DNA from: Auanema rhodensis
Lineage: Eukaryota > Animalia > Nematoda
DNA length: 64,000 bases
Assembly: GCA_964057225.1 (NCBI GenBank)
Contig: OZ059897.1
Span: forward strand, 7,626,001-7,690,000
Direction: 5' to 3'
A program made the position numbers and the translations under genes. This document shows positions 1 through 64,000 of the stretch, one piece after another. The number at the start of each line of letters is the position of its first letter. Within the stretch, counting starts at the first letter, position 1. A model generated the notes under the pieces. That model made no database searches and was not told the origin of the DNA. It worked only from the letters and a program-made list of their open reading frames with translations.

Positions 1-1
1 C

Positions 2-82
2 CAAACCATCAGAACAATGGAGCTGCTTGGACTAGCATCAATGACGGAAATGATCCAGGAAATTGACCAACTGGCGGATTAA
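2..82 (+). CDS. Possible C-terminal end of an ORF of an LTR element running off the left edge
   Basis: Open frame QTIRTMELLGLASMTEMIQEIDQLAD* followed by an AT-rich 3' region and then the LTR-like sequence at 265; too short to identify. Confidence 0.25.
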   Translation, partial: QTIRTMELLGLASMTEMIQEIDQLAD

Positions 83-264
83 AGAAGAGAGGAAAGGTTT
101 AAATCATTTATAAAATTCTATCTCTTAAAAATTTTTCTCTTTATCAATAATTTGTTGAAAAATTTGCTTTATCTCATGCCATTTTTTTTTAATTTTTATT
201 TTTCTCTCTTAATTATTATTTGCATATAACAGCTGAGGTCAGCTGACTTGTATCCGTTGGGGCA

Positions 265-680
265 TGTTACATACATATCTCAAAGGAAAGCAGCTGACCA
301 TGGCAGCTGCTATTATTAAACTAATGCAGATAGTTTTTAAGCAATTCTGAGAATATTCTAGATGCACTTTTTATAAACTTTGTAACAATTTGTGTAAACT
401 GAGTAGGAGTTGTATGGATATATAAACCTGAGTCCTCAAGACTCAGGATCTCATTATCTCATTATCTTACTTTCTCTTTATCTTCTTTATATTCTCTTTC
501 TTAACTCTAGCTTTAATCTTTGTATAATTATATTATAATGCGAACAATAAACCTTTATATATTTCATCTCTTGTTTCTTATTTCACCTTACATTACACAC
601 TTATATTTAAAATCATACTCATCGTCTCATAATCTGTTTGGATATCTCAACTTGGAACCATTGAGAATCTAAATGGAACG
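265..680 (+). mobile_element. Probable 3' LTR of a third LTR retrotransposon family (family C)
   Basis: Starts TGTTAC after a short purine tract (TTGGGGCA), has TATAAA (~421) and AATAAA (~547), ends GGAACG exactly where array spacer sequence begins (681); a diverged inverted copy of its first ~85 bp is at ~47995-48076 and ~57977-58058. The partner LTR is outside the window. Confidence 0.6.
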
Positions 681-771
681 AATATAGATCTTTTTGAATT
701 AAATTTAGAAGTAAATATAATATTGTATGAGTAAGTACTTCATTATTTTTATGAAATGGCGACGATATGTA

Positions 772-844
772 GCCTCGTTAGCTCAGCTGGTAGAGCGTTA
801 GACTTTTAATCTAACGGTCAGGGGTTCGAGCCCCCTACGGGGCT
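772..844 (+). tRNA. tRNA-Lys-TTT: tRNA-Lys (anticodon UUU), representative copy of the array
   Basis: 73-nt cloverleaf: GCCTCGT/ACGGGGC acceptor stem, GCTC/GAGC D stem, TTAGA-CTTTTAA-TCTAA anticodon arm, AGGGG-TTCGAGC-CCCCT T arm; A box TAGCTCAGCTGG, B box GGTTCGAGCCC; no encoded CCA, no intron. Confidence 0.97.
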
Positions 845-846
845 AA

Positions 847-851
847 TTTTT
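847..851 (+). terminator. RNA Pol III oligo-T terminator (T5 here, T6 in most units), repeated after each tRNA copy
   Basis: AATTTTT(T) begins immediately after the discriminator base in essentially every unit. Confidence 0.85.
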
Positions 852-3800
852 AACATTCTATCTGTTCCGAACATGTAAAACTTTATTTTCTTACCTTGTT
901 TAAACTTTTATTTATTCCAGAATCTTGAATTTTTCTTCAAATATAGATCTTTTTGAATTAAATTTAGAAGTAAATATACTATTGTATGAGTAGGTACTTC
1001 ATTATTTTTATGAAGTTAGGAGGATGTGTAGCCTCGTTAGCTCAGCTGGTAGAGCGTTAGACTTTTAATCTAACGGTCAGGGGTTCGAGCCCCCTACGGG
1101 GCTAATTTTTTACATTCTATCTGTCCCGAACATGTAAAACTTAATTTTCTTACCTTGTTTAAACTTTTATTTATTCCAGAATCTTGAATTTTTCTTCAAA
1201 TATAGATCTTTTTGAATTAAATTTAGAAGTAAATATACTATTGTATGAGTAGGTACTTCATTATTTTTATGAAATGGCGACGATATGTAGCCTCGTTAGC
1301 TCAGCTGGTAGAGCGTTAGACTTTTAATCTAACGGTCAGGGGTTCGAGCCCCCTACGGGGCTAATTTTTAACATTCTATCTGTTCCGAACATGTAAAACT
1401 TTATTTTCTTACCTTGTTTAAACTTTTATTTATTCCAGAATCTTGAATTTTTCTTCAAATATAGATCTTTTTGAATTAAATTTAGAAGTAAATATACTAT
1501 TGTATGAGTAGGTACTTCATTAATTTTATGAAGTTAGGAGGATGTGTAGCCTCGTTAGCTCAGCTGGTAGAGCGTTAGACTTTTAATCTAACGGTCAGGG
1601 GTTCGAGCCCCCTACGGGGCTAATTTTTTACATTCTATCTGTCCCGAACATGTAAAACTTAATTTTCTTACCTTGTTTAAACTTTTATTTATTCCAGAAT
1701 CTTGAATTTTTCTTCAAATATAGATCTTTTTGAATTAAATTTAGAAGTAAATATACTATTGTATGAGTAGGTACTTCATTATTTTTATGAAATGGCGACG
1801 ATATGTAGCCTCGTTAGCTCAGCTGGTAGAGCGTTAGACTTTTAATCTAACGGTCAGGGTTCGAGCCCCCTACGGGGCTAATTTTTTACATTCTATCTGT
1901 CCCGAACATGTAAAACTTTATTTTCTTACCTTGTTTGAACTTTCATTTATTCCAGAGTCTTGAATTTTTCTTCAAATATAGATCTTTTTGAATTAAATTT
2001 AAAAGTAAATATACTATTCTATGAGTAGGTACTTCATTAATTTTATGAAGTTAGGAGGATGTGTAGCCTCGTTAGCTCAGCTGGTAGAGCGTTAGACTTT
2101 TAATCTAACGGTCAGGGGTTCGAGCCCCCTACGGGGCTAATTTTTTACATTCTATCTGTCCCGAACATGTAAAACTTAATTTTCTTACCTTGTTTAAACT
2201 TTTATTTATTCCAGAATCTTGAATTTTTCTTCAAATATAGATCTTTTTGAATTAAATTTAGAAGTAAATATACTATTGTATGAGTAGGTACTTCATTATT
2301 TTTATGAAATGGCGACGATATGTAGCCTCGTTAGCTCAGCTGGTAGAGCGTTAGACTTTTAATCTAACGGTCAGGGGTTCGAGCCCCCTACGGGGCTAAT
2401 TTTTTACATTCTATCTGTCCCGAACATGTAAAACTTTATTTTCTTACCTTGTTTGAACTTTCATTTATTCCAGAATCTTGAATTTTTCTTCAAATATAGA
2501 TCTTTTTGAATTAAATTTAAAAGTAAATATACTATTCTATGAGTAGGTACTTCATTAATTTTATGAAGTTAGGAGGATGTGTAGCCTCGTTAGCTCAGCT
2601 GGTAGAGCGTTAGACTTTTAATCTAACGGTCAGGGGTTCGAGCCCCCTACGGGGCTAATTTTTTACATTCTATCTGTCCCGAACATGTAAAACTTAATTT
2701 TCTTACCTTGTTTAAACTTTTATTTATTCCAGAATCTTGAATTTTTCTTCAAATATAGATCTTTTTGAATTAAATTTAGAAGTAAATATACTATTCTATG
2801 AGTAAGTACTTCATTATTTTTATGAAATGGTGACGATATGTAGCCTCGTTAGCTCAGCTGGTAGAGCGTTAGACTTTTAATCTAACGGTCAGGGGTTCGA
2901 GCCCCCTACGGGGCTAATTTTTAACATTCTATCTGTCCCGAACATGTAAAACTTAATTTTCTTACCTTGTTTAAACTTTTATTTATTCCAGAATCTTGAA
3001 TTTTTCTTCAAATATAGATCTTTTTGAATTAAATTTAGAAGTAAATATACTATTGTATGAGTAAGTACTTCATTATTTTTATGAAATGGTGACGATATGT
3101 AGCCTCGTTAGCTCAGCTGGTAGAGCGTTAGACTTTTAATCTAACGGTCAGGGGTTCGAGCCCCCTACGGGGCTAATTTTTTACATTCTATCTGTCCCGA
3201 ACATGTAAAACTTAATTTTCTTACCTTGTTTAAACTTTTATTTATTCCAGAATCTTGAATTTTTCTTCAAATATAGATCTTTTTGAATTAAATTTAGAAG
3301 TAAATATACTATTGTATGAGTAGGTACTTCATTATTTTTATGAAATGGCGACGATATGTAGCCTCGTTAGCTCAGCTGGTAGAGCGTTAGACTTTTAATC
3401 TAACGGTCAGGGGTTCGAGCCCCCTACGGGGCTAATTTTTTACATTCTATCTGTCCCGAACATGTAAAACTTTATTTTCTTACCTTGTTTGAACTTTCAT
3501 TTATTCCAGAATCTTGAATTTTTCTTCAAATATAGATCTTTTTGAATTAAATTTAAAAGTAAATATACTATTCTATGAGTAGGTACTTCATTAATTTTAT
3601 GAAGTTAGGAGGATGTGTAGCCTCGTTAGCTCAGCTGGTAGAGCGTTAGACTTTTAATCTAACGGTCAGGGGTTCGAGCCCCCTACGGGGCTAATTTTTT
3701 ACATTCTATCTGTCCCGAACATGTAAAACTTAATTTTCTTACCTTGTTTAAACTTTTATTTATTCCAGAATCTTGAATTTTTCTTCAAATATAGATCTTT

Positions 3801-6800
3801 TTGAATTAAATTTAGAAGTAAATATACTATTCTATGAGTAAGTACTTCATTATTTTTATGAAATGGTGACGATATGTAGCCTCGTTAGCTCAGCTGGTAG
3901 AGCGTTAGACTTTTAATCTAACGGTCAGGGGTTCGAGCCCCCTACGGGGCTAATTTTTTACATTCTATCTGTCCCGAACATGTAAAACTTAATTTTCTTA
4001 CCTTGTTTAAACTTTTATTTATTCTAGAATCTTGAATTTTTCTTCAAATATAGATCTTTTTGAATTAAATTTAGAAGTAAATATAATATTGTATGAGTAA
4101 GTACTTCATTATTTTTATGAAATGGTGACGATATGTAGCCTCGTTAGCTCAGCTGGTAGAGCGTTAGACTTTTAATCTAACGGTCAGGGGTTCGAGCCCC
4201 CTACGGGGCTAATTTTTTACATTCTATCTGTCCCGAACATGTAAAACTTAATTTTCTTACCTTGTTTAAACTTTTATTTATTCCAGAATCTTGAATTTTT
4301 CTTCAAATATAGATCTTTTTGAATTAAATTTAGAAGTAAATATACTATTGTATGAGTAGGTACTTCATTATTTTTATGAAATGGCGACGATATGTAGCCT
4401 CGTTAGCTCAGCTGGTAGAGCGTTAGACTTTTAATCTAACGGTCAGGGGTTCGAGCCCCCTACGGGGCTAATTTTTAACATTCTATCTGTCCCGAACATG
4501 TAAAACTTAATTTTCTTACCTTGTTTAAACTTTTATTTATTCCAGAATCTTGAATTTTTCTTCAAATATAGATCTTTTTGAATTAAATTTAGAAGTAAAT
4601 ATACTATTGTATGAGTAAGTACTTCATTATTTTTATGAAATGGTGACGATATGTAGCCTCGTTAGCTCAGCTGGTAGAGCGTTAGACTTTTAATCTAACG
4701 GTCAGGGGTTCGAGCCCCCTACGGGGCTAATTTTTTACATTCTATCTGTCCCGAACATGTAAAACTTAATTTTCTTACCTTGTTTAAACTTTTATTTATT
4801 CCAGAATCTTGAATTTTTCTTCAAATATAGATCTTTTTGAATTAAATTTAGAAGTAAATATACTATTGTATGAGTAAGTACTTCATTATTTTTATGAAAT
4901 GGTGACGATATGTAGCCTCGTTAGCTCAGCTGGTAGAGCGTTAGACTTTTAATCTAACGGTCAGGGGTTCGAGCCCCCTACGGGGCTAATTTTTTACATT
5001 CTATCTGTCCCGAACATGTAAAACTTAATTTTCTTACCTTGTTTAAACTTTTATTTATTCCAGAATCTTGAATTTTTCTTCAAATATAGATCTTTTTGAA
5101 TTAAATTTAGAAGTAAATATAATATTGTATGAGTAAGTACTTCATTATTTTTATGAAATGGTGACGATATGTAGCCTCGTTAGCTCAGCTGGTAGAGCGT
5201 TAGACTTTTAATCTAACGGTCAGGGGTTCGAGCCCCCTACGGGGCTAATTTTTTACATTCTATCTGTCCCGAACATGTAAAACTTAATTTTCTTACCTTG
5301 TTTAAACTTTTATTTATTCCAGAATCTTGAATTTTTCTTCAAATATAGATCTTTTTGAATTAAATTTAGAAGTAAATATACTATTGTATGAGTAGGTACT
5401 TCATTATTTTTATGAAATGGCGACGATATGTAGCCTCGTTAGCTCAGCTGGTAGAGCGTTAGACTTTTAATCTAACGGTCAGGGGTTCGAGCCCCCTACG
5501 GGGCTAATTTTTAACATTCTATCTGTTCCGAACATGTAAAACTTCATTTTCTTACCTTGTTTAAACTTTTATTTATTCCAGAATCTTGAATTTTTCTTCA
5601 AATATAGATCTTTTTGAATTAAATTTAGAAGTAAATATACTATTGTATGAGTAGGTACTTCATTATTTTTATGAAATGGCGACGATATGTAGCCTCGTTA
5701 GCTCAGCTGGTAGAGCGTTAGACTTTTAATCTAACGGTCAGGGGTTCGAGCCCCCTACGGGGCTAATTTTTTACATTCTATCTGTCCCGAACATGTAAAA
5801 CTTAATTTTCTTACCTTGTTTAAACTTTTATTTATTCCAGAATCTTGAATTTTTCTTCAAATATAGATCTTTTTGAATTAAATTTAGAAGTAAATATACT
5901 ATTGTATGAGTAAGTACTTCATTATTTTTATGAAATGGTGACGATATGTAGCCTCGTTAGCTCAGCTGGTAGAGCGTTAGACTTTTAATCTAACGGTCAG
6001 GGGTTCGAGCCCCCTACGGGGCTAATTTTTTACATTCTATCTGTCCCGAACATGTAAAACTTAATTTTCTTACCTTGTTTAAACTTTTATTTATTCCAGA
6101 ATCTTGAATTTTTCTTCAAATATAGATCTTTTTGAATTAAATTTAGAAGTAAATATACTATTGTATGAGTAGGTACTTCATTATTTTTATGAAATGGCGA
6201 CGATATGTAGCCTCGTTAGCTCAGCTGGTAGAGCGTTAGACTTTTAATCTAACGGTCAGGGGTTCGAGCCCCCTACGGGGCTAATTTTTTACATTCTATC
6301 TGTCCCGAACATGTAAAACTTTATTTTCTTACCTTGTTTGAACTTTCATTTATTCCAGAATCTTGAATTTTTCTTCAAATATAGATCTTTTTGAATTAAA
6401 TTTAAAAGTAAATATACTATTCTATGAGTAGGTACTTCATTAATTTTATGAAGTTAGGAGGATGTGTAGCCTCGTTAGCTCAGCTGGTAGAGCGTTAGAC
6501 TTTTAATCTAACGGTCAGGGGTTCGAGCCCCCTACGGGGCTAATTTTTTACATTCTATCTGTCCCGAACATGTAAAACTTAATTTTCTTACGTTGTTTAA
6601 ACTTTTATTTATTCCAGAATCTTGAATTTTTCTTCAAATATAGATCTTTTTGAATTAAATTTAGAAGTAAATATACTATTCTATGAGTAAGTACTTCATT
6701 ATTTTTATGAAATGGTGACGATATGTAGCCTCGTTAGCTCAGCTGGTAGAGCGTTAGACTTTTAATCTAACGGTCAGGGGTTCGAGCCCCCTACGGGGCT

Positions 6801-9800
6801 AATTTTTTACATTCTATCTGTCCCGAACATGTAAAACTTAATTTTCTTACCTTGTTTAAACTTTTATTTATTCCAGAATCTTGAATTTTTCTTCAAATAT
6901 AGATCTTTTTGAATTAAATTTAGAAGTAAATATAATATTGTATGAGTAAGTACTTCATTATTTTTATGAAATGGTGACGATATGTAGCCTCGTTAGCTCA
7001 GCTGGTAGAGCGTTAGACTTTTAATCTAACGGTCAGGGGTTCGAGCCCCCTACGGGGCTAATTTTTTACATTCTATCTGTCCCGAACATGTAAAACTTAA
7101 TTTTCTTACCTTGTTTAAACTTTTATTTATTCCAGAATCTTGAATTTTTCTTCAAATATAGATCTTTTTGAATTAAATTTAGAATTAAATATACTATTGT
7201 ATGAGTAGGTACTTCATTATTTTTATGAAATGGCGACGATATGTAGCCTCGTTAGCTCAGCTGGTAGAGCGTTAGACTTTTAATCTAACGGTGAGGGGTT
7301 CGAGCCCCCTACGGGGCTAATTTTTAACATTCTATCTGTTCCGAACATGTAAAACTTAATTTTCTTACCTTGTTTAAACTTTTATTTATTCCAGAATCTT
7401 GAATTTTTCTTCAAATATAGATCTTTTTGAATTAAATTTAGAAGTAAATATACTATTGTATGAGTAGGTACTTCATTATTTTTATGAAATGGCGACGATA
7501 TGTAGCCTCGTTAGCTCAGCTGGTAGAGCGTTAGACTTTTAATCTAACGGTCAGGGTTCGAGCCCCCTACGGGGCTAATTTTTTACATTCTATCTGTCCC
7601 GAACATGTAAAACTTTATTTTCTTACCTTGTTTGAACTTTCATTTATTCCAGAATCTTGAATTTTTCTTCAAATATAGATCTTTTTGAATTAAATTTAAA
7701 AGTAAATATACTATTCTATGAGTAGGTACTTCATTAATTTTATGAAGTTAGGAGGATGTGTAGCCTCGTTAGCTCAGCTGGTAGAGCGTTAGACTTTTAA
7801 TCTAACGGTCAGGGGTTCGAGCCCCCTACGGGGCTAATTTTTTACATTCTATCTGTCCCGAACATGTAAAACTTAATTTTCTTACCTTGTTTAAACTTTT
7901 ATTTATTCCAGAATCTTGAATTTTTCTCCAAATATAGATCTTTTTGAATTAAATTTAGAAGTAAATATACTATTCTATGAGTAAGTACTTCATTATTTTT
8001 ATGAAATGGTGACGATGTGTAGCCTCGTTAGCTCAGCTGGTAGAGCGTTAGACTTTTAATCTAACGGTCAGGGGTTCGAGCCCCCTACGGGGCTAATTTT
8101 TTACATTCTATCTGTCCCGAACATGTAAAACTTAATTTTCTTACCTTGTTTAAACTTTTATTTATTCCAGAATCTTGAATTTTTCTTCAAATATAGATCT
8201 TTTTGAATTAAATTTAGAAGTAAATATACTATTGTATGAGTAGGTACTTCATTAATTTTATGAAGTTAGGAGGATGTGTAGCCTCGTTAGCTCAGCTGGT
8301 AGAGCGTTAGACTTTTAATCTAACGGTCAGGGGTTCGAGCCCCCTACGGGGCTAATTTTTTACATTCTATCTGTCCCGAGCATGTAAAACTTAATTTTCT
8401 TACCTTGTTTAAACTTTTATTTATTCCAGAATCTTGAATTTTTCTTCAAATTTAGATCTTTTTGAATTAAATTTAGAAGTAAATATACTATTGTATGAGT
8501 AGGTACTTCATTATTTTTATGAAATGGCGACGATATGTAGCCTCGTTAGCTCAGCTGGTAGAGCGTTAGACTTTTAATCTAACGGTCAGGGGTTCGAGCC
8601 CCCTACGGGGCTAATTTTTTACATTCTATCTGTCCCGAGCATGTAAAACTTAATTTTCTTACCTTGTTTAAACTTTTATTTATTCCAGAATCTTGAATTT
8701 TTCTTCAAATATAGATCTTTTTGAATTAAATTCAGAAGTAAATATAGTATTGTATGAGTAGGTACTTCATTAATTTTATGAAGTTAGGAGGATGTGTAGC
8801 CTCGTTAGCTCAGCTGGTAGAGCGTTAGACTTTTAATCTAACGGTCAGGGGTTCGAGCCCCCTACGGGGCTAATTTTTTACATTCTATCTGTCCCGAACA
8901 TGTAGAACTTAATTTTCTTAGCTTGTTTAAACTTTCATTTATTCCAGAATCTTGAATTTTTCTTCAAATATAGATGTTTTTGAATTAAATTTAGAAGTGA
9001 ATATACTATTGTATGAGTAGGTACTTCATTATTTTTATGAAATGGCACGTTCCGTTATGCTCTCACGTCGATCCTATAGACCAATAAAGCCTACAAGATG
9101 AGTGTGATAGTATTCCAGATGTAGCGGTAGATAAAGAGCATAATGGATAAACATAAGACTCGAGAAAGAAAGGTTTATTATGTCTACATGATTACAATAA
9201 GTTATATAAGTCTACATAAAGATATAAAGTGAAAGAGAGCTAAGAAAGGAAGACCAACCATCCATAGTCATTCAATAAGGCAAAGCTGAAGTCTGTGTTC
9301 CATATGAAGGGCGTGTCGTCCTCTCTCAGCCTCATGTCGTCTGATTCTAACCCGCCTGCTACGTATTGATTTCCGAATGGAACGTGCCATTTTTTCGAGT
9401 TTATGTCGCGTCCCCGCGAATAGCAAAATATGTGGCTTGTTTCAATCGTAGCAGAAGGTTTAGTTTTAAAAATAAAAATTACAATGTTAACATAAAAATA
9501 GTAAAGATAAATTACAATATAATGTTAAACAATAGTATCTGAAAAGAATTCAATAAAAATTATTTGAAAATACATGAATATTAAGTAATAAAACAATCTT
9601 TTAGAATACCAGGGCTATATTTTGTCAGCGAGAGTGCGCAAAATAGCTTTTTAGGCACGACGCTGCATGTCTAACTTGTTTGAGTATAGAGAAACGAGAG
9701 TCATGCTATATTATCGATGGAGCTAGCATGTTTCCTCAGCGTATTCAAAGCGAATTGTAATAATAAAAAAATGAAAATAAATTAAATCCCATATAATTTC

Positions 9801-10032
9801 CAAAATTGAATCATTAACTACTTGATAAGGACTGTTGCTCAGATGAATATGCAATATAATGTCTCTTATCTTTCATTTCTTCTTTATTTACGGGAAATTA
9901 TTTGAAATTGATGTTTTTTTTTTTTTTTTGAAAAATTGAAGTATTATAATCATATATGCTTTGAAACTGAAGTGCTTTTTGATTATTAGCTTACATCTCG
10001 TCTTACTCAAGTTTTTCAATGATATAATAATA

Positions 10033-10347
10033 TTAATAGCTCTGGTTTTTTAAAAGAGAGTTGATACAAAGTTTTACAATAATTTTATCAATCTCGAAAT
10101 TATTTCTTTCATCGTCTTCTTCTTGGTGGTAGCCAATTTGGTCCGATGGGTCTTCTGGTTCTGTTTCTTCAGTAGAGTCATAGTTATCGTTACCATTTAT
10201 GACTTTTATGATCTCAATATCGCTGTCGTCGTCCGTGTCATAAGTCGTTGTATTTGATCGCAAAAGTTTGAGATTGTCTTTGTGTACGTTTTGAATTTTT
10301 CCAAATGGATTCTTGAGTTGTACCATGTTTCCTTCAACGTTGTTGAC
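10033..10347 (-). pseudogene. Integrase C-terminal tail of element A with acidic extension
   Basis: VNNVEGNMVQLKNPFGKIQNVHKDNLKLL matches the Gypsy integrase post-GPY/F 'VH.D.LK' segment and aligns with element B's VVVQTDKGKSRRVHKDFVKPY. Confidence 0.7.
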
Positions 10348-10686
10348 TTCTTAGCAGTAACTGGTGTTTGTTCTTCCATTGTGATGGATGTTTCTTCTCC
10401 TCCTGGTGGTACGTAATCCTCGTCGCTTAATCGTTCAGTAGGTGAATAAGTGCCTGCACGAGGAGTAAAGAATTTGTCGGTTTTGTGCTCGGCTTTCTGC
10501 TCGTCTTCGATTATAGCGATGCTCTGCGCGCGAGCTCGGCTTCTGGTGAGTGGAGCTGAGTCTCGCAGATCAAAATCAGTTCGTGTACTGAGAGGTACAG
10601 CTGATCGGAATCGCTTATCCACTTTGGTAGTGCTCTTGGTTTGGAAAAACCTTGAGTGTTTAGTAACGTGGGGGATTTTGAGACGT
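10347..10686 (-). pseudogene. N-terminal gag-like fragment of element A
   Basis: Open frame RLKIPHVTKHSRFFQTKSTTKVDKRFRSAVP...EEQTPVTAKK in the gag position; partly shared with copy 2 at 35935-36105; no diagnostic domain visible. Confidence 0.55.
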
Positions 10687-12010
10687 TAATGAGTGTTATG
10701 GATAAGGAGTTTTGGAAAAGGAATGAGAAAGCTGTGAGTAACTGGTTTGTATAGTCGGCGTTAAGGAATGAATCTAAGTTGTGGCCATCAACAGAGATCC
10801 GCCTAAATTTGGACTTTGTTCGCTCTCCAATTTAATATTCTTAAATGTATATAATTCAACCAGTTTGTATATGTTCAAAAATGTTCAGTGCTCACTTGAT
10901 TGATGCCTGAGCAATCTCATTAGTCCTTATTCCCATTTTTTTTTCTTTTTCTGACAATTCTGATCTTCTTGGACTCACGAGTGATCGAAAATGCCACGAA
11001 AATGGACTTTGGTAAATGTTCAAAGGATTTTAGCGGTTTTCATAATGTACATTCGTAATAGCATTACTCTTTTAAGGAAGCAATTTGGAAAACGAATGAG
11101 TACCGTAGTCCCATCATGATCAGAAATCTAATTTTAAAATTATGGCTAGGAATAGATGACTAAAGATTACAATAACTATATTTAAAGAATTATGGTGTTT
11201 AGGAATGAGTCTTATGCTTCAAAACAACAATAACGGTATGAGGAAGGTGACATATAGTAAGGGGAGAAAATCCAAACTGATATGCTTAAGCCAACACGAC
11301 CTGATAGACAATCACTAATAATAATTCAGTTCGTAAAATTGTACAGGATTTTTCGGACTATAGCGATCTTAAAATTCACTTTTCATAATATTCCTCCCAT
11401 TTAGGTGAGGTTTCCCGTGTAAATTCAATGCGTTATCAAATTATTTTTGGATGTTAATGGCAAAAAGTTGTCTGAACAGAAATGTAACGCAAAATAAAAT
11501 AGTCCTGATCGCAAAATATGAAATAATCTCAATTTGGTGCGCAAAATTGTTTCATCCACAAAAAACAAAGAAATAACCGTGGCTATTCTTTCCTCGAAGC
11601 CAAAATCAATCCTTAAAAGAAGAAAGTGTGGGCATAAATCTCAAAAAAAAATTATCCTTGGGTGAATTTGTTCACTAATTCATCCTAGGGTCCTCAAAAA
11701 TGCTTCGAGTTCGGGTAACAGAGTATTCGATGTTAACAGCAAGGATATAAAAATTGTTGGGTTCAGACAGACAGAAAATTGTGAACAAACGGGAAAACGT
11801 AACTTCAGTTTCAAAAAATATAAAATATCCATCTCCAAAAGGAGTGGTCCTTGCATCTGTTCCCTTTTAAACGTTGTTGGCCCCACCGTATTGTGTTAAG
11901 ACATGGAGTAGATGGTTTAGAGATATAAGAGAATTCAGATTCAATGAATTGTATTGAAAATAAAGAAATATAAGAGAAAATAGTCAAGAAATCAAGATAA
12001 AAATGTTCGA

Positions 12011-12023
12011 GGTGGAACCTCCA
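12011..12023 (-). promoter_or_regulatory. Primer binding site complementary to the tRNA-Gln 3' end (element A)
   Basis: Minus strand reads TGGAGGTTCCACC directly after the LTR; animal tRNA-Gln ends GGTGGAACCT-CCA. Confidence 0.85.
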
Positions 12024-15000
12024 CGTTCCGTTATGCTCTCACGTCGATCCTATAGACCAATAAAGCCTACAAGATGAGTGTGATAGTATTCCAGATGTAG
12101 CGGTAGATAAAGAGCATAATGGATAAACATAAGACTCGAGAAAGAAAGGTTTATTATGTCTACATGATTACAATAAGTTATATAAGTCTACATAAAGATA
12201 TAAAGTGAAAGAGAGCTAAGAAAGGAAGACCAACCATCCATAGTCATTCCATAAGGCAAAGCTGAAGTCTGTGTTCCATATGAAGGGCGTGTCGTCCTCT
12301 CTCAGCCTCATGTCGTCTGATTCTAACCCGCCTGCTACGTATTGATTTCCGAATGGAACGGGCAACGATATGTAGCCTCGTTAGCTCAGCTGGTAGAGCG
12401 TTAGACTTTTAATCTAACGGTCAGGGGTTCGAGCCCCCTACGGGGCTAATTTTTAACATTCTATCTGTTCCGAACATGTAAAACTTTATTTTCTTACCTT
12501 GTTTAAACTTTTATTCATTCCAGAATCTTGAATTTTTCTTCAAATATAGATCTTTTTGAATTAAATTTAGAAGTAAATATACTATTGTATGAGTAGGTAC
12601 TTCATTAATTTTATGAAGTTAGGAGGATGTGTAGCCTCGTTAGCTCAGCTGGTAGAGCGTTAGACTTTTAATCTAACGGTCAGGGGTTCGAGCCCCCTAC
12701 GGGGCTAATTTTTTACATTCTATCTGTCCCGAACATGTAAAACTTAATTTTCTTACCTTGTTTAAACTTTTATTCATTCCAGAATCTTGAATTTTTCTTC
12801 AAATATAGATCTTTTTGAATTAAATTTAGAAGTAAATATACTATTGTATGAGTAGGTACTTCATTAATTTTATGAAGTTAGGAGGATGTGTAGCCTCGTT
12901 AGCTCAGCTGGTAGAGCGTTAGACTTTTAATCTAACGGTCAGGGGTTCGAGCCCCCTACGGGGCTAATTTTTTACATTCTATCTGTCCCGAACATGTAAA
13001 ACTTTATTTTCTCACCTTGTTTGAACTTTTATTTATTCCAGAATCTTGAATTTTTTTTCAAATATAGATCTTTTTGAATTAAATTTAAAAGTAAATATAC
13101 TATTCTATGAGTAGGTACTTCATTAATTTTATGAAGTTAGGAGGATGTGTAGCCTCGTTAGCTCAGCTGGTAGAGCGTTAGACTTTTAATCTAACGGTCA
13201 GGGGTTCGAGCCCCCTACGGGGCTAATTTTTTACATTCTATCTGTCCCGAACATGTAAAACTTAATTTTCTTACCTTGTTTAAACTTTTATTCATTCCAG
13301 AATCTTGAATTTTTTTTCAAATATAGATCTTTTTGAATTAAATTTAAAAGTAAATATACTATTCTATGAGTAGGTACTTCATTAATTTTATGAAGTTAGG
13401 AGGATGTGTAGCCTCGTTAGCTCAGCTGGTAGAGCGTTAGACTTTTAATCTAACGGTCAGGGGTTCGAGCCCCCTACGGGGCTAATTTTTTACATTCTAT
13501 CTGTCCCGAACATGTAAAACTTAATTTTCTTACCTTGTTTAAACTTTTATTTATTCCAGAATCTTGAATTTTTCTTCAAATATAGATCTTTTTGAATTAA
13601 ATTTAGAAGTAAATATACTATTGTATGAGTAAGTACTTCATTATTTTTATGAAATGGTGACGATATGTAGCCTCGTTAGCTCAGCTGGTAGAGCGTTAGA
13701 CTTTTAATCTAACGGTCAGGGGTTCGAGCCCCCTACGGGGCTAATTTTTTACATTCTATCTGTCCCGAACATGTAAAACTTAATTTTCTTACCTTGTTTA
13801 AACTTTTATTTATTCCAGAATCTTGAATTTTTCTTCAAATATAGATCTTTTTGAATTAAATTTAGAAGTAAATATACTATTGTATGAGTAGGTACTTCAT
13901 TATTTTTATGAAATGGCGACGATATGTAGCCTCGTTAGCTCAGCTGGTAGAGCGTTAGACTTTTAATCTAACGGTCAGGGGTTCGAGCCCCCTACGGGGC
14001 TAATTTTTTACATTCTATCTGTCCCGAACATGTAAAACTTAATTTTCTTACCTTGTTTAAACTTTTATTTATTCCAGAATCTTGAATTTTTCTTCAAATA
14101 TAGATCTTTTTGAATTAAATTTAGAAGTAAATATACTATTGTATGAGTAGGTACTTCATTATTTTTATGAAATGGCGACGATATGTAGCCTCGTTAGCTC
14201 AGCTGGTAGAGCGTTAGACTTTTAATCTAACGGTCAGGGGTTCGAGCCCCCTACGGGGCTAATTTTTTACATTCTATCTGTCCCGAACATGTAAAACTTT
14301 ATTTTCTTACCTTGTTTGAACTTTCATTTATTCCAGAATCTTGAATTTTTCTTCAAATATAGATCTTTTTGAATTAAATTTAAAAGTAAATATACTATTC
14401 TATGAGTAGGTACTTCATTAATTTTATGAAGTTAGGAGGATGTGTAGCCTCGTTAGCTCAGCTGGTAGAGCGTTAGACTTTTAATCTAACGGTCAGGGGT
14501 TCGAGCCCCCTACGGGGCTAATTTTTTACATTCTATCTGTCCCGAACATGTAAAACTTAATTTTCTTACCTTGTTTAAACTTTTATTTATTCCAGAATCT
14601 TGAATTTTTCTTCAAATATAGATCTTTTTGAATTAAATTTAGAAGTAAATATACTATTCTATGAGTAAGTACTTCATTATTTTTATGAAATGGTGACGAT
14701 ATGTAGCCTCGTTAGCTCAGCTGGTAGAGCGTTAGACTTTTAATCTAACGGTCAGGGGTTCGAGCCCCCTACGGGGCTAATTTTTTACATTCTATCTGTC
14801 CCGAACATGTAAAACTTAATTTTCTTACCTTGTTTAAACTTTTATTTATTCCAGAATCTTGAATTTTTCTTCAAATATAGATCTTTTTGAATTAAATTTA
14901 GAAGTAAATATAATATTGTATGAGTAAGTACTTCATTATTTTTATGAAATGGCGACGATATGTAGCCTCGTTAGCTCAGCTGGTAGAGCGTTAGACTTTT

Positions 15001-18000
15001 AATCTAACGGTCAGGGGTTCGAGCCCCCTACGGGGCTAATTTTTAACATTCTATCTGTTCCGAACATGTAAAACTTTATTTTCTTACCTTGTTTAAACTT
15101 TTATTTATTCCAGAATCTTGAATTTTTCTTCAAATATAGATCTTTTTGAATTAAATTTAGAAGTAAATATACTATTGTATGAGTAGGTACTTCATTATTT
15201 TTATGAAGTTAGGAGGATGTGTAGCCTCGTTAGCTCAGCTGGTAGAGCGTTAGACTTTTAATCTAACGGTCAGGGGTTCGAGCCCCCTACGGGGCTAATT
15301 TTTTACATTCTATCTGTCCCGAACATGTAAAACTTAATTTTCTTACCTTGTTTAAACTTTTATTTATTCCAGAATCTTGAATTTTTCTTCAAATATAGAT
15401 CTTTTTGAATTAAATTTAGAAGTAAATATACTATTGTATGAGTAGGTACTTCATTATTTTTATGAAATGGCGACGATATGTAGCCTCGTTAGCTCAGCTG
15501 GTAGAGCGTTAGACTTTTAATCTAACGGTCAGGGGTTCGAGCCCCCTACGGGGCTAATTTTTAACATTCTATCTGTTCCGAACATGTAAAACTTTATTTT
15601 CTTACCTTGTTTAAACTTTTATTTATTCCAGAATCTTGAATTTTTCTTCAAATATAGATCTTTTTGAATTAAATTTAGAAGTAAATATACTATTGTATGA
15701 GTAGGTACTTCATTAATTTTATGAAGTTAGGAGGATGTGTAGCCTCGTTAGCTCAGCTGGTAGAGCGTTAGACTTTTAATCTAACGGTCAGGGGTTCGAG
15801 CCCCCTACGGGGCTAATTTTTTACATTCTATCTGTCCCGAACATGTAAAACTTAATTTTCTTACCTTGTTTAAACTTTTATTTATTCCAGAATCTTGAAT
15901 TTTTCTTCAAATATAGATCTTTTTGAATTAAATTTAGAAGTAAATATACTATTGTATGAGTAGGTACTTCATTATTTTTATGAAATGGCGACGATATGTA
16001 GCCTCGTTAGCTCAGCTGGTAGAGCGTTAGACTTTTAATCTAACGGTCAGGGTTCGAGCCCCCTACGGGGCTAATTTTTTACATTCTATCTGTCCCGAAC
16101 ATGTAAAACTTTATTTTCTTACCTTGTTTGAACTTTCATTTATTCCAGAGTCTTGAATTTTTCTTCAAATATAGATCTTTTTGAATTAAATTTAAAAGTA
16201 AATATACTATTCTATGAGTAGGTACTTCATTAATTTTATGAAGTTAGGATGATGTGTAGCCTCGTTAGCTCAGCTGGTAGAGCGTTAGACTTTTAATCTA
16301 ACGGTCAGGGGTTCGAGCCCCCTACGGGGCTAATTTTTTACATTCTATCTGTCCCGAACATGTAAAACTTAATTTTCTTACCTTGTTTAAACTTTTATTT
16401 ATTCCAGAATCTTGAATTTTTCTTCAAATATAGATCTTTTTGAATTAAATTTAGAAGTAAATATACTATTCTATGAGTAAGTACTTCATTATTTTTATGA
16501 AATGGTGACGATATGTAGCCTCGTTAGCTCAGCTGGTAGAGCGTTAGACTTTTAATCTAACGGTCAGGGGTTCGAGCCCCCTACGGGGCTAATTTTTTAC
16601 ATTCTATCTGTCCCGAACATGTAAAACTTAATTTTCTTACCTTGTTTAAACTTTTATTTATTCCAGAATCTTGAATTTTTCTTCAAATATAGATCTTTTT
16701 GAATTAAATTTAGAAGTAAATATAATATTGTATGAGTAAGTACTTCATTATTTTTATGAAATGGTGACGATATGTAGCCTCGTTAGCTCAGCTGGTAGAG
16801 CGTTAGACTTTTAATCTAACGGTCAGGGGTTCGAGCCCCCTACGGGGCTAATTTTTTACATTCTATCTGTCCCGAACATGTAAAACTTAATTTTCTTACC
16901 TTGTTTAAACTTTTATTTATTCCAGAATCTTGAATTTTTCTTCAAATATAGATCTTTTTGAATTAAATTTAGAAGTAAATATACTATTGTATGAGTAGGT
17001 ACTTCATTATTTTTATGAAATGGCGACGATATGTAGCCTCGTTAGCTCAGCTGGTAGAGCGTTAGACTTTTAATCTAACGGTCAGGGGTTCGAGCCCCCT
17101 ACGGGGCTAATTTTTAACATTCTATCTGTTCCGAACATGTAAAACTTTATTTTCTTACCTTGTTTAAACTTTTATTTATTCCAGAATCTTGAATTTTTCT
17201 TCAAATATAGATCTTTTTGAATTAAATTTAGAAGTAAATATACTATTGTATGAGTAGGTACTTCATTATTTTTATGAAGTTAGGAGGATGTGTAGCCTCG
17301 TTAGCTCAGCTGGTAGAGCGTTAGACTTTTAATCTAACGGTCAGGGGTTCGAGCCCCCTACGGGGCTAATTTTTTACATTCTATCTGTCCCGAACATGTA
17401 AAACTTTATTTTCTTACCTTGTTTGAACTTTCATTTATTCCAGAGTCTTGAATTTTTCTTCAAATATAGATCTTTTTGAATTAAATTTAAAAGTAAATAT
17501 ACTATTCTATGAGTAGGTACTTCATTAATTTTATGAAGTTAGGATGATGTGTAGCCTCGTTAGCTCAGCTGGTAGAGCGTTAGACTTTTAATCTAACGGT
17601 CAGGGGTTCGAGCCCCCTACGGGGCTAATTTTTTACATTCTATCTGTCCCGAACATGTAAAACTTAATTTTCTTACCTTGTTTAAACTTTTATTTATTCC
17701 AGAATCTTGAATTTTTCTTCAAATATAGATCTTTTTGAATTAAATTTAGAAGTAAATATACTATTCTATGAGTAAGTACTTCATTATTTTTATGAAATGG
17801 TGACGATATGTAGCCTCGTTAGCTCAGCTGGTAGAGCGTTAGACTTTTAATCTAACGGTCAGGGGTTCGAGCCCCCTACGGGGCTAATTTTTTACATTCT
17901 ATCTGTCCCGAACATGTAAAACTTAATTTTCTTACCTTGTTTAAACTTTTATTTATTCCAGAATCTTGAATTTTTCTTCAAATATAGATCTTTTTGAATT

Positions 18001-20555
18001 AAATTTAGAAGTAAATATAATATTGTATGAGTAAGTACTTCATTATTTTTATGAAATGGTGACGATATGTAGCCTCGTTAGCTCAGCTGGTAGAGCGTTA
18101 GACTTTTAATCTAACGGTCAGGGGTTCGAGCCCCCTACGGGGCTAATTTTTTACATTCTATCTGTCCCGAACATGTAAAACTTAATTTTCTTACCTTGTT
18201 TAAACTTTTATTTATTCCAGAATCTTGAATTTTTCTTCAAATATAGATCTTTTTGAATTAAATTTAGAAGTAAATATACTATTGTATGAGTAGGTACTTC
18301 ATTATTTTTATGAAATGGCGACGATATGTAGCCTCGTTAGCTCAGCTGGTAGAGCGTTAGACTTTTAATCTAACGGTCAGGGGTTCGAGCCCCCTACGGG
18401 GCTAATTTTTAACATTCTATCTGTTCCGAACATGTAAAACTTTATTTTCTTACCTTGTTTAAACTTTTATTTATTCCAGAATCTTGAATTTTTCTTCAAA
18501 TATAGATCTTTTTGAATTAAATTTAGAAGTAAATATACTATTGTATGAGTAGGTACTTCATTATTTTTATGAAGTTAGGAGGATGTGTAGCCTCGTTAGC
18601 TCAGCTGGTAGAGCGTTAGACTTTTAATCTAACGGTCAGGGGTTCGAGCCCCCTACGGGGCTAATTTTTTACATTCTATCTGTCCCGAACATGTAAAACT
18701 TTATTTTCTTACCTTGTTTGAACTTTCATTTATTCCAGAATCTTGAATTTTTCTTCAAATATAGATCTTTTTGAATTAAATTTAGAAGTAAATATACTAT
18801 TGTATGAGTAGGTACTTCATTATTTTTATGAAGTTAGGAGGATGTGTAGCCTCGTTAGCTCAGCTGGTAGAGCGTTAGACTTTTAATCTAACGGTCAGGG
18901 GTTCGAGCCCCCTACGGGGCTAATTTTTTACATTCTATCTGTCCCGAACATGTAAAACTTAATTTTCTTACCTTGTTTAAACTTTTATTCATTCCAGAAT
19001 CTTGAATTTTTTTTCAAATATAGATCTTTTTGAATTAAATTTAAAAGTAAATATACTATTCTATGAGTAGGTACTTCATTAATTTTATGAAGTTAGGAGG
19101 ATGTGTAGCCTCGTTAGCTCAGCTGGTAGAGCGTTAGACTTTTAATCTAACGGTCAGGGGTTCGAGCCCCCTACGGGGCTAATTTTTTACATTCTATCTG
19201 TCCCGAACATGTAAAACTTTATTTTCTTACCTTGTTTGAACTTTCATTTATTCCAGAATCTTGAATTTTTCTTCAAATATAGATCTTTTTGAATTAAATT
19301 TAGAAGTAAATATACTATTGTATGAGTAGGTACTTCATTATTTTTATGAAGTTAGGAGGATGTGTAGCCTCGTTAGCTCAGCTGGTAGAGCGTTAGACTT
19401 TTAATCTAACGGTCAGGGGTTCGAGCCCCCTACGGGGCTAATTTTTTACATTCTATCTGTCCCGAACATGTAAAACTTAATTTTCTTACCTTGTTTAAAC
19501 TTTTATTTATTCCAGAATCTTGAATTTTTCTTCAAATATAGATCTTTTTGAATTAAATTTAGAAGTAAATATAATATTGTATGAGTAAGTACTTCATTAT
19601 TTTTATGAAATGGTGACGATATGTAGCCTCGTTAGCTCAGCTGGTAGAGCGTTAGACTTTTAATCTAACGGTCAGGGGTTCGAGCCCCCTACGGGGCTAA
19701 TTTTTTACATTCTATCTGTCCCGAACATGTAAAACTTAATTTTCTTACCTTGTTTAAACTTTTATTTATTCCAGAATCTTGAATTTTTCTTCAAATATAG
19801 ATCTTTTTGAATTAAATTTAGAAGTAAATATACTATTGTATGAGTAAGTACTTCATTATTTTTATGAAATGGTGACGATATGTAGCCTCGTTAGCTCAGC
19901 TGGTAGAGCGTTAGACTTTTAATCTAACGGTCAGGGGTTCGAGCCCCCTACGGGGCTAATTTTTTACATTCTATCTGTCCCGAACATGTAAAACTTAATT
20001 TTCTTACCTTGTTTAAACTTTTATTTATTCCAGAATCTTGAATTTTTCTTCAAATATAGATCTTTTTGAATTAAATTTAGAAGTAAATATACTATTGTAT
20101 GAGTAGGTACTTCATTATTTTTATGAAATGGCGACGATATGTAGCCTCGTTAGCTCAGCTGGTAGAGCGTTAGACTTTTAATCTAACGGTCAGGGGTTCG
20201 AGCCCCCTACGGGGCTAATTTTTTACATTCTATCTGTCCCGAACATGTAAAACTTTATTTTCTTACCTTGTTTGAACTTTCATTTATTCCAGAATCTTGA
20301 ATTTTTCTTCAAATATAGATCTTTTTGAATTAAATTTAAAAGTAAATATACTATTCTATGAGTAGGTACTTCATTAATTTTATGAAGTTAGGAGGATGTG
20401 TAGCCTCGTTAGCTCAGCTGGTAGAGCGTTAGACTTTTAATCTAACGGTCAGGGGTTCGAGCCCCCTACGGGGCTAATTTTTTACATTCTATCTGTCCCG
20501 AGCAAGTAAAACTTAATTTTCTTACCTTGTTTAAACTTTTATTTATTCCAGAATC

Positions 20556-20590
20556 TCTAACGGTCAGGGGTTCGAGCCCCCTACGGGGCT
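20556..20590 (+). pseudogene. 3'-half tRNA-Lys created by a net 144-bp deletion
   Basis: Spacer ...CCAGAATC joined directly to TCTAACGGTCAGGGG...; A box and anticodon are lost, B box retained. Confidence 0.9.
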
Positions 20591-23500
20591 AATTTTTTAC
20601 ATTCTATCTGTCCCGAACATGTAAAACTTAATTTTCTTACCTTGTTTGAACTTTTATTTATTCCAGAATCATGAATTTTTCTTAAAATATACATTTTTTT
20701 GAATTGAATTTAGAAGTAAATATACTATTCTATGAGGAAGTACTTCATTATTTTTATGAAGTTAGGAGCATGTGTAGCCTCGTTAGCTCAGCTGGTAGAG
20801 CGTTAGACTTTTAATCTAACGGTCAGGGGTTCGAGCCCCCTACGGGGCTAATTTTTTACATTCTATCTGTCCCGAACATGTAAAACTTAATTTTCTTACC
20901 TTGTTTGAACTTTTATTTATTCCAGAATCATGAATTTTTCTTCAAATATACATCTTTTTGAATCAAATTTAGAAGTAAATATATTATTCTATGCGTAGGT
21001 ACTTCAATAATTTTATGAAGTTAGGAGCATGTGTAGCCTCGTTAGCTCAGCTGGTAGAGCGTTAGACTTTTAATCTAACGGTCAGGGGTTCGAGCCCCCT
21101 ACGGGGCTAATTTTTTACATTCTATCTGTCCCGAACATGTAAAACTTAATTTTCTTACCTTGTTTGAACTTTTATTTATTCCAGAATCATGAATTTTTCT
21201 TCAAATATACATCTTTTTGAATCAAATTTAGAAGTAAATATACTATTCTATGAGGAAGTACTTCATTATTTTTATGAAATGGTGCCGATATGTAGCCTCG
21301 TTAGCTCAGCTGGTAGAGCGTTAGACTTTTAATCTAACGGTCAGGGGTTCGAGCCCCCTACGGGGCTAATTTTTTACATTCTATCTGTCCCGAACATGTA
21401 AAACTTAATTTTCTTACCTTGTTTGAACTTTTATTTATTCCAGAATCTTGAATTTTTCTTAAAATATACATTTTTTTGAATTGAATTTAGAAGTAAATAT
21501 ACTATTCTATGAGGAAGTACTTCATTATTTTTATGAAGTTAGGAGCATGTGTGGCCTCGTTAGCTCAGCTGGTAGAGCGTTAGACTTTTAATCTAACGGT
21601 CAGGGGTTCGAGCCCCCTACGGGGCTAATTTTTTACATTCTATCTGTCCCGAACATGTAAAACTTAATTTTCTTACCTTGTTTGAACTTTTATTTATTCC
21701 AGAATCATGAATTTTTCTTCAAATATACATCTTTTTGAATCAAATTTAGAAGTAAATATACTATTCTATGCGAAGGTACTTCAATAATTTTATGAAGTTA
21801 GGAGCATGTGTAGCCTCGTTAGCTCAGCTGGTAGAGCGTTAGACTTTTAATCTAACGGTCAGGGGTTCGAGCACCCTACGGGGCTAATTTTTTACATTCT
21901 ATCTGTCCCGAACATGTAAAACTTAATTTTCTTACCTTGTTTGAACTTTTATTTATTCCAGAATCTTGAATTTTTCTTCAAATATAGATCTTTTTGAATT
22001 AAATTTAGAAGTAAATATACTATTCTATGAGGAAGTACTTCATTATTTTTATGAAATGGTGCCGATATGTAGCCTCGTTAGCTCAGCTGGTAGAGCGTTA
22101 GACTTTTAATCTAACGGTCAGGGGTTCGAGCCCCCTACGGGGCTAATTTTTTACATTCTATCTGTCCCGAACATGTAAAACTTAATTTTCTTACCTTGTT
22201 TGAACTTTTATTTATTCCAGAATCATGAATTTTTCTTAAAATATACATTTTTTTGAATTGAATTCAGAAGTAAATATACTATTCTATGAGGAAGTACTTC
22301 ATTATTTTTATGAAATGGTGCCGATATGTAGCCTCGTTAGCTCAGCTGGTAGAGCGTTAGACTTTTAATCTAACGGTCAGGGGTTCGAGCCCCCTACGGG
22401 GCTAATTTTTTACATTCTATCTGTCCCGAAAATGTAAAACTTAATTTTCTTACCTTGCTTGAACTTTTATTTATTCCAGAATCATGAATTTTTCTTCAAA
22501 TATACATCTTTTTGAATCAAATTTAGAAGTAAATATACTATTCTATGAGGAAGTACTTCATTATTTTTATGAAATGGTGCCGATATGTAGCCTCGTTAGC
22601 TCAGCTGGTAGAGCGTTAGACTTTTAATCTAACGGTCAGGGGTTCGAGCCCCCTACGGGGCTAATTTTTTACATTCTATCTGTCCCGAAAATGTAAAACT
22701 TAATTTTCTTACCTTGTTTGAACTTTTATTTATTCCAGAATCATGAATTTTTCTTAAAATATACATTTTTTTGAATTGAATTAGGAAGTAAATATACTAT
22801 TCTATGAGGAAGTACTTCATTATTTTTATGAAATGGTGCCGATATGTAGCCTCGTTAGCTCAGCTGGTAGAGCGTTAGACTTTTAATCTAACGGTCAGGG
22901 GTTCGAGCCCCCTACGGGGCTAATTTTTTACATTCTATCTGTCCCGAAAATGTAAAACTTAATTTTCTTACCTTGTTTGAACTTTTATTTATTCCAGAAT
23001 CATGAATTTTTCTTCAAATATACATCTTTTTGAATCAAATTTAGAAGTAAATATACTATTCTATGAGGAAGTACTTCATTATTTTTATGAAATGGTGCCG
23101 ATATGTAGCCTCGTTAGCTCAGCTGGTAGAGCGTTAGACTTTTAATCTAACGGTCAGGGGTTCGAGCCCCCTACGGGGCTAATTTTTTACATTCTATCTG
23201 TCCCGAAAATGTAAAACTTAATTTTCTTACCTTGTTTGAACTTTTATTTGTTCCAGAATCATGAATTTTTCTTAAAATATACATTTTTTTGAATTGGATT
23301 TAGAAGTAAATATACTATTCTATGAGGAAGTACTTCATTATTTTTATGAAGTTAGTAGGATGTGTAGCCTCGTTAGCTCAGCTGGTAGAGCGTTAGACTT
23401 TTAATCTAACGGTCAGGGGTTCGAGCCCCCTACGGGGCTGATTTTTTACATTCTATCTGTCCCGAACATGTAAAACTTAATTTTCTTACCTTGTTTGAAC

Positions 23501-24037
23501 TTTTATTCATTCCAGAATCATGAATTTTTCTTAAAATATACATTTTTTTGAATTGGATTTAGAAGTAAATATACTATTCTATGCGTAGGTACTTCAATAA
23601 TTTTATGAAGTTAGGAGCATGTGTAGCCTCGTTAGCTCAGCTGGTAGAGCGTTAGACTTTTAATCTAACGGTCAGGGGTTCGAGCCCCCTACGGGGCTAA
23701 TTTTTTACATTCTATCTGTCCCGAACATGTAAAACTTTATTTTCTTACCTTGTTTGAACTTTCATTTATTCCAGAATCTTGAATTTTTCTTCAAATATAG
23801 ATCTTTTTGAATTAAATTTAAAAGTAAATATACTATTCTATGAGTAGGTACTTCATTAATTTTATGAAGTTAGGAGGATGTGTAGCCTCGTTAGCTCAGC
23901 TGGTAGAGCGTTAGACTTTTAATCTAACGGTCAGGGGTTCGAGCCCCCTACGGGGCTAATTTTTTACATTCTATCTGTCCCGAGCAAGTAAAACTTAATT
24001 TTCTTACCTTGTTTAAACTTTTATTTATTCCAGAATC

Positions 24038-24072
24038 TCTAACGGTCAGGGGTTCGAGCCCCCTACGGGGCT
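24038..24072 (+). pseudogene. 3'-half tRNA-Lys (duplicate of the 20556 junction)
   Basis: Identical junction 3482 bp downstream. Confidence 0.9.
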
Positions 24073-27000
24073 AATTTTTTACATTCTATCTGTCCCGAAC
24101 ATGTAAAACTTAATTTTCTTACCTTGTTTGAACTTTTATTTATTCCAGAATCATGAATTTTTCTTAAAATATACATTTTTTTGAATTGAATTTAGAAGTA
24201 AATATACTATTCTATGAGGAAGTACTTCATTATTTTTATGAAGTTAGGAGCATGTGTAGCCTCGTTAGCTCAGCTGGTAGAGCGTTAGACTTTTAATCTA
24301 ACGGTCAGGGGTTCGAGCCCCCTACGGGGCTAATTTTTTACATTCTATCTGTCCCGAACATGTAAAACTTAATTTTCTTACCTTGTTTGAACTTTTATTT
24401 ATTCCAGAATCATGAATTTTTCTTCAAATATACATCTTTTTGAATCAAATTTAGAAGTAAATATATTATTCTATGCGTAGGTACTTCAATAATTTTATGA
24501 AGTTAGGAGCATGTGTAGCCTCGTTAGCTCAGCTGGTAGAGCGTTAGACTTTTAATCTAACGGTCAGGGGTTCGAGCCCCCTACGGGGCTAATTTTTTAC
24601 ATTCTATCTGTCCCGAACATGTAAAACTTAATTTTCTTACCTTGTTTGAACTTTTATTTATTCCAGAATCATGAATTTTTCTTCAAATATACATCTTTTT
24701 GAATCAAATTTAGAAGTAAATATACTATTCTATGAGGAAGTACTTCATTATTTTTATGAAATGGTGCCGATATGTAGCCTCGTTAGCTCAGCTGGTAGAG
24801 CGTTAGACTTTTAATCTAACGGTCAGGGGTTCGAGCCCCCTACGGGGCTAATTTTTTACATTCTATCTGTCCCGAACATGTAAAACTTAATTTTCTTACC
24901 TTGTTTGAACTTTTATTTATTCCAGAATCTTGAATTTTTCTTAAAATATACATTTTTTTGAATTGAATTTAGAAGTAAATATACTATTCTATGAGGAAGT
25001 ACTTCATTATTTTTATGAAGTTAGGAGCATGTGTGGCCTCGTTAGCTCAGCTGGTAGAGCGTTAGACTTTTAATCTAACGGTCAGGGGTTCGAGCCCCCT
25101 ACGGGGCTAATTTTTTACATTCTATCTGTCCCGAACATGTAAAACTTAATTTTCTTACCTTGTTTGAACTTTTATTTATTCCAGAATCATGAATTTTTCT
25201 TCAAATATACATCTTTTTGAATCAAATTTAGAAGTAAATATACTATTCTATGCGAAGGTACTTCAATAATTTTATGAAGTTAGGAGCATGTGTAGCCTCG
25301 TTAGCTCAGCTGGTAGAGCGTTAGACTTTTAATCTAACGGTCAGGGGTTCGAGCACCCTACGGGGCTAATTTTTTACATTCTATCTGTCCCGAACATGTA
25401 AAACTTAATTTTCTTACCTTGTTTGAACTTTTATTTATTCCAGAATCTTGAATTTTTCTTCAAATATAGATCTTTTTGAATTAAATTTAGAAGTAAATAT
25501 ACTATTCTATGAGGAAGTACTTCATTATTTTTATGAAATGGTGCCGATATGTAGCCTCGTTAGCTCAGCTGGTAGAGCGTTAGACTTTTAATCTAACGGT
25601 CAGGGGTTCGAGCCCCCTACGGGGCTAATTTTTTACATTCTATCTGTCCCGAACATGTAAAACTTAATTTTCTTACCTTGTTTGAACTTTTATTTATTCC
25701 AGAATCATGAATTTTTCTTAAAATATACATTTTTTTGAATTGAATTCAGAAGTAAATATACTATTCTATGAGGAAGTACTTCATTATTTTTATGAAATGG
25801 TGCCGATATGTAGCCTCGTTAGCTCAGCTGGTAGAGCGTTAGACTTTTAATCTAACGGTCAGGGGTTCGAGCCCCCTACGGGGCTAATTTTTTACATTCT
25901 ATCTGTCCCGAAAATGTAAAACTTAATTTTCTTACCTTGCTTGAACTTTTATTTATTCCAGAATCATGAATTTTTCTTCAAATATACATCTTTTTGAATC
26001 AAATTTAGAAGTAAATATACTATTCTATGAGGAAGTACTTCATTATTTTTATGAAATGGTGCCGATATGTAGCCTCGTTAGCTCAGCTGGTAGAGCGTTA
26101 GACTTTTAATCTAACGGTCAGGGGTTCGAGCCCCCTACGGGGCTAATTTTTTACATTCTATCTGTCCCGAAAATGTAAAACTTAATTTTCTTACCTTGTT
26201 TGAACTTTTATTTATTCCAGAATCATGAATTTTTCTTAAAATATACATTTTTTTGAATTGAATTAGGAAGTAAATATACTATTCTATGAGGAAGTACTTC
26301 ATTATTTTTATGAAATGGTGCCGATATGTAGCCTCGTTAGCTCAGCTGGTAGAGCGTTAGACTTTTAATCTAACGGTCAGGGGTTCGAGCCCCCTACGGG
26401 GCTAATTTTTTACATTCTATCTGTCCCGAAAATGTAAAACTTAATTTTCTTACCTTGTTTGAACTTTTATTTATTCCAGAATCATGAATTTTTCTTCAAA
26501 TATACATCTTTTTGAATCAAATTTAGAAGTAAATATACTATTCTATGAGGAAGTACTTCATTATTTTTATGAAATGGTGCCGATATGTAGCCTCGTTAGC
26601 TCAGCTGGTAGAGCGTTAGACTTTTAATCTAACGGTCAGGGGTTCGAGCCCCCTACGGGGCTAATTTTTTACATTCTATCTGTCCCGAAAATGTAAAACT
26701 TAATTTTCTTACCTTGTTTGAACTTTTATTTGTTCCAGAATCATGAATTTTTCTTAAAATATACATTTTTTTGAATTGGATTTAGAAGTAAATATACTAT
26801 TCTATGAGGAAGTACTTCATTATTTTTATGAAGTTAGTAGGATGTGTAGCCTCGTTAGCTCAGCTGGTAGAGCGTTAGACTTTTAATCTAACGGTCAGGG
26901 GTTCGAGCCCCCTACGGGGCTGATTTTTTACATTCTATCTGTCCCGAACATGTAAAACTTAATTTTCTTACCTTGTTTGAACTTTTATTCATTCCAGAAT

Positions 27001-27899
27001 CATGAATTTTTCTTAAAATATACATTTTTTTGAATTGGATTTAGAAGTAAATATACTATTCTATGCGTAGGTACTTCAATAATTTTATGAAGTTAGGAGC
27101 ATGTGTAGCCTCGTTAGCTCAGCTGGTAGAGCGTTAGACTTTTAATCTAACGGTCAGGGGTTCGAGCCCCCTACGGGGCTAATTTTTTACATTCTATCTG
27201 TCCCGAAAATGTAAAACTTAATTTTCTTACCTTGTTTGAACTTTTATTTATTCCAGAATCATGAATTTTTCTTCAAATATACATCTTTTTGAATCAAATT
27301 TAGAAGTAAATATACTATTCTATGAGGAAGTACTTCATTATTTTTATGAAATGGTGCCGATATGTAGCCTCGTTAGCTCAGCTGGTAGAGCGTTAGACTT
27401 TTAATCTAACGGTCAGGGGTTCGAGCCCCCTACGGGGCTAATTTTTTACATTCTATCTGTCCCGAAAATGTAAAACTTAATTTTCTTACCTTGTTTGAAC
27501 TTTTATTTATTCCAGAATTGTCACATCTGCAAGCACATGGTAAACATGTGCGCGCTATTCAAATAGCGGGAGCCTGAACAAGCCCCGCCCACAACATGGG
27601 ACACACATGGCACTCTTGCTTCTGGCCTAACCCAGATAGGTTGTCTTATAGCCATGTGAGTCTCATCTCTATATCATCTATATATATACTCTATTTAATA
27701 CTTTGTTATATCTCTTTATATTCTTTCTTAATGTAATTCTTATATTGTATTTTCTTGTTATCTGATAATGAATCCTTTTCGCTTTAAGTATTTGTCTTAA
27801 TAAGGAAATCGGGTCGTTCGGGTCTGCCTACCTAAGGAACAAGGTAGAAGTACATATATCTTCCGACCATGAAAAGACGGGAAGAAACAATATGTAACG

Positions 27900-27912
27900 T
27901 GGAGGTTCCACC
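27900..27912 (+). promoter_or_regulatory. Primer binding site complementary to tRNA-Gln (element B)
   Basis: TGGAGGTTCCACC directly after the 5' LTR, identical to the element A PBS. Confidence 0.85.
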
Positions 27913-29025
27913 TTGCTTACTTTACTGTTAATTTATTGACAGCAAGTTTACGAGACTTTTGGACTTAATTACCCAACAGTGAGGAGTAACCGAGCCGTGC
28001 ACCATGATTTCCCCAAAAATTATTTTGGCTACCACTTCTCCTCCGCTCAACGAAAACTGGGAGGTGTCTGAGACGTTTGGGGAAACTATCAGACAATAGT
28101 TTTGACGAGCGTTACCTTTTTGTTATGCACGCGCGTGCTATTTTGATTCATTACTTTATGATGTGAATGTCCAGTGTGGCAACAGAGCTCACTTTTTAGC
28201 TGAGTTGTTTGGAAGCTGGAGGCTGTTGGGATAATTTTATTTACGATTTTTGATTTTGATTCACATCCAAGGGTTCATCAGGGTTCTACTCCTGTTAACT
28301 CTTTTCTTATTAGTTCAGAGATAATAAGAATATTTAAATTCCTACCCACCCAAGTCCACTCTACGTCTGCCAACGTTTCCTTTTTCCTATATTATTGACA
28401 GATTACTGAATTTGAATTCCTATATCAATCTTAAATTACCTTCTAAATCTTTTGAAATTAAATTAAAAATTATCTTAATTAAGATTTATTTTGAAATTCT
28501 TTCTACAAATCTTAATAAACTTTATAAAATTGAACTTAATATACGAGATGAGACATTTTTGTTTACTTTAAGCTTACTCACATTCAAATAGTTGGCCCAC
28601 GCGTACCAGCTGTTCGGCATGTGTAGTCAATAACAGCTGTTAAAATTCAAAAGTTTTCAAACAGGCTTAAGGCACCATCTGTGATTCCTAATTTGTCTCT
28701 AAGCTGACATTAGTGATTATAATATTCAAATATCACGACAGACGGTCAATGGTTGTTTACCATAAGCGCTAACATCTGGTGTCGTGACACATGGCTGGAG
28801 GCGGAGCTTGAAGCTTCAACGATCCTCCTTCATCAGACGCCATTGTCACAAACGTTTTTACTGGAGTCTAGTTGCTTCCAGTACGCGCTCTTATATTCAT
28901 CTAACTGTATTCACCAGCCACCATGTCGGACTCGGACATCAGCGAGGACAACAAAGATTAGGAACAAGGATCACCAGAGCCATACCTTTTGTATGTCACA
29001 CAACAACAAAGAAGAATGAACAACG

Positions 29026-29226
29026 GTTAATGACTTAGTTATGATAAAAGTGAATTCTACACGAAACAAACTAACACCTTCATTCGAAGGGCCTTATTTA
29101 GTTACAGCAGTTCAAAGATCTTTCGTCGTGGTTCAAACAGATAAAGGAAAAAGCAGAAGAGTACACAAGGACTTCGTCAAACCTTACCAACGGACAACAT
29201 CTATTCCGGTTATCACAATTTCTTGA
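29026..29226 (+). pseudogene. Gypsy integrase C-terminal GPY/F fragment
   Basis: VNDLVMIK...KLTPSFEGPYLV...RRVHKDFVKPY is the canonical GPY/F module; RT, RNase H and the IN core are absent. Confidence 0.85.
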
Positions 29227-30211
29227 AGGTAGTTTTTTTTTAACAAAATCAAATTGTTGAAATTTTTCTTATTTTATTTTGTGCCATTTCTAATTGTAAC
29301 ACTTCTTTGTTGTTGATTGATTTTCTCTGAGAAGTCTGCTATTGTTTTACAAGGTTTTGTTTTATTACTCCAACTCTCATTGAGTAGATTTTTTTTTCAA
29401 CATTCTCTTGTGAATCATGCTATTTTTTATGCTTAATCATTACTTGTATTCACCTTATGGACATTAGTCATACGGGTTAAACGAGTTTTCATTTTTTTGT
29501 ACAAAACGAGCTCGACCTATTCTCAGGGTAACACCGTACCTGTACAACTCAAGAAAATGAACGACTATATCACAGTCGAATGGTTTAGAAGCAAAGCTCT
29601 CGTTTGCAAGCATTTCACTACTCAAGTGAATGAAATAGAATCTACTCGATACTACATTTCGAATTAAACAAACTTGAAGAGACAATAGCTAAACTTTCAA
29701 ATCGTATTGTATACATTTTTTTTTTATCCACTACACCATGATTTTTTTTTCCAACATCCAACTATCTTAAAAAGTGAATTAATTTATTTTGTTTTTGAAC
29801 GAGGACGTTCAACTTTTAAAGGTGGGGGGATGTCACATCTGCAAGCACATGGTAAACATGTGCGCGCTATTCAAATAGCGGGAGCCTGAACAAGCCCCGC
29901 CCACAACATGGGACACACATGGCACTCTTGCTTCTGGCCTAACCCAGATAGGTTGTCTTATAGCCATGTGAGTCTCATCTCTATATCATCTATATATATA
30001 CTCTATTTAATACTTTGTTATATCTCTTTATATTCTTTCTTAATGTAATTCTTATATTGTATTTTCTTGTTATCTGATAATGAATCCTTTTCGCTTTAAG
30101 TATTTGTCTTAATAAGGAAATCGGGTCGTTCGGGTCTGCCTACCTAAGGAACAAGGTAGAAGTACATATATCTTCCGACCATGAAAAGACGGGAAGAAAC
30201 AATATGTAACG

Positions 30212-33200
30212 GAATCATGAATTTTTCTTAAAATATACATTTTTTTGAATTGGATTTAGAAGTAAATATACTATTCTATGAGGAAGTACTTCATTATTTT
30301 TATGAAGTTAGGAGCATGTGTAGCCTCGTTAGCTCAGCTGGTAGAGCGTTAGACTTTTAATCTAACGGTCAGGGGTTCGAGCCCCCTACGGGGCTAATTT
30401 TTTACATTCTATCTGTCCCGAACATGTAAAACTTAATTTTCTTACCTTGTTTGAACTTTTATTTATTCCAGAATCATGAATTTTTCTTAAAATATACATT
30501 TTTTTGAATTGGATTTAGAAGTAAATATACTATTCTATGCGTAGGTACTTCAATAATTTTATGAAGTTAGGAGCATGTGTAGCCTCGTTAGCTCAGCTGG
30601 TAGAGCGTTAGACTTTTAATCTAACGGTCAGGGGTTCGAGCCCCCTACGGGGCTAATTTTTTACATTCTATCTGTCCCGAACATGTAAAACTTAATTTTC
30701 TTACCTTGTTAGAACTTTTATTTATTCCAGAATCATGAATTTTTCTTCAAATATACATCTTTTTGAATCAAATTTAGAAGTAAATATACTATTCTATGAG
30801 GAAGTACTTCATTATTTTTATGAAGTTAGGAGCATGTGTAGCCTCGTTAGCTCAGCTGGTAGAGCGTTAGACTTTTAATCTAACGGTCAGGGGTTCGAGC
30901 CCCCTACGGGGCTAATTTTTTACATTCTATCTGTCCCGAACATGTAAAACTTAATTTTCTTACCTTGTTTGAACTTTTATTTATTCCAGAATCATGAATT
31001 TTTCTTAAAATATACATTTTTTTGAATTGAATTTAGAAGTAAATATACTATTCTATGAGGAAGTACTTCATTATTTTTATGAAGTTAGGAGCATGTGTAG
31101 CCTCGTTAGCTCAGCTGGTAGAGCGTTAGACTTTTAATCTAACGGTCAGGGGTTCGAGCCCCCTACGGGGCTAATTTTTTACATTCTATCTGTCCCGAAC
31201 ATGTAAAACTTAATTTTCTTACCTTGTTTGAACTTTTATTTGTTCCAGAATCATGAATTTTTCTTCAAATATACATCTTTTTGAATTAAGTTTAGAAGTA
31301 AATATACTATTCTATGAGGAAGTACTTCATTATTTTTATGAAATGGTGCCGATATGTAGCCTCGTTAGCTCAGCTGGTAGAGCGTTAGACTTTTAATCTA
31401 ACGGTCAGGGGTTCGAGCCCCCTACGGGGCTAATTTTTTACATTCTATCTGTCCCGAACATGTAAAACTTAAATTTCTTACCTTGTTTGAACTTTTATTT
31501 ATTCCAGAATCATGACTTTTTTTTCAAATATACATCTTTTTGAATCAAATTTAGAAGTAAATATACTATTCTATGCGTAGGTACTTCAATAATTTTATGA
31601 AGTTAGGAGCATGTGTAGCCTCGTTAGCTCAGCTGGTAGAGCGTTAGACTTTTAATCTAACGGTCAGGGGTTCGAGCCCCCTACGGGGCTAATTTTTTAC
31701 ATTCCTTCTGTCCCGAAAATGTAAAACTTAATTTTCTTACCTTGTTTGAACTTTTATTTATTCCAGAATCTTGAATTTTTCTTCTAATATAGATCTTTTT
31801 GAATTAAATTTAGAAGTAAATATACTATTCTATGAGGAAGTACTTCATTATTTTTATGAAGTTAGTAGGATGTGTAGCCTCGTTAGCTCAGCTGGTAGAG
31901 CATTAGACTTTTAATCTAACGGTCAGGGGTTCGAGCCCCCTACGGGGCTAATTTTTTACATTCTATCTGTCCCGAACATGTAAAACTTAATTTTCTTACC
32001 TTGTTTGAACTTTTATTTATTCCAGAATCATGAATTTTTCTTCAAATATACATCTTTTTGAATTGAATTTAGAAGTAAGTATACTATTCTATGAGGAAGT
32101 ACTTCATTATTTTTATGAAATGGTGCCGATATGTAGCCTCGTTAGCTCAGCTGGTAGATCGTTAGACTTTTAATCTAACGGTCAGGGGTTCGAGCCCCCT
32201 AAGGGGCTAATTTTTTACATTCTATCTGTCCCGAACATGTAAAACTTAATTTTCTTACCTTGTTTGAACTTTTATTTATTCCAGAATCTTGAATTTTTCT
32301 TCAAATATACATTTTTTTGAATCAAATTTAGAAGTAAATATACTATTCTATGAGGAAGTACTTCAATAATTTTATGAAGTTAGGAGCATGTTTAGCCTCG
32401 TTAGCTCAGCTGGTAGAGCGTTAGACTTTTAATCTAACGGTCAGGGGTTCGAGCCCCCTACGGGGCTAATTTTTTACATTCTATCTGTCCCGAACATGTG
32501 AAACTTATTTTTCTTACCTTGTTTGAACTTTTATTTATTCCAGAATCATGAATTTTTCTTAAAATATACATTTTTTTGAATTGAATTTAGAAGTAAATAT
32601 ACTATTCTATGAGGAAGTACTTCATTATTTTTATGAAATGGTGCCGATATGTAGCCTCGTTAGCTCAGCTGGTAGAGCGTTAGACTTTTAATCTAACGGT
32701 CAGGGGTTCGAGCCCGTTACGGGGCTATTTTTTTACATTCTATCTGTCCCGAACATGTAAAACTTAATTTTCTTACCTTGTTTGAACTTTTATTTATTCC
32801 AGAATCATGAATTTTTCTTAAAATATACATTTTTTTGAATTGAATTTAGAAGTAAATATACTATTCTATGAGGAAGTACTTCATTATTTTTATGAAATGG
32901 TGCCGATATGTAGCCTCGTTAGCTCAGCTGGTAGAGCGTTAGACTTTTAATCTAACGGTCAGGGGTTCGAGCGCCCCCGGGGGGTAATTTTTTACATTCT
33001 ATCTGTCCCGAACATGTAAAACTTAATTTTCTTAAATTGTTTGAACTTTTATTTATTCCAGAATCATGAATTTTTCTTCAAATATACATCTTTTTGAATC
33101 AAATTTAGAAGTAAATATACTATTCTATGAGAAAGTACTTCATTATTTTTATGAAGTTATGAGCATGTGTAGCCTCGTTAGCTCTGCTGGTAGAGCGTTA

Positions 33201-35507
33201 GACTTTTAATCTAACGGTCAGGGGTTCGAGCCCCCTACGGGGGTAATTTTTTACATTCTATCTGTCCCGAACATGTAAAACTTAATTTTCTTACCTTGTT
33301 TGAACTTTTATTTATTCCAGAATCATGAATTTTTCTTCAAATATACATCTTTTTGAATCAAATTTAGAAGTTAATATACTATTCTATGAGAAAGTACTTC
33401 ATTATTTTTATGAAGTTATGAGCATGTGTAGCCTCGTTAGCTCTGCTGGTAGAGCGTTAGACTTTTAATCTAACGGTCAGGGGTTCGAGCCCCCTACGGG
33501 GGTAATTTTTTACATTCTATCTGTCCCGAACATGTAAAACTTAATTTTCTTACCTTGTTTGAACTTTTATTTATTCCAGAATCATGAATTTTTCTTCAAA
33601 TATACATCTTTTTGAATCAAATTTAGAAGTAAATATACTATTCTATGAGAAAGTACTTCATTATTTTTATGAAGTTATGAGCATGTGTAGCCTCGTTAGC
33701 TCAGCTGGTAGAGCGTTAGACTTTTAATCTAACGGTCAGGGGTTCGAGCCCCCTACGGGGCTAATTTTTTACATTCTATCTGTCCCGAACATGTAAAACT
33801 TAATTTTCTTACCTTGTTTGAACTTTTATTTATTCCAGAATCATGAATTTTTCTTCAAATATACATCTTTTTGAATCAAATTTAGAAGTAAGTATACTAT
33901 TCTATGAGGAAGTACTTCATTATTTTTATGAAATGGTGCCGATATGTAGCCTCGTTAGCTCAGCTGGTAGATCGTTAGACTTTTAATCTAACGGTCAGGG
34001 GTTCGAGCCCCCTACGGGGCTAATTTTTTACATTCTATCTGTCCCGAACATGTAAAACTTAATTTTCTTACCTTGTTTGAACTTTTATTTATTCCAGAAT
34101 CATGAATTTTTTTTCAAATATACATCTTTTCGAATCAAATTCAGAAGTAAATATACTATTCTATGAGGAAGTACTTCATTATTTTTATGAAATGGTGCCG
34201 ATATGTAGCCTCGTTAGCTCAGCTGGTAGAGCGTTAGACTTTTAATCTAACGGTCAGGGGTTCGAGCCCCCTACGGGGCTAATTTTTTACATTCTATCTG
34301 TCCCGAACATGTAAAACTTAATTTTCTTACCTTGTTTGAACTTTTATTTATTCCAGAATCTTGAATTTTTCTTCAAATATACATCTTTTTGAATCAAATT
34401 TAGAAGTAAATATACTATTCTATGAGGAAGTACTTCAATAATTTTATGAAGTTAGGAGCATGTGTAGCCTCGTTAGCTCAGCTGGTAGAGCGTTAGACTT
34501 TTAATCTAACGGTCAGGGGTTCGAGCCCCCTACGGGGCTAATTTTTTACATTCTATCTGTCCCGAACATGTAAAACTCAATTTTCTTACCTTGTTTGAAC
34601 TTTTATTTATTCCAGAATCATGAATTTTTCTTCAAATATACATCTTTTTGAATCAAATTTAGAAGTAAATATACTATTCTATGAGGAAGTACTTCATTAT
34701 TTTTATGAAATGGTGCCGATATGTAGCCTCGTTAGCTCAGCTGGTAGAGCGTTAGACTTTTAATCTAACGGTCAGGGGTTCGAGCCCCCTACGGGGCTAA
34801 TTTTTTACATTCTATCTGTCCCGAACATGTAAAACTTAATTTTCTTACCTTGTTTGAACTTTTATTTATTCCAGAATCATGAATTTTTCTTAAAATATAC
34901 ATTTTTTTGAATTGAATTTAGAAGTAAATATACTATTCTATGAGGAAGTACTTCATTATTTTTATGAAATGGTGCCGATATGTAGCCTCGTTAGCTCAGC
35001 TGGTAGAGCGTTAGACTTTTAATCTAACGGTCAGGGGTTCGAGCCCCCTACGGGGCTAATTTTTTACATTCTATCTGTCCCGAACATGTAAAACTTAATT
35101 TTCTTACCTTGTTTGAACTGTTATTAACTCCAGAATCATGAATTTTTTTTCAAATATACATCTTTTTGAATTGAATTCAGAAGTAAATATACTATTCTAT
35201 GAGGAAGTACTTCATTATTTTTATGAAGTTAGTAGGATGTGTAGCCTCGTTAGCTCAGCTGGTAGAGCGTTAGACTTTTAATCTAACGGTCAGGGGTTCG
35301 AGCCCCCTACGGGGCTAATTTTTTACATTCTATCTGTCCCGAAAATGTGAAACTTAATTTTCTTACCTTGTTTGAACTTCTATTTATTCCAGAATCTTGA
35401 ATTTTTCTTCAAATATACATCTTTTTGAATTGAATTTAGAAGTAAATATACTATTCTATGAGGAAGTACTTCATTATTTTTATGAAGTTAGTAGGATGTG
35501 TAGCCTC
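30212..35507 (+). repeat. tRNA-Lys(UUU) tandem array, block 3 (20 genes plus one interrupted at 35503)
   Basis: Starts 30323...35244 at 259-bp spacing; several copies carry substitutions. Confidence 0.93.
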
Positions 35508-36105
35508 CTTTCCGTTATGCTCTCACGTCGATCCTATAGACCAATAAAGCCTACAAGATGAGTGTGATAGTATTCCAGATGTAGCGGTAGTTAAAGAGCA
35601 TAATGGATAAACATAAGACTCGAGAAAGAAAGGTTTATTATGTCTACATGATTACAATAAGTTATATAAGTCTACATAAAGATATAAAGTGAAAGAGAAT
35701 GTTTGGAACCGACGAGTATCTGTTCGTGTGACTGGTGTTCAAGTTTCGATCTTTTGGTGAACGATTGAAGAGATCAGAAACTATGTTTTTAAAAGTTTTT
35801 AAACCGCCTGCACTAGTAGTGGCTACTGAAGGTGAAACTGTTGGTTCAGGGATGGACAGAGAGAGAGAGATGTCCGATTTGCTTGAGTTTTTATTTTTAT
35901 TTTTCTTATTTTTATTTGAATTAGAGGAGCGTACCTTCTTAGCAGTAACTGGTGTTTGTTCTTCCACTATGATGGATGTTTCTTCTCCTCCTGCTGGTAC
36001 GTAATCCTCGTCGCTTAATCGTTCAGTAGGTGAATAAGTGCCTGCACGAGGAGTAAAGAATTTGTCGGTTTTGTGCTCGGCTTTCTGCTCGTCTTCGATT
36101 ATAGC
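35508..36105 (-). mobile_element. Truncated family A copy 2 (partial 3' LTR 35508-35698 fused to a gag fragment 35699-36105)
   Basis: Near-identical to 9048-9238 and to 10347-10517; begins after base +5 (GCCTC) of a tRNA gene. Confidence 0.9.
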
Positions 36106-38095
36106 ACCCGACGCCATCTGCTAACCTATTCACCAGACAAGGACAATCGACATCAAGGATCCTCAAGGAGAATCAAGTTAGTTTTCATTTGTTCGCATTA
36201 ACACTTTAACCGCTTATTGAATTTGAATTGATACTCTCTGGTATCAATTATATATTTACATTAAGTTGGTAAGTTATTTTATAATTTCAATTTGTTTTAT
36301 TTTAATTTTATTATTTCACATTTTATATTGTTTATATTTCATTCACATCTGTTATCTCATACAATTTCCTTTGTTCATCTGTCCAGAAATAAATCTTTTG
36401 TCTCAAATTACTCATCCTTTTCATACACATACTTTCTGATCAATCAAACAATAATATTTTGAATACTTTTTGGATATCCTTATTATATTTCAACCAATTA
36501 ATATTAATATTGATATTATATTTTTTGATAAAAAACAACAGCATATTTAGATTCAAATTACTCAGAAAACTTTACTGAATTCATCAAAGCTAGTTTGCTC
36601 ACAATTTTTGATCGATTTTGGGAAACTCAATTTTTTCTCTCTATTTCCTACAGTAATCTCTCAACTTGAATTGTTCTCTCATCTAGTGAATCATCCAATT
36701 TTTCTTTTTTAACCAGAGAAAGATATTTATTGAATTATCTTTGCCTGAACAATCTCCATTTTAAAAAAAAAAAAAAAATTTTTAAAATATACCCAACCGG
36801 GATGGCTTTATAATATATACGCATCAAGCTAGGCTTGTGCGTATGTATAAACTCTCAACATCTGTCGATGTCATCAACCGGGGGGAAGATGAATGCTTGA
36901 TGGTACGGGAGGATGTCCTCCTTCGTGTTGAACAACTTCAACGCGTGAGTTATATTTCTTTTTAAACAACTTAACTGTCTTGCTAAGGCAGTCAGGTTAC
37001 GAGTTTCCTTTTCCGATGGAGAAGAGGGACTCATAATCATTTTGTTTGAAGAGAAATATTATTGTTCAAGTTAATTTTGTGTAGCTCTAGCTAATTTGTT
37101 GATTGATTATTAAAATCAACTGAAGAATAACAATATATAATATAAATAGGAGAAAAAAATGCGAAGATAAGAAAAAATATGCAAGTAATATAAGCAAATA
37201 AGATAAGCAAATAGTTCACTATTAGAAGCTACAATGAATATTTAGTTGAATATTTGTTAACAGTTTTTTCTTTGGAGAGTTATACTGTTAGTTTTTTCGT
37301 GTAGTTGTTACTGTTTCGTTAAATTACGTGTGTGGAATCTTTTGTAAAAAAATGTATGTTTTATCTTTTGAATATATATATATTTTTTTTTTGTTAGCTA
37401 AGTTAGTATATTTTTAAAAATTTTTTTTTTTTTTTTAAATGGAGATTGTTCAGGCAAAGATAATTCAATAAATATCTTTCTCTGGTTAAAAAAGAAAAAT
37501 TGGATGATTCACTAGATGAGAGAACAATTCAAGTTGAGAGATTACTGTAGGAAATAGAGAGAAAAAATTGAGTTTCCCAAAATCGATCAAAAATTGTGAG
37601 CAAACTAGCTTTGATGAATTCAGTAAAGTTTTCTGAGTAATTTGAATCTAAATATGCTGTTGTTTTTTATCAAAAAATATAATATCAATATTAATATTAA
37701 TTGGTTGAAATATAATAAGGATATCCAAAAAGTATTCAAAATATTATTGTTTGATTGATCAGAAAGTATGTGTATGAAAAGGATGAGTAATTTGAGACAA
37801 AAGATTTATTTCTGGACAGATGAACAAAGGAAATTGTATGAGATAACAGATGTGAATGAAATATAAACAATATAAAATGTGAAATAATAAAATTAAAATA
37901 AAACAAATTGAAATTATAAAATAACTTACCAACTTAATGTAAATATATAATTGATACCAGAGAGTATCAATTCAAATTCAATAAGCGGTTAAAGTGTTAA
38001 TGCGAACAAATGAAAACTAACTTGATTCTCCTTGAGGATCCTTGATGTCGATTGTCCTTGTCTGGTGAATAGGTTAGCAGATGGCGTCGGGTGCT
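36103..38095. repeat. Long inverted duplication: arms 36103-36792 and 37406-38095, 613-bp spacer
   Basis: AGCACCCGACGCCATCTG... at 36103 is the reverse complement of ...CAGATGGCGTCGGGTGCT at 38095; the match continues for ~690 bp. Confidence 0.92.
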
Positions 38096-38358
38096 GTGGC
38101 TGGTTGTAGCGGCGGAATGAATGACCTGTCTGGCAGCTAGGCCGTGTGGGATGTTAAGAGGGAGGAGCTAATCTGCAAAAAGTATATGTAAGATTATTAA
38201 ATGAGATAATTTAATGGATTTGAAACAAAACGAGTGGGTTAACTTCTCATAACATTTTAAAATGTTTTGATATTCCATGTCATTCGATGATGACCTAGAT
38301 AATGTGTGAGAGATGTTTGCGTGTACTAGTATGCCCTCCGCGAGGAGAAGAAAAAGTG

Positions 38359-38841
38359 TCAATCACGTTTCACGAGCAATTGGGATGTAGGTGATTGACT
38401 ACGAGAAAAATATGAAACCACGTAGGAAAGTGCAGTAAATTTCAATAGGACGTAAAATGAGATGACTACACAGAAAAATATGACAATCTTGGAATTATAT
38501 AGAGAAACAAAATTATAAATCGAATGTAAAGATGAAGAAAGATTATCAAAAATGTTGTCGTTATCTAAGTTAAGTGCAGAAGAGTATTGAGAAAGAACGG
38601 ACGAATATGAATGAAAACGTGGTAAATTGAGAGTTCCTTTGAGTGGTAAGGGATGAGTGTGAAACGAGCAGGTACCAATACACATGATGTCGACCGTAGG
38701 TGTTAGTGCGTGATATGTTAGTGTTGTGTTTGATCCAAGGGTAGTGCAGGGGACTGAAAAGGAACAATCAGGACATTGAATGTCTGCATTAGTGGGTTTG
38801 TCGGATTTGCAATATACACTGTGGTGCAAAATATTGTAACC
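38359..38841 (-). pseudogene. env: C-terminal part of the Gc-like envelope (domain III, stem, TM anchor, tail)
   Basis: Cys-spaced beta-rich segment ending LKGTL, then hydrophobic IVIFFCVVISFYVLL; lies collinear on the other side of the transposase. Confidence 0.8.
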
Positions 38842-39039
38842 TCTTTATTTTAACTTTTTTTTTCAAAGGACGTTTTGTTCCAAATCTTTTTGTATTGTTT
38901 AGAAGCTCTTAAATTTACAAACATTTTATTATTAAGAGGAAAATTAATTAACAATATGGATGTGAGAAAAAGTGAAAATATTTTTTTTACAACTTTTGGG
39001 CAAAAATAAACTTAAACAAAAAATTAAAAAAAAAAAATT

Positions 39040-40080
39040 TTAATATGAAGTAGGACCTCCATTGTTTTCAATTACCTGAGCTAAACGTCTTGGCATGCTT
39101 GATGCCAAATTGGAACAGGTTTCAATTGATAGGAGGTCCCATGCATTTAAAATTGCTGTCCGAAGTTGTCTAGTATTTTCATACTGTCTTCCATCTTCGT
39201 ACAGCTTTTTAACTAGAATACCCCATAGATTTTCTATAGGGTTTAGATCAGGGGAATTGGAAGGCCATTTCAAAACACTAATATTATGTTCATCCAGCCA
39301 TATTTTTGTGGACCTACTGGCATGGATGGGGGCATTATCTTGTTGAAAAATCAAATTTTCACCAGGATAACTGTTGATATAAGGAATCAGACTATCTTGT
39401 AGGATAGCCTGATAGTCCTCGGAGTTTAGCGTGTTAGTTGTGAATTGGATCTGCAACTTTCCCGTTGAGGAAAATGCAGCCCAAACCATAACTGAACCTC
39501 CTCCAGCGGTACGCTTTGAGAAGTACCTCGGCTCCTTACGAAGGTCCCTCCAATAATGATGGACTCCATCAGGACCATCGAGGTTAAACTTTTTTTCATC
39601 AGAAAATATGACCTAGAACAAAGAAATGAAAATCTACGTTTTTTATATTCTGTTCAAAGTTACTTTTGTCCACTCTCGCTCCTCATTCTCTTCGGCAAAA
39701 AGGACCCTATTTCTCTTATGAACAGGGGTCAAAAACGGGGCTTTCCTTATTTTAGCTTTCTTTATGATTGTCGCTTGTGACAGAACCTTGCGTACCGTCC
39801 ATCTCGATACGTTTAAATGCAGTTTGCCTGCAATAGTACTACAACTGTTAGTAGAATTAGACGCTAAACGTATAATTCGCCTCTTATCCCTGTCATTCAA
39901 AACAGGCTTCCTACCACAATTTGAACGTCTTGAATTGACGCTACCTTCTGATAAAAAGCGGGTCACCGTGCTTCGTGCACGGCCCAGATTCTCGGCAATT
40001 GCTCGATGGCTCCAACCCGCGACAGAAAAGGCGTGGATTTGAGCTTTCTCGGCAACTGACAAGACTCTGGTTCCGGGCAT
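39040..40080 (-). CDS. Tc3-like DD34E transposase, 329 aa, two exons (40080-39664, 39612-39040)
   Basis: 51-nt GT...AG phase-0 intron 39663-39613 joins EWTK|VIFSDEKKFNLDGPDG; QQDNAPIH...SPDLNPIENLW gives DD34E; N-terminal paired-like HTH; no internal stops. Confidence 0.93.
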
Positions 40081-40154
40081 TACTCAGGTAAAGCCTGAAT
40101 AAATTTCAAGAATTAGCAAAAATATTCAAAAAATTAAGTTGAAAGCAAAAAAAA

Positions 40155-43100
40155 TTAAACGGGAGTAGCTGCCAATATCCTAGATGTAAGATCGATGGTT
40201 ATGGTTGTAGAATCCTGAACAAGTGCGGAGATAGAGTTATTATAATAATTTAAAAGGGTGTGTCCGTGTGTGATAGGAAATTGGGAGGAAATATCTGAAA
40301 GAAGACCTAAATGGTTAATAGATGGGCAAGTACAATGAAGATCTTCATCATGACCATTACATGTACAAATATTGTAAGGAAATGAACATGATTTAATGGA
40401 TGAATTGAAGCATTGTAGTTGACCTAGTGATCCGGGAATAGGAAAGGAGGGAGGTGAAGCATGAGCTAAAACTGCTTGTGTGTTATATACATTTCGGAGA
40501 AAGGAATCAGAAACTGATAAGAGAGGAAGAGAATGTGAGATGAGTGTTAATGATATATTATTATAGTGTTGGGGAATACCTGGAATTAAATTAATATATT
40601 GTTTATGTTCGTGAAATTGAGAAGAGTAAATGATAGAGGTTGGAAATGATATATCCCAAGAAGGACATGAAAAAACTTCATATAGATTTTCTGTGGCTCT
40701 TTCCGGATATATTTTGTAGAAGAGACAACCTGTATAACAAGAAAAACAACCACAACCCCAACATCCACAAGCATCCATACAAAAAGTATAGCCTTCGGTT
40801 GGATTAGCGAGATGATCAAACTCGGGAATTGGTGCATTTAAAGGAAGCTTACTGCAACCTTTGTCAATACATGATCCTTTATTATAGCAGCTTTTGACGG
40901 AAGGAGTTCTAAATACATGATCCATGGTATAATACCAATGTTTCTTATTGCATTTTGGAACAGGATTGTGGATAGTAATTTCAATTTTTGCTTCAAAGTG
41001 AGCTTTAGAAGATAGCAGAAAACAAGATGTGGAATTCTGAGTGAGAGATGAAAAAATAGTTTTGAATTCTAATATCTTTTCTCTCGTATTGGTAATATTA
41101 AAAATTGATTTACTATTGGTAGCGGAAATGGAAGAGATTGTACGGCAAGAGTCGGAAGTGAGAGTAAAGGAGTATAATAAAGCTATGGTCAGTAAAAATT
41201 TAGAGTGTTTAAGCCGTCGAAAGCGAAGAGGTTTGAGTTTGTGAGAAGGGTAAGAATTCTTTTTGAAAGATATTAATTGAAAAATGAATCGAATACTTCT
41301 AAAAAATAGTTTGATGAGAAGAAAAAGAAAGAAAAACAGAGGGATGAGTATAGATGAACAAGAGAGAAATATGAAGCAAAATGACAAAATTGTGAATGTA
41401 GGATAACAAAATCGTATTTTGTTAAGGTATTTATAACAAATGATACATTCGTTATATTCACATATGTTAAGAGCACATGAAGTGGCATGGTTCCAAATAA
41501 TGGAATCAGATGCATAAATGGAAATAATAAGTGATACAGGAGAGGAGTGACCATCGGGAAAGGGAATTATGGAGGAGGAAGTGTTGAAACAAGACCAGGA
41601 AGAGTCGATTAAAAGAAAACAAATTTTTGCATAATCAAAATGATCAATGTCTTGAGAAAAAATAACTTGTGAATGGTCACACTGAATATTGCAAGTAGTA
41701 CACTTGATTTTGCGGGTGTTTTTATAACTCTTGATGTGTACTGCAACGGTACCCCAAGCTCTTATAGGAATAGTTACGTTTTTTACTAATATAGATAGAG
41801 GGGGGTTGTGAGGAAAATAGCAGAATTTAGTAGCAGATTGCTTGCAAATATGAGATCGACAGTAACCAGCAGAGCCAGTAGTGTCGGATGAGGACATATT
41901 TCCAACGCAAGTAAAGTTCTCTTTTTGATTCATATCGAAAAAATTAAGTGTGAGGGAAGAAGTATAATAGGTGGTGTTATCGAATAATTGTACAATATAT
42001 ACTTCTTTCCTAACACCAGATCGGATACAATCAATGTCTATGTCTGCACATAGAGAGCTGATGTCAAAGTCAAAAAGATGTTTTACTGGAAATATTATAT
42101 GGGTAACGTTTCCATCGTAATAACTACATTGATGTGCCCAAGTGGGACAGGGGCAAGGCAAAGAGCATGTAAAAGATTTTTCGTGCCTTCGTATATATCC
42201 GTTCGTACAATTTACGTTAGAATAGCATAAAGAGTTGTTAAAAGCGTAAATTGTGATACCCGATTGGAGGCATTCGGAGAGAAAAAGTGGAGGGGAGAGA
42301 GGGTTAAAAGGAGAAGGACATGGGTTGCAGAAACCAGGTGTAAGTAAAACGAAAAAGGAAAGAATGCAAAGTTCTAATTTGAAAAGTGACGAGATGGGTC
42401 TATTTATCTTCCTACCGTTGGAAGTCTGTACCGTAGCGGATTTGACTTTTTTGGTATTTGGTATTTCGATAATTGTCCCCATTCGCCATAAATTTCTTGG
42501 TAATTTGGGATCTTCAATAATCACTTTATCGTTTACTTTGGGTGGAATTAATTCTTTAATTTTTGAAGTTTTATCGTGTTCGCGCTGGGTACGCTCACGA
42601 AGAGAAAGTAAATAATCGGATTTCCAATATTTCCAAAATTCATCTGATAACTTAGATATAAATGTATAATTATCTATAACTAATTGATCTTCAGCGCGAA
42701 TGATGGAAACCGATTGAGGATATAATGTAGGAGATGTCAAAATGGGTTTACCAGGGATAAGTAAATCGCAAGGTCGGATAGGGACGGAATCAATATCTGA
42801 AGTCTGATAAGAGAGAGGCCTAGAATTGACTATAGCTTCTGCTTCATATATAAACGTTTGAAAGGAATCTAGATCAATGAATTCAGATATTTTTCTGTTT
42901 ATTGTAGAATGGAGTGCTTTTTTAAATATGCCTATCATTCTTTCATAAATCCCTCCTTGCCATGGAGCGAATTCGGTTATAAATTTCCATTCTACCGTGT
43001 GATAAGACAGAAATTTTGGGACAAAAGAATCGGTTAATATCCGATTAGCATATTGAAAATATAAACCATTATCGGACAAAAGAGAATGTGGGATCCCCCT

Positions 43101-43628
43101 CCTTGGTATAAATCGGCGTAAAATATGCAAAAATTCTTGGCCCGAAAGAGAGGTAATGAGTTCACACTGGATGGCTCGAGAAGAAAGACAGGTGAACAGG
43201 CAAATCCATGATTTTTCTTTGGTGGCAAAAGGGCCTAAGTAATCAACGCCTACGTGAGTTAAAGGTGGAGTGGGGATGGTGCGGGTGGAAGGGAGCTCTG
43301 GGAAACTTGGCAATTTATATGGTTTAGCGAATAGCTTTTTGCAGTGTTCGCATTTGTGAGAGATAGATTTGCAAAAGCGTCTCATTTGGGGAATCCATAT
43401 TCTTTCTCGTAGAGCTCGAGTTAGAGTGGATGGAGAACAGTGTTTAAGCAAAATATGAATATGTTGAGCGTATAACGTAGTTATGAAACTTTCCTTTGTC
43501 AAAAAAATAGGATAGAGAGTATCATAAGGTAGAGAAGAAGTTTTGATTCTACCGCTACAACGATATATATGATGCTTATCTAGGAATAATGAAAAGGATG
43601 AAATCTCCTTTGGGGAAGGAGGATGCAT
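40155..43628 (-). CDS. BEL integrase fused in frame to a phlebovirus-like envelope polyprotein (Gn from ~42371, Gc from 41147), truncated by the Tc3-like insert
   Basis: H..H..C..C zinc site, GVDYLGP / SDNG / ERMIG catalytic motifs, FWKYWKSDYL; then a hydrophobic signal, Cys-rich ectodomain, TM, second signal and the fusion-loop motif CGCWGCGCFSCYTGCLF. Confidence 0.9.
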   Translation of the reverse strand: MHPPSPKEISSFSLFLDKHHIYRCSGRIKTSSLPYDTLYPIFLTKESFITTLYAQHIHILLKHCSPSTLTRALRERIWIPQMRRFCKSISHKCEHCKKLFAKPYKLPSFPELPSTRTIPTPPLTHVGVDYLGPFATKEKSWICLFTCLSSRAIQCELITSLSGQEFLHILRRFIPRRGIPHSLLSDNGLYFQYANRILTDSFVPKFLSYHTVEWKFITEFAPWQGGIYERMIGIFKKALHSTINRKISEFIDLDSFQTFIYEAEAIVNSRPLSYQTSDIDSVPIRPCDLLIPGKPILTSPTLYPQSVSIIRAEDQLVIDNYTFISKLSDEFWKYWKSDYLLSLRERTQREHDKTSKIKELIPPKVNDKVIIEDPKLPRNLWRMGTIIEIPNTKKVKSATVQTSNGRKINRPISSLFKLELCILSFFVLLTPGFCNPCPSPFNPLSPPLFLSECLQSGITIYAFNNSLCYSNVNCTNGYIRRHEKSFTCSLPCPCPTWAHQCSYYDGNVTHIIFPVKHLFDFDISSLCADIDIDCIRSGVRKEVYIVQLFDNTTYYTSSLTLNFFDMNQKENFTCVGNMSSSDTTGSAGYCRSHICKQSATKFCYFPHNPPLSILVKNVTIPIRAWGTVAVHIKSYKNTRKIKCTTCNIQCDHSQVIFSQDIDHFDYAKICFLLIDSSWSCFNTSSSIIPFPDGHSSPVSLIISIYASDSIIWNHATSCALNICEYNECIICYKYLNKIRFCYPTFTILSFCFIFLSCSSILIPLFFFLFLLIKLFFRSIRFIFQLISFKKNSYPSHKLKPLRFRRLKHSKFLLTIALLYSFTLTSDSCRTISSISATNSKSIFNITNTREKILEFKTIFSSLTQNSTSCFLLSSKAHFEAKIEITIHNPVPKCNKKHWYYTMDHVFRTPSVKSCYNKGSCIDKGCSKLPLNAPIPEFDHLANPTEGYTFCMDACGCWGCGCFSCYTGCLFYKIYPERATENLYEVFSCPSWDISFPTSIIYSSQFHEHKQYINLIPGIPQHYNNISLTLISHSLPLLSVSDSFLRNVYNTQAVLAHASPPSFPIPGSLGQLQCFNSSIKSCSFPYNICTCNGHDEDLHCTCPSINHLGLLSDISSQFPITHGHTLLNYYNNSISALVQDSTTITIDLTSRILAATPV

Positions 43629-43695
43629 GAGTTGCGAGAAACGAAATAGGATTAATTGGGAGTACTGATGAATGATGGGATTATTAGGATCTAAA

Positions 43696-45414
43696 TTATG
43701 TAAGAATAGAATCCAATTTTTTAATTTTGGTTTTCCTTATGATGAATATTAGAATAAATGTGACGATTTTGGTAAGTTGAAAAAAAGACTTGATAGAAGA
43801 GAGGTTAGAAAGAGGAGAACTAGAAAGATTTAAATTATTATTGGGTATGTCCGTGGCAACGAATGCGTTGTCGGACGGAAGAAAGGGAAAAATATCATTA
43901 TTGATATTTTCGCTCAGGTATGTGCAATGAAACCAGTGTTCTTGCGGTAATGCCTGAGGTAAGCAACCCCGACTCAAAAGATCAGCGGGATTGTTAAGAG
44001 TTGGAATATAGTGAAAAATGGCTTTATTAAATTCGTCTCGTATCTTTTGTACTCTATTGCGTACAAATATGGTTTTATCGGAGTCAGAGGTGATCCATTG
44101 CAGAACTCATATATTATCACACCAAATGTGAGTGGGTATGGATCGCTCTAGCCCGAGAGACCGTCTTACGAATTTTGCCATTGTTATAGCTGTAAAAACC
44201 TCTTGTAATTCCAATTGAGGAATTGTTAATTTTTTAGAGGAAGGAGATAATTTACTTTTGGAAAAAATTAAATGAGTGTTAAATTTTTTAGGACCCACCG
44301 AATTATTCATTTCTTCTGATACATATTGTATGTATACCGCCACTCCGTATGCCTTTGCGCTAGCATCGGTGCATATATGGAGTATTGGTGTATGACTGTT
44401 GAACCCATGATCAAGTTTTCTTGGTATACTGATAGAAAAGTTCGATTTGGTGAGTTTGTTCAGTGAAGAAATAAATTTATCTGGGAGAGGTTCATCCCAT
44501 TTGGGTTTATCGGACCATGCTTCTTGTACAAGCATTTTATAAGGAACTACGATAGGTGCGATTAAACCTAAAGGGTCGTAGAATTTGGCCGATGTTTTTA
44601 ATAGCTCCCTACGGGTTATGGAAGTTACTGTTGATTCTTTCCATGCGAAATTAATAGTATCGCTGTTAAAATCCCATTCAAGACCTAGTACTGAAACAGG
44701 GGAATGAGTTTTAACAAATTTGGAGTTAAAAGAATCTAGGTTTGTAACAAAATCCCTTAAATTCATATTAATATCAGCAAACATTCGCCGAGATTCTTGG
44801 TATTTAGATTCTGCGTCTGGATAATCAGTAATGGGTAGCATTACATTATCGACATACAGATTTTTCAAAATGTCTTGGCTTAATGAATTATGCTGTTGTT
44901 CTAAGTGATGTAGTATAGTTACGGCTAATAAAAAAGGACTTGGTTTTACGCCCAAAGGTACTACTCTGAACCTGTAGACAATAAGATTATCAATATCAGG
45001 TTTTTTATTGATATCTTTTACCCATAAAAATCTACAAACATCTCTGTCTTGTTCTTGCAATAATACTTGATGGAACGCTTTTTCTATATCAGCGAGCATT
45101 ACAAAGCGAGGCATGCGAAACCGTAGTAGTATGCTACATAGGTCTGGTAACATGACTGGTCCCCGTAATAAATGATCGTTCAAACTATACGATCCATTCA
45201 TTTTTGCAGAAGCGTCGTAAACTACCCGCATTTTAGTACCGGATGTAGTACTTTTAAAGACTGGATGATGAGGGAGATAATGACATAGTTGGTCGGGAAT
45301 TTTAAAAAACGGATTTACTCTTACTTCTTCAATGATACCTGAAGCAACTTGTTCTGAGAACATGTTGTGGTATTGCATTAAATTCTCTTTATTCTGAGAG
45401 AGAGTTTTATACAT
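43696..45414 (-). pseudogene. pol: BEL reverse transcriptase / RNase H
   Basis: YLPHHPV, RVVYDAS, ADIEKAF, LYVDNV, CTDASAKAYG, NPADLLSRG; in-frame TGA at 44107-44109 and a frameshift near 43700-43720. Confidence 0.92.
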
Positions 45415-45428
45415 ATGTTTTAATCTTC

Positions 45429-45998
45429 CTAGACAAAGACCAAAATTAGTAGGCAGTGGATCTTGATGTTTTCCATAGCTTCTGACATTTCAGTTGCGGG
45501 TACTGCCGTTTCCTTGTTTTGGTGATCAAGACATAACGAAGAATGATGCTTTTTTGAGCAGTGTTTGCAGCTATAGGAGCTGTTACATTCTTTTGTTAAA
45601 TGTCCTGGTCTCAAACAGTTGAGGCATAAATTTTTTGTACGGGCAGCTGATATTTTGCTATGAGTTGTAGCGAAAGAATCGCATAAAAAAGTTTTGTGCG
45701 CTTTGGAACATAATAAACAAGATTGTCCCGTAATTTTAAAATTGGAAAATTGATTTAACAGTTTTTTATTAGAATGATTAATTGGATTTTTATGGAATTT
45801 TTTATTCCTTATTGGAGAGGAAGAAGAGCGGTGATTATGAAATTTTGAATAAGATGATGAATGAGAAGTTGGTACCCCGATTGGTGAGGGTGATAAAACC
45901 ATTGTGCTGGTTGTGTTCATGTTGTTCAAAACTTGCATTAATTTTTTCAGAACCTCACCAGCACAAAGTACTTTGCTACCGGATGTAGCACAAGTCAC
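45429..45998 (-). pseudogene. gag: BEL gag C-terminal fragment with three Cys/His knuckles
   Basis: CLLCSKAHKTFLC, CLNCLRPGHLTKEC, CKHCSKKHHSSLC; the protease region is missing between this and RT. Confidence 0.88.
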
Positions 45999-46002
45999 TA
46001 CA

Positions 46003-47988
46003 ATACTATTGTATGAGGAAGTACTTCATTATTTTTATGAAATGGTGCCGATATGTAGCCTCGTTAGCTCAGCTGGTAGAGCGTTAGACTTTTAATCTAA
46101 CGGTCACGGGTTCGAGCCCCTTACGGGGCTAATTTTTTACATTCTATCTGTCCCGAAAATGTAAAACTTAATTTTCTTACCTTGTTTGAACTTTTATTTA
46201 TTCCAGAATCTTGAATTTTTCTTCAAATATACATCTTCTTGTATTAAATTTAGAAGTAAATATACTATTCTATGAGGAAGTACTTCAATAATTTTATGAA
46301 ATAGTGCCGATATGTAGCCTCGTTAGCTCAGCTGGTAGAGCGTTAGACTTTTAATCTAACGGTCAGGGGTTCGAGCCCCCTACGGGGCTAATTTTTTACA
46401 TTCTATCTGTCTCGAATATGTAAAACTTAATTTTCTTAGCTTGTTTAAAATTTTATTTATTCCAGAATCTTGAATTTTTCTTCAAATATACATCTTTTTG
46501 AATCAAAATTAGAAGTAAATATACTATTCTATGAGGAAGTACTTCAATAATTTTATGAAATAGTGCCGATATGTAGCCTCGTTAGCTCAGCTGGTAGAGC
46601 GTTAGACTTTTAATCTAACGGTCAGGGGTTCGACCCCCCTACGGAGCTAATTTTTTACATTCTAACTATCTCGAACATGTAAAACTTAATTTTCTTACCT
46701 AGTTTGAACTTTTATTTATTCCAGAATCTTGAATTTTTCTTCAAATATACATCTTCTTGTATTAAATTTAGAAGTAAATATACTATTCTATGAGTAGGTA
46801 CTTCAATAATTTTATGAAGTTAGGAGGATGTGTAGCCTCATTAGCTCAGCTGGTAGAGCGTTAGACTTTTAATCTAACGGTCAGGGATTCGAGCCTCCTA
46901 CGGGGCTAATTTTTTACATTCTATCTGTCCCGAACATGTAGAATTTAATTTTCTTAGCTTGTTTGAACTTTTATTTATTCCAGAATCTTGAATTTTTCTT
47001 CAAATATACATCTTCTTGTATTAAATTTAGAAGTAAATATACTATTCTATGAGGAAGTACTTCAATAATTTTATGAAATAGTGCCGATATGTAGCCTCGT
47101 TAGCTCAGCTGGTAGAGCGTTAGACTTTTAATCTAACGGTCAGGGGTTCGAGCCCCCTACGGGGCTAATTTTTTACATTCTATCTGTCCCGAACATGTAA
47201 AACTTAATTTTCTTAGCTTGTTTAAAATTTTATTTATTCCAGAATCTTGAATTTTTCTTCAAATATACATCTTTTTGAATCAAAATTAGAAGTAAATATA
47301 CTATTCTATGAGTAGGTACTTCAATAATTTTATGAAGTTAGGAGGATGTGTAGCCTCATTAGCTCAGCTGGTAGAGCGTTAGACTTTTAATCTAACGGTC
47401 AGGGATTCGAGCCTCCTACGGGGCTAATTTTTTACATTCTATCTGTCCCGAACATGTAGAATTTAATTTTCTTAGCTTGTTTGAACTTTTATTTATTCCA
47501 GAATCTTGAATTTTTCTTCAAATATACATCTTCTTGTATTAAATTTAGAAGTAAATATACTATTCTATGAGGAAGTACTTCAATAATTTTATGAAATAGT
47601 GCCGATATGTAGCCTCGTTAGCTCAGCTGGTAGAGCGTTAGACTTTTAATCTAACGGTCAGGGGTTCGAGCCCCCTACGGGGCTAATTTTTTACATTCTA
47701 TCTGTCCCGAACATGTAAAACTTAATTTTCTTAGCTTGTTTAAAATTTTATTTATTCCAGAATCTTGAATTTTTCTTCAAATATACATCTTTTTGAATCA
47801 AAATTAGAAGTAAATATACTATTCTATGAGGAAGTACTTCAATAATGTTATGAAATAGTGGCGATATGTAGCCTCGTTAGCTCAGCTGGTAGAGCGTTAG
47901 ACTTTTAATCTAACGGTCAGGGGTTCGAGCCCCCTACGGGGCTAATTTTTTACATTCTATCTGTCCCGAACATGTAAAACTTAATTTT
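46003..47988 (+). repeat. tRNA-Lys(UUU) array, block 4 (8 genes)
   Basis: Starts 46058...47871; copies at 46058, 46576, 46835 and 47353 have stem substitutions. Confidence 0.92.
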
Positions 47989-47994
47989 TTATAT

Positions 47995-48076
47995 GAATGT
48001 CTTAAAAACTATCTGCATAAGTTTTATAGTAGCAACTGCAATGGTCAGCTGTTTTCCTTTGATACAAGTATGTAAT
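47995..48076 (-). mobile_element. Diverged fragment of the family C LTR 5' end
   Basis: Reverse complement TTACATACTTGTATCAAAGGAAAACAGCTGACCATTGCAGTTGCTAC...GCAGATAGTTTTTAAG aligns with 267-341; repeated at ~57977-58058. Confidence 0.75.
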
Positions 48077-48784
48077 AATACTGTGACGATAATTGCATTA
48101 ATCATCATGTTATGAAGGAAATACATATCGAAGGTTAATTCGATGAAAACGATCATTATCACCCAAAGGGAATGGGCGGTTCACGCCAGCAGTGCAAAAG
48201 CAGGTCAACCTGTGAGAAGGAGCTAGCAAACCAGATTCTACCTCAGGTCTCGAAAATCGGTTAACATTATTGTGAACCAAATGAACACATATCGAAGGTT
48301 AATTCGATAAGAACGTTTATTCTTCGCCAACGGCCAAAGAAGTTGAACAAAGAATACTTAGACACGTCTTCTCACGATAGTATAGTTCCTTTTAGTCTTT
48401 TTAATTTTAAAAACATAAATATTCATTTATTAAGCATAAATCAAATACATATGATATTCCGTAATTATTGTAATATTTGTTTTTTTCTTTTCAGAGTTTG
48501 ATCCTAATTGTTTTTTTTTATCTGTGTTGTGGTTATGTTCTTTCGATGATTACAAATAACTTTCAAATAACAATTCAATATTGAAGATGATTAAAGAGAA
48601 GGAAATATCTATAGAGAATCAAAAGTGACAGTCAAAATTAGAAACAATTCCATATTGATTCTCAAAACAACATGCATAGTGATTGATAGGTAGATGTTTT
48701 ATCAGTATAAACAGAATATACTTTGAACAATCGACAGCGCATAAAAGGAAAATTCTTCAAGGGCTTGAGCGTCAGTTCTCCCTT

Positions 48785-49590
48785 ATAATTTTAACTGTTA
48801 CTTGTCATTTTCTATAGATATTTCTTTATCTCTAATCATCTTCAGTATTGAATTGTTTGGAAAATTTTCATTTTTGTTCGAATTTCAATCGATATCATCT
48901 TTTCCCTATACATGTTGTTTTAAGAATAAATATGGAATTGTTTATAGTTTTGACTGTTACTGTGATTTTCTATAGATATTTCCTTCTCTCTAATCATCTT
49001 CAGTATTGAATTGAATTGTTTCGAAAATTTTCATTTTTGTTGGAATTTCAATCGATATCATCTTTTCCCTATACATGTTGTTTTGAGAATAAATATGGAA
49101 TTGTTTATAGTTTTGACTGTTATTTGTGATTCTCTAAAGATACTTCCTTCTCTTTAATCATCTTCAATATTGAATTTAATTGTTTCGAAAATTTTCATTT
49201 TTGTTGGAATTTCAATCGATATCATCTTTTCCCTATACATGTTGTTTTGAGAATCAATATGAAATTGTCTATAGTTTTGATTGTTACTTGTCATTCTCTA
49301 TAGATATTTTCTTCTCCCCAAAGGAAAAGGTGATATCAATTGGAATTCCAACAAAAATGAAAATTTTCGAAACAATTCAATTCAATACTGAAGATGATTA
49401 GAGAGAAGGAAATATCTATTGAAAATCACAGTAACAGTCAAAACTATAAACAATTCCATATTGATTCTCAAAACAACATGTATAGGGAAAAGATGATATC
49501 GATTGAAATTCCAACAAAAATGAAAATTTTCGAAACAATACAATTCAATACTGAAGATGATTAAAGAGAAGGAAATATCTATAGAGAATC
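48785..49590. repeat. 163-164-bp satellite, with an orientation switch at ~49320
   Basis: Unit GAAAATTTTCATTTTTGTTGGAATTTCAATCGATATCATCTTTTCCCTATACATG... repeats at 164-bp spacing, then appears as its reverse complement. Confidence 0.88.
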
Positions 49591-52500
49591 AGATGAAGAC
49601 AGAAATCAAAGGATCCGAAGACTCATTTTGATGGACAGGCACTTTGGGTTAATATGCATAGTGATTAATAGCTAGAAGCTTTATCAGTATAAACAGAATA
49701 TACTTTGAACAATGGAGAGCGCATAAAAGGCTTGAGCCCAGTTCTCCCCATCAACCGAATATGTGGAAGGCATTACTTCTTGTGTGCTTTGTCGGAGCGC
49801 AGTGCTCATGGTTCGAGTGAATTTCGCTTTCTATAGTTTTTTCATTTCTTTTTAATAATATTTTTTTCAGTTTTCCGGACTGCGAGTAGTGCCCTGCAGC
49901 CTTTGCAGATGCCGGTTCGGTAGTTATTTTCGTACATTTTTCAAAGGTTTTCAACATTTCAATTACGGAGATAGCCCGTTTGAAGCTGTTTCTCTCGGCT
50001 AAGGACATCGCATTCAGCGTGAACGACATTATCTTTCCGCGAAAGACAGATGACGTCAATAGGGGATTCTCGTGTGCCCATGTTTTGAGAATGAGCGAAG
50101 ATCGGTAAGTTGTTTGTCATAATTAGCTGTGCCTCTCATCCCTCTAAAATGTATCTTGTTTAGTGATGCTGACGATAACGAGCTACCGAGAAACGTGTTC
50201 AGCTGCGAAAGCTGTGAGACGTTGTTCAACGTGACCATTACAGTGAGTATATTTTTTGTCAAATGAAGCAAATAAATCCATTTTTTTTCTTTTTAGCTTA
50301 TCAAGAACCCGATTGACAAGCTGCACAAATCAGCTGTTGACATACTGTGCGTTGGTGCACCTGAAAGCTGTCGTTCTGAATTCCTAGACATCGTGGAAAT
50401 CGTGGGCGCTGTTGGCAATTTTCATTTTTGTTGGAATTTCAGTCGATATCATCTTTTCCCTATACATGTTGTTTTGATAATCAATATGGAATTGTTTATA
50501 GTTTTGACTGTTACTTGTGATTCTTTATAGATATTTCCTTCTCTCCGATCATCTTCAGTATTAAATTGTATTGTTTTGAAACTTTTCTGTTTGTTATGCT
50601 GGAAAAATGAGAATAAAACATTAAATGTTACTTGTTAAAATTTTTTTTGAATACCATATTCAATATGTGTGTGAAATGGTACTTTTTACATTTCATGGTT
50701 CATATTTAATCTATATATACATGTATATATGTATATTGATATTCTAATCGTAAGCTTCTATAACTGAAAACTGAAGAATTGAGAAATTCGGTGATGGTTG
50801 ATGTAGTTTTGTAAAAAAGTATCGGTTCCATCACAAACATTGAGGGAGATCGTTAAGAGTTATTGTAAAGTTATAGAACCTTAGCCAAAATAAACTTGAA
50901 AAGTTATTTGTAATCATCGCAAGAACATAACCACAACACAGATAAAAGAAAAACAATTAGGATCAAACTCTGAAAAGAAAAAAACAAATATTACAATAAT
51001 TACGGAATATCATATGTATTTGATTTATGCTTAATAAATGAATATTTATGTTTTTAAAATTAAAAAGACTAAAAGGAACTATACTATCGTGAGAAGACGT
51101 GTCTAAGTATTCTTTGTTCAACTTCTTTGGCCGTTGGCATAGAATAAATGTTCTTATCGAATTAACCTTCGATATGTGTTCTGTGTGAGGCCAGGCAAAT
51201 CGTTTAAGCAGAAATATTAATCATAACGGGCCTCTCAAGACCCTATTCTTCTAATTTTGGATTCTCGCTATCTATTCAGTGAGGAAAATATAAAGAATCT
51301 GATTCAGATAAGAGTTCATTCCAACATGAATTTCGAAATTCTATTAAGAATCCCGATGGGTCCAATCCGCGGGAAGTCCAAGTAGACTAAAAGAAAAATA
51401 GTGTACGTAACACAAGGCATATTAATAGTTTATCAGTGCAAAAGCATTGAAATTCCAACAAAAATGAAAATTTTCGAAACAATACAATTCAATACTGAAG
51501 ATGATTAAAGAGAAGGAAATATCTATAGAGAATCAGATGAAGACAGAAATCAAAGGATCCGAAGACTCATTTTGATGGACAGGCACTTTGGGTTAATATG
51601 CATAGTGATTAATAGCTAGAAGCTTTATCAGTATAAACAGAATATACTTTGAACAATGGAGAGCGCATAAAAGGCTTGAGCCCAGTTCTCCCCATCAACC
51701 GAATATGTGGAAGGCATTACTTCTTGTGTGCTTTGTCGGAGCGCAGTGCTCATGGTTCGAGTGATTTTCGCTTTCTATAGTTTTTTCATTTCTTTTTAAT
51801 AATATTTTTTTCAGTTTTCCGGACTGCGAGTAGCGCCCTGCAGCCTTTGCAGATGCCGGTTCGGTAGTTATTTTCGTACATTTTTCAAAGGTTTTCAACA
51901 TATCAATTACGGAGATAGCCCGTTTGAAGCTGTTTCTCTCGGCTAAGGACATCGCATTCAGCGTGAACGACATTATCTTTCCGCGAAAGACAGATGACGT
52001 CAATAGGGGATTCTCGTGTGCCCATGTTTTGAGAATGAGCGAAGATCGGTAAGTTGTTTGTCATAATTAGCTGTGCCTCTCATCCCTCTAAAATGTATCT
52101 TGTTTAGTGATGCTGACGATAACGAGCTACCGAGAAACGTGTTCAGCTGCGAAAGCTGTGAGACGTTGTTCAACGTGACCATTACAGTGAGTATATTTTT
52201 TGTCAAATGAAGCAAATGAATCCATTTTTTTTCTTTTTAGCTTATCAAGAACCCGATTGACAAGCTGCACAAATCAGCTGTTGACATACTGTGCGTTGGT
52301 GCACCTGAAAGCTGTCGTTCTGAATTCCTAGACATCGTGGAAATCGTGGGCGCTGTTGGCAATTTTCATTTTTGTTGGAATTTCAGTCGATATCATCTTT
52401 TCCCTATACATGTTGTTTTGATAATCAATATGGAATTGTTTATAGTTTTGACTGTTACTTGTGATTCTTTATAGATATTTCCTTCTCTCCGATCATCTTC

Positions 52501-55500
52501 AGTATTAAATTGTATTGTTTTGAAACTTTTCTGTTTGTTATGCTGGAAAAATGAGAATAAAACATTAAATGTTACTTGTTAAAATTTTTTTGAATACCAT
52601 ATTCAATATGTGTGTGAAATGGTACTTTTTACATTTCATGGTTCATATTTAATCTATATATACATGTATATATGTATATTGATATTCTAATCGTAAGCTT
52701 CTATAACTGAAAACTGAAGAATTGAGAAATTCGGTGATGGTTGATGTAGTTTTGTAAAAAAGTATCGGTTCCATCACAAACATTGAGGGAGATCGTTAAG
52801 AGTTATTGTAAAGTTATAGAACCTTAGCCAAAATAAACTTGAAAAGTTATTTGTAATCATCGCAAGAACATAACCACAACACAGATAAAAGAAAAACAAT
52901 TAGGATCAAACTCTGAAAAGAAAAAAACAAATATTACAATAATTACGGAATATCATATGTATTTGATTTATGCTTAATAAATGAATATTTATGTTTTTAA
53001 AATTAAAAAGACTAAAAGGAACTATACTATCGTGAGAAGACGTGTCTAAGTATTCTTTGTTCAACTTCTTTGGCCGTTGGCATAGAATAAATGTTCTTAT
53101 CGAATTAACCTTCGATATGTGTTCTGTGTGAGGCCAGGCAAATCGTTTAAGCAGAAATATTAATCATAACGGGCCTCTCAAGACCCTATTCTTCTAATTT
53201 TGGATTCTCGCTATCTATTCAGTGAGGAAAATATAAAGAATCTGATTCAGATAAGAGTTCATTCCAACATGAATTTCGAAATTCTATTAAGAACCCCGAT
53301 GGGTCCAATCCGCGGGAAGTCCAAGTAGACTAAAAGAAAAATAGTGTACGTAACACAAGGCATATTAATAGTTTATCAGTGCAAAAGCATTGAAATTCCA
53401 ACAAAAATGAAAATTTTCGAAACAATACAATTCAATACTGAAGATGATTAAAGAGAAGGAAATATCTATAGAGAATCAGATGAAGACAGAAATCAAAGGA
53501 TCCGAAGACTCATTTTGATGGACAGGCACTTTGGGTTAATATGCATAGTGATTAATAGCTAGAAGCTTTATCAGTATAAACAGAATATACTTTGAACAAT
53601 GGAGAGCGCATAAAAGGCTTGAGCCCAGTTCTCCCCATCAACCGAATATGTGGAAGGCATTACTTCTTGTGTGCTTTGTCGGAGCGCAGTGCTCATGGTT
53701 CGAGTGATTTTCGCTTTCTATAGTTTTTTCATTTCTTTTTAATAATATTTTTTTCAGTTTTCCGGACTGCGAGTAGTGCCCTGCAGCCTTTGCAGATGCC
53801 GGTTCGGTAGTTATTTTCGTACATTTTTCAAAGGTTTTCAACATTTCAATTACGGAGATAGCCCGTTTGAAGCTGTTTCTCTCGGCTAAGGACATCGCAT
53901 TCAGCGTGAACGACATTATCTTTCCGCGAAAGACAGATGACGTCAATAGGGGATTCTCGTGTGCCCATGTTTTGAGAATGAGCGAAGATCGGTAAGTTGT
54001 TTGTCATAATTAGCTGTGCCTCTCATCCCTCTAAAATGTATCTTGTTTAGTGATGCTGACGATAACGAGCTACCGAGAAACGTGTTCAGCTGCGAAAGCT
54101 GTGAGACGTTGTTCAACGTGACCATTACAGTGAGTATATTTTTTGTCAAATGAAGCAAATAAATCCATTTTTTTTCTTTTTAGCTTATCAAGAACCCGAT
54201 TGACAAGCTGCACAAATCAGCTGTTGACATACTGTGCGTTGGTGCACCTGAAAGCTGTCGTTCTGAATTCCTAGATATCGTGGAAATCGTGGGCGCTGTT
54301 GGCAATTTTCATTTTTGTTGGAATTTCAGTCGATATCATCTTTTCCCTATACATGTTGTTTTGATAATCAATATGGAATTGTTTATAGTTTTGACTGTTA
54401 CTTGTGATTCTTTATAGATATTTCCTTCTCTCCGATCATCTTCAGTATTAAATTGTATTGTTTTGAAACTTTTCTGTTTGTTATGCTGGAAAAATGAGAA
54501 TAAAACATTAAATGTTACTTGTTAAAATTTTTTTTGAATACCATATTCAATATGTGTGTGAAATGGTACTTTTTACATTTCATGGTTCATATTTAATCTA
54601 TATATACATGTATATATGTATATTGATATTCTAATCGTAAGCTTCTATAACTGAAAACTGAAGAATTGAGAAATTCGGTGATGGTTGATGTAGTTTTGTA
54701 AAAAAGTATCGGTTCCATCACAAACATTGAGGGAGATCGTTAAGAGTTATTGTAAAGTTATAGAACCTTAGCCAAAATAAACTTGAAAAGTTATTTGTAA
54801 TCATCGCAAGAACATAACCACAACACAGATAAAAGAAAAACAATTAGGATCAAACTCTGAAAAGAAAAAAACAAATATTACAATAATTACGGAATATCAT
54901 ATGTATTTGATTTATGCTTAATAAATGAATATTTATGTTTTTAAAATTAAAAAGACTAAAAGGAACTATACTATCGTGAGAAGACGTGTCTAAGTATTCT
55001 TTGTTCAACTTCTTTGGCCGTTGGCATAGAATAAATGTTCTTATCGAATTAACCTTCGATATGTGTTCTGTGTGAGGCCAGGCAAATCATTTAAGCAGAA
55101 ATATTAATCATAACGGGCCTCTCAAGACCCTATTCTTCTAATTTTGGATTCTCGCTATCTATTCAGTGAGGAAAATATAAAGAATCTGATTCAGATAAGA
55201 GTTCATTCCAACATGAATTTCGAAATTCTATTAAGAACCCCGATGGGTCCAATCCGCGGGAAGTCCAAGTAGACTAAAAGAAAAATAGTGTACGTAACAC
55301 AAGGCATATTAATAGTTTATCAGTGCAAAAGCATTGAAATTCCAACAAAAATGAAAATTTTCGAAACAATACAATTCAATACTGAAGATGATTAAAGAGA
55401 AGGAAATATCTATAGAGAATCAGATGAAGACAGAAATCAAAGGATCCGAAGACTCATTTTGATGGACAGGCACTTTGGGTTAATATGCATAGTGATTAAT

Positions 55501-56410
55501 AGCTAGAAGCTTTATCAGTATAAACAGAATATACTTTGAACAATGGAGAGCGCATAAAAGGCTTGAGCCCAGTTCTCCCCATCAACCGAATATGTGGAAG
55601 GTATTACTTTTTGTGTGCTTTGTCGGAGCGCAGTGCTCATGGTTAGAGTGATTTTCGCTTTCTATAGTTTTTTCATTTCTTTTTAATAATATTTTTTTCA
55701 GTTTTCCGGACTGCGAGTAGTGCTCTGCAGCCCTTGTAGATGCCGGTTCGGTAGTTATTTTCGTACATTTTTCAAAGGTTTTCAACATTTCAATTACAGA
55801 GATAGCCTGTTTGAAGCTGTTTCTCTCGGCTAAAGACATCGCATTCAGCGTGAACGACATTATCTTCCCGCGAAAGACAGATGACGTCAATAGGGGATTC
55901 TGGTGTGCCCATGTTTTGAGAATGTGCGAAGATCGGTAAGTTGTTTGTCATAATTAGCTGTGCCTCTCATGCCCCTAAAATGTATCTTGTTTAGTGATGC
56001 TGACGGTAACGAGCTACCGAGAAACGTGTTCAGCTGCGAAAACTGTGAGACGTTGTTCAACGTGACCATTACAGTGAGTATATTTTTTGTCAAATGAAGC
56101 AAATAAATCCATTTTTTTCTTTTTAGCTTATCAAGAACCCGATTGACAAGCTGAACAAATCAGCTGTTGACATACTGTGCGTTGGTGCACCTAAAAGCTG
56201 TTGTTCTGAATTCCTAGACATCGTGGATATCGTGGGCGCTGTTGGCAATTTTCATTTTTGTTGGAATTTCAATCGATATCATCTTTTTCCTATACATGTT
56301 GTTTTGATAATCAATATGGAATCGTTTATAGTTTTGACTGTTACTTGTGATTCTCTATAGATATTTCCTTCTCTCTGATCATCTTCAGTATCAAATTGTA
56401 TTGTTTTGAA
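49503..56410 (+). repeat. 1944-bp tandem repeat, about 3.5 copies
   Basis: Identical landmarks at 49751, 51695, 53638 and 55582; each unit = satellite piece + gene fragment + inverted satellite piece + unique spacer. Confidence 0.93.
55573..56246 (+). pseudogene. Five-exon fragment of a Cys-rich protein gene (153 aa when spliced), best-preserved copy
   Basis: Exons 55573-55647, 55702-55750, 55800-55935, 55995-56073, 56127-56246; introns of 54, 49, 59 and 53 nt, all GT...AG; phases 0,1,2,0 give a stop-free frame. Other copies: 49742-50416, 51686-52360, 53629-54303, 61621-62294 (+), 59031-59702 (-). Confidence 0.75.
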
Positions 56411-56436
56411 AAAAAATTAGGTTGAAACTATAATAG

Positions 56437-56664
56437 GCTTACGGTAAATGGGCGGAGTCAGATTGCTGGCCAGGATTTGAAAAACTTCTTCTCATTTACC
56501 CTCCGCATCGCTCAGCGAAGCACACCTGTTCTTTTGCTCCTGAATCTCTCTCTCTCCCTCACACACATCTAAATGAATCTTACGCACCTTTCGTAAACAT
56601 CCCACACGTAGCTCAGCATTCTCAGTTTTTCCAAACCAAGAGTCCTACAAAGGTTGCCAAAAGA
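56437..56664 (+). mobile_element. Fragment of the leader / gag start of a relative of family A
   Basis: Translates ...VNIPHVAQHSQFFQTKSPTKVAKR versus LKIPHVTKHSRFFQTKSTTKVDKR in element A; second copy from ~63805 to the window end. Confidence 0.7.
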
Positions 56665-56689
56665 ATATATTTTTTATATTTTTTATTTT

Positions 56690-57972
56690 TTTATTTATTT
56701 ATTCCAGAATCTTGAATTTTTCTTCAAATATACACCTTTTTGAATTAAATTTAGAAGTAAGTATACTATTCTATGAGAAAGTACTTCATTATTTTTATGA
56801 AATGGTCGCAATATGTAGCCTCGTTAGCTCAGCTGGTAGAGCGTTAGACTTTTAATCTAACGGTCAGGGGTTCGAGCCCCCTACGGGGCTAATTTTTTAC
56901 ATTCTATCTGTCCCGAACATGTAAAACTTAATTTTCTTACCTTGTTTGAACTTTTATTTATTCCAGAATCTTGAATTTTTCTTCAAATATACATCTTCTT
57001 GTATTAAATTTAGAAGTAAATATACTATTCTATGAGTAGATACTTCAATAATTTTATGAAGTTAGGAGGATGTGTAGCCTCATTAGCTCAGCTGGTAGAG
57101 CGTTAGACTTTTAATCTAACGGTCAGGGGTTCGAGCCTCCTACGGGGCTAATTTTTTACATTCTATCTGTCCCGAACATGTAGAATTTAATTTTCTTAGC
57201 TTGTTTGAACTTTTATTTATTCCAGAATCTTGAATTTTTCTTCAAATATACATCTTCTTGTATTAAATTTAGAAGTAAATATACTATTCTATGAGGAAGT
57301 ACTTCAATAATTTTATGAAATAGTGCCGATATGTAGCCTCGTTAGCTCAGCTGGTAGAGCGTTAGACTTTTAATCTAACGGTCAGGGGTTCGAGCCCCCT
57401 ACGGGGCTAATTTTTTACATTCTATCTGTCTCGAATATGTAAAACTTAATTTTCTTAGCTTGTTTAAAATTTTATTTATTCCAGAATCTTGAATTTTTCT
57501 TCAAATATACATCTTTTTGAATCAAAATTAGAAGTAAATATACTATTCTATGAGGAAGTACTTCAATAATTTTATGAAATAGTGCCGATATGTAGCCTCG
57601 TTAGCTCAGCTGGTAGAGCGTTAGACTTTTAATCTAACGGTCAGGGATTCGAGCCTCCTACGGGGCTAATTTTTTATATTCTATCTGTCCCGAACATGTA
57701 GAATTTAATTTTCTTAGCTTGTTTGAACTTTTATTTATTCCAGAATCTTGAATTTTTCTTCAAATATACATCTTTTTGAATCAAATTTAGAAGTAAATAT
57801 ACTATTCTATGAGAAAGTACTTCATTATTTTTATGAAGTTATGAGCATGTGTAGCCTCGTTAGCTCAGCTGGTAGAGCGTTAGACTTTTAATCTAACGGT
57901 CAGGGGTTCGAGCCCCCTACGGGGCTAGTTTTTTACATTCTATCTGTCCCGAACATGTAAAACTGAATTTTT
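56690..57972 (+). repeat. tRNA-Lys(UUU) array, block 5 (5 genes)
   Basis: Starts 56818, 57077, 57336, 57595, 57854. Confidence 0.92.
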
Positions 57973-58268
57973 TATATGAATGTCTTAAAAACTATCTGCA
58001 TAAGTTTTATAGTAGCAACTGCAATGGTCAGCTGTTTTCCTTTGATACAAGTATGTAATAATACTGTGACGATAATTGCATTAATCATCATGTTATGAAG
58101 GAAATACATATCGAAGGTTAATTCGATGAAAACGATCATTATCACCCAAAGGGAATGGGCGGTTCACGCCAGCAGTGCAAAAGCAGGTCAACCCGTGAGA
58201 AGGAGCTAGCAAACCAGATTCTACCTCAGGTCTCGAAAATCGGTTAACATTATTGTGAACCAAATGAG

Positions 58269-61200
58269 CACATATCGAAGGTTAATTCGATAAGAACGTT
58301 TATTCTTCGCCAACGGCCAAAGAAGTTGAACAAAGAATACTTAGACACGTCTTCTCACGATAGTATAGTTCCTTTTAGTCTTTTTAATTTTAAAAACATA
58401 AATATTCATTTATTAAGCATAAATCAAATACATATGATATTCCGTAATTATTGTAATATTTGTTTTTTTCTTTTCAGAGTTTGATCCTAATTGTTTTTCT
58501 TTTATCTGTGTTGTGGTTATGTTCTTGCGATGATTACAAATAACTTTTCAAGTTTATTTTGGCTAAGGTTCTATAACTTTACAATAACTCTTAACGATCT
58601 CCCTCAATGTTTGTGATGAAACCGATACTTTTTTACAAAACTACATCGACCATCACCGAATTTCTCAATTCTTCAGTTTTCAGTTATAGAAGCTTACGAT
58701 TAGAATATCAATATACATATATACATGTATATATAGATTAAATATGAACCATCAAATGAAAAAAGTACCATTTCACACACATATTGACTATGGTATTCAA
58801 AAAAAATTTTAACAAGTAACATTTAATGTTTTATTCTTATTTTTCCAGCATAACAAACAGAAAAGTTTCAAAACAATACAATTTAATACTGAAGATGATC
58901 GGAGAGAAGGAAATATCTATAGAGAATCACAAGTAACAGTCAAAACTATAAACAATTCCATATTGATTATCAAAACAACATGTATAGGGAAACGATGATA
59001 TCGATTGAAATTCCAACAAAAATGAAAATTGCCAACAGCGCCCACGATTTCCACGATGTCTAGGAATTCAGAACGACAGCTTTCAGGTGCACCAACGCAC
59101 AGTATGTCAACAGCTGATTTGTTCAGCTTGTCAATCGGGTTCTTGATAAGCTAAAAAGAAAAAAATGGATTTATTTGCTTCATTTGACAAAAAATATACT
59201 CACTGTAATGGTCACGTTGAACAACGTTTCACAGCTTTCGCAGCTGAACACGTTTCTCGGTAGCTCGTTACCGTCAGCATCACTAAACAAGATACATTTT
59301 AGAGGGATGAGAGGCACAGCTAATTATGACAAACAACTTACCGATCTTCGCTCATTCTCAAAACATGGGCACACGAGAATCCCCTATTGACGTCATCTGT
59401 CTTTCGCGGAAAGATAATGTCGTTCACGCTGAATGCGATGTCCTTAGCCGAGAGAAACAGCTTCAAACGGGCTATCTCCGTAATTGAAATGTTGAAAACC
59501 TTTGAAAAATGTACGAAAATAACTACCAAACCGGCATCTACAAGGGCTGCAGAGCACTACTCGCAGTCCGGAAAACTAAAAAATATTATTAAAAAGAAAT
59601 GAAAAAACTATAGAAAGCGAAAATCACTCGAACCATGAGCACTGCGCTCCGACGAAGCACACAAGAAGTAATGCCTTCCACATATTCGGTTGATGGGGAG
59701 AACTGGGCTCAAGCCTTTTATGCGCTCTCATTTTTTTTAGGGAAAAGATGATATCGATTGAAATTCAAACAAAAATGAAAATTTTCGAAACAATTCAATT
59801 CAATATTGAAGATGATTAAAGAGAAGGAAATATCTATAGAGAATCAAAAGTGACAGTCAAAATTAGAAACAATTCCATATTGATTCTCAAAACAACATGC
59901 ATAGTGATTGATAGGTAGATGTTTTATCAGTATAAACAGAATATACTTTGAACAATCGACAGCGCATAAAAGGAAAATTCTTCAAGGGCTTGAGCGTCAG
60001 TTCTCCCTTATAATTTTAACTGTTACTTGTCATTTTCTATAGATATTTCTTTATCTCTAATCATCTTCAGTATTGAATTGTTTCGAAAATTTTCATTTTT
60101 GTTCGAATTTCAATCGATATCATCTTTTCCCTATACATGTTGTTTTAAGAATAAATATGGAATTGTTTATAGTTTTGACTGTTACTGTGATTCTCTATAG
60201 ATATTTCCTTCTCTCTAATCATCTTCAGTATTGAATTGAATTGTTTCGAAAATTTTCATTTTTGTTGGATTTTCAATCGATATCATCTTTTCCCTATACA
60301 TGTTGTTTTGAGAATAAATATGGAATTGTTTATAGTTTTGACTGTTATTTGTGATTCTCTAAAGATATTTCCTTCTCTTTAATCATCTTCAATATTGAAT
60401 TTAATTGTTTCGAAAATTTTCATTTTTGTTGGAATTTCAATCGATATCATCTTTTCCCTATACATGTTGTTTGGAGAATCAATATGGAATTGTTTATAGT
60501 TTTGACTGTTACTTGTGATTCTCTATAGATATTTCCTTCTCTCCGATCATCTTCAGTATTGAATTGAATTGTTTCGAAAATTTTCATTTTTGTTGGATTT
60601 TCAATCGATATCATCTTTTCCCTATACATGTTGTTTTGAGAATAAATATGGAATTGTTTATAGTTTTGACTGTTATTTGTGATTCTCTAAAGATATTTCC
60701 TTCTCTTTAATCATCTTCAATATTGAATTTAATTGTTTCGAAAATTTTCATTTTTGTTGGAATTTCAATCGATATCATCTTTTCCCTATACATGTTGTTT
60801 TAAGAATAAATATGGAATTGTTTATAGTTTTGACTGTTACTGTGATTCTCTATAGATATTTCCTTCTCTCTAATCATCTTCAGTATTGAATTGAATTGTT
60901 TCGAAAATTTTCATTTTTGTTGGATTTTCAATCGATATCATCTTTTCCCTATACATGTTGTTTTGAGAATAAATATGGAATTGTTTATAGTTTTGACTGT
61001 TATTTGTGATTCTCTAAAGATATTTCCTTCTCTTTAATCATCTTCAATATTGAATTTAATTGTTTCGAAAATTTTCATTTTTGTTGGAATTTCAATCGAT
61101 ATCATCTTTTCCCTATACATGTTGTTTGGAGAATCAATATGAAATTGTCTATAGTTTTGATTGTTACTTGTCATTCTCTATAGATATTTTTTCTCCCCAA

Positions 61201-63064
61201 AGGAAAAGGTGATATCAATTGAAATTCCAACAAAAATGAAAATTTTCGAAACAATTCAATTCAATACTGAAGATGATTAGAGAGAAGGAAATATCTATTG
61301 AAAATCACAGTAACAGTCAAAACTATAAACAATTCCATATTGATTCTCAAAACAACATGTATAGGGAAAAGATGATATCGATTGAAATTCCAACAAAAAT
61401 GAAAATTTTCGAAACAATACAATTCAATACTGAAGATGATTAAAGAGAAGGAAATATCTATAGAGAATCAGATGAAGACAGAAATCAAAGGATCCGAAGA
61501 CTCATTTTGATGGACAGGCACTTTGGGTTAATATGCATAGTGATTAATAGCTAGAAGCTTTATCAGTACAAACAGAATATACTTTGAACAATGGAGAGCG
61601 CATAAAAGGCTTGAGCCCAGTTCTCCCCATCAACCGAATATGTGGAAGGCATTACTTCTTGTGTGCTTTGTCGGAGCGCAGTGCTCATGGTTCGAGTGAT
61701 TTTCGCTTTCTATAGTTTTTTCATTTCTTTTTAATAATATTTTTTTCAGTTTTCCGAACTGCGAGTAGTGCCCTGCAGCCCTTGCAGATGCCGGTTCGGA
61801 AGTTATTTTCGTACATTTTTCAAAGGTTTTCAACATTTCAATTACAGAGATAGCCTGTTTGAAGCTGTTTCTCTCGGCTAAGGACATCGCATTCAGCGTG
61901 AACGACATTATCTTTCCGCGAAAGACAGATGACGTCAATAGGGGATTCTCGTGTGCCCATGTTTTGAGAATGAGCGAAGATCGGTGAGTTGTTTGTCATA
62001 ATTAGCTGTGCCTCTCATCCCCCTAAAATGTATCTTGTTTAGTGATGCTGACGGTAACGAGCTACCGATAAACGTGTTCAGCTGCGAAAACTGTGAGACG
62101 TTGTTCAACGTGACCATTACAGTGAGTATATTTTTTGTCAAATGAAGCAAATAAATCCATTTTTTTCTTTTTAGCTTATCAAGAACCCGATTGACAAGCT
62201 GAACAAATCAGCTGCTGACATACTGTGCGTTGGTGCACCTGAAAGCTGTCGTTCTGAATTCCTAGACATCGTGGAAATCGTGGGCGCTGTTGGCAATTTT
62301 CATTTTTGTTGGAATTTCAGTCGATATCATCTTTTCCCTATACATGTTGTTTTGATAATCAATATGGAATTGTTTATAGTTTTGACTGTTACTTGTGATT
62401 CTTTATAGATATTTCCTTCTCTCCGATCATCTTCAGTATTAAATTGTATTGTTTTGAAACTTTTCTGTTTGTTATGCTGGAAAAATATGAAAAACTAAAT
62501 AAAACATTAAATGTTACTTGTTAAAATTTTTTTTGAATACCATATTCAATATGTGTGTGAAATGGTACTTTTTTCATTTCATGGTTCATATTTAATCTAT
62601 ATATACATGTATATATGTATATTGATAATCTAATCGTAAGCTTCTATAACTGAAAACTGAAGAATTGAGAAATTCGGTGATGGTTGATGTAGTTTTGTAA
62701 AAAAGTATCGGTTCCATCACAAACATTGAGGGAGATCGTTAAGAGTTATTGTAAAGTTATAGAACCTTAGCCAAAATAAACTTGAAAAGTTATTTGTAAT
62801 CATCGCAAGAACATAACCACAACACAGATAAAAGAAAAACAATTAGGATCAAACTCTGAAAAGAAAAAAACAAATATTACAATAATTACGGAATATCATA
62901 TGTATTTGATTTATGCTTAATAAATGAATATTTATGTTTTTAAAATTAAAAAGACTAAAAGGAACTATACTATCGTGAGAAGACGTGTCTAAGTATTCTT
63001 TGTTCAACTTCTTTGGCCGTTGGCATAGAATAAATGTTCTTATCGAATTAACCTTCGATATGTG
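58269..63064. repeat. Large inverted repeat: arms 58269-59729 and 61594-63064 around a satellite core
   Basis: The left arm is the reverse complement of most of the 1944-bp unit. Confidence 0.88.
60008..61470. repeat. 163-164-bp satellite, about 7 forward units then an inversion at ~61198
   Basis: CGAAAATTTTC landmarks at 60084, 60247, 60411, 60575, 60739, 60902, 61066; alternating variants suggest a dimeric higher-order unit. Confidence 0.9.
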
Positions 63065-64000
63065 TTCTGTGTGAGGCCAGGCAAATCGTTTAAGCAGAAA
63101 TATTAATCATAACGGGCCTCTCAAGACCCTATTCTTCTAATTTTGGATTCTCGCTATCTATTCAGTGAGGAAAATAAAAAGAATCTGATTCAGATAAGAG
63201 TTCATTCCAACATGAATTTCGACATTCTATTAAGAACCCCGATGGGTCCAATCCGCGGGTCCAAGTAGACTAAAAGAAAAATAGTGTACGTAACACAAGG
63301 CATATTAATAGTTTATCAGTGCAAAAGCATTGAAATTCCAACAAAAATGAAAATTTTCGAAACAATACAATTCAATACTGAAGATGATTAAAGAGAAGGA
63401 AATATCTGTAGAGAATCAGATGAAGACAGAAATCAAAGGATCCGAAGACTCATTTTGATGGACAGGCACTTTGGGTTAATATGCATAGTGATTAATAGCT
63501 AGAAGCTTTATCAGTATAAACAGAATATACTTTGAACTACTGTGCGTTGGTGCACCTAAAAGCTGTTGTTCTGAATTCCTAGACATCGTGGATATCGTGG
63601 GCGCTGTTGGCAATTTTCATTTTTGTTGAATTTCAATCGATATCATCTTTTTCCTATACATGTTGTTTTGATAATCAATATGGAATCGTTTATAGTTTTG
63701 ACTGTTACTTGTGATTCTCTATAGATATTTCCTTCTCTCTGATCATCTTCAGTATCAAATTGTATTGTTTTGAAAAAAAATTAGGTTGAAACTGAACTAT
63801 AATAGGCTTACGGTAGATGGGCGGAGTCAGATTGCTGTCCAGGATTTGAAAAACTCCTTCTCATTTACCATTCCGCATCGCTCAGCGAAGCACGCCTGTT
63901 CTTTTGCTCCTGAATCTCTCTCTCTCCCTCACACACATCTAAAAGAATCTTACACACCTTTCGTAAACATCCCACACGTAGCTCAGCATTCTCAGTTTTT

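What the first reader, a model, noticed from the sequence alone, without database searches (positions are those of the whole stretch)
681..57972. Satellite-like mega-array of about 123 tRNA-Lys(UUU) genes
A single isoacceptor gene with intact A box, B box and terminator is repeated every 259 bp over roughly half the window. The 73-nt gene is almost invariant in blocks 1-2 while the spacers carry many SNPs, which suggests selection on the tRNA or on its TFIIIC sites. Tandem tRNA arrays are known (for example in Entamoeba), but one cluster of this size is far beyond typical nematode per-isoacceptor copy numbers. Inferred possible roles: dosage for AAA codons in an AT-rich genome, or a structural Pol III/TFIIIC chromatin domain.
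Basis: partly seen in the sequence, partly recalled or inferred. Interest (0 to 1): 0.8.

Follow-up and report, generated by a model that had tools for sequence, protein, structure and literature searches.

The report
Tandem array of lysine tRNA genes
The window really holds 123 head-to-tail copies of one intact lysine tRNA gene whose RNA-coding part is kept unchanged while the spacers drift, but it is one of many such arrays in this nematode genome, and a 2026 preprint on what is probably this species already reported them in outline.

Summary
Observation confirmed. There are 123 tRNA-Lys(UUU) genes, all on the + strand, in a 259-bp unit. They form six blocks separated by LTR-element and transposon insertions and by a U2-like/1944-bp repeat module. 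104 genes are identical. All 123 keep a T5-T7 terminator, and the common gene has consensus A and B boxes.

The gene is under constraint. It shows 20 mutational events where 45 are expected from spacer rates (p=2e-5). No gene variant occurs in 5 or more units, against 39 of 115 spacer variants. The three array strata have no consensus differences in the gene, against 12-13 in the spacer.

Diversity peaks at -16..-5, and -25..-17 is invariant. This is the published profile of germline-transcribed tRNA genes.

The AAA-codon dosage idea is not specifically supported. The probable species, Auanema rhodense, has 19,554 tRNA genes, and scan notes report arrays for many isoacceptors, Lys(CTT) included. 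The preprint places several such arrays in DNA discarded from body cells.

Not shown here: species identity, elimination status of this array, copy number by read depth, and expression. Only assembled contigs were available.

The scan has found the same kind of array before on other DNA of this genome. Verdict: real and well preserved, not new in kind.

The parts
681..9046 (+). Array block 1: 32 tRNA-Lys(UUU) units of 259 bp, plus a partial unit cut at -12 by an LTR insertion
772..844 (+). Example gene: the 73-nt form shared by 104 copies. A box 779-790, B box 823-833, T5 terminator 847-851, invariant T/A-rich element 747-755 (-25..-17), hypervariable leader 756-767 (-16..-5)
9047..12364 (+). 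Interruption 1: non-autonomous LTR element ('family A') with about 340-bp LTRs. If the LTR termini are read as CG..CG, a 4-bp target duplication GGCA lies at -14..-11 of the gene at 12375
   Evidence: no Pfam domain in its ORF
12365..20555 (+). Array block 2: 32 units, same stratum as block 1 (96% mean identity between the two blocks)
20556..27518 (+). Array blocks 3a and 3b: 13 + 13 units. Each opens with a 115-bp partial-unit duplication that leaves a 3'-half tRNA fragment (20556-20590, 24038-24072). 20140-23725 and 23622-27207 are identical over 3586 bp
27519..30216 (+). Interruption 2: a second, unrelated non-autonomous LTR element in the spacer, about 80 nt downstream of a gene, with target duplication GAAT
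30217..35507 (+). Array block 4: 20 units. The next gene is cut after its fifth base by a family-A LTR
35508..46002 (.). Interruption 3 (composite): family-A LTR; a 1993-bp element with perfect 690-bp inverted arms (36103-38095); Tc3-like transposase remnants (39040-40080, -); Bel/Pao retroelement with a phlebovirus-G2-like env (40155-45414, -)
46003..47988 (+). Array block 5: 8 more diverged units (about 91% mean identity within the block)
48167..48346 (-). U2-like snRNA gene next to block 5. It lacks the 10 nt that hold the GUAGUA branch-point box
56694..57971 (+). Array block 6: 5 units. It ends at the same junction as block 5, as part of a segmental duplication with a 9983-bp offset (tRNA block, U2-like gene, 164-bp satellite, 1944-bp repeat)
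58150..58329 (-). Second U2-like snRNA gene next to block 6

Best explanation
This is a genuine tandem array of intact, Pol III-type cytosolic tRNA-Lys(UUU) genes. It is part of a larger Lys(UUU) cluster and of a genome-wide system of tRNA-gene satellites in a nematode that is probably Auanema rhodense.

Shown: the array grew by duplication of single units and of runs of 4-12 units, and it was later split by transposon insertions.

Shown in the younger stratum only: the exchanges that shuffle units break preferentially in or just after the invariant gene.

Inferred: new mutations arise in the gene about as often as in the spacer but do not spread, and the gene consensus has not changed while the spacers diverged. 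This implies purifying selection on the tRNA itself.

Inferred: the units have been transcribed by Pol III in the germline. The diversity profile has a peak at -16..-5, an invariant T/A-rich element at -25..-17 where TBP/TFIIIB would sit, and a quiet gene body. That is the transcription-associated-mutagenesis profile published for active tRNA genes.

Untested: the most likely role is extra tRNA supply in the germline or early embryo.
For: Structure and signals: (123 genes, standard cloverleaf, A and B boxes, terminator in every unit).

Constraint: 20 events in the gene against 45 expected from the spacer's GC- and AT-site rates, Poisson p=2e-5. Nucleotide diversity is 0.0078 in the gene against 0.02-0.32 in spacer segments. 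0 of 19 gene variants reach 5 or more units, against 39 of 115 spacer variants, p=0.0017. Singleton density is similar, 11/73 against 45/186, p=0.13. Consensus differences between the three strata are 0/73 in the gene and 12-13/186 in the spacer, p=0.02 for each pair.

Transcription signature: -16..-5 has 12 events in 12 sites and the highest haplotype diversity of the unit, and -25..-17 has none (p about 0.02 and 0.01). Thornlow et al. 2018 (PMC6130373) put the peak at 12-15 nt upstream, with a dip where TBP binds about 25 nt upstream, in active genes only.

Exchange in the gene: in stratum 1, sites +113, +133 and +140 show r2 of 0.62, 0.39 and 0.35 with the leader type of the next gene, but 0.05, 0 and 0 with the leader of their own gene at a similar distance.

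Reality of the array: the order of unit variants is non-periodic, transposon insertions carry target duplications, and the unit is present in 15 runs from 4 studies.

Context: 19,554 tRNA genes, with tRNA, 5S and U2 arrays among germline-restricted repeats in A. rhodense, against about 500 tRNA loci in the older 60-Mb assembly.
Against: There are no expression data. The runs guessed to be RNA gave only four contigs, one of which spans gene and spacer alike and could be DNA carry-over.

With several hundred copies, selection on any single copy must be very weak, so selection has to act on the array as a whole or against harmful variants.

The -16..-5 peak is dominated by two old leader types, so it reflects few independent lineages. 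The tests on small windows give only p=0.01-0.02.

The linkage break at the gene is seen in one stratum only.

If exchange starts in the gene, faster homogenisation there could lower gene diversity without selection. In that case only the between-strata test (p=0.02) argues for selection.

Clustered tRNA genes in Arabidopsis stay intact although they are silenced in most tissues (PMC7544208, PMC12308677).
Confidence: 0.68

Rival explanations
1. This is a silent tRNA-gene satellite. The 259-bp unit spreads like any satellite by unequal exchange, and the tRNA gene is a passenger. The gene looks conserved because exchange and conversion start in it and homogenise it faster, or because it is repeatedly corrected from dispersed master copies. 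The array is heterochromatic and makes no useful tRNA.
For: The array behaves like satellite DNA, with duplicated runs of units, a perfect 3.6-kb duplicate, and transposon colonisation. Linkage breaks at the gene. Singleton density in the gene is not significantly below that of the spacer. Dispersed tRNA-Lys copies with other flanks exist (loose ends). Scan notes, unchecked, describe other arrays of this genome decaying into gene-less satellite. Arabidopsis clusters are silenced.
Against: Faster homogenisation does not lower the long-term substitution rate, yet the gene consensus is identical in three strata whose spacers differ at 12-13 sites. The anticodon arm, which is not a promoter element, is completely invariant. 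All 123 terminators are intact. The 5' flank profile matches that of transcribed genes.
Confidence: 0.2
2. The array has a structural or chromatin role. It serves as a dense field of TFIIIC/TFIIIB binding sites, for example as a boundary, for nuclear positioning, for chromosome pairing, or as a mark linked to DNA elimination. It does not serve as a tRNA source.
For: A and B boxes are present in every unit. The array sits in a transposon-rich repeat region next to other Pol III/snRNA-type repeats. A human tRNA tandem repeat has been proposed as a boundary element (PMC4041453).
Against: The B box is no better conserved than the rest of the gene (4 of 11 positions hit), while the anticodon arm is invariant. 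Nothing in the sequence requires this reading. No break-site-like palindrome and no telomere repeat occur in the window.
Confidence: 0.07
3. The copy number is inflated by the assembly: a much shorter array was over-expanded or falsely duplicated.
For: One 3586-bp stretch is repeated with no difference at all. Depth could not be measured.
Against: The unit variants come in a non-periodic order. Three strata differ in sequence. Three independent transposon insertions have target duplications. Thousands of distinct short contigs of the unit occur in an independent run (8063 laid from X1). Scan notes, unchecked, report about 149 and about 108 further copies on either side of the window.
Confidence: 0.05

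Closest known systems
Tandem tRNA, 5S and U2 arrays in the germline genome of Auanema rhodense (bioRxiv 10.64898/2026.08.27.747507)
   Same: This is probably the same thing. That genome has 19,554 tRNA genes, of which only 215 are called pseudogenes. It has tandem blocks of tRNA, 5S and U2 loci among repeats that are eliminated from somatic cells. The window likewise has a tRNA array beside U2-like genes, satellites and transposons.
   Different: The preprint mentions the arrays only in outline (its tables are not readable here). It gives no unit structure, no gene-versus-spacer analysis and no expression data. I could not prove that the window is from this species, or that this array lies in eliminated DNA.
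Entamoeba tRNA gene arrays (PMC2652664)
   Same: Head-to-tail arrays of intact tRNA genes make up a sizeable share of the genome.
   Different: Entamoeba units hold up to five different tRNA genes with microsatellite-like spacers, and they contain almost all tRNA genes of the organism. Here there is one gene per unit, and a separate dispersed set of tRNA genes seems to exist.
Arabidopsis clustered tRNA genes: Pro, Ser/Tyr and Cys clusters (PMC7544208, PMC12308677, PMC10701932)
   Same: Tandemly repeated, sequence-intact tRNA genes in repeat-rich chromatin, in addition to a dispersed set. The question of silencing versus tissue-specific use is the same.
   Different: Those clusters have tens of units rather than hundreds, in a plant genome regulated by DNA methylation. 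No link to programmed DNA elimination.
Xenopus oocyte-type 5S rRNA genes and the 3.18-kb tRNA gene repeat (from my own knowledge, not checked here)
   Same: Very large tandem families of Pol III genes used to provision the oocyte. This is the functional model for the most novel reading.
   Different: In Xenopus the extra genes stay in somatic DNA and are repressed there, rather than possibly being removed. The tRNA repeat holds eight different genes.
Transcription-associated mutagenesis at active tRNA genes (PMC6130373; nematodes: PMC13010820)
   Same: The gene body is conserved, variability peaks 12-15 nt upstream, and there is a dip near -25.
   Different: The published profile comes from comparing many dispersed loci or populations. 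Here it is seen among paralogous units of one array, and the 3' inner flank is not elevated.

Membership tests
Functional eukaryotic cytosolic tRNA gene (Pol III type 2 promoter) | Cloverleaf with standard pairs and canonical loop sizes, anticodon UUU | tested here: met
   Rfam RF00005 at 69.7 bits with no non-standard pair. ARAGORN calls Lys(ttt) for all 123.
Functional eukaryotic cytosolic tRNA gene (Pol III type 2 promoter) | Internal A box (positions 8-19) and B box (positions 52-62) | tested here: met
   Read directly at 779-790 and 823-833. Unchanged in the 104 identical copies.
Functional eukaryotic cytosolic tRNA gene (Pol III type 2 promoter) | Oligo-T terminator shortly after the gene | tested here: met
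   A T5-T7 run starts 2-3 nt after the gene in all 123 units.
Functional eukaryotic cytosolic tRNA gene (Pol III type 2 promoter) | Transcribed, processed and aminoacylated | not testable with these tools
   Only contig-level runs were offered, and no run is on record as RNA. The only evidence is indirect: the mutation profile.
Tandem tRNA-gene array (tDNA satellite) | Head-to-tail units of constant length, one orientation, many copies | tested here: met
   259-bp spacing in 111 of 122 intervals, all genes on the + strand.
Tandem tRNA-gene array (tDNA satellite) | Growth by unequal exchange or segmental duplication rather than retroposition | tested here: met
   Runs of 4-12 units are duplicated, and there is a 3586-bp perfect duplicate. 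Units have no poly-A tails and no target duplications.
tRNA-derived SINE | Dispersed copies with a tRNA-like head, an unrelated body, an A-rich or simple-repeat tail, and target-site duplications | tested here: not met
   Units abut one another in register, the tRNA is complete with its own terminator, and there is no tail or duplication.
Germline-restricted (eliminated) DNA of Auanema rhodense | Lies on the discarded side of a break site, or has lower depth in somatic than in germline DNA | not testable with these tools
   No depth data. No break-site-like palindrome or telomere repeat in the window, which says nothing either way. Context only.
Genome of Auanema rhodense | Sequence identity to the published assembly | not testable with these tools
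   Organism names of the runs are coded. The assignment rests on scan notes and on the match of features to the preprint.

The most novel reading that the evidence does not exclude
This could be a germline-only tRNA factory. The array, like the other tRNA-gene satellites of this genome, would lie in DNA that is thrown away from body cells at about the 12-cell stage. It would be transcribed by Pol III in the gonad to stock oocytes and early embryos with tRNA, and purifying selection would keep it intact for that reason. The worm would thus solve the oocyte-provisioning problem by carrying thousands of extra Pol III genes that only the germline keeps. A further twist would be that active Pol III genes themselves trigger the exchanges that amplify them, which would fit the break in linkage at the gene.
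Probability: 0.3. Interest if true: 0.8.

Novelty: new member of a known kind. Interest (0 to 1): 0.4.

Why it matters
Tandem tRNA-gene arrays are known, and this genome's arrays have been reported in outline, so the array itself is not a discovery. What this window adds is a clean internal test. Within one array, the gene and its terminator are protected, and the immediate 5' flank carries the mark of germline transcription. That argues the thousands of extra tRNA genes in this worm are not simply dead satellite.

If the arrays sit in DNA that body cells discard, a direct question follows: does programmed DNA elimination separate a germline tRNA supply from a somatic one? The two leader types offer natural tags for detecting array-derived precursors.

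Tried and rejected
- Read depth and copy number: the single run search returned 15 runs, all held as assembled contigs with coded organism names. The single read-laying run therefore shows presence only, not depth, strand or expression.
- Species identification through an exact-protein look-up of the 1157-aa retroelement ORF: not on record.
- A first fuzzy-regex script timed out.
- Regular higher-order repeat: rejected. Identity does not peak at any lag, except for the 13-unit duplicate in block 3.
- tRNA-derived SINE: rejected. There is no tail, no target duplication, and the units abut in register.
- TFIIIC-site-only constraint: rejected as the main cause, because the B box varies while the anticodon arm does not.
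- Break-site palindrome (pattern taken from a scan note) and telomere repeat: none in the window.
- Other RNA families in 47950-64000 at a permissive threshold: nothing beyond the tRNA and U2 matches.
- The preprint's supplementary tables are not held as text.
Full report
OBSERVATION

ARAGORN reports 123 tRNA-Lys(ttt) genes, all on the + strand, between 771 and 57927. Rfam's tRNA model matches all 123.
- 104 copies share one 73-nt sequence that scores 69.7 bits, with every stem pair standard.
- 18 variants score 53-66 bits, and one (32913-32984) is badly damaged at 36.6 bits.
- Spacing is 259 bp in 111 of 122 intervals.
- Tandem Repeats Finder gives the same blocks: 681-9046, 12365-20556, 20556-24037, 24038-35486, 46003-47988 and 56694-57971.
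- The A box (779-790), B box (823-833) and terminator can be read directly.
- Every one of the 123 units has a run of five to seven T starting 2-3 nt after the gene.

ANATOMY

Pairwise identity of units defines three strata:
- blocks 1+2: 96-97% identity within the stratum;
- blocks 3+4: about 95%;
- the short blocks 5+6: about 90%.

There is no regular higher-order repeat. Instead, runs of 4-12 units recur elsewhere in the array. One stretch of 3586 bp (20140-23725) is repeated without a single difference at 23622-27207. The border of blocks 2 and 3, and the matching point of the duplicate, carry a 115-bp partial-unit duplication that leaves a 3'-half tRNA fragment.

The blocks are separated by insertions.
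- Interruption 1 (9047-12364) is a 3.3-kb non-autonomous LTR element. If its LTR termini are read as CG..CG, a 4-bp target duplication lies at -14..-11 of the next gene.
- Interruption 2 (27519-30216) is a different LTR element, in the spacer.
- Interruption 3 (35508 to about 46002) is a composite. It begins with a family-A LTR placed after the fifth base of a gene. It also holds Tc3-like transposase remnants and a Bel/Pao retroelement with a phlebovirus-G2-like envelope domain.
- The window's first 680 bases end in a similar LTR terminus that abuts the first unit, so the array probably continues upstream.

Blocks 5 and 6 each end at the same junction next to a U2-like gene. They belong to a segmental duplication with a 9983-bp offset that also holds a 164-bp satellite and a 1944-bp repeat.

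IS THE GENE CONSTRAINED?

I aligned all units in register and masked stretches that run into insertions.

Events within the array. Counting distinct minor alleles per column gives a lower bound on mutational events that is not inflated by duplication of units.
- The gene has 20 events in 73 sites, and the spacer 94 in 186.
- In the spacer, G/C sites change more often than A/T sites (33/43 against 61/143). The G+C-rich gene should therefore have more events, not fewer. Expected is 45 and observed is 20, Poisson p=2e-5.
- Nucleotide diversity is 0.0078 in the gene, against 0.02-0.32 in spacer segments.

Frequency of variants.
- Singletons are about as dense in the gene as in the spacer (11/73 against 45/186, p=0.13).
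- No gene variant occurs in five or more units, whereas 39 of 115 spacer variants do (p=0.0017).

Differences between strata. The three strata have identical gene consensus, but their spacer consensus differs at 12-13 of 186 sites (p=0.02 for each pair).

Pattern inside the gene. The anticodon arm has no variant at all, while the B box is hit at four of eleven positions. The constraint therefore looks like constraint on the tRNA, not only on the TFIIIC site.

A SIGNATURE OF TRANSCRIPTION

Along the unit, the most diverse 12-nt window is -16..-5. It has 12 events in 12 sites, nucleotide diversity 0.32, and the highest haplotype diversity of the unit. The nine bases at -25..-17 (a T/A-rich element) have no variant in 114 clean units (p about 0.02 and 0.01 against the spacer rate).

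Two leader types differ at six or more positions in -16..-5. They coexist at roughly equal frequency in all six blocks, and each has further sub-variants.

Thornlow et al. 2018 describe this same shape for active but not inactive tRNA genes: a conserved gene, a variability peak 12-15 nt upstream, a dip where TBP binds about 25 nt upstream, and a 5' flank more variable than the 3' flank. They ascribe it to transcription-associated mutagenesis in the germline (PMC6130373). It has been confirmed in Caenorhabditis (PMC13010820).

I read this as indirect evidence that the units are, or were, transcribed in the germline. The caveats are that the peak rests on few old lineages and that the p-values are modest.

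Two in-window insertions of the family-A LTR element lie within -14..+5 of a tRNA 5' end. Loose ends in other runs place similar LTR termini at -1/-2 and -4. This fits integration aimed at the Pol III start region, but that is another finding's subject, and the loose ends shown are a selected subset.

WHERE EXCHANGE HAPPENS

In stratum 1, the sites at +113, +133 and +140 are linked to the leader type of the next gene (r2 of 0.62, 0.39 and 0.35). They are not linked to the leader of their own gene at a similar distance (0.05, 0 and 0). Haplotype blocks are therefore centred on the spacer and break in the interval -5..+81, which is the gene plus a few bases.

The gene may be the preferred exchange site because it is the longest perfectly identical tract. 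It may also be a fragile site: from my own knowledge, active tRNA genes pause replication forks in yeast. Stratum 2 shows no linkage either way, so this rests on one stratum.

The finding also opens a rival reading. Faster homogenisation in the gene would lower diversity without selection. Only the between-strata comparison argues against that.

CONTEXT AND SPECIES

Scan notes, which are AI-written and which I did not check, state three things:
- the same 259-bp Lys(UUU) array continues with about 149 copies before and about 108 copies after this window;
- Lys(CTT) arrays lie 1.7-1.9 Mb further along;
- the genome holds arrays for Phe, Val, Arg, Ala, Trp, Pro, Asp and Gly.

Other agents took the genome for Auanema rhodense on the basis of break-site palindromes.

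The 2026 preprint on that species reports a 180.9-Mb germline assembly with 19,554 tRNA genes, of which 215 are pseudogenes. It reports elimination of nearly two thirds of the genome from somatic cells. It also reports 'arrays of 5S rRNA, several tRNA loci and U2 loci' among the germline-restricted tandem repeats. The earlier 60-Mb assembly had nearly 500 tRNA loci (PMC6469403).

The window's mix of a tRNA array, U2-like genes, satellites and transposons fits this picture. I could not prove the species, because run organisms are coded. I could not prove that this array is eliminated either. The window has no break-site-like palindrome and no telomere repeat, which decides nothing.

The unit occurs in 15 runs from 4 studies under three organism labels, so it is not peculiar to one assembly.

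VERDICT

The array is real, and the gene is protected. The simplest reading is a working Pol III gene array that evolves like a satellite.

The AAA-codon idea does not explain a genome-wide, many-isoacceptor phenomenon. The structural idea remains untested.

Tandem tRNA arrays are a known kind (Entamoeba, Arabidopsis, a human repeat), and this genome's arrays were noted in the preprint, so novelty is low. The scan has already reported sister arrays on other DNA of this genome.

The open and interesting question is whether these arrays form a germline-only tRNA supply.

The Bel/Pao provirus was only described.

Noticed in passing
window 48167-48346 (-) and 58150-58329 (-): Two U2-like snRNA genes pass Rfam's threshold (68.7 and 72.1 bits). 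In the one alignment printed (58150-58329), the 10 nt that hold the GUAGUA branch-point recognition box are missing. The other copy matches over the same length, so these are probably a U2 variant or pseudogene.
   Followed up: partly
window 49500-56400 and 61381-64000: A 1944-bp tandem repeat, with at least 4 and at least 2 copies at 97-100% identity. Each unit carries, inverted, the first 64 nt of the U2-like gene plus about 170 bp of its upstream region (48283-48519 against 50945-51181 and others). Another first-reader note suspects a spliced Cys-rich gene fragment here.
   Followed up: no
window 48783-49316 and 60008-61189: A 164-bp satellite (3 and 7 copies) lies between the U2-like gene and the 1944-bp repeat, with inverted copies nearby.
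   Followed up: no
window 9047-12364 and 35508-35700; loose ends at 767, 2841: Family-A LTR termini lie at -14..-11 and at +5 of tRNA genes in the window. In contigs of other runs they lie at -4 and -1/-2 in the opposite orientation. This suggests integration aimed at the tRNA 5' end or Pol III start site.
   Followed up: partly
window 36103-38095: A 1993-bp element with two 690-bp arms that are 100% complementary, 613 nt apart. It may be a foldback or long-terminal-inverted-repeat transposon and looks very young.
   Followed up: no
window 40155-45414 (-): A Bel/Pao-type retroelement with reverse transcriptase, Pao peptidase and integrase zinc domain. One 1157-aa ORF ends in a phlebovirus-G2-like fusion glycoprotein domain (E=5e-58). 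It is described only.
   Followed up: partly
window 20140-23725 and 23622-27207: A 3586-bp stretch of the array is repeated with zero differences. This is either a very recent duplication or a local assembly duplication.
   Followed up: partly
window 20556-20590 and 24038-24072: 3'-half tRNA fragments (positions 39-73, with a B box but no A box), created by a 115-bp partial-unit duplication.
   Followed up: yes
window 2599-2669 (contigs of runs X6, X9, X12): Contigs match the tRNA gene but continue into unrelated flanks, some with their own T-run. This indicates dispersed tRNA-Lys(UUU) genes elsewhere in the genome. One, carrying G46U, has the highest depth among the contigs laid from the run guessed to be RNA.
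   Followed up: no
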